Shown here: in pieces, positions 1 through 64,000 of the stretch
Layout of the letters: each line of letters opens with the position of its first letter
How positions within the stretch are numbered: position 1 is the stretch's first letter
DNA from: a virus
Reading direction: 5' to 3' (one strand)
IMG/VR virus record: IMGVR_UViG_3300031746_000007
Coordinates: 1 to 64,000 of that record
DNA: 64,000 bases
Made by a program: the position numbers and the translations under genes
Notes under the pieces: model-generated
Databases searched by the model: none
The model's input: the letters and a program-made list of their open reading frames with translations, nothing else
Told to the model about the DNA's origin: nothing

Positions 1-8813: not shown

Positions 8814-9577
8814 ACCACCTGAACGGTCGTCGTGCCGAGGTTCGCGTTCGCGCTTCGCCAGAGGTCATAGTTCTGCGTGACGCCGTGCGCGTTCGTCACC
8901 GCGACCGTGCCGATGAAGTTGAAGCCGCCTTCGAACGTGCCGACGAAGAACGTCGGGGTGCCGTAGCTCGTCGGCGCCGCGTAGTAGATGTACTGTCCGG
9001 AGCCGGGCGACACGGTGAACGTGATGTTGCGACTTGCCGAGAGCGTCTGTCCGGCGAGCGCTTTGATGAACGTCTCGTCCGACCCGCCGGCGACGCCGAC
9101 CCCGTAGTAGAGCCGGGGTCGCCAGGTCGTCGACACCGATCGCGTGCCGTTCTCGAGACCGAGCGCGGCCGACAGCGTCCAGGTCACGCCCGAGTTGTTG
9201 CCCGTGCGCGTGTAGCCATGCAGGTACGTGAACGCGGTCGGGGTCAAGCTCACGTCGAGCACCGGGTTGCCGGCGTTGTCGACGACCGATGCCGACGACG
9301 GGGCTTGCGAGTAGGTCGCCGTGAACGCCGGGTTCGTGAGGGTCTGCCCGACCTCGAGCACGCCGGCCGGGCCGCCGAAGCTGTTGATGCCAAACCCGGG
9401 GAGGATGTAGCTCTGCCGGATCGGGCGGAACGCCGGCACGCCGCCGACCTCGATCAGCGCATAGCCGTCGTTACCGGTGACCGGGGGGAGACCGCTGCCG
9501 CCGCCGGCGTTGCCGAGCTTGCAGAGCGTGACCAGCTCGAGCTTGCTCGAGGTCGGCTTGAGGATGATGCGGCTCAT
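8810..9577 (-). CDS. virion structural protein (Ig-like/fibre-associated)
   Basis: Beta-rich, QYIYYAAPTSYG motif; overlapping stops/starts with neighbours. Confidence 0.55.
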   Translation of the reverse strand: MSRIILKPTSSKLELVTLCKLGNAGGGSGLPPVTGNDGYALIEVGGVPAFRPIRQSYILPGFGINSFGGPAGVLEVGQTLTNPAFTATYSQAPSSASVVDNAGNPVLDVSLTPTAFTYLHGYTRTGNNSGVTWTLSAALGLENGTRSVSTTWRPRLYYGVGVAGGSDETFIKALAGQTLSASRNITFTVSPGSGQYIYYAAPTSYGTPTFFVGTFEGGFNFIGTVAVTNAHGVTQNYDLWRSANANLGTTTVQVV

Positions 9578-10278
9578 GGTGCCACCGGTGCGCGGATGTC
9601 GAAGATGAAGACGTCGCTCGTTTGTTGGAACGGGCCGGGCTTCGTGATCTCGATCTCACCCGACCACACGCCGGCGACGAGATCGCTCTCGTCCCAGTCG
9701 ATCTGCGCGATGCCGTTCAGGGGGTCGGTCAGAAGCGCGATCTTCTCGAGCGGGGTCGGGTAGCCGATATGCAGCTCGATGATCCAGCCGGTGATGTCCG
9801 TGCCGCTGAAGTCGAGGATGAGCGGCTCGGTGTCGCCGGCGACCAGCTCGAGCGTCGGAGGCGGCGGGCGCTCCGGCACCGGGGCGACGCTCTGCAAGAG
9901 CTGAAGCGGCGACGTCGGGATGACTGCGTCTCGCGAGCCGTCCTTCGTGAGCCACACGTCCCACGCGTACATGCCTGCGAGCCAGTCGTGTGTGTCTCCG
10001 GGCTCGAGCAGGAACACGCCGATGCCGGCGACGACGCTCGCCTTCTTGGTGACGCGTGGCCAGCTGTCGTGCCAGAGCTTCGGGTTCTTCTTGATCGTGA
10101 GGAGCAGCTCGGTCCCGGCACCCGTCAGGTCGACGAGGCTGCCGCCCGGCGTGACCACGCTCACCCGAAGGGTCACGTCCGAACCTTGCGGGATGCGCAA
10201 GGTCTGCCGCGGATCGGCCGGCACGAGCCCGCGCCGTGGCGTCCCATCCTCGAGCACCGCTGTGAGCGAGATCTGCAT
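9574..10278 (-). CDS. BppU-N-like baseplate/fibre adaptor with two similar beta-sandwich domains
   Basis: QGSDVTLRV..VDLTG..AGMYAWDV and AGDTEPLILDF..DITG..AGVWSGEI repeated pattern. Confidence 0.5.
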   Translation of the reverse strand: MQISLTAVLEDGTPRRGLVPADPRQTLRIPQGSDVTLRVSVVTPGGSLVDLTGAGTELLLTIKKNPKLWHDSWPRVTKKASVVAGIGVFLLEPGDTHDWLAGMYAWDVWLTKDGSRDAVIPTSPLQLLQSVAPVPERPPPPTLELVAGDTEPLILDFSGTDITGWIIELHIGYPTPLEKIALLTDPLNGIAQIDWDESDLVAGVWSGEIEITKPGPFQQTSDVFIFDIRAPVAP

Positions 10279-10281
10279 GGT

Positions 10282-10848
10282 CTACCCCACAAGCTCGATC
10301 AGCACGACCGACCCGTAGCGCACCGACGCCGAGGTCGCGCCGTTCAGGCGACCTTGAAGCTCGTAGGTCTTGTCCCCCGTGCCCGGCACCTGATCGGTCT
10401 GGAACTTGCTCGTCTTCCACTTGGCACTCGCAGCGAGGTCGTACGGGCCGCCGAGCACGCGCATGTTGTCGTTGGCGTCGATCTCGACGAGCCGGAGCTG
10501 CGCTTGCGTGCCGACTGCCTTGTGTTCGAACTGCACGATGCCGAACGCTTTGGTGAGGTTGGGGATGTAGAACTGCGCATTCACCGACACGCCGCCGATA
10601 GGATCCCACTCGGCGTCGAGCAGGATGTCCTTCTTCGTCGCGACCAGGCTGGTCGCGATGCGCGGGTACGGGACCGGATCGGGCGGGACGGGAGCGGCCA
10701 CCTCCTCGATGGTCGCGGTGCCGGCCGCCACCTCGGCGAGCACGTCCTGATACCTGAAGTTGTCGTCTACTTCAGGAATCCACTGAGTCGTGTCAGGGTC
10801 CTGTAGCATCGGAGGCGTGCGGTAGCTGTGACGCTTGTAGATCTTCAT
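10282..10848 (-). CDS. hypothetical tail-associated protein
   Basis: GGAGG RBS; downstream of main fibre gene. Confidence 0.55.
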   Translation of the reverse strand: MKIYKRHSYRTPPMLQDPDTTQWIPEVDDNFRYQDVLAEVAAGTATIEEVAAPVPPDPVPYPRIATSLVATKKDILLDAEWDPIGGVSVNAQFYIPNLTKAFGIVQFEHKAVGTQAQLRLVEIDANDNMRVLGGPYDLAASAKWKTSKFQTDQVPGTGDKTYELQGRLNGATSASVRYGSVVLIELVG

Positions 10849-10857
10849 GCCAGCCTC

Positions 10858-13353
10858 CTAGTATTCCGCGCTCGCTTCCCAGAAGAACCGTACCGTCCAG
10901 GGAGCGGTGGGACTGACCACGATGCCCGTGTTGTTCGCCACGTCGAATCCCATGTCGTTCGACCTCGCGATCGAGGTGACGCGCGCCGTGCCGGTCACGT
11001 CAATGGAGCCGAGCACGAAGGCGGGCGTCTGCACGGTCACGTTCGGCGCCGTGCCTCTCATGCGCGTGCGGAAGCGTACCTGTGCGATCGCCCAGTCGCC
11101 CCCGTTCGCCACTGTGATGTTCCCAATACCGGAGTTGTAGGGCCAGTTCGACCCGCCGTTGCTCCACGTCGTTTGAAAGAACCGCTCGGCGTTGACGATC
11201 TCGCCACCGACACTCCCGTGTCGCATTTGCCATGCTGGCGCTACGGCTCCCGCGACCAACATGACGCGACGGATGTAGCCGTAGGCCACAGCGCTAGTAG
11301 CGGCGAATGTGAAGGAGAACTGAACCGATACGGCTGTCACACCCGCGCGCAGTGCCGGGACCGTCAGGGAGTAGGTGGCGTACGCGGAGACAGGCGGGAA
11401 AACAAAGGTGGCCGCCGCATCGACTTGATTGCCTGTCGCGTAGTCGGGGGTAGCGGTTCCCGGACCCACGGTGGTAGTCGACACCACGCGCGCCGTTATC
11501 GACGTCGGGCTGCCGGCCGTGTTTCGCTTTGCCTGGAACGTGAGGATCAAGGGTTTCCCGGAACAGCCTTGAGGCACACCGTCTTCGCGACACAGTTCTT
11601 GTGTGATCCAAATTGTATCGGGCGCGGCGGTCGGGCAAACGACGAAAATCTCCCCGAGGTCCGGGTCGGTGTAGGTGCCCGCGGTATTAACACCCGCCCC
11701 GGTATCGGCACCGTTCGTGCGCCACAGCCCCCAACGGTCCACTCGCGGGAACCCGCGAACGGTCGGGATGACGATCGGCTCGATGCCAACGTGTTGCTTC
11801 AACAAGAAGGCTGAGTTGTCCACCTTGTTCGACAATAAGCGCGTGTTCTCGGCCAGGGTGTCGACGTAGTTCTTCGTCGCCGCATCCTGCGCTGCCGCCG
11901 GATCGAGCAGGTCGTTGATCCGGTGACTCACCATGTCGATGACCTGCGCGGTCATGCGCAGCGTGCCGTCCGCGGCGACGCGGAGCAGCACCGCGCCAGT
12001 CTCGTCCTGAACCTGAACTTGATCCGCCGTCGAGCCGGCGTTGAATCGCTTGGTGATGAGCGGCGGGGTCGACGTGCTGTTCGCTTGAAAGATCCCGTTC
12101 TGGATCTTCTTGCTGAGCATGTCGAGGTCACCCGTCGACAAGAACGACGCGAGCGCGGTGCCGGCTTCGTCCTGAGCCTGAAACAGATCCGCAGTCGCCC
12201 CGGCGCTGAAACGTCGAGCGAACAGAGGGACCGTCGTCGCGTCTTGCGCTTGGAATATGGCTCGCTGAACCTTCTTACTGGTCATGTCCAGGTTGCCGAG
12301 ACTCGTGAAGCGGGCGAGTACAACGCTCGTCTCGGTGTGCACCTGAAAGATGTCTTGCGATGACGCAAAGAACCTCTGAGCCACAAGCGCGACCGTCGAC
12401 AGATCGCCAGCGCGGAACGTGTAAGGCACGCCGAGTTTGCCGCCGGGTGTCGCATTCAACCCGTCGATGCGGTGCGCGTTCAGCATGCCGCTCGAGGGCG
12501 CACCGTAGAGCATGTACGCGCGATCGATCGGGGTGATGTCGGCGCCGCCGACCCCGTCGAACCAGAAGTCCCGGAGACCGCCGCTCACCGACATGATGCT
12601 GCCGACCTGCCGGCGGAAGGTGCCGGGGGTCGTCGAGATCGTCGCGGTGTCGCTCACGTAGATAGGATCGCCGACCGCTCCGGTGCCGAGCGTCATGTTC
12701 GCGAGCCGGCCGATGTAGCGCACTTTCGTGAGCGCCCCAGCGGAGACCGACGCGTTGCCCGCTACATCACCCTCGACGACACAGAGCAGCTCGTCCAGGT
12801 TGCCGAGCGTCGACGCCGGCGCCTTGACGAATCCCGGCACCGTCTCTTGACCAGGCAACCCGGCTTTGATGACCTGACCGCTGGTCACGCGCACGACGTC
12901 GCCGCGCGTGAGTGTGCTGCCGGACGTGTTGGCGCCGACGATGATGCCGGGATCCGAGAGCAGCGCGTCGATGCGCTGGTACAAGGAACCTACCGCGGTC
13001 GCCCACCCGCGCATCGTATCGCTCTCGTTAGTCTCGCCGGCGGCCGGGATGCGCTCGAGCGTCTTGACCTGGCGCACTGCCACGATCGCGCGGTTGATCT
13101 GCTCGTCAGGCAGGCCGAAGTTGACGATCAGCTGAAGCAGGTACGACCCTTCCTTCTTCGGGGTGAAGGTCGGGTTCTCGATGTTGGTAGCGCTCAGCGC
13201 ATCAGTCGTGCCGAGCGGCTGGTCGAGGATCGACCAGAGGTAGGTCGTCTCGCCGCCGAGATCTTGGTTGCTCAGCTGTACGAGCGTGTTGATCGGCAGG
13301 TTGTCGTTGCTGCCGGGGGTGCCGTTTACTTCGATGCGCGCCTGCGTGGCCAT
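10858..13353 (-). CDS. long tail fibre protein
   Basis: 831 aa; N-terminal PKD-like TYLWS..PTFTP..GSYLLQL, internal repeats (DIFQV/DLFQA/DQVQV..G..L), DAATKNYVD fibre motif, C-terminal carbohydrate-binding-like domain. Confidence 0.75.
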   Translation of the reverse strand: MATQARIEVNGTPGSNDNLPINTLVQLSNQDLGGETTYLWSILDQPLGTTDALSATNIENPTFTPKKEGSYLLQLIVNFGLPDEQINRAIVAVRQVKTLERIPAAGETNESDTMRGWATAVGSLYQRIDALLSDPGIIVGANTSGSTLTRGDVVRVTSGQVIKAGLPGQETVPGFVKAPASTLGNLDELLCVVEGDVAGNASVSAGALTKVRYIGRLANMTLGTGAVGDPIYVSDTATISTTPGTFRRQVGSIMSVSGGLRDFWFDGVGGADITPIDRAYMLYGAPSSGMLNAHRIDGLNATPGGKLGVPYTFRAGDLSTVALVAQRFFASSQDIFQVHTETSVVLARFTSLGNLDMTSKKVQRAIFQAQDATTVPLFARRFSAGATADLFQAQDEAGTALASFLSTGDLDMLSKKIQNGIFQANSTSTPPLITKRFNAGSTADQVQVQDETGAVLLRVAADGTLRMTAQVIDMVSHRINDLLDPAAAQDAATKNYVDTLAENTRLLSNKVDNSAFLLKQHVGIEPIVIPTVRGFPRVDRWGLWRTNGADTGAGVNTAGTYTDPDLGEIFVVCPTAAPDTIWITQELCREDGVPQGCSGKPLILTFQAKRNTAGSPTSITARVVSTTTVGPGTATPDYATGNQVDAAATFVFPPVSAYATYSLTVPALRAGVTAVSVQFSFTFAATSAVAYGYIRRVMLVAGAVAPAWQMRHGSVGGEIVNAERFFQTTWSNGGSNWPYNSGIGNITVANGGDWAIAQVRFRTRMRGTAPNVTVQTPAFVLGSIDVTGTARVTSIARSNDMGFDVANNTGIVVSPTAPWTVRFFWEASAEY

Positions 13354-13362
13354 GCGTCACCC

Positions 13363-14463
13363 CTATCCGTTCAGCGAGACAAGCGCGTGAGCGAAACCGT
13401 CGTTCGCACCAGGGTACATGAAGAACAGCGAGATCTTGACCGCCAGTTGTCCAATCGCGACCTTGACCGGCGGGCTCGCGTTCACACCACCGAGCGCTGC
13501 CTGCATGGGAGCGTCGATCGTTACGATGGCAGGCATGGTCGGTAGCCCCAATCCCGACGACAGGTAGACGATCGGGATGCCGGTAGGGACGCCCGAAATG
13601 ATGTAGAGGTCGCCGATTATGCTCGTCAGCGGGTTGTACGCCGTCCACACGGCCGACGCGATGACGCCCGGAGGAGCGTTCAGTGAGTCCAAAATCAGTG
13701 AAAGGAAGCCGGGCTGCGGTGTCCTGATTCGCGCCGCGATCTGGCACATGCCTGCCGGGTGGAGCATCGGCCGCCAGTGCACGATCTTGCTGTCGTCGAC
13801 GGAGGTGACGCCGCCGCCGACCTGGATCTCGGCGAGCTTGAAGTAACCCGGGGTCGTGCCCGGAACGGAAGGAGACGCCGCCGGCACGCCGGTTTTGAGC
13901 GAGAGCGCCGCCGTCGAGTTGGCCGGCGCCGCGACCGTGCCGTAGCTGCCATCGAAGTCCCAGCTCAGCGTCTTGTTGACGAGGTTCGGTTCGAACACGC
14001 CGGTCGACGGATTGAGAACGTCGCGGCTGGTCGGGTCGGTCACGACCCGGTTGACCCGGACCTCTAGGATGTCGATGCGGCTGTTCGGCAGCGACGGGGC
14101 GGCGGGGAGAATGACGGGCTGATCTGCGTTCAGCACCGCCGGCTTCCACAGCGACAGGTCGTTCAGGCCGCCGATGCCATTGATGTCCGAGGTCGTGCCC
14201 GCGTCGTAGAAGAAGCCGATGCCCTTCTTGACCGCGAGAGTCATCGTCGCCGGGCTCGAGGCGCGCAGCTTGAACGCCTCGCCGATGCCGCCCGAGGGCG
14301 GGGTGCCCGGACCGTCCGGAGAGATCGCGCCGCGGGGCGTGTAGATCTGCATGAGCACGTCGCGGAGCGCGCGGTCGGCGTCCGACTCGGCTCGATTCAC
14401 GTCCGAAGAAAGCGGGCGCTCGCGGGTGTTGATGATCGTGCGGTTGAACGGATTGTTGGCCAT
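13363..14463 (-). CDS. baseplate wedge / tail-fibre attachment protein
   Basis: LPAAPSLPNSRIDIL..KLAEIQV motif common in proteins following baseplate genes. Confidence 0.55.
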   Translation of the reverse strand: MANNPFNRTIINTRERPLSSDVNRAESDADRALRDVLMQIYTPRGAISPDGPGTPPSGGIGEAFKLRASSPATMTLAVKKGIGFFYDAGTTSDINGIGGLNDLSLWKPAVLNADQPVILPAAPSLPNSRIDILEVRVNRVVTDPTSRDVLNPSTGVFEPNLVNKTLSWDFDGSYGTVAAPANSTAALSLKTGVPAASPSVPGTTPGYFKLAEIQVGGGVTSVDDSKIVHWRPMLHPAGMCQIAARIRTPQPGFLSLILDSLNAPPGVIASAVWTAYNPLTSIIGDLYIISGVPTGIPIVYLSSGLGLPTMPAIVTIDAPMQAALGGVNASPPVKVAIGQLAVKISLFFMYPGANDGFAHALVSLNG

Positions 14464-14466
14464 GAC

Positions 14467-15636
14467 CTATTGCCCCTTCAGTTCGACTGCCACAGAAACG
14501 CCCGCCGGCTTCGCCGCTTGGAGCGAATCGTAGAGCCCTTTATACAGGGATTGTCGGGAAAGGTCGAACCCATCCCACGCCCCCTCGAGATACCCGTACG
14601 CGAGCGCGATCGCGGGGGTCACGTCGTACGCGCAGCACGCGCGCAAGCCACCCGTGACAGAACTCACGTACTGAATCGCGATCGTCTTCGTGTCATCCCA
14701 CACCATGCCGGTGTCGCGCAGCGGCTGAATCGCGTCGACGACGACGATGACCCCACCCCGGAAGTCGTTCAGGTCGAGCCACCGATTGCGGAACGGGTAG
14801 GGTGGGCGGGGGTCATCGAACACGAACAGGTTCGGGTCGAACGGGGAGCCGGCGAAGGCGCTCGAGGGCGCGTCCCAGCATTCCTGGTAGGTTTGTTCGA
14901 ACGTCTCGATGAAGTCGTACGTGGCGAAGACGGGTTGAAGGATCGAGTCGGTCACTCGCCGGAGAGCGGCCGGGCTCACGGTGTCAGGGAGCGTACGAAC
15001 GCGAGACCGATAGGCGTCGTCGCGCTCGCCGCTCAGCCGAGGCAGCCCGCGGTTGCCGCCCAAACCGTCGAGCGCCGCGTCCTTGCCGCCGGTTGTCGGA
15101 GCCGTCTGGTAGACTGTGAACGTGATGTCCCCATAGTCCGGGACCTCTCGCCACACCTTCACGGTGTCGATGTCACCTGGCAACAGCGGGCCCGCCGCAG
15201 TCACGATCTCCCCCGGCACGTTCCAGTCGTAGCCGACCGAGATCGCCTCGATCGGGACCGTCTTCGGGCCCAGCTCCGCCGGCCCGAATGTCACGTCGGC
15301 AAGCGTCGAGAAATCGCGCCCGCCTTTGCTGGTCGTCACGATCGAGCCTGCCTTGATCGTGACAGTGAGCCCGGTCGGATGCGGTGCCGCCCGAGAGATC
15401 TTCACGGTCCCGATTGCCTTGGCGCCGCTGTCCGCGGTGAGGATCTGCGCGTTCTGCCCGGCGACCTCGGCTGCCTTCGACACCGCAGCATACATCGCGG
15501 AGAAGCCTTGAAGCAGCTCGTACCCCGGGCCCGGGTCCTTGAGAGGCTCAAGGTACCCGGCCGGCAGGATGCGCGTGAGCAGGTCAAGGAAGTCCTGTTG
15601 TGTGCGCGCGACGACCGGGATCTCGATAGCTGCCAT
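14467..15636 (-). CDS. baseplate J/I-like wedge protein
   Basis: AIGTVKISR, TIKAGSIV, GERDDAYRSRV, terminal AKPAGV. Confidence 0.7.
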   Translation of the reverse strand: MAAIEIPVVARTQQDFLDLLTRILPAGYLEPLKDPGPGYELLQGFSAMYAAVSKAAEVAGQNAQILTADSGAKAIGTVKISRAAPHPTGLTVTIKAGSIVTTSKGGRDFSTLADVTFGPAELGPKTVPIEAISVGYDWNVPGEIVTAAGPLLPGDIDTVKVWREVPDYGDITFTVYQTAPTTGGKDAALDGLGGNRGLPRLSGERDDAYRSRVRTLPDTVSPAALRRVTDSILQPVFATYDFIETFEQTYQECWDAPSSAFAGSPFDPNLFVFDDPRPPYPFRNRWLDLNDFRGGVIVVVDAIQPLRDTGMVWDDTKTIAIQYVSSVTGGLRACCAYDVTPAIALAYGYLEGAWDGFDLSRQSLYKGLYDSLQAAKPAGVSVAVELKGQ

Positions 15637-15644
15637 GCTCTACC

Positions 15645-16856
15645 TCACGGTGCCAGCGAGTAGGCGTCGGGGTTGATGCCGGTGATGATCGGCTGGTTCG
15701 TCTGCGACGCCAGCGCGCTCACCAAGCTCAGCGATGTTCGGATGACCTGAAGTGGTTTGGTGATGATGTCACCGACCGGGCTCACGATCTCCTTCCCGGT
15801 GTACGACAAGCCGGTCACGGTCTGAAGCGCCCTACTCATGTCGGCGACGACGAGCGGCGCCCCTGGCGCGAGACCATTGATGTAGTTCACGATCGCTGCC
15901 CGAGCGAGCAGCGCCGCGTTGTTGACGTCCGCGCCCGCCGTGAACGCGAGCGACAGCTGCACCGGTTGCAGGATGACATTCGCCACGATCGGCTGCACGA
16001 AGATGCCAGCCGGCCGAACGTCGACGAGCGCGTTCAGCACCGCCGTCGTCAGGAACTGACTCTGCGTCTGGTATAGGGGTGGGACCGTGCTGTAGTCGAC
16101 GAATGCCGCGGTGTACGCGTCGGCGACGATCAGCTGCACGAATCGCGCCGGCCGCCCGAGAGCGTCGAGCACTTCGAATGCCGCTGCCGTGCGTACCCCG
16201 GGGATGCCGAGCGCCGCTGCCTCGAGCGCTGCGAGCGTGCCCCGCCGGGCCGTCGAGAAGAACCGACGAGCGCGGTCGCGAAGGGACGCGTCCGTCTCGG
16301 CGTCGTCGCCGCCGGCGGTCGCGAGCGTGTTCGTGACCTTGAGGTCGGGTGCCGACAACGGGATCGCGGTGATGATGCTCGTGACCTTCCCGGTCCCAAC
16401 ATTCTGAGACGCGCCGGCGAGCACACTTCTGACAGCCACGACGACCGGTCCGGTTGTGCCGACCGCGAACACGGTGCTCTCGACGGTGATGAACTGATTC
16501 CCGCCCGCGGTCTGAAGCACCGCGCCGGTCGGGATGTTGAAGTTGCCGGGCGCCGGCAGCACGGTCGAGAACTCGACCGAGCCGAGCGATGCCGCGGCGG
16601 CTTTGCGGGTGAGCCCGTAGCGGTCGAAGACCAGGCGATCGAGGTCAGTGTCCTTGGCGGAGTCGAGAAACAGCGACGAGCTGAGATCGGCGACCTGCCC
16701 GATGCACTCGTCAGCCATAGCCCCGGCGGCAGCGATGAGGATGTTCGCATCCATCCCGTCGCGCTCGACTGCCTCACGGGACACGCGCGCGTTGCGTGCG
16801 AGCACTTCATCCCGGGCGATGCGGAACAGGTCTTGAAAGGTTGGCAGATTCGGCAT
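15645..16856 (-). CDS. baseplate J-like protein
   Basis: FLDSA..DLDRL..YGLTRK, GGDDAETDASLRDR, RRGT..AL..AALGIPGV. Confidence 0.85.
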   Translation of the reverse strand: MPNLPTFQDLFRIARDEVLARNARVSREAVERDGMDANILIAAAGAMADECIGQVADLSSSLFLDSAKDTDLDRLVFDRYGLTRKAAAASLGSVEFSTVLPAPGNFNIPTGAVLQTAGGNQFITVESTVFAVGTTGPVVVAVRSVLAGASQNVGTGKVTSIITAIPLSAPDLKVTNTLATAGGDDAETDASLRDRARRFFSTARRGTLAALEAAALGIPGVRTAAAFEVLDALGRPARFVQLIVADAYTAAFVDYSTVPPLYQTQSQFLTTAVLNALVDVRPAGIFVQPIVANVILQPVQLSLAFTAGADVNNAALLARAAIVNYINGLAPGAPLVVADMSRALQTVTGLSYTGKEIVSPVGDIITKPLQVIRTSLSLVSALASQTNQPIITGINPDAYSLAP

Positions 16857-16865
16857 GACCTACTC

Positions 16866-17696
16866 CTACAAAGAGAACGACGGGATGCTGAACTGAAGCT
16901 GCTCGCCGGTCGGTCGCGTCGTGGCCCTGATAGCTATCGTGAGCGTGTTGCTCGAGTCCAGGGTCAACACCACCGACGCCGCCGACACTTCCGGCTCCTT
17001 CAAAACCTGACGCTCGATCGCGGTCTTGAGCTGCCGCAAGCTCCCGGGTTGAATCGTTTCCTTGACCCGGTAGGTCACCCCGTAGTTCGGGAGGTGAAAG
17101 AACTCGCCTTGCCGGGTCGAGAGCCGGCGGATGATGAGCTTCTTGATCAGCTCGAGCCCGGTCACCGTTTCGTAGTCGCCGGAGGATGTCGTCACGAGCG
17201 TACCGCCGAACACGTCCGGCGAGCCTTGCGGAGACTGCGGGTTCGCGATGTCCCGGGCGATCGCGCCACGCTTGGCGAGCTTGGCCTGCATGCTCGTGTC
17301 GGTGTCGGCGACGAGCCCGGCGAACTGCGCCTTGCGTGGCGGCAGCAAGAGACCGCCGCCGGCGTCGAGCAAGGTGATGCTCGAGACCTCGTGCACGATG
17401 GTCGCGTCACCGAACGGCTGGTCGACCACGATGCCGTAGATCGTGGGTGTGTACTCGATCACGCTCATCACGTTCAGGTAGGTCGGGCCGTCGAGACGTT
17501 GCACCGTCCAGGTCGCGGGATTGAGCGCATCACCGGCGGCGACTTTCGAGGCGTGCATCGGCTCGTTCGTCAAGTAAACGCGCACCTCGTTCACACTGGT
17601 TGCCACGGCAGCGGCGAGGCTGAGCCCCTCCGCGAATGGCGGCGAGCCGAGCGGTCCGAGTCCATACGGGTCGAGTCCCCAGCCATAGAGAGTCAT
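16866..17696 (-). CDS. baseplate wedge protein, C-terminal GPW/gp25-like domain
   Basis: RRLSTRQGEFFHLPNYG..IERQVLKEPEV; start at ATG 17696 (ATGA overlap). Confidence 0.7.
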   Translation of the reverse strand: MTLYGWGLDPYGLGPLGSPPFAEGLSLAAAVATSVNEVRVYLTNEPMHASKVAAGDALNPATWTVQRLDGPTYLNVMSVIEYTPTIYGIVVDQPFGDATIVHEVSSITLLDAGGGLLLPPRKAQFAGLVADTDTSMQAKLAKRGAIARDIANPQSPQGSPDVFGGTLVTTSSGDYETVTGLELIKKLIIRRLSTRQGEFFHLPNYGVTYRVKETIQPGSLRQLKTAIERQVLKEPEVSAASVVLTLDSSNTLTIAIRATTRPTGEQLQFSIPSFSL

Positions 17697-18082
17697 GCGA
17701 TCACCCCCCGGGTGTCGACCCGTAGCCAAGCGGCACCGTCAGAGAATGCCACGATCGGCAGCCCGGCCGCACCGTTGCTCACGTAGATCATCGAGCCGAC
17801 ATTCGCCGCGGCTGCCGGCACCGTCGCGACGGTGTAGCTCGGGAGCCGTACCGGGAACACTGTCGCACCGGTTTGATTGAGACGCTCGATCGCGATCGAC
17901 AACGCGTCGAGGTAGTCGAGCCACGGCTTGACCTGCGGCGCCGGCGTCGCGGGGTCTTCGAACGTGGGCGCGATGACCTGCGTAGCTCCGACGTTGGCGC
18001 CGTACCGGAACACCGACTCGACCTCGGTACGGATCGCGACCATGCGGTCGGCGTCGCTCTGTTGCACCGCTAGCGCTGGCAT
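17693..18082 (-). CDS. hypothetical virion protein
   Basis: LPSYTVATVPAAA..MIYVSNG..FSDG C-terminal motif seen in phage structural proteins. Confidence 0.55.
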   Translation of the reverse strand: MPALAVQQSDADRMVAIRTEVESVFRYGANVGATQVIAPTFEDPATPAPQVKPWLDYLDALSIAIERLNQTGATVFPVRLPSYTVATVPAAAANVGSMIYVSNGAAGLPIVAFSDGAAWLRVDTRGVIA

Positions 18083-18089
18083 CGTCGCC

Positions 18090-18929
18090 TCACTTCGTGT
18101 TGCTCACGGTCGAGAGATAGCTCACAGCCGCCGCCTCAAAGGTGCCGATCTGCGTAGCTGCGGCGGTTTCCGGGGTCGCCTTCCCGGCGAACAACCCCTG
18201 TAGCGCCAAGAACCCGGGCTTCAGCGCGGCCAAAGGACCGACCGCCGCATTCGCGAGCACCAAGAACTGCGCGGCGGCGAGCGTATAGAAGGCCGCCGAC
18301 GAGCTGTGCGCCGCTTGTACCGCAGTGTTAGAGACCGCTTCTTTCGCCCGGTACGTCGTGCCGAGAACGAGTTGCTCGGTTGCATTCTCGTCCCCGAGGC
18401 GCACGACCGGGCTCTTCGCGATGACGCGTGAAGCACCGTCGATCACGACGTCGGTACCCGCCTTGAGCGTGACCGTCGCATCCGAGTCGATCTCGACCTT
18501 GCCCGAGCCGGTGACCTTGAGCCGAAGATTCTTGTCCTTCTCGACGACCAGCATGATCTCGGCGGGATCGAGCACTGCCTCCGCCGGCGGGGTGTCGGCG
18601 GCGGTCCACAAGCGCTTGACGACGGTGACCCCCAGCCGCGGGTCGCCGCCGGGGATGACGACGATCAAATCATCGTGAAGGTGGATCGGGGTGTAGAACC
18701 CGAATCCCGGACCGACGTAGTCCGACGCCACGACCGCCGTGTACTTCTCGCCAGTCGGCATGAGCTGCACGTTGACGAACACCCCGTACTTAGGGTCGAC
18801 CTTCGATTCGCCGAGCGCGACCGCGAGTGACACCCACGCGCGCGGATCGATGCCGGGGCGCGACACCGCTTGAGCGAGCCGGCCCGTGTCCATTTTGCTC
18901 GAGACGCGTGCGCGAGTGTGCAACATCAC
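18090..18929 (-). CDS. baseplate central spike (gpV/gp5-like)
   Basis: OB-like N-terminus (GFGFYTPI..DDLIVVIPGGD) followed by beta-helix-like repeats; position after hub. Confidence 0.65.
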   Translation of the reverse strand: MMLHTRARVSSKMDTGRLAQAVSRPGIDPRAWVSLAVALGESKVDPKYGVFVNVQLMPTGEKYTAVVASDYVGPGFGFYTPIHLHDDLIVVIPGGDPRLGVTVVKRLWTAADTPPAEAVLDPAEIMLVVEKDKNLRLKVTGSGKVEIDSDATVTLKAGTDVVIDGASRVIAKSPVVRLGDENATEQLVLGTTYRAKEAVSNTAVQAAHSSSAAFYTLAAAQFLVLANAAVGPLAALKPGFLALQGLFAGKATPETAAATQIGTFEAAAVSYLSTVSNTK

Positions 18930-20875
18930 CCATCCCCCAAGACTTCAACCGTACCGATAAAGTCGCTAGCGTCCGTGACCTCGCCTATCTCGACGGACGT
19001 CGGCTCTGCCGCGCCAATCACCGCGGTTGTCGCCGTAGCCGAATAGCGCATCTCGACGAAGTTTTGGAAGTCGAACGCGATGCCAAGACCAGCGTCGTTG
19101 CTCCAATCGAACTTGACCGTCGTCACGCGGAACGTCTTGGTGAGTTGCTGGTTCGACCCGTGGGCAGACTGCACGATCGCGGTCGCCAACGCCTTATCGC
19201 CCAACCGCTTCGCGACCGCTTCAATCTCCGCCGCCTCCGACCGACGTGTGTGATCGAGCAGCTCGTGTGCAAACGTCGGAAAGGTCTGCAACCCTGAGTC
19301 GACCGTGCGGAATTCGACGGGATCCCCGGGACGTAGACGAAGGAGATCGGGGTCCTGGTTATTGCCGCCGAAGCTCGAGAGGTTCTTCGTCGTGACCGAC
19401 CCGCCTAGCTCCTGTCGACCGATCTCCGCGTGCAAATTCTTCGCGATGTTCTCGAGGGTTTTTTGGTTCCGGATACCGTAGACCGGGAAGTAAAGCTCGT
19501 CTGTTTTGGCACCCTTGCCGCTCGAGCCGACCTTCGACGTGCGCTTCGCCGTGTCAGTCTCGGGTGGGTAGACCGCTCTCAGGAGGCGGTTGTCGGGCCC
19601 CTTGACCGGGTTGTCCCCGTCGTAGCTCACCACTTTGATCGCTGGCACGACCACGCCACCGAGCTTGCGTTCGAACTTCAGGTTCTGAATGTCTTTGCCG
19701 AAGACCATGCGCCGGTACCCGAACGGTGCCTCCGGCTTCGACACAAGAGGATGTCCGACCTCGCGCTTGTGCGGTTGGTTGCCACCGAACGGGTACGGGA
19801 AGTTGGGGTCGAACGGGTTTTGATCTACGGTCCTCTGATCGAAGAGAGACCGCGCCGGACGGATGCGCAGCTGCGGTCCGACGAAGTAGGGAATACCCCC
19901 GACGAGCAAACAGTAGTTGGTGATCAAATCCCAGTAGCTGATCGTGTCGGGGTTGCCTTGCGTCGTCGGTACCGTCTCGCCGTTCTGCCCCGCTTGCGCT
20001 TGACTCGCCTCGTCGGGGTCGGCGTCGAACTGCGGGCGCGTCTGGTCACCGACGACGTGCGGACTAGGGACTACCCCGTTCGGCCACTCGGACGCTTGTG
20101 TCGCTACCTGAATCCCACCGCCTTGCGGATTGAACCGGTTGACGAGGTTGCGCACGACCACGTCGATCGGTTGCTTCAGGCTGAGCAGTTTAAGGATCTT
20201 CGGCGACACGTTGGTGTCGAGCAGCGTGCCGCGCAGATCACGCCCTTCGATATGGATGTAGCTACCGCGATCGCTGAACTCCGCGGTGATGGTGTCAGCC
20301 ATGCCGACTAAAACAAGGTTCGTCGAGGTCGGCACGAGCACGGAGGAGCGCCGGCCGCCTTCCTCGACACGCCCGACCATGCCGTTGGCCCACTCGGCGT
20401 GACTCACCGTTCCGAGGTGGATCTCGGCGCGCAGCGCGCGGATGACACGGGGGTCGATGGGCAGATCGCGATGTAAGATGTCGAGAGCGAATGTTCCCGC
20501 CTGCCTGTACCCAGGAAGCTCGATTGAAGCGCCCTTGGGAATGATGTTCATCACCTTGCTTGCCGAGATCGAACCAGCCTCGGCAACGATGTCGGGTCCG
20601 AGCCCAACCTCTTCGTCGGTAGTGACTATAGCGAGCCCGGGGATCACGAGTGTGTCGAGTGTCAACCCGTCGACCGATATTTCCTCTGGGGAGAGATCTA
20701 CCGTCACCTCCCCGATCTCCCCTGTAAACTCTTTCGCGTCAGCCATTTGATCCGACGTCTTCGGTGCGAACTTCTCCTTCAAACCTTCATCGAATAGGAT
20801 CTGAAGATTGACCACGAGGCTAGGTCGAAAGACGGAATTTGCCGCCGCCGATCCGCTGTTGCCAGATTCGCCCAT
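18926..20875 (-). CDS. baseplate hub (late control D/gp27-like)
   Basis: IHIEGRDLRGTLLD, ISYWDLI, LRPGDPVEF; position between LysM protein and spike. Confidence 0.65.
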   Translation of the reverse strand: MGESGNSGSAAANSVFRPSLVVNLQILFDEGLKEKFAPKTSDQMADAKEFTGEIGEVTVDLSPEEISVDGLTLDTLVIPGLAIVTTDEEVGLGPDIVAEAGSISASKVMNIIPKGASIELPGYRQAGTFALDILHRDLPIDPRVIRALRAEIHLGTVSHAEWANGMVGRVEEGGRRSSVLVPTSTNLVLVGMADTITAEFSDRGSYIHIEGRDLRGTLLDTNVSPKILKLLSLKQPIDVVVRNLVNRFNPQGGGIQVATQASEWPNGVVPSPHVVGDQTRPQFDADPDEASQAQAGQNGETVPTTQGNPDTISYWDLITNYCLLVGGIPYFVGPQLRIRPARSLFDQRTVDQNPFDPNFPYPFGGNQPHKREVGHPLVSKPEAPFGYRRMVFGKDIQNLKFERKLGGVVVPAIKVVSYDGDNPVKGPDNRLLRAVYPPETDTAKRTSKVGSSGKGAKTDELYFPVYGIRNQKTLENIAKNLHAEIGRQELGGSVTTKNLSSFGGNNQDPDLLRLRPGDPVEFRTVDSGLQTFPTFAHELLDHTRRSEAAEIEAVAKRLGDKALATAIVQSAHGSNQQLTKTFRVTTVKFDWSNDAGLGIAFDFQNFVEMRYSATATTAVIGAAEPTSVEIGEVTDASDFIGTVEVLGDG

Positions 20876-20876
20876 G

Positions 20877-22088
20877 CTACGGTGCCCGCAGCGTACTGGC
20901 CGGCGCGGGCTGCCCCAGCGAGTTGAGTTGTGGAACGATCACGACGTCTCCCGCGATCAGCCGACTGGTGTTGAAACCGTTATAGAGCATGAGCCGGATC
21001 CACTCGTCCGGCGTGCCGTAGTATTGCGTCGACACGTCGCGGAGATCCATCCCGTCTCGAGCGATGAACGTCGCGAGCGGCTTCGTCTGGTCCTGCGTCT
21101 GCGCGATCATCTCTTGCTGCCGGCGAGCCACCTCCGCCTTGAGCTTGCGCGCCGCCCGCTTCGCCTTCCGTATCGCGCGCTCCGCGGCGAGCACCTCGTC
21201 TTGCGACTCGGCATTCGGGTCCACACCAGGCAACGCGTTCGGGTCGTCTACCGTCACCGACGACGAGGTCACGGGGTCGAACCCGACAGCTCGCGCGATG
21301 CGCGCCGGGATATTCTCTATCGTCTTGACCAGCTCCTTGCACTGGTCGCCGATGGTCTGACACGCTGCGATCATGTTGCCGGCAATTGCATACGGGGCGA
21401 CGACGAGCTTCGCCGCCTGCTTCGCCAGGTCGACGAGCCCGGACACCGCCGCGACGATGTTGTCGAGGATGGTGTTGACTGCGTTGATCCAGCTGGCGAT
21501 AGCTGCGAACTCAGACTTCAATTCGTTGATTGCCCCGATGAGGGAGTTCACCGCGGCGATGATCGAATTGATCATGTCGGCCAAGCTCGAGAGCACGTTG
21601 AATACGATCGGCAGCTCGTCTTCACCCTGGCTCATCCAGGTAAATTCCATCTCCCACTCGACGTCTTCGGCGCGCAGCCACGTTTGCTTGAACTTCGTGA
21701 GGATGCCCTGCCTGACGATGTCATCCCACCCAACCTCGACGAGAGACCCGCGCCGGCGGAACCCGTCCGCGAGCTTCACGAGGTCCGAGACATTGTCAAC
21801 GATCGAGCCGTTGTAGTACGCCTTGCCGGTCTGCCCGAGGATCGGGATGCCGAGGTGGCTCGTCGTTTTGATGAACCGGTCCTTCCACATGCCGTTGATC
21901 GACGTCGTTCCTTCTTGTGGCCCAAGCATCTGCACGGTCGCGATTGGGTTGCCCGGGTACCACGTGAACTCGGCCCGCATCGAACCTTCGAACGTCATCG
22001 GCCGATAGGGCAACGCGCGCCCGACCAGCTCGAGCGAGTTGCGCTCGCCTTGAAGCTCGACGATGACGAGTGAACTGGGGTCGCCCAT
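20877..22088 (-). CDS. tail tube initiator-like protein with C-terminal LysM-like domain
   Basis: C-terminal DLRDVSTQYYGTPDEWIRLMLYNG..LIAGDVVIVP; follows TMP. Confidence 0.7.
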   Translation of the reverse strand: MGDPSSLVIVELQGERNSLELVGRALPYRPMTFEGSMRAEFTWYPGNPIATVQMLGPQEGTTSINGMWKDRFIKTTSHLGIPILGQTGKAYYNGSIVDNVSDLVKLADGFRRRGSLVEVGWDDIVRQGILTKFKQTWLRAEDVEWEMEFTWMSQGEDELPIVFNVLSSLADMINSIIAAVNSLIGAINELKSEFAAIASWINAVNTILDNIVAAVSGLVDLAKQAAKLVVAPYAIAGNMIAACQTIGDQCKELVKTIENIPARIARAVGFDPVTSSSVTVDDPNALPGVDPNAESQDEVLAAERAIRKAKRAARKLKAEVARRQQEMIAQTQDQTKPLATFIARDGMDLRDVSTQYYGTPDEWIRLMLYNGFNTSRLIAGDVVIVPQLNSLGQPAPASTLRAP

Positions 22089-22091
22089 CTA

Positions 22092-23972
22092 CTACCTCAA
22101 AGCGAAGGCGGGGGTGAACCCGCTCTGTAGCTTGCGCTCCCCGAGCGCGGCCAGGTCGGACGAGAACGCGAGCGCGATGCGGTCGGGGTCGAACCCTTCG
22201 GAGAACTTCTGCGTGATGTCGAACCGACTGCCGCGGAAGTCGTAGTTCGGCGCCGGCGGTCGGTCCTTGTTTGCTGCGTCTCGGTCGGCCTTCCGCTTGG
22301 CGATGAGGGCATTCGTCCGCGCGATCTCCCGCTGCCGTTGCTTCTCGTTCGTCTGGTCTTCGGTGTACTTCCAGGCACGTCCGAGAATGCTCGGCAACCC
22401 CTCTTGGAGTGCGGCGACCGGGTTCTTCGCGATGAACGAAATCGTCTCCATGATAGTCTGCAAGAGGTGGACCTGTGCGTCGAGCACGTCCGAGAAGATC
22501 ATCACGACGCCGAACACGAACTTGTGAAAGAAGCTGCCGAGCGCCGAGTCTTCGCTGAAGGTCGTGGTGAACAGGTCGGCGATGACCATGAACCGCGACA
22601 CGATCTTGTCGAACGCCAGGCTCACGTGCGAGCCGATGCTGTCGACGTTGTTGCGGATGAGGTCGACGGCCTTGAGAACGGTGGCGATGACTACCGCGAG
22701 CACGACCGCGCCACCCACGAGCCGCAACGCCGTAGCCGCGAACCGCGCCATGCCGGGGAGCGCTCGCGTGAACCGGCCGAACACTCCGGCGACCCCTGGG
22801 ACCTTCGGCACGGGCACTTTAGATAGCGCGGTTGGGATCCGAGCGATGGTCTTCTCCGAGAACTTGCCGAGCCCGTCGCCGTAGATTGCTTTCCCCTTGA
22901 TCGCCAGAACAATGCGCGTCGTGTTCACGTTCATAGCCGTGATGATCGGGGTGTTGGCCGCCGCCTGCGAAGCCTTCTCCGCCGCCACACCAACGGCAGA
23001 AGCCGCGGCGCCGCCGACTTTGACCCCCGCCGACTCCAAGAACCCGCCGCCGAGCTTCTTGCCCCACCCGACCATGCCGGTGCCGGTCATCTTCATCAGA
23101 GAGAAGTTGAGCAGGAGCACCTTCGTGACCTGCTTCACCGTCCCAAGGTGGTCGCGAAGAAAATTCGCCAACGTCTCGCCGAACTTCTTCGCCTTCGGCA
23201 ACCATTCTGTGAGCTGGTCGCTCAGACCCCGCATGAGGTCTTCGACGACTGGCAGGAGTTGGATGCCGATGATGCGCTGAATGTTCTCCCACGTGCCTCG
23301 GATCTTGAGCCCTAGCTCCCGGATTCGCGACTGCCGGTCGATGTTCTCCTGCGTCGCAATGCCGAGCTTCTTGTACTCCGCGACCTGCTCGCGAATATGC
23401 TCCGGTCCTTTCTTGAGCAGGTTCGTAAACTTTCTCGCCGTCTCACCCTGCATTCGGAACAGGAGACCGACCTTCGCTTGATCGACCGTGCCCTTCTTCG
23501 CGTGCTCCGCCATCTTCATAATGGCTTTTTCCGGGCCTTGCGAAAGGTCGATGCCGAGCCGTTGGAACTCCTTCCCCATGCCCTGCATGCCGCGGCGCAT
23601 CCCGTGCGCCGCCATGTTCGCTCGAGCCCCCGCCTTCGACATCTGCATGAGCGCGCGAACGCCTTCGTTCCCGCTGATCCCGACCGACTCCATGGCATCT
23701 ATGAGACCGCCGGCGCTGTCCGCCGACATCTTCGTGTAGTCCTGCACCTTCTTGAGCTGGTCGAGGTACTCCTGCGTGCCCTTGACGATATGCGTGAGTG
23801 ACATCGCGCCGCCGGCCACCGCAGCGATCGAACCGAACGTGCCGACAACATTCGACGCCTTGTCGAACAATCCACTAACCCTCGACGCCGACGACGTGAG
23901 AGCCGACAACGCCGTCGCGCCCTTGTTGTTGACGACGAAATTCGTAGTGACGTTGTTGACAATGTCGGTCAT
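22092..23972 (-). CDS. tape measure protein (626 aa)
   Basis: Helical A/G/K-rich, hydrophobic stretches, directly after tail chaperones. Confidence 0.8.
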   Translation of the reverse strand: MTDIVNNVTTNFVVNNKGATALSALTSSASRVSGLFDKASNVVGTFGSIAAVAGGAMSLTHIVKGTQEYLDQLKKVQDYTKMSADSAGGLIDAMESVGISGNEGVRALMQMSKAGARANMAAHGMRRGMQGMGKEFQRLGIDLSQGPEKAIMKMAEHAKKGTVDQAKVGLLFRMQGETARKFTNLLKKGPEHIREQVAEYKKLGIATQENIDRQSRIRELGLKIRGTWENIQRIIGIQLLPVVEDLMRGLSDQLTEWLPKAKKFGETLANFLRDHLGTVKQVTKVLLLNFSLMKMTGTGMVGWGKKLGGGFLESAGVKVGGAAASAVGVAAEKASQAAANTPIITAMNVNTTRIVLAIKGKAIYGDGLGKFSEKTIARIPTALSKVPVPKVPGVAGVFGRFTRALPGMARFAATALRLVGGAVVLAVVIATVLKAVDLIRNNVDSIGSHVSLAFDKIVSRFMVIADLFTTTFSEDSALGSFFHKFVFGVVMIFSDVLDAQVHLLQTIMETISFIAKNPVAALQEGLPSILGRAWKYTEDQTNEKQRQREIARTNALIAKRKADRDAANKDRPPAPNYDFRGSRFDITQKFSEGFDPDRIALAFSSDLAALGERKLQSGFTPAFALR

Positions 23973-24214
23973 CGATCCACCTTCATTGCTTCGCCCTCGT
24001 CTCGGATCAATTGGCCGACCTCAGTCGACAGGTCGCATAGATCCGAGACCGTCATGCCGAGACAGTCCTCGACGCCCTGGTGCCCGTAGCGCCCCAAGAA
24101 AGCGATCGTCTTCCAAATGTCGCGCACATGCTCTGCCACCCCGTGTCGGGCTATGCTGAGCGCGTAGCTGGCGAAATCTATTCGACCCGAACCTCTCGGC
24201 TCCCCAGAAAATCC
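23969..24214 (-). CDS. tail chaperone GT extension (reached by predicted -1 frameshift)
   Basis: -1 frame open from G GAT TTT (24214-24208) to TGA overlapping the TMP ATG; encodes ..DFASYALSIARHGVAEHVRDIWKTIAFLGRYGHQ..MKVDR. Confidence 0.7.
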   Translation of the reverse strand, partial: GFSGEPRGSGRIDFASYALSIARHGVAEHVRDIWKTIAFLGRYGHQGVEDCLGMTVSDLCDLSTEVGQLIRDEGEAMKVDR

Positions 24215-24564
24215 TCGACGTCAGACTCCGCCGGCGAGTGCAGCTTCGCATGAGCTGTCATCACGAGGTTGCGAAGCATTGGGCTCATCGTGTTGAACGC
24301 CTTGTCGGCGCTCCCATCCGCGATACTGACGCGCTCGCCGTTCACCTCGGCGATCGATTGCTGCACCTGTTCATAAGCCAGCTTGATCGGATCTCCGTTA
24401 GAACGCTTCGCCGCCATCATCTCCTCGCGCGCAGTCAGCTGCACGAGCCCGACCGTCTTGAAGTCTTCGCCACCCAACGCCGAAGGCACCTTGTAGGTGT
24501 AGATCGGGCGTGATGGTTTCTGAGCCAGTGCTTCCGAAATGTTCTGAGTTGCCTTCGTCGCCAT
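24178..24564 (-). CDS. tail assembly chaperone (G)
   Basis: Between tube and TMP; GGAGGAG RBS before ATG 24564; LTAREEMMAAK motif. Confidence 0.75.
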   Translation of the reverse strand: MATKATQNISEALAQKPSRPIYTYKVPSALGGEDFKTVGLVQLTAREEMMAAKRSNGDPIKLAYEQVQQSIAEVNGERVSIADGSADKAFNTMSPMLRNLVMTAHAKLHSPAESDVEDFLGSREVRVE

Positions 24565-24603
24565 TGTGTCTCCTCCTGACACGGCACGCGCTCGCGTGCC
24601 TGG

Positions 24604-25035
24604 TTACAAGATGGTGCCGTCCGACGCTTGGAAGTCGATGCCGACCGTACCGTAGTCGGCGCGGCTGCCGAAGCTCAGCGGGATCTCGCCGAAGAACGCG
24701 TCGCTGATCAGCACGCGCGGCTTGTCGCCGTTCGGGAAGTTCAGCGTCGCCTTGATGTTGATCTGCGTGCCCGGGGTGCGCCGCTTGGCGCGGTCGACGA
24801 TCGACTTGATGATGTCGAAGACATCCTGGTTCTCGTAGTGGAACTCGATGCGCCCGCGCATGCCATTGAAGATCTCGTCGTAGCGGTTCGTCTTCTCGCC
24901 GAGGTAGGCTTCCTCCTTCGTCTCGAGCTTGTAGGCGAACTCAAACGACCGGACGTCGGTCGTGGTGTCCGCGACCTCGCCGTCGACGATGAGCGAAACC
25001 TCGACCTCTTGTCCTTTGATGCGTTGGTCGGCCAC
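24604..25035 (-). CDS. tail tube protein
   Basis: 143 aa beta-rich, AAGGAG RBS + GTG start, position between sheath and chaperone. Confidence 0.75.
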   Translation of the reverse strand: MADQRIKGQEVEVSLIVDGEVADTTTDVRSFEFAYKLETKEEAYLGEKTNRYDEIFNGMRGRIEFHYENQDVFDIIKSIVDRAKRRTPGTQINIKATLNFPNGDKPRVLISDAFFGEIPLSFGSRADYGTVGIDFQASDGTIL

Positions 25036-25052
25036 TGGAATCTCCTTTGCGC

Positions 25053-25099
25053 AAAAAGAAAAAAGGCACGTGGTATCGCCGAAGCGAAAACCACGTGCC
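25053..25099 (-). terminator. intrinsic terminator-like hairpin upstream of tube gene
   Basis: GGCACGTGG..TCGC-TTCG-GCGA..CCACGTGCC followed by TTTTTTCTTTTT on minus strand. Confidence 0.65.
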
Positions 25100-25172
25100 C
25101 TATCCCCGGGGGTTTAGCCCGGGTGAAGCCGTGTCATGCCAAGCCCGATACTGCACCGGGCTCAGTCTACCG

Positions 25173-25736
25173 TCAAGCCCTGGTCACCAGGATGATGATC
25201 TCGCCGGCGACCGTGTTCTTGCTCCGACGAAGCACGAGCGTCCCGCCGGCCGGGATGACCGGCGTCTCTTGCACGATGACGCCGCCGTCGCGCCCCTTCG
25301 ACGCCGTCGACGTGTCAAAGGCATCCGACAAAGCGCTTCCGCCGCCACCGGTAGCGTTGCGCAGCTGCGCCGACGATGCCGACACCGCCGTCTTGACGAG
25401 CACCATCGCGTCGAGGATGCGGAACGCATACGGGGCGTTCGCGTTGTAGAGGATGACATCGTCCGCCGTCCCGCCGACGCCAGCCGTGAACTGTTGCCGA
25501 ATCACGTTCGCGACCGGGATGCTCGGGAGCGCGTCGTGAGACGTCGCCACGTCACCGCTCTTCGTGAGCGTCACGTGGAACACCTTCGCCGCCGCCGCGC
25601 CGCCGAGCGCATCAGTGAGCACGGAACGACTGGCCGCGGTCAGCACCGCGATCTCCCGGTTTGCCAGCACACCCCGATAAGGGGCGGGCAACGCGACCGT
25701 GTCGCCCGCGATGTTCTCGACCTTGAAGAGAGGCAT
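25173..25736 (-). CDS. hypothetical structural protein between sheath and tube
   Basis: AAGGAG RBS; jelly-roll-like C-terminal half. Confidence 0.6.
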   Translation of the reverse strand: MPLFKVENIAGDTVALPAPYRGVLANREIAVLTAASRSVLTDALGGAAAAKVFHVTLTKSGDVATSHDALPSIPVANVIRQQFTAGVGGTADDVILYNANAPYAFRILDAMVLVKTAVSASSAQLRNATGGGGSALSDAFDTSTASKGRDGGVIVQETPVIPAGGTLVLRRSKNTVAGEIIILVTRA

Positions 25737-25746
25737 GGGTGTCTCC

Positions 25747-27726
25747 TTACGCCGCGGTGACCTTCACGCCTTCGCCGGCTTCGATCTGAAGCACGATGAA
25801 GTCGGCGGTCGCCAGCGTCCGGACCTTGCCGATGAGAACCCAGATACCCTTCGCCTCGAGATCGGGGGTGTTGCCCGACTTGTCGTCGAGCAGGTAGCCC
25901 GAGATCCGCTGCGCCGGCGGGTTGTTCTCGGAGAACAACCCGGACAAGAACGCGTCGGCCTCACTGAGGATCGCGTCCTTGAGCGAGTTGGTGAGCGGCA
26001 GTTTCGAGAAAGCCACGAACCGCTGCGCCAGGCTGTCTTCGATGAAGTCAGCCATGCGCCGGCGGTTGATGTTCTTCTCGCCCGAGGTCAGGCTGGTCGT
26101 GATGCCGCTCTGGAAAATGGGCCCGACCGTCCGATCGATCCGCAGCGCGGCGATGCCGCTCGAGCGGAAAGCGATGTAGTCGGACATGAGCAGACCGCTC
26201 ACGAGCCGCTGGAACCCGATGACCGGAGCCATCACATCCGGGACAGGCGCGGTGCCTTGGCCCGGGTTGCGCTCCGGCGGCAGATTCGAGAGCAGGCTCG
26301 CCATCCACGCATTGAGGTGCGTGTCGAGCAACCCGTCCGTGTGCACGAACCCATCGGCGCCCTTCATCTGGTAGCCGACCGCCTCGGGGACGAACGTCTG
26401 CGCGCCCGGCCAACACCAGATCACGCGCTCGTGCCGGTAGGTCGAGAGCAGCGCCGCCTGCGCCGACGCCGTGTCGACGACGGTGAGCGCCGGCGACATG
26501 ACGGTGATGCGCCCGACGCCCTGGCTCGAGGCGGAGAGCACGTGCGCCTTCTGCGCGGTCCGGATCTCGGCGCCCGTGCGAGCCGGGAGCAGGATGTTGA
26601 CGTCGCGCGCCGGCGACTCTTCGGTGAGCAGCGCGTCGAACGCGGTCGCGTAGAGCGCCGCAATCGCCACGTCATACACCGCGTTGGCAGCCTGCACGGC
26701 AGCCGTGTAGGTGAGCGCGCCGCTCGGGTGCGTCCGGAGCTTCAGCCCGGTGAGCGCTTCCCACGACTTGCCATCGGTGCCCGGACCGGCCGGGACCAGC
26801 GACGGGGAGACGACGGTAGCGAGCGCCACCGTCGAGTCGAGCGGGCGAGCCGGGACGAGGCACGCGCTCGTCGAGCTGAGCGAGCCCGCACCGGACTCAC
26901 CATCGCTCGCCGGGTGAACGCGCCACGCCAGAGCGATGCCGCTCGTCCAATCGAACGCGGAGCCGTCCTGCTTCTCGACGGTGAGCTGCGTCGCGGACGC
27001 GGCATCCACCGTCACGCGGTACGTGTCGGCATTCGCGCCTTGCGCCAAGGTGGCACCGATGACGCCGAGAACGAGCAGATCGCCGGCCTGAACCGGGCCG
27101 CCGTTCTTGGCAGTCAGGAAGCTGCCGGTCGCCGAACCGAATACCTGCGTCGCCGCCGGCGCCGTCGCGGTGACCGCGCCGTCGATGCCCGAGGCGAACT
27201 GACCGGTCGAGGTGAAGACGACCTGCTTCATGCTGCGGATGCGGTTGCCGCCCGACTTGAACTCGCGCCCGGCATACACGACGCCGGCGGCGAGGGTGAC
27301 GATCGGAACCGCGCGCGTAGCGCTCGCGTTCGTCGGCAGCGTGCGCCACATGCGCGTCGCCTTGTCGGAAGCGAGGTTGATCGGGATGAGAACGAGCCGC
27401 GAGAACTTCTTGTTGCGCAGCGCCAGGAAGCCGCTGCCGCCGCTGATCCCGGTGTCGCCGATCGTCGCGTCGAACCCGCCGACCTTGTTCGCCAGATCTT
27501 GCCCCGAGAAGACCTCGACGGGCTGCGGCTTCGTCGTGACGGTGCCGGTCGTGTCTACCGCCACACCATAGGTCACATCGGCGAACTCGCCGACGCAACA
27601 CACCGTGCCGACCCCGACACCGTTGACCGCGCCCGGCGGCGGCAGATCGACGATGACGACACCCTCGATGAGCGTGATGATCTCAGTGCCCGGGAAAAAC
27701 TGATAGCGACGAATGAAGCCGGCCAT
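25747..27726 (-). CDS. contractile tail sheath protein
   Basis: 659 aa; GVVIVD..GVGTVCCVGEF N-terminus, NINRRRMADFI and ADFIVLQI C-terminal sheath motifs. Confidence 0.85.
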   Translation of the reverse strand: MAGFIRRYQFFPGTEIITLIEGVVIVDLPPPGAVNGVGVGTVCCVGEFADVTYGVAVDTTGTVTTKPQPVEVFSGQDLANKVGGFDATIGDTGISGGSGFLALRNKKFSRLVLIPINLASDKATRMWRTLPTNASATRAVPIVTLAAGVVYAGREFKSGGNRIRSMKQVVFTSTGQFASGIDGAVTATAPAATQVFGSATGSFLTAKNGGPVQAGDLLVLGVIGATLAQGANADTYRVTVDAASATQLTVEKQDGSAFDWTSGIALAWRVHPASDGESGAGSLSSTSACLVPARPLDSTVALATVVSPSLVPAGPGTDGKSWEALTGLKLRTHPSGALTYTAAVQAANAVYDVAIAALYATAFDALLTEESPARDVNILLPARTGAEIRTAQKAHVLSASSQGVGRITVMSPALTVVDTASAQAALLSTYRHERVIWCWPGAQTFVPEAVGYQMKGADGFVHTDGLLDTHLNAWMASLLSNLPPERNPGQGTAPVPDVMAPVIGFQRLVSGLLMSDYIAFRSSGIAALRIDRTVGPIFQSGITTSLTSGEKNINRRRMADFIEDSLAQRFVAFSKLPLTNSLKDAILSEADAFLSGLFSENNPPAQRISGYLLDDKSGNTPDLEAKGIWVLIGKVRTLATADFIVLQIEAGEGVKVTAA

Positions 27727-27737
27727 GTTCTTGTCTC

Positions 27738-28412
27738 CTAGCAGTCAGTCAAAACTAGACCCGGTATTACCACATCCGGCCCGACCGCGTCCAAGTGGAA
27801 CGAGGGCTTCGCCAGCGGGTAGGTGAAGATGTTCATCACGGGGACCTCCCCCGCGATCGTGAACGCAGCCTTGCGGTAGCGCCGCATGGCATCCTGTTCG
27901 TTGTCGAGATAAGCCATCCCCTTGAGAAAGTACCGCGCGCGTGAATTGAAGTAGAACGGCAGCTCGAGAAAAAACCCACTCATGTAGTCGACCGGGTTGA
28001 ACGCCGTCTCGAGCCCGGCCACGATCGCGCGCCGCGCCGGCGGGTCGTTCGCCCACACCTCGACCGTCAAATCCTGCACGAGCGCGCACGCACTCACGAG
28101 ATAGCGACCGTCCGGCGGCCCGGGGAGCTTGTTGCGGCTGGTCGGCTGATCGGGCGTGAAGCCCGTCGAGTCATACGTCCCCTCGCCGATGCCGCCGACG
28201 TACGCGCGCGGGAACTTCGCCTCGTCTTCAGGCTCCGCCCACGTGTCGAGCACCTTGTTGAACCGCAGCTCGCGCCCGCCCGGGGCTTTGAATACGAGCA
28301 TCGACAGGTACTCGGCGAGACCCCGCGTTAGCGCCGTGCGAGAATCCGTCTCCTGATCGCCGGTGTATGCGATAGGGATGCCTGGCTTCGTGATGAGCGT
28401 CGCCTTGTTCAT
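27738..28412 (-). CDS. tail terminator / tail completion protein
   Basis: Position upstream of sheath; QDLTVEVWA..RRAI pattern. Confidence 0.6.
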   Translation of the reverse strand: MNKATLITKPGIPIAYTGDQETDSRTALTRGLAEYLSMLVFKAPGGRELRFNKVLDTWAEPEDEAKFPRAYVGGIGEGTYDSTGFTPDQPTSRNKLPGPPDGRYLVSACALVQDLTVEVWANDPPARRAIVAGLETAFNPVDYMSGFFLELPFYFNSRARYFLKGMAYLDNEQDAMRRYRKAAFTIAGEVPVMNIFTYPLAKPSFHLDAVGPDVVIPGLVLTDC

Positions 28413-28927
28413 CGCCGCGTCAGCTCCACATCCATCTCGTGACGAATCTCAGCATGCACCGCTTTCGACATCTCGTCTATCCCGTCCGACATGACGTTGC
28501 GCGCTTGCAATCCTCTCTTCTCGATCGACTTGGCGATCGCCCACGCCGCGGCCTTGGCGGCATCCCCGGAGAGCTTGAGCTTGTTGTGCGCCCATCGCTC
28601 GAGGTTCACGATGCCCGACCTACCTACCGCCGCCGGGCGCCGACCGCCGTCGATCACAGGGGAGTAGGGCTGCGCGTTGAATACCTGCGCACCATTCGAC
28701 AGCGGCGCGGTTTTCCAGGCTGCCTTGTAGAGACCGGTGTTGACCGCGCCCACGGTGCCGTGCTCGCTCGCAGGCGGCGCGAAATCAGTGCGACGCTGCA
28801 TGATGCCGATGCACCGCATCGCCCCGGACTGCACCCCGCGGATCGCTGCCGGAAAGAACCGCGTCCCGAGCCGCTTCATGTAGGCAGCCCATTCCGGCCC
28901 GGTCATGTTGAACGTGACGGTCGCCAT
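28409..28927 (-). CDS. HK97 gp10-like neck/tail completion protein
   Basis: AVNTGLYKAAW, VFNAQPYSPVIDGGRRP, AIAKSIEKRG. Confidence 0.7.
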   Translation of the reverse strand: MATVTFNMTGPEWAAYMKRLGTRFFPAAIRGVQSGAMRCIGIMQRRTDFAPPASEHGTVGAVNTGLYKAAWKTAPLSNGAQVFNAQPYSPVIDGGRRPAAVGRSGIVNLERWAHNKLKLSGDAAKAAAWAIAKSIEKRGLQARNVMSDGIDEMSKAVHAEIRHEMDVELTRR

Positions 28928-29460
28928 CAGAGAAGGTCCCCATTCTCTTGACGATCAGCGTGCGCCTTCTCGAGCCGTACCTGCCAGTAGAACTTTCCGG
29001 AGAAGTACATCGGTGCCGATCGGAGATAGAACCGCCGCTTGTCGCTCGAGCCATCCGACTTCGGGAACTCGATCTCGTAGAAGACCTCTTCGTCCGGGCC
29101 CGGCTCCTTGCCGTCTTCTTTCATCGACCGGAGCTGCCCGTCCGTGAAGCGACCGCTGATCTCCGACACCGAGATCATACCGACCTCGTCGAGCCCGATA
29201 GGCTGCACGATCTCGGTCATGGTCGTGAGATCTTGCACGAGCGGGGTCGGAAGGATGTCGAGAGCCGCCTCGATGACCGGTGTCCCGACGCCGCGCTGCC
29301 CGGAACTCCACCGCACCCGCACGACCCGGACCTTGTAGGGCCGCATGCCGAACTTCGTGAAGAGGTCGCGAACGCGGTCGGCGACGGGGATGAGCTTCTG
29401 CGCGAGCGTCTTGCCGAGCTGCAAGCTCGTCGGATCGGTGTATGTAGGGCGCGCGGGCAT
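28927..29460 (-). CDS. head closure (stopper) protein
   Basis: Position in neck module, beta-rich. Confidence 0.5.
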   Translation of the reverse strand: MPARPTYTDPTSLQLGKTLAQKLIPVADRVRDLFTKFGMRPYKVRVVRVRWSSGQRGVGTPVIEAALDILPTPLVQDLTTMTEIVQPIGLDEVGMISVSEISGRFTDGQLRSMKEDGKEPGPDEEVFYEIEFPKSDGSSDKRRFYLRSAPMYFSGKFYWQVRLEKAHADRQENGDLL

Positions 29461-29463
29461 GGG

Positions 29464-29868
29464 TTAGTGCACCGGGATCGAGCCCGCCTTGACCCCCGAA
29501 AACGACCGGTACCTCGTCGAGTAGGGATAGATCGGGGCGCCGAGGATGTCGGCGAGGCGGAAGCCCCACCGAACATACTCGCGCTCGAGCATGTCGGGCT
29601 CGTTCTCGCGGAGCTTCAAGGAGTCGAGCGCGCTCGCCGCCAGTCGATCCTGCGCCTCGACGAGCTTCGCCTCGATGTCATCCATGATCTTGAGGATGCG
29701 GCGCACTCGGTCGGTCGCCTCCTCGATGAGATTATTCAGCGACGTCTCGACGAGAAACATCGTCTGAATCGGGCGCGGGATGCCGTACGAGATCGACGCC
29801 GCGGGTTGCACAGCCAGGTAGCCGAGGTGATACCTCGCGCGCTCCTTCTCTCGTGCATCCAACGGCAT
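29464..29868 (-). CDS. head-tail adaptor
   Basis: EKERARYHLGY helical adaptor-like start; first neck gene. Confidence 0.55.
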   Translation of the reverse strand: MPLDAREKERARYHLGYLAVQPAASISYGIPRPIQTMFLVETSLNNLIEEATDRVRRILKIMDDIEAKLVEAQDRLAASALDSLKLRENEPDMLEREYVRWGFRLADILGAPIYPYSTRYRSFSGVKAGSIPVH

Positions 29869-29877
29869 CGTCGACCC

Positions 29878-30150
29878 CTACTTCACTTCTTCGATGTCCG
29901 CCCCGCTGTCGATCAGCCGCTTGATCCCATCGGCCCCGCCGTACCCGGACGAGTCGATGACGTCATCCTTGCGGAGCTTGATCGCCTGCCCGAAGAACGA
30001 CGCCTTGCAGTTCGACTTCACCCGATACTTCGGGGAGACGGCTGCCACGACCGGAACAACCATCGCCGGCGAAACCGCGGAAATCTCGAGCACGGGCTCG
30101 ACGCCGGTCTCCGGCAGCTGCTTCTTCTCGATCTTCTTGGTAGACGCCAT
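29878..30150 (-). CDS. hypothetical protein
   Basis: AAGGAG RBS, ATG 30150. Confidence 0.6.
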   Translation of the reverse strand: MASTKKIEKKQLPETGVEPVLEISAVSPAMVVPVVAAVSPKYRVKSNCKASFFGQAIKLRKDDVIDSSGYGGADGIKRLIDSGADIEEVK

Positions 30151-30159
30151 GTTCTTCTC

Positions 30160-30480
30160 CTTCGAAAAAGTAAGAGGCGCAACAGCGAAACAGCTCGATC
30201 AACAAGCCCCGATCGAAGGGGATGCAATAGTCTCCCTATTGCGCCTCTCACCCAACGCGCCCACACCACGCCGACAAGCGACGGGGGATTCAACCGAAAC
30301 AGAAGTCGCCAAGTGACCTGGATTAGAGGTCGACATTTTGACCAGCTCCGATGAGAATCCGAGGCGCTAAAAACAGCCCAGAAGCGTTGACGCTACACAA
30401 GGCAGCATCGCCGGGCTGAACGCCCACAACAGCAACTCGCAAAAGCCGTGCAGTGGGCAACTTGATCACGCTCGCCACCC
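30160..30480 (-). ncRNA. candidate structured RNA / regulatory leader (~310 nt)
   Basis: Non-coding gap with lower GC, several stems with G-U pairs on minus strand, own promoter, terminal stem + U-tract. Confidence 0.45.
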
Positions 30481-30484
30481 TTCG

Positions 30485-30512
30485 ATCCTACCTACCCGGC
30501 TGCGCGGGTCAA
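30485..30512 (-). promoter_or_regulatory. promoter TTGACC-N16-TAGGAT
   Basis: Direct reading; -35 lies within UUCG hairpin 30506-30527. Confidence 0.5.
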
Positions 30513-30564
30513 GGCGAACCTTGACCCACGACAGCCGAGCAGGAGGAGGAGACACCCGAAGGTG

Positions 30565-30598
30565 TCACCGTGCTCGATCACTCACCGTGCTCGATCAC
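30565..30598. repeat. 17-bp perfect tandem duplication at 3' end of capsid gene
   Basis: TCACCGTGCTCGATCAC x2 (30565-30581, 30582-30598). Confidence 0.9.
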
Positions 30599-31990
30599 CT
30601 GGACCCGCTTGTAGCGGGCGCCGTCGCCGGTGGTCGCGTCGGTGCGGATCGGCCAGGCGCCGATGAACTTCCACGACGTGCTCACGAGGTCTTGCAACCT
30701 ATTGAGCGGCGCGCGGATGATCAGCTGGATCCGATCCGAGAACACCTCGATGCCGTTGTTCGTGATGCGCGGTTCGCCGATACGACCCGTCACGCCGGCC
30801 TCGGTGATGAGCCCGGAGAGATCCTGGTAGTATTCGTACATCGCGCCTTGGCCAACGAACAGCGGGCGGTGCACCTTCATGCCGGTCGACGGGTTGCCGT
30901 TGTTGAACAGCTCGCCGGCGAACGGATCGTCCTGCGTGAAGGTCGCGGTGAGCCCGCCTTCGACGGTCTCCGGCAACGGGCATTCGCTGTTGCGGAAGAA
31001 GACGCAGTTCAGCAACTCGCCGACCGCGAACTGCCGATACATGAAGTGATCGGGCAGCGCGGTGAGCAGTCGCTGGAACTCGTCGTCGCCGAAGATCTGC
31101 GCCTGCGACGTCGGGTCGAGGTGGCAATGGAAACGACCGTCCGGCATCTCCGGGACGTTCATCTGCCAGAACCGCGCGACCGCCGTGCGGATGGTCGCCA
31201 GATCGAGCTTGTCGCTCGAGCCGACGTCGTCGACCTTGAAGCCGCCGCCCACGCGCACCAGGCTGGTGCGATCGTCGGCGATGACGTAGGCGCGATCGGC
31301 GGTCGAGGTGAGCGCTCCGCTGAGCGTGAGCACACCCGGACCGACTTCGTCGCCCGCGGTGTCGGGCGAGAATCCGATGACGGTGTCCGCGAGAGCGGCG
31401 CCGTTATCGAACACCACGACCTTGAGCGGGTTGTTCGTCGACACGACGTCGAACCGAACGGGGCTGCCGGCGGGGAGATCCGGCCGACGAGCGCGGGTGA
31501 ACCCGTTCAGCCGCTTGACGCGGAGACTGGTGCCCGACTGCGGACCGCCATCGGCGACGGTGTGGCCGGCGAGGGCAGCACCGTACAGTTGATTGCGCGG
31601 GATCCGGTTCATCGCCTGCGCGGCCGACATGCCGAGCTGGTGCGCGTTGCGCAAGAACAGGTTCGCGATCGCCGAGATCGACGTCGGCATGTGGGTGTCG
31701 ATGCTGTCGCTGTACTGGTTCAGCATCGCGGTCCACTGCTCTTCGGTGTAGCTCGAGGGCAGCGGATCGGTGCCGGGGACGAGCGGCTTCATCTTCGGCT
31801 TGATCAAGCCGACGCCGGTGAACACCATCGTGTCGCCGACGTTCGCCGGCCACAGCTGCGGCACGGCTTCGCCGCGGAACAAGAGCCGCGGGAACAGCGC
31901 GTCGTGAAAGGCGCGCTCGAGAAGGTTTTCCTGAACCAGTGCGCGGATCGCCGGGTCCTGAGTAATCGTACTAAAATCGGGCATCGCCAT
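30578..31990 (-). CDS. major capsid protein (HK97 fold)
   Basis: 470 aa after scaffold; LLERAFHDALFPRLLFR, FHCHLDPT, IIRAPLNRLQDLVSTSW. Confidence 0.8.
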   Translation of the reverse strand: MAMPDFSTITQDPAIRALVQENLLERAFHDALFPRLLFRGEAVPQLWPANVGDTMVFTGVGLIKPKMKPLVPGTDPLPSSYTEEQWTAMLNQYSDSIDTHMPTSISAIANLFLRNAHQLGMSAAQAMNRIPRNQLYGAALAGHTVADGGPQSGTSLRVKRLNGFTRARRPDLPAGSPVRFDVVSTNNPLKVVVFDNGAALADTVIGFSPDTAGDEVGPGVLTLSGALTSTADRAYVIADDRTSLVRVGGGFKVDDVGSSDKLDLATIRTAVARFWQMNVPEMPDGRFHCHLDPTSQAQIFGDDEFQRLLTALPDHFMYRQFAVGELLNCVFFRNSECPLPETVEGGLTATFTQDDPFAGELFNNGNPSTGMKVHRPLFVGQGAMYEYYQDLSGLITEAGVTGRIGEPRITNNGIEVFSDRIQLIIRAPLNRLQDLVSTSWKFIGAWPIRTDATTGDGARYKRVQVIEHGE

Positions 31991-32018
31991 CTCCTCTAAA
32001 AGTGAGAGTACACGTTCA

Positions 32019-32048
32019 CTACTACGACCAAAACCCTACAGTCGTCAA
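32019..32048 (-). promoter_or_regulatory. putative structural-operon promoter TTGACG-N18-TAGTAG
   Basis: Upstream of capsid gene; TTGAC..GTAG class. Confidence 0.4.
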
Positions 32049-32079
32049 GCGTGCCCGCAACCTCTCGAGGAGACGACGA

Positions 32080-32931
32080 CTAGATATTGATACCCAGTCC
32101 CCGCTTCGCGAGCAGCGCCCTGAATTCCGTGGGCGACAACTTGGTAGCGTCCACCTTGCCATTCTGTGCGGCAGCTACTGCGGCCTCACCCGGCTTCGGA
32201 GCCGCGGGGGCTCCTGCGCCTGTGCCGGTCGTCGCCGGTTTCACAACCTCACCGAACAGGTAGGGGTGCGACGAACGCAGGTCGGCGAAGTATTTTCCGT
32301 GGTCGAACTTCGCCAGCTCGTCTTCGCTCTTGCTCTCGAGCGACCGAGTCAGGAGACGAATGGCATAGTCGGGATCCTTGATCCCGGCGATGACCGCCGA
32401 CTCCCGCAACTCCATCTCCGCCTCTTTGGCATCGAGCTGGCGTTGCAACTCCTTGCGCCCGTCCGTCTCCGTCTTCACGCGACGCCCGAGATCATCGATC
32501 TGCCGTTGCAGCTGCACGCGCTCGCGATCCCACTTGTCGGTTCCCGACTTCGGGGGATTCTCGGGCGCTTGAGCCGGCGGCTTCGCCTCGGGTGTCTGCG
32601 GCTGTGCAGGATTCTTGAACCCCGAAAGGGCTCGTTGCAGATCCTCCACCGTCGTGAATCCGGAGTCCTTGGCGAACGACGACAGCGCTTCTTTCCGACC
32701 CTTCTCGCGAGCTTCGTCCTTCAATCGCTTGTAGGCCGACTGCGAGAGAACCTGAATGCGCCCGTCCTTGCCCGGGACCATCCCTTGCGGCAACGACTCC
32801 GCCGCCGGTTGAGCCGGAACTGGCGAAGGTGTGGCGACCGGCGCGGCTGGCGCCGTCACGATCTCCGGCACTGTCTGGGGTGCCGGTACCACTGTTGCTT
32901 GCGGGGGTGCTACTACCTGTGCGTCTGGCAT
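32080..32931 (-). CDS. capsid scaffolding protein
   Basis: P/A-rich N-terminus, coiled coil, HPYLF motif; directly upstream of MCP. Confidence 0.75.
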   Translation of the reverse strand: MPDAQVVAPPQATVVPAPQTVPEIVTAPAAPVATPSPVPAQPAAESLPQGMVPGKDGRIQVLSQSAYKRLKDEAREKGRKEALSSFAKDSGFTTVEDLQRALSGFKNPAQPQTPEAKPPAQAPENPPKSGTDKWDRERVQLQRQIDDLGRRVKTETDGRKELQRQLDAKEAEMELRESAVIAGIKDPDYAIRLLTRSLESKSEDELAKFDHGKYFADLRSSHPYLFGEVVKPATTGTGAGAPAAPKPGEAAVAAAQNGKVDATKLSPTEFRALLAKRGLGINI

Positions 32932-33101
32932 ATCGCTTCCTCTTGCCCGTGGGATACTCCGCTTGGTCGAACCGGCAAGTTACCGCCGCCGTCGCGTAGA
33001 CGGCGAAGTTTCTGCCGGGCGCCAGTCGGCGAATCGCCAACGCTATGAAAGTCACGGCGGGGATGTCCCCGCCGCTACAGTTGCAGAACTACGACCTCGA
33101 G

Positions 33102-33527
33102 CTACGCTCGCGTGAACGCGCCGTTCATGTCGACGGCCGGACGCGGGATGTACTCGATCACGAACGCGGTGACGTCGGCAGTCGCGAAGGTCAGCGTCTT
33201 GCCGTCGTCGCTCAACTTGGCGATACCCATCGCCGCACTGGTCGCCGGAGAGACGACGGTGCCGGCGGCATCGGTGATCCCGTAGGAGCCGACCGCGGTG
33301 CCCGTGGTCGCGGCAGTGACGCGAAGCGCTACGACCGCGAGGATCGCCGGGTTGCGACCGTGAGCCGCGTCGGTGATGTCGTGCGTGGCACCGGTCAAAC
33401 CGGTCAACGTGACCTTCTTCGGCGTCAACATGGTGCCGAGATCCATCTGCGCGAGCACGTCGGCGATCTTGCCCAGGCTGGCTTCGTCGAGAGCGCTCTT
33501 GAGAGTTTCCTTGAATGTCGTGGTCAT
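33102..33527 (-). CDS. hypothetical, possible head decoration protein
   Basis: T/A/G-rich beta protein near capsid genes; AAGGAG RBS. Confidence 0.5.
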   Translation of the reverse strand: MTTTFKETLKSALDEASLGKIADVLAQMDLGTMLTPKKVTLTGLTGATHDITDAAHGRNPAILAVVALRVTAATTGTAVGSYGITDAAGTVVSPATSAAMGIAKLSDDGKTLTFATADVTAFVIEYIPRPAVDMNGAFTRA

Positions 33528-33600
33528 CTCTTCTTCTCCTTCCGATCTCTCGGAAAAATTACAATCCTGTGACTACCGCAGGCAGAACGGCGTTGTCAAA

Positions 33601-33981
33601 TCACGCGCGCTCGCCGAGGTAGATGCGTACCTGAGTCGGGGTCGCCGGCACGCGCGTCAGATCGATCGCGGTGATCGGCACGCTCTGCGACAGAAGGATG
33701 AAGGTCGAGTCGACCGGCACGGACTGTTGCGTCCCGTCCGCGCTCGTGATCCGAACCTTCACCTTGCCGCCGATCGTCTTCACGATGACCACGTTCGCAT
33801 TCGTGACGCCACCGAACTGCACCGGCACCGGCGTGTCGACGGTGAGATCAACGTCATACTCCGTCTTCTTGGTGACGACCATCGACTCGTCCATAGGCGC
33901 GTCGACGTTCGGCGCGAGCGACGGCACCCCATCGAGCGGGGTGTTCGTGTAGCCGCCGGTCAGTGCGAACTGGTAGGCCAC
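33601..33981 (-). CDS. hypothetical, possible structural beta-sandwich protein
   Basis: V/T-rich, head region. Confidence 0.5.
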   Translation of the reverse strand: MAYQFALTGGYTNTPLDGVPSLAPNVDAPMDESMVVTKKTEYDVDLTVDTPVPVQFGGVTNANVVIVKTIGGKVKVRITSADGTQQSVPVDSTFILLSQSVPITAIDLTRVPATPTQVRIYLGERA

Positions 33982-33984
33982 GAG

Positions 33985-34197
33985 CTACCGCCCGCCGCTC
34001 GACATCGGGCCGAGGGTGAAGGGGCTCGGGTCCGGAGCCTTCGGCATCTGCGCGGTCGGGAGACGATCATCGGTCGGCACCGAGACGATGTTGTCCTTGT
34101 AGGTCCCGACCTCCGAGTCGTAGCGCTCGGTGAAGTCCTTGAACTGCTTGTCCTGGCCGACGTTGCTGGTCTCTTCGGCGTTGGGCTTGTCCGGCAT
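33985..34197 (-). CDS. small head-region protein (paralog of 34209-34394)
   Basis: NVGQDKQFKDFTERYDSEVGTYK; C-terminal PSPFTLG; AGGAGAG RBS. Confidence 0.65.
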   Translation of the reverse strand: MPDKPNAEETSNVGQDKQFKDFTERYDSEVGTYKDNIVSVPTDDRLPTAQMPKAPDPSPFTLGPMSSGGR

Positions 34198-34208
34198 GGT
34201 GCTCTCCT

Positions 34209-34394
34209 CTACTTCTTCAGGTTGATCGGGCTCGGGGTGTTCGGGAGCGTCGCGGTCGACTGCGTCGGCTTGCCGCCTTCGGCGCTCTTGTACTTACCGT
34301 ACTCGGCATCGTACCCGTCGACGAAGTCCTTGACCGGCTTGTCCTGCCCGACGTTGGCCGCCGCGCACGCGTTCTTGGATCCGCTCTCTGCCAT
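34209..34394 (-). CDS. small head-region protein (paralog of 33985-34197)
   Basis: NVGQDKPVKDFVDGYDAEYGKYK; C-terminal PSPINLKK; AGGAGAG RBS. Confidence 0.65.
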   Translation of the reverse strand: MAESGSKNACAAANVGQDKPVKDFVDGYDAEYGKYKSAEGGKPTQSTATLPNTPSPINLKK

Positions 34395-34403
34395 GATGCT
34401 CTC

Positions 34404-34631
34404 CTACTTCTTGCCGCCGAGGGTGAAGGGGGTCGGCGTGTCGATCGCCGAGGCACCGCCGCCGACTTGCGGCGGCTTCTCCGCGTAGTGCTGCGTCGGC
34501 AGACCGGGCGCGATCGGATGCCCCGCCTGCGGATCGTAGTTCGGCCCGTCTTCGAAAGACTCGGGACGAGCGAACCGCAGCGCGAGCTTGCGCAAGCCAC
34601 GAAACACTCCGGGGGGTCCTTGATACGGCAT
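34404..34631 (-). CDS. small head-region protein
   Basis: C-terminal PTPFTLGGKK; AAGGAG RBS. Confidence 0.6.
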   Translation of the reverse strand: MPYQGPPGVFRGLRKLALRFARPESFEDGPNYDPQAGHPIAPGLPTQHYAEKPPQVGGGASAIDTPTPFTLGGKK

Positions 34632-34651
34632 GCTGTTCTCCTTCTGCTCTA

Positions 34652-35134
34652 CTACACGACGCTTCTCTGAACGTCAACGATCGTCTCACCAAGCGCGGTC
34701 TGACATCTCTGAAGATATCGCGCGCCTGCCTCCAAAATCGACGGGGCGTCGTTCGCCATCGCCACCATCGTATTGCACTTGGCGCACAGCAACCCTCTAA
34801 CCCTACTGCTCCGATGATCGTGATCCACGACTGGGCGTGTGGTTACCAGCGGCTTTTCACAACACGCGCAACACCCGCGCTGCTCCGACCACATTTTCTG
34901 AAAGCGGTCGAGCGTCAAACCGTATCGTCTCCGCAACGCACACGCGCGCTGCTTCTCCCGGCGAATCGGATCCGAATCTCGAGCCCGGACCTTCTCCTTG
35001 TTCGCCGCACGCCACGCCCTTGTTCTATCACTCAGCTCTTTCCTATGCGCGTGCCGATACGCGCGAGCCTCTTCTTTGTGAGCGTCGCGATACGCTTTTC
35101 GCTTTTCCAACCGCGTCTCGATCCGGTTACCCAT
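34652..35134 (-). CDS. recombination endonuclease VII-like (homing-type) endonuclease
   Basis: QRGCCACC..VDHDH..VRGLLCAKCN. Confidence 0.85.
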   Translation of the reverse strand: MGNRIETRLEKRKAYRDAHKEEARAYRHAHRKELSDRTRAWRAANKEKVRARDSDPIRREKQRACALRRRYGLTLDRFQKMWSEQRGCCACCEKPLVTTRPVVDHDHRSSRVRGLLCAKCNTMVAMANDAPSILEAGARYLQRCQTALGETIVDVQRSVV

Positions 35135-35776
35135 CTACTTACGGCGTGGCTCACTCAAATGTACCGACATCGGCAGCCCTTGGTGAAAGCGTTGGTTGCT
35201 CATGTGCCCGATCGTTTCCGCACCGGGGTTGCTCTTGACGTAGACCTTAGCACCGGTCGCCGCGACGTAGTATCGCCCGCCTCGAGCGCCTTCTTGCACC
35301 GCCTTTGCCTCGGCAGTGTGCGCGTGGGTAGACAACTCCTGCGCCGAACGGCTCGCCTGAGATTTGACGTCGTCGGTCTTGCCTTGGTTGTGTTTTGCCG
35401 CCGCTTCGAAATGCGACCACGCAGCGGTAGAGTGCCACGACGCCGCATCCGTGTGTCCGGCGGCGCGTAGCTGTTCGGCTTTTTCTCGATGATAGACGTG
35501 CGCTACCTCGTGATCGACCGGACCTTGTGCTTTCTCGGCGTTCTTGCCGTCCTGGCTCATCTTCGGCTCGCGGGCTTTCTTGAGCTGCTCCGCCATCTCG
35601 CGGCCTTGGGCCATGCGACCGCGGGCCCGCGCCTCTAGCCCTTCGATGCTGCCGAGCTTGCCTTCCTTGTCGCCCGGCTCCCACTTCTCGCCGTGTGACT
35701 CGGGTGTCTCTCCGCCAGCCTTCTCGGTCGAGACATACTTCCGCTGCCCGAACTTGTCTTCGTGCCAGTATCCCAC
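35135..35776 (-). CDS. hypothetical charged protein with GxRGGxY motif
   Basis: QEGARGGRYYVAATGAKVYV. Confidence 0.6.
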   Translation of the reverse strand: MGYWHEDKFGQRKYVSTEKAGGETPESHGEKWEPGDKEGKLGSIEGLEARARGRMAQGREMAEQLKKAREPKMSQDGKNAEKAQGPVDHEVAHVYHREKAEQLRAAGHTDAASWHSTAAWSHFEAAAKHNQGKTDDVKSQASRSAQELSTHAHTAEAKAVQEGARGGRYYVAATGAKVYVKSNPGAETIGHMSNQRFHQGLPMSVHLSEPRRK

Positions 35777-35779
35777 GAC

Positions 35780-36016
35780 CTATCCCTTCCCGGGCTTCAG
35801 CTCGAAAGGCAGACCGGGGTGCGACAGCGGCTTCGTCTCGAGCCCGGGGATCACGACCTCGCCGAGGTCGCCCTTGTCGGCGCGCTCGGGGTGCTCGGGC
35901 GGAAGCGCGAGCCACTTCGCGTTGCCGTGGTAGTCCGCTTCTCGGTGCATGACCCCGGGACGTTCCACGATTGGAGTGTCGACCGGGATCCCGACGTTCG
36001 AATAGCTCTTTGGCAT
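35780..36016 (-). CDS. small head-region protein, possibly leaderless
   Basis: TTGACG-N17-TAGGTT-N6-ATG; C-terminal PGLPFELK. Confidence 0.55.
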   Translation of the reverse strand: MPKSYSNVGIPVDTPIVERPGVMHREADYHGNAKWLALPPEHPERADKGDLGEVVIPGLETKPLSHPGLPFELKPGKG

Positions 36017-36055
36017 GACCCAAACCTACACGCGAGCGACGAGGTCGTCAACCGC

Positions 36056-36574
36056 CTAGCGCTGCCACGGTCCCTTGCCCCGCGTCTGCGCTGCGTCGTG
36101 GTGTTCGTTGTTGCCGACGTAGTGCTTCTCGCCGGACGCGGTCACGACGTACTGTCCACCGCGCACGCCGGTCTGCAAAGGCTGCGCCCCCTTCGCCGGC
36201 AGCTTGCCCTTCTGATACTTGCGGATGTCGCCCGGCGACGTGTAGCCGCCTTGATCCATCTGCTTCATCCCGGGTCCGACGTCCCGATACTTTCCGGAGC
36301 GCACCGCAAGCTCACGCCCGATCGCTCGAGCCTCGTCGTGCGTCTGCTTCTTGAACGTCGCGAACGACCCTTTGCCGCCAGACAGCCACGGTCGCGGTTG
36401 TTCGCCGGTTGCCCGCTCATACTCCAAACGCGCGATTGCGACTTTGTGCGGCGCCGTCGCTTCTTCATACCTCGCCTGGCTCATCGACCCCTTGTGCTCT
36501 TCTTCCATCATCCGCAAGAATGCACGACGCTGCGACAGATCGGTGTCGATCGACTCCGTAGATCTCTTGGTCAT
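36056..36574 (-). CDS. hypothetical charged protein with GxRGGxY motif
   Basis: QTGVRGGQYVVTASGEKHYV. Confidence 0.6.
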   Translation of the reverse strand: MTKRSTESIDTDLSQRRAFLRMMEEEHKGSMSQARYEEATAPHKVAIARLEYERATGEQPRPWLSGGKGSFATFKKQTHDEARAIGRELAVRSGKYRDVGPGMKQMDQGGYTSPGDIRKYQKGKLPAKGAQPLQTGVRGGQYVVTASGEKHYVGNNEHHDAAQTRGKGPWQR

Positions 36575-36577
36575 CGC

Positions 36578-36928
36578 CTACTCCTTCGCCTTCACGGTCC
36601 CGCCCATCTTCTTGAAGACGTGCGTGACGACCGCCCAATAGTCCCCGGCTTCCGCCTCGCCCTCGGGCCCGGCCGCCGCGAGCGCCTTCTCCCAGATCGG
36701 CTCCTCCGCCGGGTCGACCCACGACGGCGGGTTGCCGTCCGCCTCGGGGTCGTAGCCGTCGACGAGCGCCATGATCTCCTCGTCGCCGCCCCCGTCCTTG
36801 AGCTGTTGTCGGATCTCGTCGACGTCGATCGGCGGCAGCTTGATCTTACCCTTCACGAACGGCGGAGCGTTGGCCGCCTTCACGAACGTCGCGAGCTGCT
36901 TCGGCTTGATCTTGGCCATGACCGTCAT
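36578..36928 (-). CDS. hypothetical protein
   Basis: IWEKALAAA..YWAVVTHVFKKMGG small helical domain. Confidence 0.6.
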   Translation of the reverse strand: MTVMAKIKPKQLATFVKAANAPPFVKGKIKLPPIDVDEIRQQLKDGGGDEEIMALVDGYDPEADGNPPSWVDPAEEPIWEKALAAAGPEGEAEAGDYWAVVTHVFKKMGGTVKAKE

Positions 36929-37336
36929 CTACTCCCCTCCCGACCGCTCTGACAAGGGTGGTCGGCGAAGGTTGCGCGCCTTCGTCTCATACTCGAGCCG
37001 GAGGTCAGGGTTCGCTCGCACGATGTCTGCGTCAGCCACGACGTGCGGATTCCAGAACCGCATCGCCCCGTCGCCCCCATGACCGAGCCGCACGTGACAC
37101 TCGAGCGGCGACATGCAGAGCGAGACCATGTTCGACTCATCGAATTCCAGCTCGGGATAACGGTCGACCGGCAGCACGTGATGCACCTGAACCCGATCGT
37201 CTCCACCGCACGCCGCACACCTCGAGTGCTCCTTGAGAAACCAGCGGGCCGCCTCCGCCCACTGTGCCGACCTGCGCCGGCGGAGCCACTCGTGCACACG
37301 CGACCTCGTCCACCGGTAGCGGTACCCCAGGCTCAT
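36929..37336 (-). CDS. HNH endonuclease
   Basis: CAACG..VHHVLP..ESNMVSLC..CH; ATG 37336 overlaps MuF stop. Confidence 0.8.
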   Translation of the reverse strand: MSLGYRYRWTRSRVHEWLRRRRSAQWAEAARWFLKEHSRCAACGGDDRVQVHHVLPVDRYPELEFDESNMVSLCMSPLECHVRLGHGGDGAMRFWNPHVVADADIVRANPDLRLEYETKARNLRRPPLSERSGGE

Positions 37337-38274
37337 CGGTCCACCCGCTCCCCGTCGACCCACTGCCACGCCGGCACACCCCAGTGTGGGCGCCACGGTT
37401 GCAACGCCTCACGCCCATTCGGCCGGAGCACCGGCAGCCCCCGCCACCCGCGGAACCGCTCGAGCCGCTTCACCCTCTTCGGATCCCCTCCGACGACGTC
37501 GGCGAAATCGTCAGGCCACACGAACATCCCGCCGGCCGGCGCGACCTGCCCGTGCATCACGAGCGAGTCGTCGTCGACGCGATCGTCTAGCGGGTTGCCG
37601 GCGTCGTCGACGTGCTCGCACCAGCGAAGCATGAGGTCGGGCAACTCGTCTGCCGCCGCCTTCACACCATCAGCCTGCGTCGCGGCGAACGCGGTCATCG
37701 TCTCGGTGCGTACCACGCGCTCCGCCTGCCACCATTGCTCATCCATGACGTCCATGACGCGCTCGGTAGCTTCCCCGAGTGTTTCGCCAGTCACGAGAGA
37801 CATCGCGAGCGCCGACTCGGCGGCTTCGACGTTGCGCACCATCATCGCTGCCGCGTTCTGTTCGTTGCGCAACCGGAGCATTGACTCCCGCTTGCCGAGC
37901 ACGCCTTCGAACCGCGACGCCTCCTCGATCGGGAGCACGACCTCGGCACCGGTGTAGCGCGCCTCGAGTTTTTTGATGTTGCCGATGAGCCCGCGCAACG
38001 CGTCCGTGCGCGCCGCCCGTCCGACCTCATGCACGTGCGACCTCATTTGCTTCGCGAGCTGCGCCTGCCCGGTCAAGATCTGTGCTTTGTAGAGCCGGAG
38101 CTGGTGCGCGGTGAACTTGTCGCTCGTCTTGCCAACGTGCGCGAGCTTTGCTTCGATCTCCTGCAACGCGCGCGTGTAGAAGTCGCGCACCTGTGCCACA
38201 CCGCCGCGCTCTACCACACGAGCGAGCCGGCGGCGGCTCTCCTCGACCATGATCTCATACGGTGCGCGTGCCAC
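37333..38274 (-). CDS. MuF-like minor head protein
   Basis: AERVVRTET, RW..DDRV..SLVMHGQV, RPNGR motifs; between portal and capsid. Confidence 0.75.
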   Translation of the reverse strand: MARAPYEIMVEESRRRLARVVERGGVAQVRDFYTRALQEIEAKLAHVGKTSDKFTAHQLRLYKAQILTGQAQLAKQMRSHVHEVGRAARTDALRGLIGNIKKLEARYTGAEVVLPIEEASRFEGVLGKRESMLRLRNEQNAAAMMVRNVEAAESALAMSLVTGETLGEATERVMDVMDEQWWQAERVVRTETMTAFAATQADGVKAAADELPDLMLRWCEHVDDAGNPLDDRVDDDSLVMHGQVAPAGGMFVWPDDFADVVGGDPKRVKRLERFRGWRGLPVLRPNGREALQPWRPHWGVPAWQWVDGERVDR

Positions 38275-38277
38275 AGC

Positions 38278-39228
38278 CTAATCCGATCGCGTCCTACCGA
38301 GGTACTGCCGCGCGTAATCCTCGAGCGACGTCCCCGAATAGGTCGACTTCTTCTCCTTCTTCTCGGTGTACTCCCCGCGCTCCGCCTTCTTCGCAATCAC
38401 CTCGAGCCCGCGCCCCGGACGGTCCTGAGCTTGCACGATGTCGCGCGCTCGAATTTTGATGCTCCCGCTCGTCAGAACTGTGACCTCTTGCTCGCCTTCG
38501 TTGCCCGGATCGAAGCCGCCTTTCAGGCGATGCGTCATCACGATCGATTCTCGTGGCACCGTGACCTTGAAATAGAACCCGTTCCCTTCGTCGCCTCCGG
38601 CCGACGACAGCGCGGCGAACGTCTGCGCTACTTCTGGCGACTCTGAGAACGACGACAGAACGCCGGCGTCGAGGGTGATCTCGGCGTCCGGATCCTCTTG
38701 AACAGCCTGATATGCTTCGTCGTACATATACGCGAGCGACGAGTTTCCGCGAATGCCTCGCCACAGTTCTATCTTGGGCTTGTCGTACAGAGACTGCGAC
38801 ACAGCGGCGACGGCTGCGATGTCCCGCCGAACACCGTCATCTGCGAGCCCTTTGTTGAACGCACGGCTAACCTGCCCGACGTACTTACCCACATCCTTCA
38901 CGGCATACTCGATGTTGGCCGCCTTCTCGGCCGCGCGCGTGCTGCGTTCCAACTCCTTCTGAATCAACGCACCGCGATCGCCGTGCACCGCTTTCGCGCA
39001 CGCCGCCCGCATCGTCGCCGTCTCCGACGTCCCGGGGGACGCCCGCCAGCCATCCACCAAGCGCCACAACCGGGTCGAGTCACCGCCGGCGCGCGCGATC
39101 GCCTTGTCCGTGTTGCCCTTCTTCACGAGCCCGCGCAGCTCCTCGGGCTTCACCCAGTAGCGTTGCTTGTGCGCCTTCCCGAGACGCTCGACCACCTTCT
39201 CGATCGCGATGAGCCCGGAGCCGGCCAT
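38278..39228 (-). CDS. ADP-ribosyltransferase (R-S-E clade) with N-terminal tag
   Basis: ELWRG, LSSFSES..AQTFA, EQEVTV catalytic pattern; GGAGGAG RBS before ATG 39228. Confidence 0.7.
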   Translation of the reverse strand: MAGSGLIAIEKVVERLGKAHKQRYWVKPEELRGLVKKGNTDKAIARAGGDSTRLWRLVDGWRASPGTSETATMRAACAKAVHGDRGALIQKELERSTRAAEKAANIEYAVKDVGKYVGQVSRAFNKGLADDGVRRDIAAVAAVSQSLYDKPKIELWRGIRGNSSLAYMYDEAYQAVQEDPDAEITLDAGVLSSFSESPEVAQTFAALSSAGGDEGNGFYFKVTVPRESIVMTHRLKGGFDPGNEGEQEVTVLTSGSIKIRARDIVQAQDRPGRGLEVIAKKAERGEYTEKKEKKSTYSGTSLEDYARQYLGRTRSD

Positions 39229-39230
39229 GT

Positions 39231-39410
39231 TTACTCCTCCTCGCGAATGTCGCGCGGGGGCCACGGATCGTCGTCGAGGTCCGGTCCCGGCACCGGGCTC
39301 GGGGGTTCCCCGAACGGGGTCGGGAAGTCCGGACCGTCCATCGGCTCTTGCAGCTTCAGCTCGCGGCGAATGAGCGCGGCGAGCGCCTTCGCGTCAATCG
39401 GCTTTGTCAT
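39231..39410 (-). CDS. 59-aa acidic/Pro-rich protein (not in ORF track)
   Basis: GAGGAG RBS; MTKPIDAKALAALIRRELKLQEPMDGPDFPTPF..EEE*. Confidence 0.6.
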   Translation of the reverse strand: MTKPIDAKALAALIRRELKLQEPMDGPDFPTPFGEPPSPVPGPDLDDDPWPPRDIREEE

Positions 39411-39777
39411 TTTGCTCCTCGTGTGCGTCGTCGTGACACTCCTCGCAGACCGTCACGATGTTGCTCGGGTCGTTCGAATGCCCCTTGTTGCTGCGCAGCG
39501 CTCGACTCACGAGGTTCGGCGTCCCACCTTTGTGGTGCACGCTGAGCATCTTCTGACCGCCGCACTCCTTGCACTTCCACTCGTCCCGCCGGAACACACC
39601 GAGCACGAGCGACGGCGGGAGCCCGCCCTTACCACCGGTCGCGAGCGTGGCACCCTTCTCCTTCGCCTCTGCCTGCATCTTCGCGAGAGCCTTCTCCTCG
39701 TTCTGCGAGAGCTTGGGCTCCTCTTCTTTGGCGGGAGGTGTCCGGTTCTTCGCCAGCTTCACGACCGCTTCGCTCAT
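39394..39777 (-). CDS. HNH endonuclease
   Basis: VFRRDEWKCKECG..VHH..NIVTVCEECH. Confidence 0.8.
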   Translation of the reverse strand: MSEAVVKLAKNRTPPAKEEEPKLSQNEEKALAKMQAEAKEKGATLATGGKGGLPPSLVLGVFRRDEWKCKECGGQKMLSVHHKGGTPNLVSRALRSNKGHSNDPSNIVTVCEECHDDAHEEQNDKAD

Positions 39778-40199
39778 TGCAGCGTCACCTTCCCCGGCAT
39801 CTCCGGTACCTGGAACAACACGGGGTTCTTGTCTTCCGGCGGCGCCGAGATCTCGACGAGGCACCACGACGGACACTTTGCCGCCGCGATCTCCGCCGCA
39901 CTGCGGCAGCTGTCACACGCCCCGACGTCGGACACCTTGATCATCGGACCGTACTTCGTTGGGATCGTCGGCACCGTGCACGAACCATCCGGGTTCGACA
40001 CCATGATCTGCGCGACGAACTCGGGGTTGCGCTGCACCAGCTCGTCGAGCAACACGAGCACGCGAATCCGCACCGACGCCGGTCGACCGCACTGCTCGCA
40101 CCGCTTATTGAGAGCGGCGATATGCGTCTCGCGCGCTGTCATCTCGCCGCTCACGAACTTTCGAATGTGCTCCGGCGTCCGATTGTTCATCTTCTTCAT
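39774..40199 (-). CDS. hypothetical zinc-binding protein
   Basis: CEQC..CDSC; GGAGGAG RBS. Confidence 0.6.
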   Translation of the reverse strand: MKKMNNRTPEHIRKFVSGEMTARETHIAALNKRCEQCGRPASVRIRVLVLLDELVQRNPEFVAQIMVSNPDGSCTVPTIPTKYGPMIKVSDVGACDSCRSAAEIAAAKCPSWCLVEISAPPEDKNPVLFQVPEMPGKVTLQ

Positions 40200-40666
40200 C
40201 GTTTCGCTCCTCCTGCGAAAACAGGTTCACCGTAGATCTGACTCACCACTGACCAGCTCACAGCCATCGGACCGTGCCCGAGTCGCAACCCCCGATCATC
40301 GACGAACAAGTCGGCGATCGGTTTGCCTTGCGCCCCGTCGTCGATCGCATCGAACACCCCCGGCAGCTCCTTCGCGACAAAGTCGAGCATCTGTTGATAG
40401 CGCGCCTGGTTCAGAACCTTGTCGGCATCCCACGTTTTCTGGTGCACCTTTCGCACCCCCGCGCGCACCATAGGGTCGAGCGCCGCATCCTCGCGCAGCG
40501 CTCGGTTCGCTCGAGCGGAGTACAGTAGCAGACTGTGCCCGGCCGCCTTGAGAGACGCTAGCCCGGCCTTCGCCCCGGGTACGAACATGAGCCCCGACGT
40601 GACGTCGTCGTACCCGCGCCCGTGCGCGTCGACGACGGTCCCGTCGAAGTCGACAGCGATGAGCAC
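40196..40666 (-). CDS. HAD-superfamily phosphatase-like protein
   Basis: IAVDFDGT, LYSAR, GKPIADLFVDDR. Confidence 0.8.
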   Translation of the reverse strand: MLIAVDFDGTVVDAHGRGYDDVTSGLMFVPGAKAGLASLKAAGHSLLLYSARANRALREDAALDPMVRAGVRKVHQKTWDADKVLNQARYQQMLDFVAKELPGVFDAIDDGAQGKPIADLFVDDRGLRLGHGPMAVSWSVVSQIYGEPVFAGGAKR

Positions 40667-40667
40667 G

Positions 40668-41168
40668 TCATCCCCCGAATCGCTTGTTCTTCTTCGAAGG
40701 CTTGACCTCGGGAACGATCTCCGCGTTCTTCACCACGTCCCCGCTCGTCGTGAGGATGCCGACCTCTTCGGTCGCGTCCTTGCGCGAGGTCGGGTGCGTC
40801 ACCTCTTCGACCAGAACGGTCGGGACATTCTGCGCCACCGCCCGCACGACCGCCAGGAACAACCGATCCTTGACCTGTTGCTCCGCCGGCAGCTGCTCCC
40901 ACGGAACGAGACACGGATGCTCGAGCGCCTCCGGTCGTTTGGCCGGTCCGTACTTCCACCCGGCCTTGAGCTTGTGCTCCATCCATTCAAAGTGACTCTG
41001 CTCCGGCGACTTGCCGGGGTCGGCGATCGCCGACGTGACGCCGGCGATCGCGCTTTCCCGCTGCCATTCCGGAGCGGCGTCCCACGACGGGATAGTGTGA
41101 TCCCCGAGCGTCGTGCAGTAGGCACGGTTTGCTTCGTGAGCAATGCGCGCGATTTCTTCTGCGGTCAT
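40668..41168 (-). CDS. RyR-domain protein
   Basis: HFEWMEHKLKAGWKYG..EHPCLVPWEQLP..KDRLF. Confidence 0.85.
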   Translation of the reverse strand: MTAEEIARIAHEANRAYCTTLGDHTIPSWDAAPEWQRESAIAGVTSAIADPGKSPEQSHFEWMEHKLKAGWKYGPAKRPEALEHPCLVPWEQLPAEQQVKDRLFLAVVRAVAQNVPTVLVEEVTHPTSRKDATEEVGILTTSGDVVKNAEIVPEVKPSKKNKRFGG

Positions 41169-41177
41169 CGACAGCTC

Positions 41178-42929
41178 CTACTCTTCATACGACTCGGAAC
41201 CAGAAGTCGGCTCCTCGGGGTACTGTTCCTCGGGGTACTGTTCGGGACCGCCCGGCACCCCCTCGCCGCCGAGCATGCCCATCGCTTGCTGCATCATCGC
41301 TTGTTGCTGCCCTTGCGCCTCGGATTTGAGACGCGCGATCAACGCCTGCACGTCTTCGACGTCGTAGTATTCGGCGACGAACTGCACCGCGTGATCGAGG
41401 TCGAGCACACCCCCGGTGCGTGCGGCGATTGCCGCTCGAGTCGCCAGCTCGACGTCGGAGAGCAGCGGTTCGAAGTAGTGCGGCCACTGAATCGAGACCG
41501 AGCCACCCTTGCCGAGCTTCGGCTCGACGTAGCTCGTCTCGCCCGTCTCGGGGTCGATGACCTTGCGCTTCGGCAAGATCACGCCAGCGCGTACCGTCTC
41601 CCCGGTCAGGGGATCCGTGGTCTTCGTCTCCTTGAGCTTCTGAACCGCGGCGAGCATCATCTCCGCCAGAACGAGAACGAGCTTCTGCCCGTACTGCTCA
41701 CGCAGCACGTCGGCCTTCGCCAGCATCGACGAGAACGCGCGCTCGATCTCCGTCGCCGTGCTCCGCGACATATCCGGCCGCTCGAGCACGCACTGCGCAC
41801 TCTCGAGCGTGAACCCACGCAACTGACCAGCCAGGTCGAGAGCTGCCTTCGGACCGGAGCCGGAGATCTCGATGTAGCTGCTACTGCTCCCGGTCGGCAG
41901 CTTGATCGCGTTGTCGCTGCCCTTCTTGACGTCGGACATTTCGGCGTCGGTGATGAGGCTCAGCGTCGGATCGCAGTTCGCCACGATGCCCTTGTTGGCT
42001 TGTGCGATGAGAGCGTCGATCGCCGCGATCATCTCGTAGACGCCGTGACAGTCGGGGTCGCCGTCGACGTCGTCCTGCACCGGCAGGTTCTGCGCCCACA
42101 CCACCGGGCAGAACCCGAGCCCGTGCTCGACTACCGTCGACCCGACCGCCGCCCAATCCGGCTCGTCGCCGTCGCCGACCGGCACCGGGTTGAAAAGCAC
42201 GTCTTTCTCTTCGTCGATGATGCGCCGGTACCAGTACGCTTCCTCGCGCCACACGCCGGCAGCGTCGCGCTGCTCGACCGGGTACATGTAGCGCTTCTCG
42301 ATCGACTTGAGCTTGTGCGTCATCCGGTCGGCGAACGTCGGCTGCACCCACCGGGGGTCATGCACCTCGATGACGATCCTGCCTTCGACAAACTGGAACC
42401 CGACGCACGCTGAGCCCATCGCTCCGCCGTACTGCCGCGCCAAAAGCATGAGCGCCCACAACCGCCCCGAGTCGACGAGCGCCCCGAGATAAGCCTCGGT
42501 GTCGGGGTCAGACTCGACCTTCAGAGTCGGGTGTCGCTTCTCCGAGAAGAGCAAGCCGGTGAACCGGTCGACGATGACGCGCACCAGCGGGTATGGTGCC
42601 GAGGGTCGACGGAACTTGATCGGCATCGTCGAGCCCGCGTCGTAGAACCCGGGAGGGATAGTCCCCTGCGACGCGATCGCTTCCGTCTCAATCGGATCGC
42701 AGGCAGTCCCACCATTCCAGTCCACCCGCCGACCGCTGTATGTCTCGCACCGATGCCATGCCCACAGGTAGTTCAGGCGTTGTTGTCGAGGGCTGAGCCC
42801 GAGCCGGGCAACCCGATCGTTCGTTTGCTGCGCAGTCTCGGCAGCACCTACGCTCTTCAGCGTCCGCTGCGCCAATCCGCCCAACAACCTCCGGACCAAG
42901 CCCGGCTCGTAGCTCGTGCCGCTGGACAT
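41178..42929 (-). CDS. portal protein
   Basis: 583 aa after TerL; IVDRFTGLLF, HGLGFCPVVW, SIQWP motifs of SPP1-type portals. Confidence 0.85.
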   Translation of the reverse strand: MSSGTSYEPGLVRRLLGGLAQRTLKSVGAAETAQQTNDRVARLGLSPRQQRLNYLWAWHRCETYSGRRVDWNGGTACDPIETEAIASQGTIPPGFYDAGSTMPIKFRRPSAPYPLVRVIVDRFTGLLFSEKRHPTLKVESDPDTEAYLGALVDSGRLWALMLLARQYGGAMGSACVGFQFVEGRIVIEVHDPRWVQPTFADRMTHKLKSIEKRYMYPVEQRDAAGVWREEAYWYRRIIDEEKDVLFNPVPVGDGDEPDWAAVGSTVVEHGLGFCPVVWAQNLPVQDDVDGDPDCHGVYEMIAAIDALIAQANKGIVANCDPTLSLITDAEMSDVKKGSDNAIKLPTGSSSSYIEISGSGPKAALDLAGQLRGFTLESAQCVLERPDMSRSTATEIERAFSSMLAKADVLREQYGQKLVLVLAEMMLAAVQKLKETKTTDPLTGETVRAGVILPKRKVIDPETGETSYVEPKLGKGGSVSIQWPHYFEPLLSDVELATRAAIAARTGGVLDLDHAVQFVAEYYDVEDVQALIARLKSEAQGQQQAMMQQAMGMLGGEGVPGGPEQYPEEQYPEEPTSGSESYEE

Positions 42930-42932
42930 CGG

Positions 42933-43328
42933 TTACTCCTTCACAGGCTCCGGCACGCGACGCGCGAGCGGGCGATCCCCGAGCACGTCTGCCTTCTGCG
43001 CGAGGTCGACCGCGACCGAGGCGACGATCATCCACTTCTCGGATGACTCGGGCCGCGGGGGTTTGCCCTCGACCATTTGCTGCCCCTTCTCGTCCTTGGT
43101 GATCTTCTGATCGACCGGCTGCATCGCCAACATCGTGCACGCGCGCGCGACGTCGAGCATGCTGAGCGATACGGTCTTCGCCAACACCGCGATCTTCTCG
43201 TCGAGCTGCCGGCCGATCGACACGATCGACACAGGGGTCTGCATCATCTCCGGCGGGATGCCCGGCACCGCAGACAACCGCGCTGCCTGGTCGTGATTCA
43301 AAGCCTGCTTCAAGTCTTCGCCTTCCAT
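42933..43328 (-). CDS. hypothetical protein between TerL and portal
   Basis: GGAGGAG RBS, own candidate promoter 43349-43377. Confidence 0.6.
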   Translation of the reverse strand: MEGEDLKQALNHDQAARLSAVPGIPPEMMQTPVSIVSIGRQLDEKIAVLAKTVSLSMLDVARACTMLAMQPVDQKITKDEKGQQMVEGKPPRPESSEKWMIVASVAVDLAQKADVLGDRPLARRVPEPVKE

Positions 43329-43373
43329 TGTCGTCTCCTCCTTGTGGTTTTCTACGCTACACTGCCCGACCCG

Positions 43374-44828
43374 TCAACGCGACGTGAGATCGACACGCCC
43401 CGTCTGCATCTTCTTCGAACCCATGCGAGCGCCTTCTCGGGCAAACCAGCTCGCCATGAGCGTGTCGCCGGTGTGCGCGTTGGGGTCGAAGAACAGCATT
43501 TCTTGAATCCACTGCGCGACTTCGGGGTGCATCACACCCCCGCCGTCGTTCGGGATGATCCACTTCCCGTTGCTCATCTCGACCGCGATCGACTCGACAC
43601 CGAACTCCGGGCTCGCCTTGTTCTTGCCGGTCGTGAACGCCCGGATAGGGACCGCGCTGCCGGCGCGCGCGAACTGCAACAAGTAGTCCTGCGCCGCGTT
43701 GTTCTCGACGACCACAATCGAATTGTAGCGATGGTGTGTGTCGATAAGCCGGTTGACGATGTCCGGTCCCGCCCACTTGCCGGCGTCGATATTGATGAGC
43801 TGTCGGGATTCGTCCGGGTGCACGAAGATGGTAAACATCACCGTGCGACCGGCCGCCGCGTGCTTCTGCACCCCGAGGTCGACCCCCGTGAATGACCGCC
43901 CGCGAGTGACGCCGGCCATGATCGGCAAGAGCTTGAGCCCGCGCCCGCGCTCGAGACACAGATCGATCCAGGCTTGCTTGAACCGCGACTCGCTATCGTC
44001 GCGCGCCTGGCACATCATCTGCCGAGCGAACTCGAGCGGGCCCAGCTCGAGACGCCGCTCCTCGATGCGCGACTTCGGCCACCTCTCCGGCCAACGCGGC
44101 TCACCCGTCGAATCCATGACCGGATACCGGAGAGCCGTCCAGGTTGGTTGACGCGCGAACCGGTGCAACGAATCGTCGGGATGATACGCGTTGCCGACAA
44201 TCCACACCCGCGCGTCGCGCGTCAGTCGACCGATGAGCGTCGCGTGAATCCACTTCCAAAGGTCTTCGCGCGCCGCCGGCGTCCGACAGTTTTCATAGTC
44301 GAGGATGTCGTCGAAGATCAACAAGTCGATGCGTGCCCCGACTATGTTGCCGTGGATACCGCACGCCTGTAGCGAGGGGTCTTTGCCAACGACCGTGCGC
44401 TGCACGAACAAGTGATGCGACGTCCAGGGGTCGCCCTTCTTGAGGTGCGGGAACACCATCGCCAGCTCCGCCGAGCTTTCGATGTACTTCGCCACCGTCC
44501 GAACGATCTTCGCCGCCTGCTCGTGCGTGTTGCTGATCACGACGACGCGCGAATTCGGGTTACGCCCCAGCTCCCACAGCACGCGCCCGATCGAGACCTG
44601 TTGCGTCTTGCCGCCTTCGGTGTGGCTCCACAACAACAGTCGTCGATGCGACGACATGAGCCCTTGCCAGGCGACGTGCATCGGCGCCATCTCGATCGGC
44701 GCCCCCGTCATCTCGTCCTTGAGCACGAACTCCATGAAGGCAGAGGGGTCCACCCGCGCCGCTTGCGCGTGGATCTCCTGCGCCTGACGCAGTCGATCTA
44801 GGAACTCCTGACCGGCATCGTCGCTCAT
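43374..44828 (-). CDS. terL: terminase large subunit
   Basis: HTEGGKT Walker A, GARIDLLIFDD Walker B, GVDLG and GDTLMASW nuclease motifs; ATG 44828 overlaps upstream TGA. Confidence 0.9.
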   Translation of the reverse strand: MSDDAGQEFLDRLRQAQEIHAQAARVDPSAFMEFVLKDEMTGAPIEMAPMHVAWQGLMSSHRRLLLWSHTEGGKTQQVSIGRVLWELGRNPNSRVVVISNTHEQAAKIVRTVAKYIESSAELAMVFPHLKKGDPWTSHHLFVQRTVVGKDPSLQACGIHGNIVGARIDLLIFDDILDYENCRTPAAREDLWKWIHATLIGRLTRDARVWIVGNAYHPDDSLHRFARQPTWTALRYPVMDSTGEPRWPERWPKSRIEERRLELGPLEFARQMMCQARDDSESRFKQAWIDLCLERGRGLKLLPIMAGVTRGRSFTGVDLGVQKHAAAGRTVMFTIFVHPDESRQLINIDAGKWAGPDIVNRLIDTHHRYNSIVVVENNAAQDYLLQFARAGSAVPIRAFTTGKNKASPEFGVESIAVEMSNGKWIIPNDGGGVMHPEVAQWIQEMLFFDPNAHTGDTLMASWFAREGARMGSKKMQTGRVDLTSR

Positions 44829-45343
44829 CAGAACTCGTGACCGCAGTTCGGACACGTGGTCAGCTTGCCCTCGCGTGCCGTGAACGTCACCTCGCGCGTC
44901 GCGTGCGAAGCCTCCGCCGACGCCTCGCTCGCCGTCTTCTCTGCCGCCGAGCACAGCTTCGCAATGTCGGCCGCATCGAACCCGGTGCTCTCGAGCAACC
45001 CGTCCGCGGTCTCATTGATCTCCTGTAAGAGGTCGGCGAGCTGCGGTCGGTTCCATTCCGCGGTCTCCGCGCTCCGATTGAGAGCTACCCCGAGAGCGAT
45101 CGCCTTGCGGTCGTCGATGTCGAGGCGCACGATCTTGACGACCGTCCACCCCAGATCGCGCATGACCTGCAACCGACCGTTGCCGCCGATGACCCGCCCG
45201 GTCGACTTCTGCACGACGAGCGGCTCGACCTGCCCGAACTGCAACAGGCTCGCCTTGATCGCGGCAAGGTTGTTCGTCGGATGCTTCCGAGCGTTGCGCG
45301 GGTCTTCAGTCAGCGACCCGATCGGCATGACCTCGACGATCAC
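44828..45343 (-). CDS. ParB/Srx-like domain protein
   Basis: PRNARKH..IKASLLQFGQVEPLVV..IGGNGRL; C-terminal CPNCG. Confidence 0.85.
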   Translation of the reverse strand: MIVEVMPIGSLTEDPRNARKHPTNNLAAIKASLLQFGQVEPLVVQKSTGRVIGGNGRLQVMRDLGWTVVKIVRLDIDDRKAIALGVALNRSAETAEWNRPQLADLLQEINETADGLLESTGFDAADIAKLCSAAEKTASEASAEASHATREVTFTAREGKLTTCPNCGHEF

Positions 45344-45600
45344 GCGGCTGCCCGGCGCGGCTTCTCGAGCCACTCCTCGACCGGAATCTTGAGCTGCTTC
45401 TCGACGGCTACCGCGAGCCACAGAGGTATCGCGCGGTCACCCTTGAGGTACCGCGAGAACGCCGACAGCGACGCGCCGAGCTTCAACGCCAGCTGCTCGC
45501 ACGTCAGCGCATCCTCCTTGAGCAAGAGCGTGACGATCCTCTCAGCCGCCCGCGAATCGGGCTTGAGCGTGATGTACCGCCCCGAAGTAGGTCCACCCAT
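45340..45600 (-). CDS. XRE-family HTH regulator
   Basis: LTCEQLALKLGASLSAFSRYLKG. Confidence 0.75.
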   Translation of the reverse strand: MGGPTSGRYITLKPDSRAAERIVTLLLKEDALTCEQLALKLGASLSAFSRYLKGDRAIPLWLAVAVEKQLKIPVEEWLEKPRRAAA

Positions 45601-45602
45601 GA

Positions 45603-45962
45603 TCAACCTCCGCGTGCTTCCTGCACCCACGCTGCCAGCTGCGGCAGCCCATTGTCATCGACGAAAAAGCGCGGCAGCCCGAGCCGTCGCGCCTCCGCCT
45701 CTTCTCCTCGAGCGCCGGCGGAACCCTTCCACCGAGCCGTGAATACTACCGCGTGACACATCCGAAGCAGGTCGAGCGTTGCCTCGAGCCAGAACTGATC
45801 CGACAACGTCCGGTCATAGAACCGGTACATTGAATGCGGACACACCGGCACCGCACCCGTGAGCGCTACGTGAAACGCGAGTGCCTCTGCCTCGCGCACG
45901 TTGCACTCGACCAGCCACCCCGACTCGGCTCGGAATGGCCCGGCTATGTAGACGCGTCTCAT
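45603..45962 (-). CDS. nucleoside deoxyribosyltransferase-like (DUF4406-type) protein
   Basis: VYIAGPF, CPH, LLRMCHAV, SAGARGE. Confidence 0.75.
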   Translation of the reverse strand: MRRVYIAGPFRAESGWLVECNVREAEALAFHVALTGAVPVCPHSMYRFYDRTLSDQFWLEATLDLLRMCHAVVFTARWKGSAGARGEEAEARRLGLPRFFVDDNGLPQLAAWVQEARGG

Positions 45963-46018
45963 AACCATAACATTTACCACTCCGTTTGTCCTGAGTCAAG
46001 CCCCTTGGCAAAAGAAAC

Positions 46019-46972
46019 CTACAGCCCGATCCCGTCCGCCGCGTTGTCGTCGAAGAGCCCGGCGTCGCGAATGTACCGGCGCACCATCGTCACCGACCGA
46101 TGTCCAGTCTGGCCCATGATCGCGCGCTCCGACTTGCCTGCTCGAGCCGCCGTCGTCACGAGCCCGGCCCGGAGCGAGTGACCGGAGACCTTGGCCGGGT
46201 CTAGCCCGGCAGCCTTGGCCGCCGACTTGATCAGGTTCGCGATGTCCTTGCCGTCGAGCCGCAGCCCGGTCGACTTGCCATGCCTGGTCAGCCCGACGAA
46301 CAGCGGGCCCGCTACGTCTCCGCGCTCGCCGAGCCACACCGTGACCGCGCGCACCGGGCAGAGCGACCCGCCGCGCGGGATGCCGACCTTCCGGCCGGCT
46401 CCTTCCTGGTCGGTCTTCGACCGCCGCAGCGTCACCGTGAGCCCATCCTCGGACGTCGCCAGGTCGACGACGTCGAGCCCTACCAGCTCCGATCGGCGGA
46501 ACGCACCGGCGAACCCGAGGAGGAGGATCGCGCGATCGCGCGTGCCCTTGAGCCCGGACGGAAGGGTCGACACCATAGCCCGGAGGTCCGACAGAACGAT
46601 CGGCGCGACCTGCCGCTGAGCCGTGAGCTTCGTCCGGCGGATGCCTTGAAGCACCGACCGCACCGGTGCCGACGCTCGAGGAGAAGGATACCCGCCGGCG
46701 CGCTGCGCCTCAGAGATCGCGGCGAGAGCCCTCTCGATGGTCGCCACCTTGCGACCGGAATCGGCGAGCTTGGCAATGTAGACGGCTACGGTCTCCGGCG
46801 TCGCCGGCATGAACGAGAGATTGCGCGACCCGCACCACGCCGTGAACGCACCCCAGCTCGTGCGGTAGGCGCGTCGTGTCGCGTCCGACTTGGCCGCCTT
46901 GGCATAGGTGCGTGCCGACTCGAGCGAACGAGCTAGCGCCGCCGGTGCCGCGGGGATGAGGTCAGCACCCAT
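46019..46972 (-). CDS. tyrosine recombinase (Cre/Xer-like)
   Basis: RDRAILLLGFAGAFRRSEL, SKTDQ, GHSLRAG, GHRSVTMVRRY catalytic residues. Confidence 0.92.
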   Translation of the reverse strand: MGADLIPAAPAALARSLESARTYAKAAKSDATRRAYRTSWGAFTAWCGSRNLSFMPATPETVAVYIAKLADSGRKVATIERALAAISEAQRAGGYPSPRASAPVRSVLQGIRRTKLTAQRQVAPIVLSDLRAMVSTLPSGLKGTRDRAILLLGFAGAFRRSELVGLDVVDLATSEDGLTVTLRRSKTDQEGAGRKVGIPRGGSLCPVRAVTVWLGERGDVAGPLFVGLTRHGKSTGLRLDGKDIANLIKSAAKAAGLDPAKVSGHSLRAGLVTTAARAGKSERAIMGQTGHRSVTMVRRYIRDAGLFDDNAADGIGL

Positions 46973-47303
46973 AACGCCGCTCCGATTCGCACTCGGCGCG
47001 GTACTCGTCATCCTCGGCGCACTTGCCCTCCCAGGCTTCGCGCTCCTCATCGGTCAGAGCCTTCACGTCGACGACCTTGACCTTGCCGGTGCCGTTGCAC
47101 TCGTCGCAGGGTCGGTCGTAACCGCCGCGCATGTACTCGGCGAACTCGTCTTCGTCCCAGTCGCGTTCGCGGTCAGCCTCGGTGATTGCCCCGAGGTACG
47201 CACTGCTCTTGCCGTGACCGTCGCAGCTTCCGCAGATCTCCCAACGTGTCGGGAGCACCCGCTCGTTACCGTCCGCATCCTCGATCGTGTAGTCCCGCGG
47301 CAT
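46962..47303 (-). CDS. hypothetical with CxxCxGxG zinc fingers
   Basis: CGSCDGHG, CDECNGTG. Confidence 0.7.
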   Translation of the reverse strand: MPRDYTIEDADGNERVLPTRWEICGSCDGHGKSSAYLGAITEADRERDWDEDEFAEYMRGGYDRPCDECNGTGKVKVVDVKALTDEEREAWEGKCAEDDEYRAECESERRYGC

Positions 47304-47317
47304 CCTCGCCTCCTTCT

Positions 47318-47602
47318 CTAGTAGTCGCTTCCGAACCGCAACTCGCGCTCGATGTCGAGAGCGTCGGCGACCTCGTCGCCGAACATCGCGCGGTCTTCTT
47401 TCCAGCGGTTGTAGTCGGCGACGCCGGCGTTGTACTCGGCGTTGTCGCGAGCACGCTCGGGGTCACGCTCCACCGCTTCCGGCTCCGGGCAGCTCGTGTG
47501 CCGCGAACCCAGGCAGCGATCCCACATGATCTTCTCGCCAGCTTCGAAGCGCTCGTTGCACTTGCGACACTTGCCGGCGAACTTCGCAGTGATGATTCTC
47601 AT
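47318..47602 (-). CDS. hypothetical zinc-ribbon protein
   Basis: AKFAGKCRKC..GEKI; GGAGG RBS after promoter repeat. Confidence 0.65.
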   Translation of the reverse strand: MRIITAKFAGKCRKCNERFEAGEKIMWDRCLGSRHTSCPEPEAVERDPERARDNAEYNAGVADYNRWKEDRAMFGDEVADALDIERELRFGSDY

Positions 47603-47623
47603 CGCCTTGCCTCCTCGATTGTC

Positions 47624-47659
47624 AGCTTCTCATTCTCCCCGTCACTTGTCAAGAGAATT
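47624..47659 (-). promoter_or_regulatory. early promoter repeat 1
   Basis: TTGACA-N17-GAAGCT. Confidence 0.75.
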
Positions 47660-47677
47660 CGTACCCCCGTATCCTGG

Positions 47678-48142
47678 TCACCGACCGGAGCCGCGGAGCA
47701 TCGACTTCTCGGCGAAGCTCATCGTTCGCTCACCGGCGACGATCACGTGGTCGAGCACCGGGATCCCGAGAATCTTGCCGGCGTCGACCAGCCGACCGGT
47801 CAGCGCGACATCTTCGGCACTCGGTGTCGGGTCGCCTGAAGGATGGTTGTGCACGACGATCACGGCGGAGGCACCGAGCAGCACCGCGGTTCGAAACACC
47901 GTCCGCGGGTCGACCCCGACCCCGTCGATGCTGCCGCGAGCGACCTCGACGTAGCCGAGCACCCGGTTCTTGACGTCGAGCGGGAAGGCGAGAAACACCT
48001 CCTGCTCTTCACCCTCGAGCAGAGCCGCCGCGATGCTCGCCGCGTCCCGGGGCTCGCGTATCGGGGTCTCGTAGTCGACTTTGGAGTCAGCCGCCACCGG
48101 CACCCGGCGCGACCGCAGCTCGAGCTTCTTGACCGTCTTCAT
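47678..48142 (-). CDS. RadC-like JAB domain protein
   Basis: EQEVF, HNHPSGDPTPSAED, LDHVIV. Confidence 0.9.
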   Translation of the reverse strand: MKTVKKLELRSRRVPVAADSKVDYETPIREPRDAASIAAALLEGEEQEVFLAFPLDVKNRVLGYVEVARGSIDGVGVDPRTVFRTAVLLGASAVIVVHNHPSGDPTPSAEDVALTGRLVDAGKILGIPVLDHVIVAGERTMSFAEKSMLRGSGR

Positions 48143-48152
48143 GTCTCCTCCT

Positions 48153-48386
48153 TCAGCCACCGGCCCCGTAGGTCGTCTCGGCGAGAGCCGAGCCGGCGTC
48201 GATGGTCTCCTCGAAAGTCCGGGCTTCCTCGAGCCAGTCCCAGGTCTCGAGAGCCTTGGCGAAGGCGGCGCCGACCGGACACTCAGCCTTGTGGGGTTCG
48301 TGGGTGTCCCAGGAACCGCAGGAGCAGCGGCGACCGCGAAGCGTCGCTTTCATCAGCCGGCGAAGCACTGAAGCGCGAGTCATCAT
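48153..48386 (-). CDS. hypothetical protein
   Basis: GGAGG RBS after promoter repeat. Confidence 0.6.
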   Translation of the reverse strand: MMTRASVLRRLMKATLRGRRCSCGSWDTHEPHKAECPVGAAFAKALETWDWLEEARTFEETIDAGSALAETTYGAGG

Positions 48387-48405
48387 GGCGACCTCCTACG
48401 CTCAG

Positions 48406-48440
48406 AGTGTCTCATTATCCTGTACAGTTGTCAATAGAAT
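48406..48440 (-). promoter_or_regulatory. early promoter repeat 2
   Basis: TTGACA-N17-GACACT. Confidence 0.75.
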
Positions 48441-48494
48441 ATGGCACACCGCGCCCCCTGTTTTTTCTTAGTGTTTTCGTGCTAGATCTCACAC

Positions 48495-49631
48495 ATGGCC
48501 GACTTTCGCGAAGAGCTTCACCCGCGGGACCGTGGCAGATTCGCTGAAAAAGCGCGCGAAGCCGAAGCACTTGCCACCCTCGCCGACATCAAACACACCC
48601 GGGACGCTCGCGAGCGCTCCGCCTCCCACCCCATCATGCGCGAGCCGACGACCCCGCCCCCGGGCGAGCGAGCGGCCTACGCGCCCGACATCCGACGCGA
48701 CGACAACGATGACGGCATCGCCGACCGCTCTCGTGTCGGTCTCGGCGGGCGCGACACGTGCCCTCCCGGCGAGATCCCTCGCCTCCCGAACCTCACCGAG
48801 CGCGAGCGCGAGGTCGAGTCTCACTTCGCCGACGCATACGAGCGCGACCCACAGGCCAAGGTCGACGAGTACCGCGCCACCGTGAAGAACAACGTCTTCA
48901 ACACCGACGACGCGAAGATGCTTTCGCCCGACTACAACCCTCCGAAGGAACTGGGCTACTCACGCGACGCGATCAATGACATGCGCTCGCAGAACAACGT
49001 GCTCGTGCACCAGACCGCGAACGCGATCGCGAAGACCGCGTTCCTGCAACGTCTCGACGAGCTGCCCGCCGGCTCGAGCGTGCTCGTCACTGCCGGCGGC
49101 TGCGCGGCTGGCAAGGGCTACGCGATCGGACACGTCGAGCAGGCCAAAGCGCTCGAGAACATCGTGGGCGCAACCTGGGATGCGGCCGGCGAGCAGAACA
49201 GCACCGAGAACCCCTGGATCCTCGACGAGTGCCGAGCCCGTGGGCTCAAACCGATCTACACCTTCGTCGACGCCGACCCGCTCGCACGCTGGTCGAGCGA
49301 CCATCCGCACGGGGTCATCGAGCGCGCCGCCGGCAAAGGTCGCATGGTCGACGCCCGGCTCTTCGCTGACAGCTACGCCGAGGGGTCGAAGAACTTCGCC
49401 GCCTTTCACGCCGCCCACAAAGACGACGCCGACGTCGGCTTCATCCTGATCGACGCGCGCACCGACTCCGCTACCCCGCGCCTGCTCGAGAACTTCCCCG
49501 AGGTCGCGCTGCGCGCTGACTCCGACGAGATCTATGCGCAGGCGTCCCGCATCGTCGACGAGAAGCTCGACCTGAACCCGGCGATCCGCCGCGGCGCTAC
49601 GGTCGGACGCAGGATCTGGGGAGCCCCGTGA
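48495..49631 (+). CDS. zeta-toxin-like P-loop kinase with N-terminal HPRD-GRF motif
   Basis: VLVTAGGCAAGKG Walker A, NTDDAK, RAAGKGRMV. Confidence 0.65.
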   Translation: MADFREELHPRDRGRFAEKAREAEALATLADIKHTRDARERSASHPIMREPTTPPPGERAAYAPDIRRDDNDDGIADRSRVGLGGRDTCPPGEIPRLPNLTEREREVESHFADAYERDPQAKVDEYRATVKNNVFNTDDAKMLSPDYNPPKELGYSRDAINDMRSQNNVLVHQTANAIAKTAFLQRLDELPAGSSVLVTAGGCAAGKGYAIGHVEQAKALENIVGATWDAAGEQNSTENPWILDECRARGLKPIYTFVDADPLARWSSDHPHGVIERAAGKGRMVDARLFADSYAEGSKNFAAFHAAHKDDADVGFILIDARTDSATPRLLENFPEVALRADSDEIYAQASRIVDEKLDLNPAIRRGATVGRRIWGAP

Positions 49632-50935
49632 GCCCGGCCGCTCGCGAAGGTCTCGTCGCCGTCGAGCGGGAAGTGTCGCGCTCCACAGGCGAGACCCACA
49701 CGCAGCGCTTTTGGGTACGGCGCGAAGATCTGAAAGACACCGTGCGCGCCGACCCCCGCCTTCGTGTGGTCGCGAGCAGCAACGCTCCCAACCTCACAAA
49801 GCTCACCGCTAGCGAGCGCAAACGAACATCATGGGACCGGGCCCCACCCATCGTCAAATCGGCGGCCCGCTCTCTGCTTCAAGATGCCGGCGGTTTGTCG
49901 GCAGCGCTCGAGGCGATTCAGAACTCCAAAAAAGACGACCTGCTCATCGACCCGGTATCCAAACAACCGACGACAGCCCTTCGTGTTCGCAACGCGCTCG
50001 AGGCACTGCGCCCGCAACCCCTCCCCAAAAACGAGGAGTATGTCACCGTTCACCACGCCACGGACGCCGCGAGCGCGGCGACGATCTTGAAGGACGGGCT
50101 CATCCCCGAACTGAAGCCCCACACGCTCGCCTCCGAGCGCTACGAAAAAGGCGAGGCTGCCACCTTCTCCCCGGGCTCCGGGCTGTCCCGCGGCACCTAC
50201 GTCGCCGAGCCGGGCAAAGCCGAGAGCTACGGGCGGGTCGTGCTCGAGCTGAAGATCCCGAAGTCCTATCTCGAGGTCTCTCCCGAGCAGACCACCCTCG
50301 GTGTCACCGACGCCGGCGAGTCTCTGAAAACTCACGACGGTGCGGTCATCACCAAACCGATCCCGCCATCCGCCATCCGCGACGTGGCGGCGCCGCGATT
50401 CACCTTCGAAAAGCCGCTGCCGGCCGGGATACACGAGCCGGTTGCTGCCGCCCTGACCACCCTTCTCGACACCTACCCGGAGATCAGCGGTCTCAAGATC
50501 AACATGAGCGAGCTGTCCGGCACTGGCGTCATGGCGCTAGGCGGGAAGACCAGCATCACCCTCAATACCCAGATCTGGGATGACCCCGCCAAGCTCGCCG
50601 AGCATGAGAAAGCGTGGACCGGTCTAGTCATCGACGCCACCCCCGCCGGGACCGTGGTGCACGAGGTCGGTCACGTGATGTCGAAGTACGTTCACGATCA
50701 GCTCGGAGACGACGACTTCGATCGCATCATCACAAAGCACGCGCCAGACCACGGCTCTCTCTCCTCCCCCTCAGTGTATGGACAAGAGTCGCCCGGTGAA
50801 TTCTTGGCCGAATCGTTCTCTGCCCGGCACTTCGGTCACCACGCGAACAGAGACACTGAAGAAATGCAGCGCTACCTTGCGGCATCGGTCTCCTTGTGGG
50901 ACGAGCTGATCTCCGAAGCGAGGAAACCCCGATGA
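49628..50935 (+). CDS. polyvalent protein: N-terminal tag + H-Y-type ART-like domain + zincin metallopeptidase
   Basis: VHHATD..ILKDGL..GTYVA..AESYG..IPPSAI; VVHEVGH..EFLAESF. Confidence 0.65.
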   Translation: MSPAAREGLVAVEREVSRSTGETHTQRFWVRREDLKDTVRADPRLRVVASSNAPNLTKLTASERKRTSWDRAPPIVKSAARSLLQDAGGLSAALEAIQNSKKDDLLIDPVSKQPTTALRVRNALEALRPQPLPKNEEYVTVHHATDAASAATILKDGLIPELKPHTLASERYEKGEAATFSPGSGLSRGTYVAEPGKAESYGRVVLELKIPKSYLEVSPEQTTLGVTDAGESLKTHDGAVITKPIPPSAIRDVAAPRFTFEKPLPAGIHEPVAAALTTLLDTYPEISGLKINMSELSGTGVMALGGKTSITLNTQIWDDPAKLAEHEKAWTGLVIDATPAGTVVHEVGHVMSKYVHDQLGDDDFDRIITKHAPDHGSLSSPSVYGQESPGEFLAESFSARHFGHHANRDTEEMQRYLAASVSLWDELISEARKPR

Positions 50936-51189
50936 TCCCCGTCACCCCGCCCCCGCACCTCCGCATCACCGCCGACCCCGAGCCCGACGACACCGTCGTC
51001 AGCGACCCGAAGCAACCGCTCTACGACCTCGCCGAGATCCTCCGTTCGAACCTCGAGAAGAACCTCGCCGACCCCGAGACCTTCTCGATCGAGCGCGAGC
51101 TTCAAGAAGACGCGATCGAACCGAGCCCCGACCTCGGGTTCCCCGTCGAGCTACCCGACCTGAACCCGGACGGTTCGACGAAGCCCTAA
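50932..51189 (+). CDS. small acidic Pro-rich protein
   Basis: ATGA overlap with upstream gene. Confidence 0.6.
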   Translation: MIPVTPPPHLRITADPEPDDTVVSDPKQPLYDLAEILRSNLEKNLADPETFSIERELQEDAIEPSPDLGFPVELPDLNPDGSTKP

Positions 51190-51479
51190 CCGACGCAGAT
51201 CACCGTCGCGACTTGGTACCGCTCGCCGTCCGACGACAGCTTGATCGCGACGCCGGAGAAGAACGAGTCGCCGTGAAAACCGTCGTACCCGAGCAGCGAC
51301 AGGTCCCCCGTACGCATGAACTGGTCGAGGTGGTACCACGTCCCGCGGTAACACAAGAACCCGTCGACGACCTCCTCGGGATCCTGGTAGTCGAACTCCC
51401 GCTCGAGCACCGCCGCCGGCACCTCGGTCCTGTAGGCGAACGGCTTCCACTTGTGGTCAGTCTTGATCAACGTCTTCAC
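51186..51479 (-). CDS. conserved phage hypothetical protein
   Basis: FLCYRGTWYHLDQFMR..DSFFSGV; GTG start after GGAGG. Confidence 0.65.
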   Translation of the reverse strand: MKTLIKTDHKWKPFAYRTEVPAAVLEREFDYQDPEEVVDGFLCYRGTWYHLDQFMRTGDLSLLGYDGFHGDSFFSGVAIKLSSDGERYQVATVICVG

Positions 51480-51682
51480 GTCAGCACCTCCGCCACGGGC
51501 TCGACAGCCTTCCACACGTCGCGAGCCGTCTTGACCGTCTTGAACGCATCGATCGCGAGCGCACCCGCAGCCCCCGCCGGCGCACCGAACACCATCGCAC
51601 ACACGAACGCGAGCACTGCCGCAGCCGACATCACCTCCGCCGTCCGGAGCCCCTTCCCGCACGCACTCACCAGGCTTCCCAC
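51476..51682 (-). CDS. small membrane protein
   Basis: Hydrophobic core; GAGGAGG RBS. Confidence 0.5.
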   Translation of the reverse strand: MGSLVSACGKGLRTAEVMSAAAVLAFVCAMVFGAPAGAAGALAIDAFKTVKTARDVWKAVEPVAEVLT

Positions 51683-51708
51683 GACCGCACCTCCTCACCA
51701 CAATCACT

Positions 51709-51743
51709 ATCGTGACATTCTCGCCTTCGTTTGTCAAGAGAAA
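51709..51743 (-). promoter_or_regulatory. early promoter repeat 3
   Basis: TTGACA-N17-CACGAT. Confidence 0.7.
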
Positions 51744-51750
51744 AGAGACG

Positions 51751-52029
51751 TCAGGCCGACATCACCTTCGACCCGTTATCCTCCGCGCTACCGGTCTCGT
51801 CCCAGTTGACCAGATCGAGCGTCCCATCCTCCCGCACCGCCGGTACCCGGTCGTATGCCTCGCGCGCCGACGACTCGAATGCCCGAACCAGGAAGTCGAG
51901 CACCACCGTCTCGCTCTTGCCCGATTCCTTGACGAGCCAGTCGACCCAATCCTTTCGGATCCGCACCTCGACCCGCCGGGTCGTTCTCACGACCCCGTCC
52001 TTGCTCATCGTCCACTTCACTCGAGCCAT
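51751..52029 (-). CDS. hypothetical (possible RHH DNA-binding)
   Basis: RRVEVRIRKDWVDWL..SETVVLDFLV pattern. Confidence 0.5.
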   Translation of the reverse strand: MARVKWTMSKDGVVRTTRRVEVRIRKDWVDWLVKESGKSETVVLDFLVRAFESSAREAYDRVPAVREDGTLDLVNWDETGSAEDNGSKVMSA

Positions 52030-52032
52030 CGT

Positions 52033-52362
52033 TCAGCCCTCCTCCGCCATCCGCCGGCGAGCCGCGTGGAGCGCTCCCATCGGCGTCCCCTTCGTGGTGA
52101 GCAACCCGACCGACCGGCAGGCTTCGTGAGCCGCGGCGCCGCACGTCGTGCAGGGCTTCCGGCGCATCCACTCTTCCGGAGCGTACCGAAGAAAGGTCTC
52201 GGTGCCGTCCGACCCAACCCGGTACATCTCGAATCGAGTCGTTTTCTTCGACCCCTTGAACCCCTCGACCCGCTTCACTTTGAACGTCGCACCCTCGAGC
52301 GACGTGAACGTGAAGCACCCGGTCACCTCGAGCCACCCGTAACCCCTCGTTCGCATCGTCAT
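52033..52362 (-). CDS. hypothetical with C-terminal zinc finger
   Basis: CTTCGA..C..H. Confidence 0.55.
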   Translation of the reverse strand: MTMRTRGYGWLEVTGCFTFTSLEGATFKVKRVEGFKGSKKTTRFEMYRVGSDGTETFLRYAPEEWMRRKPCTTCGAAAHEACRSVGLLTTKGTPMGALHAARRRMAEEG

Positions 52363-52373
52363 CGCACCCTCCT

Positions 52374-52550
52374 TCAAGCGGCCTTCTTCACCGGCTCCGC
52401 GTCCCCGTAGCAGGGGAGGTCGCAGAGATCTTCCGCCGCGTGTTTCCAGCAGTACCAGCTGCCCTTCTCAGCCCGGCAATCGCAACCGGGGTGCCCGCAG
52501 CTCGGTGCCCCAACCATCCGGAGCCCGCTCTTCTTCGTTCCTTTCTTCAT
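52374..52550 (-). CDS. small Cys-rich protein
   Basis: CGHPGC..YCWKH. Confidence 0.5.
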   Translation of the reverse strand: MKKGTKKSGLRMVGAPSCGHPGCDCRAEKGSWYCWKHAAEDLCDLPCYGDAEPVKKAA

Positions 52551-52574
52551 CGCGAGCCTCCTTCCCACGATGCA

Positions 52575-52609
52575 AGTGTCTCATTATCCCGTACGAATGG
52601 CAATAGAAA
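52575..52609 (-). promoter_or_regulatory. early promoter repeat 4
   Basis: TTGCCA-N17-GACACT. Confidence 0.7.
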
Positions 52610-52644
52610 ACGACAAGCCGCGGTCGATTCTTTGACGCTGTGCG

Positions 52645-52944
52645 TCAGGCAGCCGCAGCGGTGAAGCCACACACCCCGGCAGTCGAATCACCCATCCCGA
52701 GCATCGCAGCCGCGGCAGTCTCGGCAGCCTCGGCGGCAGCCACCGCAGCCTCGGCCGCCTTCTTGGCGACGGCGAGCATGGCGGCGACCGCATACTTGGC
52801 TTTGTCCGAGCCGTCCGACTCCTCGGCAGCGGTGCCGGCGGCATCCGCGGCGAACGCCGAAGCCGACGACGACTCGCGAGCGATGTAGGCCAGGGCTTTC
52901 ATCGCCTCACCCATCGACGATCCGCTCTTCTTCTTGCCCGCCAT
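52645..52944 (-). CDS. Ala-rich hypothetical protein
   Basis: AAGGAGG RBS after promoter repeat. Confidence 0.55.
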   Translation of the reverse strand: MAGKKKSGSSMGEAMKALAYIARESSSASAFAADAAGTAAEESDGSDKAKYAVAAMLAVAKKAAEAAVAAAEAAETAAAAMLGMGDSTAGVCGFTAAAA

Positions 52945-52967
52945 GACACCCTCCTTCCTACAGGCAG

Positions 52968-53003
52968 AGTGTCTCATTCTCCCGTACGATTGTCAAGAGA
53001 ATT
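52968..53003 (-). promoter_or_regulatory. early promoter repeat 5
   Basis: TTGACA-N17-GACACT; overlaps TAA of upstream gene. Confidence 0.75.
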
Positions 53004-53277
53004 AGCGCTGTTGCTGGTATCCGATCGCCTCGAGCGCAGCGACCTCGAGCAGCGCCCACTCCTCCGGCGTCTCCGGTCCCTCCGGCTTGCGCAACGCCGC
53101 GAACCGGTCGTCGCCCATGAGCTTGCGCCGCATCGCGCCCGATCGGCGCGCGAGCCAGACCTCCTCGGCGTGATCGTGAATTCGCTGGAACCGAAAGTCG
53201 AGCTGGTCCCATACCGTCGTCATCCGCCCGATCGACGCCATGTTGTCGACGACCTTGTTGCCGCAGTCGCTTCCCAT
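53002..53277 (-). CDS. hypothetical protein
   Basis: GGAGG RBS. Confidence 0.55.
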   Translation of the reverse strand: MGSDCGNKVVDNMASIGRMTTVWDQLDFRFQRIHDHAEEVWLARRSGAMRRKLMGDDRFAALRKPEGPETPEEWALLEVAALEAIGYQQQR

Positions 53278-53287
53278 CGCACCCTCC

Positions 53288-53770
53288 TCATCCGCTCGAG
53301 TCGTAGCTCGAGATCTCGCCGCACTTCTTGCAGCGGGTCACGTGCCAACACATCCCGAAGTGTTGCACCCCGAGCTTCCGCGCCTCGTCCCCCGAGATCT
53401 CTTCGAAGTCGTGCTCGCATGCGAGCGTGTGCCAGCAACCCTGGCACCGCGCCGGGTCGGTCACGTTCTCGTGATCAGGCGACCCGTACTCGATCAGGTG
53501 CGCCCGGCAGCTCTTGTGCAGCCGGAGCTTCGCAGCCGCAGCCTCAAGCTCAGCCGTGACACCCTCGGGCGTCAGCGAGATCTTGCCGCTCTTCACGTCG
53601 TCGATGAACTTGCGCCACTCGTCATCCCAGCCCTCGATCCCGCGCACCCACTTGGCGCGACACGTGAGCTTGAAAAGCTCTTGCTCCTTCTGGTAGACGG
53701 CATACTCAGCCGCCCGCTTCGCCTCGAGCGCTCGTCGCTCCGCGGCTTTCATCCTCGGCTTTCGTGGCAT
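53288..53770 (-). CDS. hypothetical protein, Cys/His-rich C-terminus
   Basis: GGAGG RBS; CEHDF..CKKCG. Confidence 0.6.
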   Translation of the reverse strand: MPRKPRMKAAERRALEAKRAAEYAVYQKEQELFKLTCRAKWVRGIEGWDDEWRKFIDDVKSGKISLTPEGVTAELEAAAAKLRLHKSCRAHLIEYGSPDHENVTDPARCQGCWHTLACEHDFEEISGDEARKLGVQHFGMCWHVTRCKKCGEISSYDSSG

Positions 53771-53781
53771 CACACCCTCCT

Positions 53782-54171
53782 TTAGAAGCTGAAGTCGTGA
53801 TACTTGCCGCGGCGCCCGATGCTGAGCCCTTTGCCGCCGCCGCGGAGCTTATTCAGCCGGCCGGTCACCGGGTTCTCGACCATCTCCCCCCACTTCCCGC
53901 TCGGAGCCCGCTTGAAGTAGAAGACCCGTCCGTCCGGGTTCGGGGTGAAAACGTAGTCCTGACACTCGCTCATCCCGTTTTTGTCGACCCGCTTGGCGTC
54001 ATCTTCGACGACCTTGACGACCACCGAGCCCTTGTCGCGAAGGATGTCGACGATCGTCCCGGCGTCGCGGTCCGACCAGCCGCACATCGTGACCCCCATC
54101 CCGATCTCGGGCTCGGGCTGTCCGATGACGCTCCTTGAAATGATGTCGTTGGTGATGCTGCCGAAAGCCAT
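53782..54171 (-). CDS. conserved phage hypothetical protein
   Basis: PEIGMGVT..SDR; GGAGG RBS. Confidence 0.65.
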   Translation of the reverse strand: MAFGSITNDIISRSVIGQPEPEIGMGVTMCGWSDRDAGTIVDILRDKGSVVVKVVEDDAKRVDKNGMSECQDYVFTPNPDGRVFYFKRAPSGKWGEMVENPVTGRLNKLRGGGKGLSIGRRGKYHDFSF

Positions 54172-54180
54172 GATGCCCTC

Positions 54181-54378
54181 CTAGTTCTTGCGGATGGTAT
54201 CGACGAAAGCGCGAATCGTCTCACCGAGCACCGTGTCATCGACCCCGCCGGCGACTGCCGCCATGCCGACTTCGAAGACCGTGCAAATGTCCATCATGTC
54301 GATCTGAATCCCCGAGCACGTCGCGTAGTAGGCTTTACTGACGCGCGCCTCGGCTGCCCTGGTTTCCTTCTTTGTCAT
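54181..54378 (-). CDS. hypothetical protein
   Basis: AAGGAGG RBS after repeat. Confidence 0.6.
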   Translation of the reverse strand: MTKKETRAAEARVSKAYYATCSGIQIDMMDICTVFEVGMAAVAGGVDDTVLGETIRAFVDTIRKN

Positions 54379-54399
54379 CGCTGCCCTCCTTCGATTGTC

Positions 54400-54435
54400 A
54401 TCGTCTCATTCTCCGAGACGATTGTCAAGAGAATT
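54400..54435 (-). promoter_or_regulatory. early promoter repeat 6
   Basis: TTGACA-N17-GACGAT. Confidence 0.75.
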
Positions 54436-54734
54436 TAGCGGAGGTAGGTGCCCCCGTACTCGGTCACCCCGAGCGCCCCCGTGAAGATGTTGCCGCGAGC
54501 GTGCTTCGCCGGCTTCTTCCACCCATCGGCCTTGAGCACGTCGCCGTTCGTGGTGTCGATGAAGCAGTGCACCGACCGGCTGTCGTCCTCGCGAACGACC
54601 CGGATGTAGCGCCGACCGGGGTCGAGCTTCAGCACCGGGCGCGTCAGGTTCGGATAGCGTTCGTGACCTTTGTCGACGATCGCCTGTGCTTTCGCGAGCC
54701 AGGTCTCGAGCGCCGCTGTGAACTTGGGATCCAT
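54435..54734 (-). CDS. conserved phage hypothetical protein
   Basis: GRRYIRV..SVHCFID..GDVLKADGWKKPAKHARGN, a widespread phage family signature. Confidence 0.7.
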   Translation of the reverse strand: MDPKFTAALETWLAKAQAIVDKGHERYPNLTRPVLKLDPGRRYIRVVREDDSRSVHCFIDTTNGDVLKADGWKKPAKHARGNIFTGALGVTEYGGTYLR

Positions 54735-54756
54735 TGTTCTTTCCTCCTCGATTGTC

Positions 54757-54792
54757 ATCGTCTCATTCTCCGAGACGATTGTCAAGAAAATT
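54757..54792 (-). promoter_or_regulatory. early promoter repeat 7
   Basis: TTGACA-N17-GACGAT; 40 bp identical to repeat 6. Confidence 0.75.
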
Positions 54793-54804
54793 GTCAAAAA
54801 AAGG

Positions 54805-55029
54805 TCAGTCGGTCCTGACCTGCCAGGTGATGTTGAACCCATCCTCGCGCGCGACCTTGTCGGCGAGCCGCTCGCCCGCCGGCGTGAGCTTGCCCCACTC
54901 GTCGACGAGCCCGGCTCGAGCCCACTTGCCGGTGAAGTCGGCGATCGGCAGCGTCCCGCGAAAGGCTCGCATGACGACGATCATCGATCGTTGCGTGCCG
55001 GTCAGTTTGTCGGGGTCGATGAAATTCAT
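54805..55029 (-). CDS. hypothetical protein
   Basis: Coupled to upstream gene (ATGA). Confidence 0.55.
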   Translation of the reverse strand: MNFIDPDKLTGTQRSMIVVMRAFRGTLPIADFTGKWARAGLVDEWGKLTPAGERLADKVAREDGFNITWQVRTD

Positions 55030-55256
55030 GGTCTACTCCCCCGTGCTTTCCAGAACGGTTCGAACGCGAACGGAATGTCGGCCCAGAGCTTGCCGTCGAC
55101 CGCGCTCCTGAAATGGGTGGCGCCGTGAATCTCCCCGGAGCCGATATGCTCGGCGATGATCTTCTCGGCGATCGGCGTCGCTTCGACGTATAGGTCCGAC
55201 TCGTGCGAATCGATCTTGCACCCCGCGCTCACCAGAGCTTCATACACACTTGCCAT
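55026..55256 (-). CDS. conserved phage hypothetical protein
   Basis: IDSHESDLYV..WADIPFAF. Confidence 0.6.
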   Translation of the reverse strand: MASVYEALVSAGCKIDSHESDLYVEATPIAEKIIAEHIGSGEIHGATHFRSAVDGKLWADIPFAFEPFWKARGSRP

Positions 55257-55269
55257 GATCTCCCCCTTC

Positions 55270-55458
55270 TTATGTCGCCGAGAGCCAGCTCTCGGCTGCT
55301 TTCGGCGTCGTCGGAATCGGCCCGACGTCGAGGTCGATGTCGACCCCACCGCACTTCGGGCAGCCCTCGCTCGAGGCGCGCGTCGCGCCGGCGACAGTCT
55401 TGAAAACGTGCCCGCACTCGAGGCACTTGTAACCGCTGGTGTGCTTCGTGGTTTTCAT
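55270..55458 (-). CDS. small zinc-ribbon protein
   Basis: YKCLECGHVF..CPKCGG. Confidence 0.6.
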   Translation of the reverse strand: MKTTKHTSGYKCLECGHVFKTVAGATRASSEGCPKCGGVDIDLDVGPIPTTPKAAESWLSAT

Positions 55459-55482
55459 CGCTGGTCTCCTTCCCACGACGCT

Positions 55483-55518
55483 ATCGTCTCATTATCCCTT
55501 CCGTGTGTCAAGAGAATT
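55483..55518 (-). promoter_or_regulatory. early promoter repeat 8
   Basis: TTGACA-N17-GACGAT. Confidence 0.75.
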
Positions 55519-55521
55519 CGA

Positions 55522-55824
55522 CTAGACCCTCGGTGCCATCAGGTCGCGCGCGAGCATCATGCACCACTTCGACCGGTTCAACATTTGCCGCATCCGCTCC
55601 CGATCGGCCGGCGTCGAACCCGGGACCGCGACCAATTCCTGCACGTCGCTCGCGATGCTCATCGCGAGCATGACCACGTCGCGCGCGTCGGTGAAGTCGG
55701 TCATCGTGCAGCCGGTCTTGAAATCGGCGTTCGTCGCGCCGAACATCGTGCGCTCACGCGCCTGCCGGCGCTCCGCCTCGAGCGCGTCAAGCTCGTACGC
55801 CGCCACCTGTTTCTCCCGTGCCAT
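55522..55824 (-). CDS. hypothetical protein
   Basis: AAGGAGG RBS. Confidence 0.6.
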   Translation of the reverse strand: MAREKQVAAYELDALEAERRQARERTMFGATNADFKTGCTMTDFTDARDVVMLAMSIASDVQELVAVPGSTPADRERMRQMLNRSKWCMMLARDLMAPRV

Positions 55825-55837
55825 CGTCGCCTCCTTC

Positions 55838-56176
55838 TCAGTCGCAGTTGCACATCACCAGGCACCGCGCGTAGTCGATACCCGTCTCCTCGTGCAGCGT
55901 CGCAGCCGCGTCACCGGGGCGACCGATGTCACCCGGGTCACGAGCGCGGTCGGAGAGCCGGCGGAACTCGGCGTTGTAGGCATCCTCTGCGATCTCCTCT
56001 GCCATCCGCGCCTTGATCGCCGCTGCTTTGAGATCGACGAACCGGCTTTCCGCTTTCGCGGCGACTTCCATGACCTTCTTGTAGCGCGTCTCCGCGCGGT
56101 TCATCCGCGTCCACGCCTTACCCGCTTTGCGCTCCGCTCTGTTGCGGTGCGCTTCCAACCTCTCGAGCTTCGTCAT
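55838..56176 (-). CDS. coiled-coil hypothetical protein
   Basis: GAGGAGG RBS after repeat. Confidence 0.6.
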   Translation of the reverse strand: MTKLERLEAHRNRAERKAGKAWTRMNRAETRYKKVMEVAAKAESRFVDLKAAAIKARMAEEIAEDAYNAEFRRLSDRARDPGDIGRPGDAAATLHEETGIDYARCLVMCNCD

Positions 56177-56194
56177 GTTGCCTCCTCGATTGTC

Positions 56195-56230
56195 ATCGTC
56201 TCATTCTCCGTGCCGAGTGTCAAGAGAATT
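56195..56230 (-). promoter_or_regulatory. early promoter repeat 9
   Basis: TTGACA-N17-GACGAT. Confidence 0.75.
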
Positions 56231-56234
56231 CGAC

Positions 56235-56705
56235 CTACCCGCCGGTGATCTTCATCCCCTTCGACCGGCGCTTCAGATCTTCGAAGAGCTTCCGGTTCGG
56301 GTGAAGCTCCCAGAGCTTCGGCTCGTTCACCGGTCCCCAGACCATCGTGCGGCAGAGGGTTTTGCGAATCTCGTCCTTGGTGTACGTGTGGCTCTCGTGG
56401 TACTCGCCGCCGGGCGGCAGCGTCAGGTCGACGACTTTGCCGTTCCAGGTCAGCCAGGCGTGCTCGATCGGGATCCCGAGCAGGCTCGCTCCCGAGGCAT
56501 ACCCCTCGTGGTACTCGATGCCGGGCAGCTCCGTGTAGAGCATGAACCGCGCGCAGTTCTCGTAGCAGCTTTTCATCTTCGGCACGAACCCGATGCGCCG
56601 AATCTCCGCCTTGATCTCCGGCGGAAGGTGCGACCACGGCACCGGACACCAGCCGCGGGTCGAGTACAACTCGATCCGCCGGTCAGTCGTCAATCGCTTC
56701 CTCAT
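56235..56705 (-). CDS. hypothetical, papain/transglutaminase-like C-H-D pattern
   Basis: SCYENC..YHEGYA..PIEHAWL..VVDLT. Confidence 0.55.
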   Translation of the reverse strand: MRKRLTTDRRIELYSTRGWCPVPWSHLPPEIKAEIRRIGFVPKMKSCYENCARFMLYTELPGIEYHEGYASGASLLGIPIEHAWLTWNGKVVDLTLPPGGEYHESHTYTKDEIRKTLCRTMVWGPVNEPKLWELHPNRKLFEDLKRRSKGMKITGG

Positions 56706-56728
56706 CGCGCCCTCCTTCCTACGATGAG

Positions 56729-56764
56729 AGTGTCTCATTCTACCGTCCGTGTGTCAAGAGAATT
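56729..56764 (-). promoter_or_regulatory. early promoter repeat 10
   Basis: TTGACA-N17-GACACT; overlaps TAA of upstream gene. Confidence 0.75.
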
Positions 56765-57989
56765 AGGCGGCGACCGGCACCTCCTCGACCTTCCCGACCG
56801 CCTTCACCCGGGTCACCACCGTCTCGGTGATGCCGTTCCGGGTCGCGTGTTTCTTGACCGTGGCCTTCACTTTCCAGGTCTCCCCGACCTCCCCGAGCGT
56901 CCCGCCGGCGGAGGCGAACCAGACCGCCACGTTGCCCTCGGGAGTCAGGAACCGGTGGATCCGGGTCAGCCCGTACATCCCCTCGACGTCGAAGCGGTCG
57001 ATCAAGGTCAGGGTCAGGTCGAGCCGCTTGCCGGGCTCACCGAAGGCTACCGAATTCTCGAGCCGCTTGCGCTTGATCTCGTTCCCGACCTCCTTGTTGT
57101 AGGCGGAGACGATCGAGGCGGCGATCCCGCCTTCCTTGTACCCCACGTGACCGAACCGGGCGACCAGCCGCACGTTCCAGAGGTAGTCGCTCGAGGCGTT
57201 CTCGGTGAGCCCGACCGCCCACTCGGCGGCAGCCCCCGCGAGTTTCTCATCCTCGGGAGTAGGCACCGGGCGCGAACCCGGATTCTCGCGCCAGTGGCGG
57301 AGCAGGTAGCTGTCGGGGTTCAGCGTCGACCAGACCGTGTCAGCCGTCGCGGTCCGCGGAGGGTTCGAATCCCGTGCAGCCCCTCGGCTCATCCACCCGT
57401 CCCGGCGGATGATGCAAGCGGTCATGGCCAAGAAATCGGCGAGCGGGACCACGTTGTACCCACCGCGACCGCCGCCCCCGAAATCCTCGGCCTCGCGGCA
57501 GAGAGCGTCGATTTCGAAGAGCACCTCGGCCCCCGCCGCGAGAGCTTCCGGGCTCTTGTGGCCCAGGAAGTCTTTCAGGCAGGAGCGGCCGACGAGCTTG
57601 AAGGTCCCGTCGTCGTGGGCGACCACGAAGACCTCGAGCCGCGAGCGGGTCAGGCGGCAGTGGTCGCAGGCGATCGGCGCGGTCCGGTAGCCCTCGGGGA
57701 CCTCCTCACCCGGCACCGACCGGATGACGTTGCCCTCACCGAGACTGGCGACGACGGCGATGAGGCGCCACCCTTCGAACTTGGGTGCCTTGCCCTCGAC
57801 GTCGACCTCGCAGAACTTCATGCTCGGGCGTTTCTTGGTGTCCGGGTCGACCTCGCCATACTCCTTGACGAAGGGCTCCCCGACCGTCCAGGTCGGAGGC
57901 TCGACCCCGAGCTTCGTCGCGCGCTTCACCAGCTTGCCGAGCCCGGCGACCAGGCGCGAGACGTTGAATTCGGGAACCGTGACTTTCAT
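56763..57989 (-). CDS. conserved phage protein, Zn site + C-terminal OB-fold-like domain
   Basis: CDHC..VGRSCLKDF; GNVAVWFAS..VKATVKKH..TVVTRV. Confidence 0.65.
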   Translation of the reverse strand: MKVTVPEFNVSRLVAGLGKLVKRATKLGVEPPTWTVGEPFVKEYGEVDPDTKKRPSMKFCEVDVEGKAPKFEGWRLIAVVASLGEGNVIRSVPGEEVPEGYRTAPIACDHCRLTRSRLEVFVVAHDDGTFKLVGRSCLKDFLGHKSPEALAAGAEVLFEIDALCREAEDFGGGGRGGYNVVPLADFLAMTACIIRRDGWMSRGAARDSNPPRTATADTVWSTLNPDSYLLRHWRENPGSRPVPTPEDEKLAGAAAEWAVGLTENASSDYLWNVRLVARFGHVGYKEGGIAASIVSAYNKEVGNEIKRKRLENSVAFGEPGKRLDLTLTLIDRFDVEGMYGLTRIHRFLTPEGNVAVWFASAGGTLGEVGETWKVKATVKKHATRNGITETVVTRVKAVGKVEEVPVAA

Positions 57990-58007
57990 CTCCCTCACCT
58001 CAAGAGT

Positions 58008-58043
58008 ATCGTCTCATTATCCTGTACGGTTGTCAAGAGAATT
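58008..58043 (-). promoter_or_regulatory. early promoter repeat 11
   Basis: TTGACA-N17-GACGAT. Confidence 0.75.
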
Positions 58044-58054
58044 CGCAACAAAGA

Positions 58055-58252
58055 TCAACCCGCAGCCGGCTTCACCCTCGGCTCGACCACGGCAATGACT
58101 TCGAACACACCGCTCCCGCGGTCTACCGTGCGATAGATGCACATCGGGCAGTTGTGGAACTTGACGCTCTTGCGCGCCTCTCGGAGACACGCCGCCTTGC
58201 TCGTGCGCGGGTAGATCGAAGTACCGTAAAAGTACAACGCCTTGTTTTTCAT
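58055..58252 (-). CDS. hypothetical protein
   Basis: Single gene between repeats 11 and 12. Confidence 0.55.
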   Translation of the reverse strand: MKNKALYFYGTSIYPRTSKAACLREARKSVKFHNCPMCIYRTVDRGSGVFEVIAVVEPRVKPAAG

Positions 58253-58269
58253 CGCCTCACCTCAAGCTT

Positions 58270-58305
58270 AGAGTCTCATTATTCGGTACGGTTGTCAAGA
58301 GAATT
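58270..58305 (-). promoter_or_regulatory. early promoter repeat 12
   Basis: TTGACA-N17-GACTCT. Confidence 0.75.
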
Positions 58306-58311
58306 CAAACC

Positions 58312-58656
58312 TCAATCGTCGCGATCGGCCAGTCTGTGTGCGACCCGCTCCCGCAGCCACATCGGCACCTCGCTCGCGTACACCCGCAACCGCGGTGTAT
58401 TCAGCGCTCGAGCCGCGCGCATCGTGTCCCAGAACCACTCACTCGCCCACTTGCGCCCTTTGCCGTACGTGGGATCGTGCCGGTTGATGCGGTCGTGAAC
58501 CCCCTCGCGGAATTCCGCGAGCACCGTCGCACCCGTGACCGGCGCCCACCCCGTGAGCCCGTGGTCGTAGGTGCGCGCGGGGTCGACCGCTTTGACCGCG
58601 GCGACGTACGCTTTGAGCGACACCGAGTGACCATTTCCGAGTCGGATGGTTTTCAC
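58312..58656 (-). CDS. hypothetical protein
   Basis: AAGGAGG RBS, GTG start overlapping upstream stop. Confidence 0.6.
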   Translation of the reverse strand: MKTIRLGNGHSVSLKAYVAAVKAVDPARTYDHGLTGWAPVTGATVLAEFREGVHDRINRHDPTYGKGRKWASEWFWDTMRAARALNTPRLRVYASEVPMWLRERVAHRLADRDD

Positions 58657-58859
58657 GAAGCACCTCCTTTTTTTCGCAAAGAGTGCCCGACGCTCGGCTT
58701 CTCGCCGACCACCCTCACGACGCGGATGCCGGTCCATCCGTACGCATGCGTCAACTCGTCGACCCGTTTGCGAGCGTCGGCTTCCAGAGAATTGCCCCAC
58801 ACACTGTGCACCACGTTCTGCGCGTCTACGACGCAATGCCAAACACCACTCGTTCTCAT
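58653..58859 (-). CDS. hypothetical protein
   Basis: AAGGAG RBS. Confidence 0.5.
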   Translation of the reverse strand: MRTSGVWHCVVDAQNVVHSVWGNSLEADARKRVDELTHAYGWTGIRVVRVVGEKPSVGHSLRKKGGAS

Positions 58860-58909
58860 GGGTCTCCTTCACGAACGTACCCTAAAACAGCCAGACCAAT
58901 CACACCCTC

Positions 58910-59131
58910 CTAGCTGAGTGACACCGGGCGCGAATCGGTCTCGAGCATTCGGTAGTTGACCGGCTCGTCGCTCGTGAGAACGACGAAGTCCGAAGGCATG
59001 AACCATCGCATGAGCAGCTCGACTCCGGCGCGGGTCGCCTCTTCGAAGGTAGAGAACGCGCACCCGTTTGAGCACGCCGTCTCCTTCGTGCTGCCCGTAC
59101 CGCCTCCGTAAACGCCAACCTTGAACGACAT
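58910..59131 (-). CDS. conserved phage hypothetical protein
   Basis: NGCAFSTFEEA..LLMRW..DEPVNY. Confidence 0.6.
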   Translation of the reverse strand: MSFKVGVYGGGTGSTKETACSNGCAFSTFEEATRAGVELLMRWFMPSDFVVLTSDEPVNYRMLETDSRPVSLS

Positions 59132-59164
59132 CGCAGGCTCCTTTCCGTTTCTCCCCACGATCGG

Positions 59165-59199
59165 ATGGTCTCATTATCGTGTACGATTGTCAAGAAAAT
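59165..59199 (-). promoter_or_regulatory. early promoter repeat 13
   Basis: TTGACA-N17-GACCAT. Confidence 0.75.
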
Positions 59200-59236
59200 A
59201 GAGACACGAATCGACCGGGCTCGAGCGGAGCCCGCG

Positions 59237-59422
59237 CTACTTGATCGGCTTCGTCAGCTTGACCAGCCGCGCAGCCGGGCTCGAGCGCCCGGGAGGCAGC
59301 GACGCCTTCAACCGCGCCGCGCTCGTGAGCACCCTCTTGCCTTGCGCGTCGTACTCGATGAACTCCCCGGCGTCAGCCAGCGACAGCAACTCGGCGCCCT
59401 CGTCGACCTGCGGCTTCGTCAT
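59237..59422 (-). CDS. 61-aa protein coupled to GNAT gene
   Basis: ATGA overlap with GNAT stop. Confidence 0.55.
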   Translation of the reverse strand: MTKPQVDEGAELLSLADAGEFIEYDAQGKRVLTSAARLKASLPPGRSSPAARLVKLTKPIK

Positions 59423-60390
59423 AGTCCTAGCCGTCCCTTCGCCACTTCGAACCCGGGGTCGCCGTCGCGCAACGACAGCTCGCCTTGCCACGACGTGTCA
59501 CCGAGCAGGAAGTCCTTGCCGACCGGTTTGCCATCGACCTTGATCGATGCGACCTCCCACGCCCGATCGGCGTGTCGATCGGCGAGCGCCCGCGCCTCGG
59601 CCGGCGGCATCCCCGCCTGCTCGAGCACCTTCGGGAATTCCTGCCGCACCTGATCGGCGTGCTCCTTGTTCCAGTTGAACCCGAACCGCGCCCACGTGTA
59701 GCGACCGACACTCCCGGCCGCCATTGTCACCTTCGACACCCCGAGCTTGCGGTACTCCTCGAAAGCGTTGCGCGTGATCTCGGCACCGATGCCCTTGCCC
59801 TGTTGATCCTCGTCCAGAAACATCCCGACGTGGTGCACCGTCAACGCACCGGACGAATCGCGCGCGAACTGCCGCGTGATCGTGCCGACCTGTTGACCGC
59901 TCCGATCGTGCAGCGTCGCCGCCACTAGCACCGCCGGAGAATACTCCACCGTCGACCGCGGAGCCCCGAGATTCGAAAGCGCCTGATAGCGAATCGTCTC
60001 CTCGTCCAACATCTCCTCACCAGGATTGTCGGCTGCGAACTTCGCTCGCACCGTGTCCATAGCCATGCGAACCGTGCTCTCGTCGTGCGTTACGACCACG
60101 CGCTTGTCGGCACGCTCGTCGTCGACGTGGTCTATCTTCACCGCGTAGCCGGGCGGGGGGCGCATGGTCTGCCGCAACTCCGCCGGCGTGATCTTCTTCT
60201 GGAACACGCGCTCGACGTTCTCATCGAAGTGTTCTGGAAACTCCTCGGGGTTCTTCGACTCGACCGCCGCCGAGCCCTCGCCCGTCAGCTGATCCTTGAA
60301 CCCGCCTTCGCGAATCCAGAACCGCTGCGTGTGCGTCCGCCCCGACCGCGACACCTCACGCTCGACTGCGATCAAGCCTTCACGTGGCAT
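59419..60390 (-). CDS. GNAT acetyltransferase with N-terminal tag
   Basis: FLDEDQQGKGIG acetyl-CoA motif, GRYTWARFGF; TAGGTT-N6-ATG. Confidence 0.75.
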   Translation of the reverse strand: MPREGLIAVEREVSRSGRTHTQRFWIREGGFKDQLTGEGSAAVESKNPEEFPEHFDENVERVFQKKITPAELRQTMRPPPGYAVKIDHVDDERADKRVVVTHDESTVRMAMDTVRAKFAADNPGEEMLDEETIRYQALSNLGAPRSTVEYSPAVLVAATLHDRSGQQVGTITRQFARDSSGALTVHHVGMFLDEDQQGKGIGAEITRNAFEEYRKLGVSKVTMAAGSVGRYTWARFGFNWNKEHADQVRQEFPKVLEQAGMPPAEARALADRHADRAWEVASIKVDGKPVGKDFLLGDTSWQGELSLRDGDPGFEVAKGRLGL

Positions 60391-60404
60391 GCTCGCAACC
60401 TACC

Positions 60405-60698
60405 TCACTCCGACTCGATCGGCCAGAGCCCGAAGTCCCCGTCGCGCCAGCCCCAGCTCGCGCCCTCGACCGGCACGCACTGCTCGAGCAGCTCGCACGC
60501 CTCATCCTCTTCGTGAGCGTCGTCGCTCATGTCGTCTCGCAGCGCCGCCGACAGCGCGCGCACCTCGTCCTGGTGACCCGCCATCGCACAGAACGCCGCG
60601 AGCGCATCCGCGCATCGCCGGCGCGTGTGCTCGTGCCCGAGCGCCCCGTCTCCGAAACACCCGCAATCCTCTAACCCGAGCTTCGTCCACCCTGCCAT
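60405..60698 (-). CDS. hypothetical protein
   Basis: GAGGAGG RBS; WGWRDGDFGLW. Confidence 0.6.
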   Translation of the reverse strand: MAGWTKLGLEDCGCFGDGALGHEHTRRRCADALAAFCAMAGHQDEVRALSAALRDDMSDDAHEEDEACELLEQCVPVEGASWGWRDGDFGLWPIESE

Positions 60699-60708
60699 GT
60701 TGCCCTCC

Positions 60709-61002
60709 TCACAAGCATCCGTCGTCATAGTGGTCTTCGTCGAGCCCGGCCGCCTTCGACGTCTCCGGCTCCTCCGGGAAAAGCTCCGCCGCCGTGCAGC
60801 CATCCCACGTGATCTTCGCGTCGCCGTACGCGCCCACCGCGTAGCCGAACGTCGCACTGATGTCGGGGTGCGGTCCGACGTACCGGTGAGCGAACTTGCG
60901 CGCACCCTCGAGCGTCTTGAACTTGCCCCGCTTGTGGTAGTGGTCGATCGTCGTCAGCCGCACCACGATCTCCCTGCCCCCGGTCCCCTTCGTCTCGCTC
61001 AC
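60709..61002 (-). CDS. conserved phage hypothetical protein
   Basis: FKTLEGARKFAHRYVG. Confidence 0.6.
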   Translation of the reverse strand: MSETKGTGGREIVVRLTTIDHYHKRGKFKTLEGARKFAHRYVGPHPDISATFGYAVGAYGDAKITWDGCTAAELFPEEPETSKAAGLDEDHYDDGCL

Positions 61003-61003
61003 G

Positions 61004-61261
61004 TTAGACCTCCTTCCATGTCAACCTGTACTCCCAGAACCGACGCACCATCATCCCGGTCCCGCCGAACAGCCCGTGCCGATTGTGCTGATGGTCGTAC
61101 CGCTTGCCCTTGCGAGCCTCGACCCTGCCCTCGGCGACGAGCTTCCGGAGCACCTTGCGAGCCGCGACCGGGGTCAGCCCCATCGCCACCGCGACCTCCT
61201 TCGTCGGGCACCATGCCCCGGCGCCAGCAAGAAACCCGAGAGCCTTCGTTCGCGCATCCAT
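61004..61261 (-). CDS. winged-HTH-like DNA-binding protein
   Basis: TKEVAVAMGLT..ARKVLRKLVAEGRV. Confidence 0.6.
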   Translation of the reverse strand: MDARTKALGFLAGAGAWCPTKEVAVAMGLTPVAARKVLRKLVAEGRVEARKGKRYDHQHNRHGLFGGTGMMVRRFWEYRLTWKEV

Positions 61262-61278
61262 CGCCTCACCTCGAGCAT

Positions 61279-61314
61279 AGCGTCTCATTCTCCCGACCGT
61301 TTGTCAAGAGAATT
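61279..61314 (-). promoter_or_regulatory. early promoter repeat 14
   Basis: TTGACA-N17-GACGCT; overlaps TAA of upstream gene. Confidence 0.75.
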
Positions 61315-61813
61315 ATCGATCTTCGACGAGCACGAGGTCGCAGTTGTAGGAATCGAAGGAGAAGAACGGCACCCCCTCCGCCTTGGCCCGCTCGCGAGCC
61401 TCGGACCCGACCGTGTCGATCATGCTGCCGTCCTTGGCGCAGTAGACCCCGTTACCCATCCCGCAGTACGCGAAGACGCCGGCCGCGCACGGCACCGGCT
61501 TGAGAGGGGTGTTGGCGTGAATCCACCGATCCCCGTAGGGCTTCAGCATGTAGACGTCGCCCGGCTTCCACACCTTGCGCCGCGCGATCTTCGCCGCTAC
61601 CGCGTCGAGCTTGGCGAGCATCGCGGCATCGACCGGCTTCAGCTCGCGCATCGCGGTCAGCGCTTTCGAGACCGCCTCGCTCGTGGCGAGCAGCGCGGAG
61701 AGCGCCCGGTGATAGGTCGCCTCGTCGACGAACTTGTCCGAGAGGTACGTGCGCATCGTGCCCTCCTCGAGCACCGGCACCCCCTTGAGATTGAACAGCA
61801 CGCGCTCCGTCAT
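61313..61813 (-). CDS. hypothetical protein
   Basis: AAGGAGG RBS before ATG 61813. Confidence 0.6.
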   Translation of the reverse strand: MTERVLFNLKGVPVLEEGTMRTYLSDKFVDEATYHRALSALLATSEAVSKALTAMRELKPVDAAMLAKLDAVAAKIARRKVWKPGDVYMLKPYGDRWIHANTPLKPVPCAAGVFAYCGMGNGVYCAKDGSMIDTVGSEARERAKAEGVPFFSFDSYNCDLVLVEDR

Positions 61814-61836
61814 CGCACCCTCCTTTTGGTTGTCAC

Positions 61837-62172
61837 TCACGACGGGTAGAACCCGAGCACGAACCCGTTGTAGGGTTCGGCGTTCCAGCCCTCACCGCGC
61901 AGCCCGGTCGGGAACGGTCCCGGGGTCGAGTAGTTCCCCAGCTCGCCGGCGCTGATGTCGCTCCCGGCACTCACCATCGTCCACTCGAATGGGCCCTCCT
62001 CCCAACACACCGACCAGCCCGAGCCCCAGCCGCGCTCCTTCGTCTCGGCCGGCGACCAGAGCACCGCGCCCCGCGCGTCCCAGGTCTCCGTGAGCCACGT
62101 GTGGAACCTCTTCGCCGCAGCCGCCGGCGTCTTCGCCTCGAGCACCTTCGCCGCTGTCACCTTCACTGGCAT
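61837..62172 (-). CDS. conserved phage hypothetical protein
   Basis: VCWEEGPFEW..AEPYNGFVLGFY. Confidence 0.65.
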   Translation of the reverse strand: MPVKVTAAKVLEAKTPAAAAKRFHTWLTETWDARGAVLWSPAETKERGWGSGWSVCWEEGPFEWTMVSAGSDISAGELGNYSTPGPFPTGLRGEGWNAEPYNGFVLGFYPS

Positions 62173-62182
62173 CGCACCCTCC

Positions 62183-62440
62183 TCAAGCCGTCGCCGGCTT
62201 CATTGTGAGCCCCGCACACTTCCAACCGTGGTACTGAGCGGGGGTGGTCGCGATCAACTTCGTCCCGTGGCGCTTCGTGATCAGCGTCCCGTCGTGGCCG
62301 AAGAACAAGAACAAGGGCAGCGTCGCATCCTCGGCGAGCTTGCCGAACATCGACTCGTCGAGCAGCAACTCAAACGCCGCGGCAGCCTTGGCCGCCTTCA
62401 ACGCCCACATCGCCTTCATCCGCTTGGCCGTCTTCGACAT
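62183..62440 (-). CDS. hypothetical protein
   Basis: GAGGAGG RBS after repeat. Confidence 0.55.
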   Translation of the reverse strand: MSKTAKRMKAMWALKAAKAAAAFELLLDESMFGKLAEDATLPLFLFFGHDGTLITKRHGTKLIATTPAQYHGWKCAGLTMKPATA

Positions 62441-62464
62441 CCCGCACCTCCTCGCTACATGAGG

Positions 62465-62499
62465 AGTGTCTCATTCTCTGAGCCGAGTGTCAAGAGAAT
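62465..62499 (-). promoter_or_regulatory. early promoter repeat 15
   Basis: TTGACA-N17-GACACT; TGA of -35 is the upstream gene's stop. Confidence 0.75.
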
Positions 62500-62699
62500 A
62501 GTGGCGTCAGTCGGCCCGAGACGCGCACCAGAAGATTCGCCTTGTACGCGAGCGGTGTCGGCGTGCCGCAGTGCCCGTCCCACACGACATAGACCGTGTC
62601 GGCGCAGAGACTCTTGACCGTGCCGAGATTGCCGAAGTCGTGGTCGACGTCGACCGACTGCGTCACCCGATCCCCTACCAGCATGTTCGTGTTCGCCAC
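62490..62699 (-). CDS. small SH3-like hypothetical protein
   Basis: VGDRV..GTV..VYVVWD. Confidence 0.55.
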   Translation of the reverse strand: MANTNMLVGDRVTQSVDVDHDFGNLGTVKSLCADTVYVVWDGHCGTPTPLAYKANLLVRVSGRLTPLFS

Positions 62700-62709
62700 G
62701 TTGCCCTCC

Positions 62710-63222
62710 TCACTCTTCGATCCGGGCCGGCGCCTTGTTGCTGCCGCGGCACTTTCGAGTCGACGAGTACCGGGCGTAGAACCCGTACCCACCGCGGTCA
62801 GGCTCGTCGTGACTCGGGACCTTGCCGCGCTTCACCTCGAGCGCCGCGCCACAGACCTTGCAGATCCCGACCGGCGGCACCTCGGTCTCGACCGAGCCCT
62901 CGGGAGCCGGCCGCGCCGTGATGTAGAGGTAACCGTAGCTCGCGTTCGTGGAGCACGTGAACTCTACCCCGCCGATGACGACCGCTTCGACGTCAGCCCT
63001 CGAGGGTTCGAACCGGTCCTTGGCCCAGCGGATGAACTTCCGGAGCGGTCCCGCGTTCATCTTCTCGCGGAATGCCTTGCGATCCTCCTCGGTGCCGACC
63101 ATGTCCTGACGGTCCGGCAGGAGATCGACGACGAGCCCCGTGTAGATGGCGCGTGCGCCCCACAGCACCGGCGCCTCGACCCCGGCGCTCTTCAACCCGA
63201 ATGCCAACTCGCTCGACTTCAT
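62710..63222 (-). CDS. hypothetical protein
   Basis: GGAGGAG RBS; TNASYGYLYI; C-terminal CKVC..H..C. Confidence 0.6.
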   Translation of the reverse strand: MKSSELAFGLKSAGVEAPVLWGARAIYTGLVVDLLPDRQDMVGTEEDRKAFREKMNAGPLRKFIRWAKDRFEPSRADVEAVVIGGVEFTCSTNASYGYLYITARPAPEGSVETEVPPVGICKVCGAALEVKRGKVPSHDEPDRGGYGFYARYSSTRKCRGSNKAPARIEE

Positions 63223-63238
63223 TTGCTCTCCTCCTCCG

Positions 63239-63337
63239 TTAGCGAACCGTCATCGGCTTCATCGCCGTCTCATCCGGCGACGCCGGGAACAACAGACAAC
63301 CGAGCAGCAACCCCAGAACCAGAACCATCGCGCTCAT
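63239..63337 (-). CDS. 32-aa hydrophobic peptide (not in ORF track)
   Basis: GGGAGG RBS directly after repeat 16; MSAMVLVLGLLLGCLLFP.. Confidence 0.45.
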   Translation of the reverse strand: MSAMVLVLGLLLGCLLFPASPDETAMKPMTVR

Positions 63338-63358
63338 CGTGACCTCCCTTCGATTGTC

Positions 63359-63394
63359 ATCGTCTCATTCTCTCGTACGCTTGTCAAGAGAATT
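63359..63394 (-). promoter_or_regulatory. early promoter repeat 16
   Basis: TTGACA-N17-GACGAT. Confidence 0.75.
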
Positions 63395-63400
63395 CGACGG

Positions 63401-63586
63401 TCACTCCGCCGAGCCGGCGTCGACCGTGCAGCCGCACCGGGCGCACTTGACCGACCAGTAGCTCTTGACCCAGGCCATGCCGCGGAGCACCCAGGTCGTG
63501 AAGCACGTCGCCTCCGCGCAGCCGCAGCGCTCGCACTCCCCGATCTCGCAGCTCGCCTCCGTCACCCTCGTCGTTCTCTCTGGCAT
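63401..63586 (-). CDS. small zinc-ribbon protein
   Basis: CERCG..CARCG; AAGGAGG RBS. Confidence 0.55.
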   Translation of the reverse strand: MPERTTRVTEASCEIGECERCGCAEATCFTTWVLRGMAWVKSYWSVKCARCGCTVDAGSAE

Positions 63587-63597
63587 CGTGACCTCCT

Positions 63598-63834
63598 TCA
63601 CTTCTTCGTGAGCCCCAACTCGTACGCGAGATCCTCGAGAGTGTCGCCGTACTCGGTCGGCTTCCCCGGCGCTTCGGCTTTCCAGGCCCAGCGCGACTCT
63701 GGGAGACACCACTTGTGGCGCCCGACCTTGTAGACCGTGCCGTCCGGCCCGGTCGCCTCGTACTTCGGACCGTAGTCGAGACCGGGGACGAACCCCGGCA
63801 GCTTCCGAAACAGTGCCATCATCGCCTTCGTCAT
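63598..63834 (-). CDS. hypothetical protein
   Basis: GGAGG RBS. Confidence 0.55.
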   Translation of the reverse strand: MTKAMMALFRKLPGFVPGLDYGPKYEATGPDGTVYKVGRHKWCLPESRWAWKAEAPGKPTEYGDTLEDLAYELGLTKK

Positions 63835-63845
63835 CGCCGTCCCTC

Positions 63846-63998
63846 CTACTTCAACCCGAGTCGCTTGGCCGCTTTCGCGAGCGTCGTCAGGCGATGCCCG
63901 CCGCGGAAGCAGCGAAAGACCTTGCCGTCGTTCCGAACGAAGAACCGCGCTCGCGCGCGACCCTTGCCGGTCGAGAGCAGCACCCCGCCAGTCAACCA
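63846..63998 (-). CDS. partial hypothetical protein (runs off window)
   Basis: Open frame ..WLTGGVLLSTGKG..KRLGLK*. Confidence 0.45.
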   Translation of the reverse strand, partial: WLTGGVLLSTGKGRARARFFVRNDGKVFRCFRGGHRLTTLAKAAKRLGLK

Positions 63999-64000
63999 GT

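Follow-up and report, generated by a model that had tools for sequence, protein, structure and literature searches.

Phage proteins that are borne in the head and act before phage gene expression, including anti-restriction proteins, ADP-ribosyltransferases (ARTs), and toxins, are hard to find by sequence. To our knowledge, few loading signals are known, namely, the T4 capsid-targeting sequence (CTS), the N30 signal of P1 DarB, and covalent fusion to MuF, and all of these are lineage specific. MuF polymorphic toxins were reportedly treated by Jamet et al. in 2017.

Capsid-targeting sequences are known for the T4 internal proteins and Alt and for P1 DarB, where they comprise the N-terminal 30 residues (PMC3012670, PMC9024508). 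DarB must be packaged; its N-terminal 30-residue signal loads the capsid, and the same residues direct a reporter into capsids (PMC9024508). MuF-effector fusions have also been described (PMC5512222, PMC9503650), as have phage-type polyvalent proteins (Iyer, Burroughs, Anand, de Souza, and Aravind 2017; PMC5512222). Here, we describe a module of ~35 to 45 residues (the tag) that opens three proteins, P0001, P0002, and P0003, encoded in a 64,000-nt stretch of DNA of an uncultured phage (the window).

Comparison with described systems

Like the T4 and P1 signals, the tag is a short N-terminal peptide common to unrelated proteins, an ART among them, and since one of its carriers is a DarB-like methylase-helicase, the role proposed for it, loading into the head for coinjection, is also theirs. 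It differs from both in sequence, in having no conserved protease site after it, in being also internal and repeated, and in its occurrence in unrelated phage lineages, the T4 and P1 signals being lineage specific. The T4 CTS is an N-terminal amphipathic peptide of ~10 residues with a prohead-protease site (L/I-x-E) after it, and it is lost during maturation; we rejected this assignment because the tag is a 35- to 45-residue hairpin with a variable Glu10 and has nothing before it in the window proteins. The P1 DarB signal was likewise rejected, as the P1 DarB N terminus, MNKLSMGVFRCSSVSEILKYIRAITSHRAP, shows no similarity to the tag, and P1 was not recovered by tblastn with three tag variants.

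In MuF polymorphic toxins, as in the tagged proteins, interchangeable toxin and enzyme domains, ARTs above all, are tied to SPP1 gp7/MuF, and P0001 carries an ART similar to those fused to MuF. The head-module location next to the portal that marks MuF toxins is found for P0001 and its relatives but not for P0002 and P0003. Class members have an N-terminal MuF domain (PF04233) joined covalently to a C-terminal toxin domain. Neither the three window proteins nor the 51 carriers contain PF04233, and MuF is a separate neighboring gene, so they are not MuF polymorphic toxins in this sense: tag and MuF are linked by gene neighborhood only, and the tag would act noncovalently. With polyvalent proteins, the tagged proteins have in common a repertoire of ART, GNAT, kinase, InPase, zincin MPTase, and DarB-like methylase-helicase domains, their head-gene context, and their predicted injection, and the multitag proteins of 900 to 1,660 aa are polyvalent proteins. 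Where that class calls for at least two domains of different activity per polypeptide, in phages or conjugative elements, P0001 and P0003 have a single enzyme domain and P0002 has a zincin-like motif plus a putative second domain; with one or two domains each, the window proteins would therefore be solo effectors. The tag matches no Pfam model, the LPD families in Pfam included, but it may have been described earlier under one of the 40 LPD numbers of Iyer et al.

A conserved module at three N termini

When all six frames of the 84,668-bp record were scanned with a regular expression and an HMM, exactly three tag copies were recovered, all of them inside the window. Copy 1 lies at positions 39118 to 39228 on the minus strand (P0001 residues 1 to 37, MAGSGLIAIEKVVERLGKAHKQRYWVKPEELRGLVKK; HMM E value, 1.8e-16), copy 2 at 49628 to 49744 on the plus strand (P0002 residues 1 to 39; E value, 1.4e-17), and copy 3 at 60280 to 60390 on the minus strand (P0003 residues 1 to 37; E value, 1.1e-18). 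The preliminary description of this DNA had reported three open reading frames with a shared N terminus and unrelated cargos; this reading was confirmed, and past the tag the three sequences belong to different BLAST clusters. Comparing the 25 core codons of the tags at 49.6k and 60.3k, 9 are identical, 3 carry conservative replacements, and 13 differ by synonymous changes only, so that conservation acts on the peptide and not on the DNA, as had been proposed. The tag is a real module under purifying selection, with the consensus [KR]-x-G-L-V-x-V-x-[KR]-x-V-x-R-x-G-K-T-[HF]-x-Q-x-[FY]-W-V-[KR]-P-x-[DE]-V.

The beta-hairpin suggested earlier agrees with AlphaFold2 (AF2) models, in which the module is predicted to form a beta-hairpin together with a short helix or a third strand. 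For copy 1, strands span residues 7 to 15 and 18 to 26 and a helix spans residues 28 to 36 (pLDDT, 86 to 93 as 10-residue block means over residues 11 to 40); for copy 2, a hairpin (9 to 17 and 23 to 31) plus helix (32 to 41) is the sole confident part of the P0002 model. Ten tag-only queries gave no match to Pfam-A 2025 or NCBIfam 20.0 at an E value of ≤10, bar a chance match to Laminin_G_3 (E value, 0.045), and a profile search of PDB sequences gave no significant match (best E value, 0.17).

Tagged genes in the window

P0001 (38278 to 39228, minus strand), comprising the tag, a helical domain, and an R-S-ExE ADP-ribosyltransferase, is encoded in the head operon between the portal and MuF genes, directly upstream of the latter. 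Its ATG is preceded by the Shine-Dalgarno sequence GAGGAGGAG, a 59-aa open reading frame abuts it upstream with zero gap, and the gene for P0009, a MuF/SPP1 gp7-like head morphogenesis protein (37333 to 38274, minus strand; phrog_2468; E value, 3.7e-4), starts 4 nt past its stop. P0009 has 86 homologs, several with PF04233, which bears out the placement of P0001 next to MuF. Also on the minus strand are the genes for an SPP1 gp6-like portal protein (41178 to 42929; phrog_104, homologs with PF05133), the large terminase (43374 to 44954; phrog_38; E value, 2.8e-59), and the major capsid protein (30578 to 31990; phrog_1357; E value, 4e-10). The original R-S-E ART label of P0001 finds support in the pattern YRG...S-x-S...E-x-E, invariant in its 11-member family, in a fold resembling ART toxins and MuF-fused or VIP2 phage ARTs, and in Pfam ADPrib_exo_Tox matches among tag-bearing representatives (not resolved per protein).

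P0002 (49628 to 50935, plus strand; 435 aa) is encoded by the second gene of a three-gene island, on the strand opposite to the head operon and near the integrase gene (46019 to 47050) of this temperate phage. The tag is followed here by a putative middle domain (EYVTVHH...GLSRGTYV) and a zincin-like C terminus. Of the initial reading as an ART-like protein with an HExxH peptidase, the second part corresponds to an HExxH motif with weak zincin matches (ATLF, E value, 0.0035; phrog_7153, E value, 0.0042), and the ART-like middle domain is putative, since the AF2 model has a pLDDT of 49. In P0008, a metagenomic relative, this tag and middle domain recur but the peptidase is absent. The first island gene, encoding P0270 (48495 to 49631, plus strand), overlaps the start of P0002; its product has a P-loop (GGCAAGKG) and its own short N-terminal motif, ELHPRDRGRF, different from the tag, and shows no Pfam or PHROG match. 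The third gene, directly after P0002, encodes a small acidic protein, P0271 (50896 to 51189, plus strand).

P0003 (59419 to 60390, minus strand), a tagged GNAT acetyltransferase, is the product of the fourth and last gene in a cassette under a repeated sigma-70-like early promoter; the cassette opens at the promoter repeat at 61265 to 61313. Its GNAT label holds, with Pfam Acetyltransf_1 at 21.5 bits against a cutoff of 20.7 and Acetyltransf_10 at an E value of 7e-5.

Spread of the tag and diversity of its cargos

A profile search of 1.84 billion representatives (E value threshold, ≤1e-3) recovered 52 tag-bearing clusters, with cargos in ~27 BLAST clusters. These results match what had been expected of a portable tag, namely, diverse toxin-like C termini not confined to one protein family and an N-terminal position: the first tag begins at or before residue 50 in 45 of 51 representatives, and in 34 of the 51 it begins within the first 15 residues. 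Pfam domains over the carriers include DRAT (5), ADPrib_exo_Tox (4), Zeta_toxin (3), and PARP (3), further InPase, PI3/PI4 kinase, SOD, and Peptidase_Mx; other cargos are GNAT, a DarB-like helicase-methylase, and many of no known family. Multidomain carriers are represented by P0015 (InPase and ART), P0019 (peptidase, SOD, and kinase), and P0269 (HAD, zincin, and ART). Seven carrier proteins have two to three tag copies, and internal tags occur at unit boundaries, as in HAD-zincin-TAG-ART and Peptidase_Mx-SOD-TAG-kinase. The phages concerned are of Actinobacteria-like, Bacillota, Thermus, and gammaproteobacterial hosts, and tag identity is ~40 to 50% in comparisons of phages with no BLAST similarity in their portal, MuF, or capsid proteins.

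Linkage to portal and MuF genes

Tagged genes adjoin a portal or MuF gene in 8 of 13 independent contexts (binomial P of ~8e-6, assuming a 10% background). They lie directly beside MuF in the window, in loci L027, L050, and L055, and in Thermus phage Cumys, where portal-MuF is followed directly by the tagged gene. The gene for a tagged PARP protein immediately precedes the portal gene in both Bacillus phage YungSlug and Lysinibacillus phage LysYB2, and head linkage is also seen in metagenomic loci L008, L011, L015, L018, and L019/L020. Relatives of the present phage that bear tagged genes have portal proteins 35 to 57% identical and major capsid proteins 61 to 78% identical to those of the window, and 7 of their 7 tagged open reading frames are on the MuF strand, either in the portal-to-MuF slot, immediately past MuF, or in the interval from TerL to portal. 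The linkage to the head module expected at the outset is thus borne out by these contexts and by the portal-to-MuF slot of the relatives, but in the window the late head operon holds only one of the three tagged genes (P0001), with P0002 and P0003 outside.

Possible role of the tag

Since many toxin-like cargos share the tag, usually beside portal or MuF genes, it probably marks proteins carried in the head. The reading that we favor, and to which we give an even chance, is that the tag is a portable, noncatalytic adaptor marking phage effectors as head cargo of the portal/MuF vertex, for which we infer virion incorporation, a receptor, and ejection. Tagged proteins would be made together with portal and MuF, the hairpin would retain them inside the procapsid as a noncovalent counterpart of the covalent MuF-toxin fusions, and they would exit along with the DNA, to act on the newly infected host ahead of phage gene expression. 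In large polyvalent proteins, the module would stand at the start of each enzyme unit. In favor of this reading, a tag lies near the N terminus of the DarB-like protein of Thermus phage Lalka27a, a parallel to the packaged P1 DarB, and the ART of P0001 is of a sort that other phages fuse to MuF. Against packaging, P0003 belongs to an early-promoter cassette and P0002 to the opposite strand near the integrase, no tag was found in 206 portal or MuF homologs, and a tagged gene is present in only 6 of 80 related MuF neighborhoods. In addition, the tag is far more conserved in sequence than any head protein, which is unexpected for a signal that a fast-evolving phage receptor would read.

This conservation across four host groups, whose phage head proteins have no detectable similarity, would fit a universal ligand, and the hairpin may tether enzymes, injected or newly made, to one conserved ligand in the infected cell, such as DNA, RNA, the ribosome, or RNA polymerase. 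A basic tag with conserved R15, K18, and K/R27 is in keeping with such a tether, as are the two of three window genes outside the head operon and the fact that RNA polymerase and ribosomal proteins are known targets of phage T4 ARTs (PMC5512222, PMC9503650). We nevertheless consider tethering rather unlikely, as it does not account for the strong tendency of tagged genes to lie near portal and MuF genes, and in Pfam, NCBIfam, and PDB no known nucleic-acid- or ribosome-binding family shows similarity to the tag. Zeta-type kinases, InPase, and SOD act on small-molecule substrates and would need no macromolecular tether; because cargos include such enzymes, delivery is more plausible as the common need than a shared macromolecular target.

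The tag could also be a junction or processing cassette, cut by a head protease or an in-cis zincin, or an autonomous folding or oligomerization unit, any effect on packaging being secondary. Internal tags sit exactly at unit boundaries, often after a zincin peptidase, and low-GC versions have a 25- to 35-residue leader as well as a conserved stretch, [LI]-x-K-[SAG]-x-[KR]-x-G-L-V, that directly precedes the hairpin and might serve as a cleavage site; moreover, conserved hydrophobic residues occur on both hairpin faces, so the hairpin must pack against something. However, the tags of the window and of the 34 representatives that start within the first 15 residues have nothing to remove, position 10, where a glutamate would match a T4-type L-x-E site, is variable (E/Q/K/V/I over 65 tags), and most carriers have no Pfam peptidase domain, making this explanation unlikely. 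Least probable, and in our view very much so, is that the tag binds a shared phage inhibitor or chaperone silencing toxic enzymes in the producer or lysogen, with no role in delivery. Toxin-like cargos (ART, Zeta kinase, and GNAT), a temperate phage with an integrase, and the acidic P0271 beside P0002 would suit it, but no conserved small partner gene accompanies tagged genes at other loci, and head-gene linkage is again unexplained. Compared with two tag-bearing Thermus phages, the genome has only a baseplate protein common to both, and one short stretch is shared with Lalka27a alone.

Returning to the head-cargo adaptor, a broader form of it is possible but more doubtful: the hairpin may be a lineage-independent head-cargo address, recognized through some conserved feature of the portal/MuF vertex, or of the packaged DNA, in phages as diverse as Herelleviridae, Thermus myoviruses, and the present actinophage-like temperate phage. 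If so, sequence alone would suffice to recognize injected effectors, and the tag could serve for loading foreign proteins into many capsids. As a conserved, folded, and uncataloged module, the tag would offer a sequence handle for cataloging injected effectors and a candidate noncovalent route into the portal vertex, with possible use as a tool for loading proteins into capsids, and the tagged cargos form a list of candidate host-takeover or counter-defense enzymes.

A shared N-terminal module on three unrelated proteins

Six-frame scans, one with a regular expression and two with HMMs, find exactly three copies of the ~35- to 45-residue tag in the window and the same three in the whole source record. 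This IMG/VR viral record, whose first 64 kb make up the window, is linear, 84,668 bp long, an estimated 78% complete, and ~64% GC, with nearly all genes on the minus strand. The matches lie at 60390 (minus strand; HMM E value, 1.1e-18), 49640 (plus strand; 1.4e-17), and 39222 (minus strand; 1.8e-16), and the HMM scans yielded no additional weak copies in the window, in the head morphogenesis protein MuF, or in the portal. The corresponding open reading frames (ORFs) are P0001 (38278 to 39228, minus strand; an ADP-ribosyltransferase, or ART), P0002 (49628 to 50935, plus strand; an HExxH protein), and P0003 (59419 to 60390, minus strand; a GNAT), with translations that agree with the preliminary description. 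Their sequences beyond the tag fall into separate BLAST clusters, confirming that one tag is carried by three otherwise unrelated proteins. The tags at 49.6 and 60.3 kb share 9 of their 25 core codons outright; another 13 differ by synonymous changes alone, and the other 3 specify conservative replacements (I/V, R/E, and I/V). The 13 synonymous-only codons indicate purifying selection on the tag peptide, as had been suspected from the divergence of these two copies, and exclude a recent DNA duplication or gene conversion as their origin.

For the tag, AlphaFold2 (AF2) predicts two strands paired in a hairpin and then a helix, both in P0001 (strands 7 to 15 and 18 to 26, helix 28 to 36) and P0002 (strands 9 to 17 and 23 to 31, helix 32 to 41), in keeping with the beta-hairpin proposed earlier. 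Mean pLDDT values in 10-residue blocks are 86 to 93 over residues 11 to 40 of P0001, and in P0002 the tag is the sole confident portion of the model. Conserved hydrophobic residues are found on one face of the hairpin (L6 and W25) as well as on the other (V7, V9, V13, F/H20, F/Y24, and V26), which suggests that it packs against a partner; conserved polar positions are K/R11, R15, G17, K18, Q22, and K/R27. A T4-like L-x-E cleavage site within the tag is ruled out by the lack of conservation of its Glu. In low-GC tags (P0014, P0015, P0027, P0029, P0038, P0045, and P0054 to P0058), the hairpin is preceded by a leader of 25 to 35 residues plus a conserved stretch, [LI]-x-K-[SAG]-x-[KR]-x-G-L-V, that may be a site of cleavage after Lys. 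The leader is absent from all copies in the window.

Distribution and cargo diversity

A word-indexed search with the tag alone recovered orthologous GNATs, P0007 (a Zeta-toxin kinase), and P0008, which is related to P0002 but is shorter and lacks the peptidase. Using a profile of eight tags against 1.84 billion representative proteins, we obtained 52 clusters at an E value of ≤1e-3, with lengths of 95 to 1,662 amino acids (aa); one of them, P0049, proved to be a repeat artifact. The first tag begins no later than residue 15 in 34 of the 51 representatives, between residues 16 and 50 in 11, and farther along in 6, so that the N-terminal position anticipated in the preliminary description is seen in 45 of 51. 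Two or three copies occur in 7 of the 51 proteins, and internal tags are located at unit boundaries, as in InPase-TAG-ART-TAG-..., Peptidase_Mx-SOD-TAG-PI3/4-kinase, and HAD-zincin-TAG-ART. Pfam matches among the carriers comprise DRAT (5), ADPrib_exo_Tox (4 representatives, a tally not resolved per protein), Zeta_toxin (3), PARP (3), and Sod_Fe_C (2), together with single matches to InPase, PI3_PI4_kinase, Peptidase_Mx, and ART. Segments after and between the tags form 27 BLAST clusters, and the cargo is thus as diverse and toxin-like as had been expected, not confined to one protein family.

With the patterns used, scans returned a few loci from IMG/VR, five from JGI metagenome contigs, and one from 185,579 GTDB species genomes, where one of the two tag alignments had no match and the other hit that single locus; the small number of loci, such as the five in metagenome contigs, indicates that the module is rare. 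Nothing specific was found for the tag as a known motif in Pfam (whole proteins and tag only), NCBIfam, PHROGs, a PDB profile search, or the ESM Atlas. It has no counterpart in Pfam, NCBIfam, or the PDB; conceivably, it is already described under an LPD number (Iyer et al. 2017).

With an HMM built from 65 tags, four named phages are found to carry the module. In Bacillus phage YungSlug (an 870-aa “PARP polymerase”; E value, 2e-16) and Lysinibacillus phage LysYB2 (an 872-aa protein; 4e-15), the tag occupies the extreme N terminus, and the gene lies directly upstream of those for portal, protease, and major capsid protein (MCP). Gene 3 of Thermus phage Cumys (1e-13) directly follows the portal and a MuF-type minor head protein, and in Thermus phage Lalka27a (2e-8) the tag sits at about residues 86 to 113 of a 2,074-aa DarB-like methylase-helicase. 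We observe that the Lalka27a tag (locus L006, 8758 to 9100) is preceded by a proline-rich extension with two PKPKPQ..PTLWEAA copies, which may reflect an annotated start too far upstream or a leader. No publication on virion proteomics of these four phages was found.

P0001 and the head operon

The head genes of the window are all on the minus strand. They begin with the large terminase TerL (43374 to 44954), for which no tblastn match at an E value of ≤1e-20 was obtained among 50,697 GenBank phage records, indicating that no cultured relative represents this phage's lineage there. TerL is followed by a portal of the SPP1 gp6 type (41178 to 42929), a RyR-domain protein (40668 to 41168; Pfam E value, 5.7e-9), a sugar-isomerase-like protein (40196 to 40666; phrog_1238), an HNH endonuclease (39394 to 39876), a 59-aa ORF, and P0001. 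MuF (37333 to 38274) starts 4 nt past the P0001 stop and has homologues carrying PF04233, so the reported adjacency of the two stands; a second HNH endonuclease (36929 to 37396) comes after it, and MCP (30578 to 31990) lies farther along the same strand. The P0001-MuF pair is flanked on each side by an inserted HNH endonuclease gene. The RyR-domain protein occupies the same slot between portal and MuF as tagged effectors, and a 59% identical copy is encoded in the related contig L021 (1992 to 2462).

The assignment of P0001 as an R-S-E ART holds: Y-R-G, S-x-S, and E-x-E are invariant among the 11 members of its family, and the AF2 model (pLDDT, 83) has ART toxins as its nearest PDB fold neighbors, all with E values of >0.1. 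In a viral fold library it matches a 1,390-aa “head morphogenesis” (MuF) fusion (1.6e-6) and, weakly, actinophage VIP2/ART proteins (0.03 to 2).

Among 80 IMG/VR loci with relatives of the window MuF, six contain tagged ORFs, seven in total and all on the MuF strand. Mapping with the window proteins places four of these ORFs between portal and MuF: two in L021, one in L100, and one in L027, where it immediately precedes MuF just as P0001 does. In L050 and L055 the tagged ORF comes straight after MuF, and in L096 it lies between TerL and portal. From this placement, the portal-to-MuF interval in this phage group is variable and frequently occupied by tagged effectors.

Similar arrangements recur elsewhere: TerL, portal, and a tagged polyvalent protein (L008); portal, MuF, and a tagged protein (L011 and L055); two tagged genes, portal, protease, and MCP (L015); a tagged gene, a 91-aa ORF, and portal (L019 and L020); and two tagged genes close to a head protein (L018). 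In L009, L010, and L017, tagged proteins adjoin an SNF2-type helicase, and L016 has three tagged genes in 3.7 kb. Downstream of the L009 helicase, four consecutive genes (4010 to 13073) encode a PARP-type 919-aa protein, a kinase-like protein, and proteins of 341 and 1,133 aa, with two clear and two weak N-terminal tags (E values, 6e-11, 0.009, 0.006, and 1e-7). Several tagged genes per genome are common (three in the window and L016; two each in L015, L018, and L021; two to four in L009). Across 13 contexts from independent lineages, 8 have the tagged gene no more than ~3 genes away from portal, MuF, TerL, or a head protein (binomial P ~8e-6, taking 10% as the chance expectation), with gene context known for a minority of the 52 clusters. 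The predicted linkage to the head module is thus recovered.

P0002 and P0003, outside the head operon

About 15 copies of a 49- to 61-nt sigma-70-like promoter repeat are spread across 47599 to 63394, reading on the minus strand TTGACA, a ~17-nt spacer, GAGAATGAGAC, and a Shine-Dalgarno sequence, and break up the early region into small cassettes of genes. P0003, whose identity as a GNAT is borne out by Pfam, is the fourth gene of the cassette opening at the copy at 61265 to 61313, the next copy being at 59151 to 59199. P0002 is the second gene of the sole plus-strand operon (48495 to 51189), with an integrase nearby (46019 to 47050). Its description as an HExxH peptidase stands as regards the motif; matches to zincins are weak. 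Outside the tag, pLDDT is 49, including the putative “ART-like” middle domain. The operon opens with P0270, a 378-aa protein with a P-loop (GGCAAGKG) and no Pfam or PHROG match, and closes with a 97-aa acidic protein. The P0270 N terminus, MADFREELHPRDRGRF, contains a short motif, ELHPRDRGRF, that is distinct from the tag and occurs once in the genome. We found no evidence that P0270 and the tagged Zeta kinase P0007 are the same cargo under two tags (E value, 0.049).

Possible function of the tag

The cargo class (ART, PARP, DRAT-like, Zeta, GNAT, lipid-kinase-like, and DarB-like) is that of phage “polyvalent” or head-packaged effectors (PMC5512222, PMC9503650), and this class, not a common substrate, is the common denominator of the cargos. 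Taken together with the linkage to portal and MuF, it makes a non-covalent address or anchor for head cargo the most economical reading of the hairpin, one that on sequence grounds we regard as about evenly poised. This reading is weakened by the position of P0003 in an early-promoter cassette and of P0002 on the plus-strand island, by the absence of the tag from all 206 portal and MuF homologues and the presence of a tagged gene in only 6 of the 80 related MuF neighborhoods, and by the ~40 to 50% identity of the tag between phages without detectable head-protein similarity. Such identity would better fit a universal ligand, for example nucleic acid, and a hairpin for intracellular targeting or nucleic acid binding is a possible, if unlikely, function. 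The identity would also better fit a self-contained fold. That the tag is a junction, processing, or oligomerization cassette appears rather improbable. Comparison of the window genome with the two tag-bearing Thermus phages yielded no conserved partner gene, the baseplate wedge being the only protein common to all three and Lalka27a alone adding one 49-residue stretch. A handle for a binding inhibitor or chaperone is very unlikely.

If the hairpin does address cargo to the head, a functional parallel with the targeting sequences of T4 and P1 may be proposed. P1 DarB is the textbook case of an anti-restriction protein that is packaged. The 30 residues at its N terminus are enough to direct a reporter into P1 capsids (PMC9024508); read directly, the DarB N terminus is not homologous to the tag. 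A parallel role is likewise conceivable with MuF-toxin fusions, which are covalent, whereas the tag would act non-covalently. By the features that define the T4 capsid-targeting sequence (CTS), the P1 DarB signal, and the MuF fusions, the tag is a member of none of them. By analogy, it would resemble all three in behavior and may belong to the world of polyvalent proteins.

Follow-up and report, generated by a model that had tools for sequence, protein, structure and literature searches.

A co-oriented, putative sigma-70-like promoter repeat and gene flux in the accessory region of an uncultured high-GC sediment phage

The window analyzed here covers the opening 64 kb of a viral contig of 84,668 bp (84.7 kb) that comes from an uncultured phage of sediment origin. 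Its distal part is occupied by an array of small genes, most of which have no family match, and by a short repeat that recurs between them (Table 1). Searching the window with the pattern TTGACA-N10-AKAATGAGAC at two or fewer mismatches returned 16 matches, all on the minus strand (16/16), compared with a mean of 0.02 in shuffled windows and none of 100 shuffles reaching 16. Beyond the window, the contig adds four copies (64152, 64825, 65986, and 67034), bringing the total to 20, all on the minus strand and all within 47.6–67.0 kb. A position-weight-matrix scan of the contig scored these 20 copies at 45–69 bits and called no other site above 12 bits, i.e., no weaker copies, and none in the structural and replication modules. 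Every copy is intergenic or lies over a stop codon, without exception, and spacing is constant, with no indel in any of them. Adjacent copies are no more similar to each other than distant ones (p = 0.46), a pattern without sign of tandem duplication. The first-pass annotation had described 16 co-oriented copies of invariant spacing and had proposed a genome-wide motif scan; the window search reproduced its coordinates exactly, and the scan, run on the contig, extended the set to the 20 copies above.

A GGAGG-type ribosome-binding site follows every copy, succeeded by one to five small genes. Measured from the initial T of TTGACA, the start codon comes 46–62 nt later in 19 of 20 copies; for the remaining one, at 65986, the gene caller placed no first start downstream. 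Five copies abut or supply the stop codon of the preceding gene: a TAA is embedded in T-AATTCTC at 53002, 54435, 56763, and 61313, and a TGA within TTGACA at 62490. Both features had been noted at first pass and were borne out, as was the claim that the last cassette runs into a tyrosine recombinase, whose open reading frame closes the operon behind copy 1. At least 20 co-directional copies span a roughly 20-kb accessory-gene region upstream of the packaging and structural genes, and we propose that each copy, followed by a leader of 10–26 nt and a strong Shine-Dalgarno site, drives a short operon of one to five genes, probably early in infection.

Table 1. Features of the repeat-bearing part of the window; repeat copies are putative promoters, and L-numbers denote contigs of related phages
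Feature	Position	Strand	TTGACA, lower coordinate	Remarks
Tyrosine recombinase, phage integrase family	46019..47050	-		PF00589, E=2.6e-16; probable start 46972
Variable array: short operons totaling ~45 small genes, most of them unknown	46962..64000	-		Extends to ~67041, with 4 more promoter copies
Promoter-less gene	46962..47303	-		Exactly missing in L128 (flanks 88-91% identical); both boundaries plain gene junctions
Repeat copy 1	47624..47659	-	47647	AATTCTC; -35 TTGACA 47647-47652; -10 variant GAAGCT
Repeat copy 2	48406..48441	-	48429	Heads operon with RadC (47678-48142)
Three-gene island, reverse orientation inside array, no own repeat	48495..51189	+		Absent in relative L132
Repeat copy 3	51709..51744	-	51732	Lowest score, 45.5 bits; -10 = CACGAT
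Repeat copy 4	52575..52610	-	52598	-35 = TTGCCA
Repeat copy 5	52968..53003	-	52991	AATTCTC overlapped by TAA stop of gene 53277->53002
Repeat copy 6	54400..54435	-	54423	Shares 40 identical nt with copy 7, the two flanking single-gene cassette 54435-54734
Repeat copy 7	54757..54792	-	54780	5' neighbors: TTGACAAT remnant, hairpin + T-run
Repeat copy 8	55483..55518	-	55506	-10 and leader = downstream half of L129 chimeric promoter
Three genes + copy 9	55522..56705	-		Missing in L129 as one promoter-to-promoter unit, 1,246 bp
Repeat copy 9	56195..56230	-	56218	Pattern and weight-matrix match
Repeat copy 10	56729..56764	-	56752	Upstream flank = upstream half of L129 chimeric promoter
Repeat copy 11	58008..58043	-	58031	Breakpoint in/at copy in L123, L138, Logan contigs
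Repeat copy 12	58270..58305	-	58293	Heads single-gene cassette 58252->58055, missing in contigs of two other samples
Repeat copy 13	59165..59200	-	59188	Chimeric in L138, with 59237-60390 missing there
Repeat copy 14	61279..61314	-	61302	Upstream edge = limit of gene 61813->61313 indel
Promoter-less gene	61313..61813	-		Absent in L123, L138, contigs of runs X2, X3
Repeat copy 15	62465..62500	-	62488	TGA within TTGACA = stop of gene 62699->62490
Repeat copy 16	63359..63394	-	63382	Pattern and weight-matrix match

Against 50,697 phage records, the best matches of the large terminase, to small siphoviruses and others, were only ~24% identical and place the phage outside the T4 superfamily, and megablast of the array region gave no match. 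Scanning IMG/VR for the motif produced single, chance-like matches only, and an IMG/VR search with a 408-aa array protein found no relatives; across one genome per prokaryote species, the sole match lay in a Campylobacteraceae MAG and was taken as chance, so that no prophage copy was found. The same motif is carried by 22 metagenome contigs of related phages, and roughly 15 samples contain parts of the region; distant relatives, as defined by the terminase, bear quite different repeated motifs before small genes. Since an integrase is encoded, the phage is probably temperate; overall, it is a high-GC (64%), probably temperate myovirus unrelated to T4-type phages. It also encodes a PD-(D/E)XK nuclease.

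The repeat is built of TCTTGACA, a 17-nt spacer, TG at -15/-14, and GACnnT. The -35 hexamer is TTGACA in 19 of 20 contig copies by information profile and, by inspection, in 65 of the 66 further distinct copies listed from relatives (flank identity 70–99%), the exceptions being TTGCCA. All 20 contig copies and, again by inspection, 66/66 copies of the relatives share the 17-nt spacing, TG, A at -11, and T at -7; variation falls in spacer positions 1–10 and in the central part of the -10 element. Between orthologous copies, divergence is 0.9% in the -35 block, versus 3.9% at third codon positions and 4.8% in the spacer. Nearly every copy has G at -12 (the one at 51737 has C), where a TATAAT-like element has T, and a standard TTGACA/TATAAT consensus scan did not call the repeat sites because their -10 matches at only 2–3 of six positions. 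With the conserved positions being those read by the holoenzyme, at the right spacing, the repeat looks like a sigma-70-type promoter, and from sequence we infer both its activity and its early timing; a search for RNA runs carrying the region returned none. We suggest a phage-specific consensus promoter of sigma-70 type, recognized by host RNA polymerase, in which a T-rich upstream element precedes TCTTGACA at -35, a 17-nt spacer ending in the TG at -15/-14, and a GACnnT -10 element with G, not T, at -12. Multi-copy early promoters are familiar from lytic phages, namely T4 early promoters, the SPO1 host-takeover module, and T5. Like those, the present copies look like near-consensus host-type promoters with ~40 conserved nt, repeated before small, presumably early genes; they differ in being far more uniform and in belonging to a phage with an integrase. 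The near-invariant G at -12, together with TG and AKAAT, makes the 86 distinct natural copies a resource for studying how a high-GC host recognizes its promoters.

Another -10-like box, nAKAAT, is equally conserved and lies only 9 nt after TTGACA. It was considered as the main -10 and rejected on account of this distance and of the lack of a -35-like hexamer 16–18 nt upstream. A simple sigma-70 reading does not explain the box; it could be half of an operator or a site contacted by a phage factor. The repeat contains a dyad, ATTCTC-N15-GAGAAT, whose arms are reverse complements with centers 21 nt apart. That geometry, and conservation reaching past what sigma-70 needs, raise the tentative possibility, compatible with the promoter reading, that ATTCTC and AKAAT form an operator through which a phage regulator switches all copies jointly. 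The integrase makes the phage probably temperate, and a lysogen would therefore need to silence ~20 strong promoters. Arm variants, however, show no co-variation across the listed copies (judged by eye rather than by a formal test), Pfam finds no repressor candidate among the genes scanned around 67–73 kb, and the TC before TTGACA and the RTG before the -10, which are known polymerase-contact preferences, fit polymerase contacts as well. Dispersed operator families of temperate phages, such as the C1 operators of P1, the stoperators of mycobacteriophage L5, and the phiC31 early promoters with conserved inverted repeats, resemble the present set in having tens of short-site copies per genome, often in a fixed orientation with respect to transcription; repressor binding is experimentally defined in those systems, whereas here it is only possible, as judged from the dyad.

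The unusual -10, with G at -12 nearly everywhere, and the conserved box at -20 to -16 might alternatively reflect a polymerase carrying a phage-encoded sigma factor or appropriator, and the different motifs in terminase-distant relatives would accord with this. We consider it quite unlikely: a perfect, near-invariant TTGACA, a spacer of exactly 17 nt, TG, and the A and T at -11 and -7 together make a primary-sigma signature; the first-transcribed genes cannot need a phage protein unless it is injected; and no sigma-like or RNA polymerase gene was found among the scanned proteins, though many open reading frames lack an assignment.

Gene content of the region varies heavily among the related contigs: of 47 junctions covered, 28 show a break in synteny. 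Such hyperplasticity separates even close relatives from the same sediments through numerous insertions, deletions, and replacements, every one of which breaks at a gene boundary; the events are scored here as unpolarised differences (deletion versus insertion). From contigs of other samples, only the joints 61314->61835 and 58312/promoter/57990 were used; most others were promoter cross-matches and were excluded. For the promoter-less gene next to the recombinase (Table 1), tblastn gave no match in L131, L132, L136, and L137; the promoter-less gene at 61313..61813 is delimited on one side by the stop codon upstream of it and on the other by copy 14, at the latter's upstream edge. Separately, L124 and L138 carry a different first gene at copy 14, with the replacement bounded by the 3' edge of that copy.

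Some of these differences leave a single hybrid repeat. In L136, the upstream side is 70/70 identical to the upstream flank of the L131 promoter at 6024 and the downstream side 73/75 identical to that of the L131 promoter at 6857, with the 833-bp RadC unit missing; in L129, copy 10 contributes the upstream flank and copy 8 the leader, and 1,246 bp are missing. Copy 13 is chimeric in L138, and in contigs of two other samples a single promoter links gene 58656->58312 with gene 57989. L136 has its crossover 11 nt or less from TTGACA, L129 has it between -35 and -10, and L138 near the AATGAGAC box; roughly eleven additional alignments end somewhere from -11 to +40 of a repeat. L129 and L136, with their clean chimeric promoters, show that repeat-to-repeat recombination does occur in nature.

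Promoter junctions were broken in 12 of 18 cases and plain stop/RBS/start junctions in 16 of 29 (p=0.55), a low-power comparison of 47 junctions in non-independent relatives whose odds ratio of 1.6 is still compatible with a modest promoter preference. About half of the breakpoints lie at plain stop/RBS/start junctions, outside any repeat. Promoter junctions being no more breakable once repeat density is counted, the unit of flux is the single gene, and the repeats are one of two short kinds of boundary homology, which tempers the promoter-module idea. The first-pass view that the repeats partition the region into exchange units did not hold, as promoter-less genes come and go at plain junctions about as often; of the indels in relatives, which it suggested comparing for breaks exactly at repeats, a subset does break there and roughly half lie at plain junctions; and its proposal that repeats are recombination points gained two clean chimeras without any significant excess of breakage.

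The lack of a significant difference in breakage between junction types would also suit repeats that are promoters only, breaks at them being a by-product of tolerated sites with no promotion of recombination. Consistent with this, ectopic gene conversion, looked for as excess divergence between orthologous promoters, was not seen, and neighboring copies are no more alike than distant ones. We nevertheless find this account doubtful, given two clean chimeric promoters with matching flanks around a shared core of 17–45 nt and the further alignment ends at repeats; a chimera with matching flanks is what crossing-over inside the repeat specifically yields, and random breakage would hardly produce it. 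The pathway of recombination at boundaries we infer from the joints. Two short shared sequences lie there, the promoter repeat (35–45 nt) and the consensus of plain stop/RBS/start junctions, (T)GAGGAGGGTG(C/T)GATG. Between promoter copies, homologous or short-homology recombination would lose or gain the intervening unit and leave one chimeric promoter, and single promoter-less genes would be moved by other events.

Gain and loss of promoter-to-promoter units, a tyrosine recombinase as last gene of the last cassette, and the dyad inside the repeat might together recall an integron, in which a terminal recombinase site-specifically captures and excises cassettes at the promoter repeats. The first-pass annotation had pictured such an accordion, with the recombinase speculatively involved. 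The present data do not support the integron analogy and offer nothing for a role of the recombinase: against the integron-integrase model TIGR02249, the protein scores 18.6 bits at a cutoff of 265, and its best model matches are generic Xer-like, far under their own cutoffs. Crossover points are scattered within the repeat (L136, L129, L138), around half of the breakpoints bypass repeats, and the dyad arms are 15 nt apart, unlike tyrosine-recombinase core sites, where 6–8 nt separate them. L119, with aligned flanks 98–100% identical to L131, L132, and L136, carries small ORFs and no integrase behind its last cassette in the remaining 1.2 kb of the contig. Integrons share with the array the co-oriented small cassettes, the repeated site between them, and a tyrosine recombinase at one end. 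Their recombinase, however, is upstream and divergent, whereas the present one is not IntI-like, lies downstream, and is co-oriented; their cassettes are promoter-less with a folded attC at the 3' end, whereas here each unit has a promoter repeat at its 5' end, the opposite of attC logic, and no attC-like 3' palindrome was seen in the array units; and here crossover position varies and many exchanges bypass the repeats. An integron-like mechanism is accordingly extremely improbable, and the recombinase is most likely an ordinary phage integrase that takes no part in array exchange. A related idea casts the repeats as landing pads for promoter-bearing mini-circles exchanged between co-infecting phages and inserted at any copy, with gene capture boosted by a phage-encoded recombinase, be it the integrase or another enzyme, to rates far beyond ordinary homologous recombination; we hold it to be very improbable, though if true it would amount to a promoter-built functional analog of the integron. 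The reading we favor, and regard as fairly likely, joins host-read sigma-70-type promoters, gene flux at two boundary homologies, and an uninvolved integrase.

The closest counterpart is the promoter-early stem-loop (PeSL) cassette of T4-type phages (Arbiol et al. 2010, PMC2839356; Comeau et al. 2014, PMC4122927). Gene gain and loss partly via recombination of promoter copies is already described for T4-type phages, as for ORF192 of RB49/phi1, a promoter-flanked gene replaced by one chimeric motif (PMC2839356, PMC4122927). The parallel with repeated T4-type early promoters, drawn in the first-pass annotation, proved to be the right comparison; the array matches PeSL in promoter, location, and chimeric motif. 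Both systems have many copies of a strong, here putative, sigma-70-like early promoter that is T/A-rich in its upstream part and leads into a Shine-Dalgarno site and start codon, and in both the copies are concentrated in hyperplastic regions before genes without known relatives; in both, stop codons of upstream genes abut the motif, and indels of close relatives adjoin it and leave a single chimeric motif, here for a subset only. PeSL differs in its stem-loop, as neither a stem-loop nor a terminator recurs consistently in the present repeats: z-scores from folding the 20 copies center on 0 (-2.6 to +1.6), terminator-like sites are not above shuffles, and pairing is limited to a weak TTCTC/GAGAA match plus one 6-bp stem in two identical copies. 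Further differences are the non-canonical -10 (GACnnT with a TG extension), the association of variable genes with the motif no tighter than its density predicts, and the phage itself, which is non-T4, high-GC (64%), and probably temperate, with a terminase ~24% identical to those of sequenced phages. On this comparison, the array appears to work like T4-type PeSL promoter cassettes, minus the stem-loop, in an unrelated high-GC phage. The idea of promoters as recombination modules, so far tied to T4-type coliphages, would thereby gain an example in a sediment phage that is unrelated to them, high in GC, and probably temperate, and the evidence for it comes from natural population variants rather than from a laboratory pair.

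A pattern search for TTGACA-N10-AKAATGAGAC allowing up to 2 mismatches returned 16 matches in the window, 16/16 on the minus strand (shuffle mean, 0.02), at the same positions as the 16 co-oriented, invariantly spaced copies reported in the first-pass annotation. The whole contig carries 20 copies, spread over 47.6–67.0 kb. With a weight matrix built from these 20, the copies score 45–69 bits and the rest of the contig at most 12 bits, indicating that the set is sharply delimited and restricted to this interval. Behind every copy lie a GGAGG-type ribosome-binding site and, as had been claimed, 1–5 small genes; the start codon lies 46–62 nt past the first T of TTGACA in 19 of the 20, and the gene caller left the first start after the copy at 65986 unplaced. 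The reported overlaps between the repeat and the stop codons of preceding genes are also real.

The anatomy of the repeat was derived from the information profile of the 20 copies and from inspection of 66 other distinct copies in related contigs, which agree in what they conserve: TCTTGACA, a spacer always 17 nt long and ending in TGA, and a hexamer G-A-C-n-(A/C)-T. The first ten bases of the spacer and the middle of the hexamer are variable. With the hexamer taken as the −10 element, TG at −15/−14, A at −11 and T at −7 are invariant in all copies; these are the positions read by the primary-sigma holoenzyme in an extended −10 promoter. Orthologous copies in a 96–98% identical relative diverge by 0.9% in the −35 block, compared with 4.8% in the spacer and 3.9% at third codon positions, so the core is constrained and the spacer is not. 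Conservation and sequence logic thus lend good support to the earlier promoter reading, and the repeat is very probably active as a promoter. A simple consensus scan misses it because its −10 agrees with TATAAT at just 2–3 positions. A sigma-70-type reading explains neither the G in place of T at −12 nor the conserved nAKAAT box at −21 to −16. The box and the ATTCTC directly upstream of the −35 are reverse complements, forming a dyad (centres 21 nt apart) that may act as an operator or an additional polymerase contact; inspection of the copies listed from relatives revealed no co-variation of variant arms. Folding z-scores centred on zero gave no consistent stem-loop in the repeat, and terminator-like sites were not enriched.

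Downstream of the 20 copies lie ~50 small genes, most of them lacking family matches (exceptions in table). The three-gene island was found in relatives L123, L131, L136, L137 and L119 and is missing in L132; its 435-aa protein resembles a zincin-type domain only weakly, below threshold (E = 0.0035). The first 30–40 residues of this protein (49640–49745, +) and of the GNAT-domain protein (60290–60390, −) are similar (65–88% identity, tblastn cross-hits), and the same segment starts other genes in contigs L117, L122 and L134 of the gap region described below. It looks like a shared leader on otherwise unrelated enzymes.

Array features and large terminase, in window coordinates
Feature	Coordinates	Basis	Remark
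RadC	47678-48142	family match	
DUF7717 protein	54435-54734	family match	
GNAT-domain protein	59419-60390	family match	
Phage zinc-finger protein	52033-52377	family match	
phrog_2319 member, 408 aa	56763-57989	family match	
Three-gene island	48495-51189		(+), opposite orientation within array; no repeat of its own
Large terminase	43374-44954		

A version of the motif specifying 21.5 bases, scanned against metagenome contigs from JGI, yielded 22 contigs from related samples, which form three identity classes relative to the contig (~95–99%, ~87–93% and ~70–77%). All relatives carry the same promoter, with lineage-specific drift. Their alignments revealed dense gene flux across the array, and boundaries of individual examples were read from the sequence. 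Gene 61813→61313 is missing in L123, in L138 and in contigs from two further samples; the indel is bounded by the preceding gene's stop codon and by base 1 of AATTCTC in copy 14. Gene 66162→65983 is missing in L121, with boundaries of the same types. Gene 47303→46962 is absent exactly from L128 between two plain gene junctions, and four contigs of the ~70% lineage yielded no homolog of it. L123 carries an additional gene between 61002→60709 and 60698→60405, with both boundaries inside the common GAGGAGGG ribosome-binding site, and has segment 58029–58906 replaced between a shared TAGGAGGGTGTGAT right before a start codon and the leader of copy 11. L126 has 150 bp more at the start of 63222→62710, and in L138 gene 64612→64172 is joined directly to 62172→61837 (stop codon to first codons), with 2 kb and three promoters absent from between. 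A ~360-bp patch around copy 9 (55922–56280) is only 50–64% identical in L123, with flanks at 96–98% and the promoter core at 85%; ending within both flanking genes, it is an allelic replacement.

Several contigs carry chimeric promoters. L129 has a single promoter that is entered from the end of gene 57989→56763 and the flank upstream of copy 10 and continues with the −10, leader and downstream gene of copy 8; the intervening 1,246 bp (three genes and copy 9) is absent. Within the ~70% lineage, L136 and L137 have one promoter whose upstream 70 nt matches the flank of the L131 promoter 6024 at 70/70 and whose downstream 75 nt matches the L131 promoter 6857 at 73/75; the 833 bp between these two, including RadC, is absent, and the switch lies within a 17-nt stretch common to both. 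Copy 13 is chimeric in L138, where 59237–60390 is absent, and contigs from two other samples link 58656→58312 via one promoter to 57989 and lack the single-gene cassette 58252→58055. Switch points fall at differing positions within the repeat. Judged by their sequences, such chimeras are the expected products of crossing-over between direct repeats or of circle integration, and either direction of the event would fit.

We then scored each pair of neighbouring array genes as broken if any covering relative breaks it. Promoter junctions were broken in 12/18 cases and plain junctions in 16/29 (odds ratio 1.6, Fisher p = 0.55), a comparison limited by few junctions, kindred and non-independent contigs, and the thresholds at which diverged genes are detected. 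The contigs were also compared all against all at ≥88% identity and the alignment ends sorted by hand: for one partner or both, ~21 distinct ends fell between −40 and +65 of a promoter, and ~24 fell elsewhere; promoter junctions account for ~38% of array junctions. Taken together, the repeats are used, but not clearly favoured. The proposal of gene cassettes recombining at repeats hence holds in part: chimeric promoters and units missing between repeats speak for it, whereas the exchange unit is the single gene rather than the promoter-to-promoter block. At plain junctions a different short consensus recurs, with a stop codon directly next to (G)AGGAGGGTG(C/T)GATG, and this may provide micro-homology for exchange. 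Similarity is no higher between neighbouring than between distant copies, and orthologous copies show no excess divergence, giving no sign of tandem duplication or frequent conversion.

The first-pass annotation had further suggested an integron-like array, with possible involvement of the tyrosine recombinase. The gene for this enzyme closes the operon that the last copy (47652) heads. It lies downstream of the array and is co-directional with it, and a DUF4406/DUF7768 gene, then a ParB-N-domain gene and the terminase, follow it without gaps. The enzyme matches the phage integrase catalytic domain (E = 2.6e-16) and, weakly, a SAM-like N-terminal domain; in NCBIfam it resembles Xer-type models at scores far under their cutoffs, and the integron-integrase model gives 18.6 bits against a cutoff of 265. 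The order promoter, 47602-like gene, integrase is preserved in four contigs of the ~70% lineage. L119, 98–100% identical to those contigs in aligned flanks, has no integrase in the 1.2 kb remaining after the 47602-like gene, but small unrelated ORFs instead. Since crossover points are scattered and many breakpoints lie outside repeats, and given L119, a site-specific integron-like mechanism finds no support and is highly improbable.

The closest described system is the promoter-early stem-loop (PeSL) of T4-type phages (PMC2839356; PMC4122927). PeSLs, ~50 per genome, are strong, sigma-70-like early promoters whose upstream part is AT-rich and which include a stem-loop terminator; they cluster in hyperplastic regions ahead of genes without known relatives; indels adjoin them between close phages, one chimeric motif is left where the flanked gene is absent, and mini-circles have been detected (PMC2839356; PMC4122927). 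The array shares the promoter, location, gene class and chimeric-motif signature. It differs in lacking the stem-loop, in its non-canonical −10, in showing no breakpoint excess at repeats over plain junctions, and in residing in an unrelated, high-GC, integrase-bearing myovirus; it is therefore regarded here as akin to the PeSLs, yet outside their family.

The contig (84,668 bp, its first 64 kb forming the window; IMG/VR class "linear", estimated completeness 78%) has ~64% GC and occurs in sediment metagenomes from several studies. Between ~72.6 kb and position 1, nearly every gene is on the minus strand. Structural genes code for a portal, a major capsid protein, a tail sheath and a tape measure; past 72.7 kb, a plus-strand replication module encodes D5-like primase/helicase, PIF1 helicase, MT-A70 methylase, PD-(D/E)XK nuclease and family A polymerase. 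No near relative emerged among sequenced phages: megablast gave no match, and the best phage records are ~24% identical to the terminase. Contigs L122, L117 and L134 run beyond both contig ends (window 1–1154; whole contig 84542–84668) and overlap one another at ~80–91% identity, which implies that ~7.8 kb is missing and that the genome, circular or permuted, measures ~92 kb. At least 3 further promoter copies occupy this gap region, among them a divergent back-to-back pair, so co-orientation is not universal across the full genome.

Further observations concern individual loci. A conventional promoter-like TTGACT-N17-TAAATG, unlike the repeat family, lies at 45965–46000 (−), right after the integrase stop and ahead of the DUF4406/DUF7768 gene. 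Immediately upstream of copy 7 (54789–54821, −) stands a remnant of TTGACAAT together with a 7-bp hairpin and its run of seven T; it is among the few terminator-like sites in the array and may represent a recombination scar. Copies 6 and 7 flank the one-gene DUF7717 cassette with 40 identical nt, and short-read assemblies break there. The large terminase of the ~70% lineage (L132:3356–6022 (−); also L042) is a single 888-aa ORF with an in-frame ~400-aa insertion after residue 74 that is absent from the window's own terminase and, as it matches LAGLIDADG homing-endonuclease domains, is probably an intein. Contigs with more distant terminases (32–54% identity; L103, L107, L077, L051) have their own, very different repeats ahead of small genes: CCGCAACACGTATTGCGG ×10 in L103, nearly all preceding a ribosome-binding site, a hairpin plus TTCGGGTTTCGGTTTATGGT ×9 in L107, and a tandem array with a 23–24-nt unit in L051. 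One repeated motif per small-gene unit seems to be a conserved architecture with a lineage-specific motif sequence.
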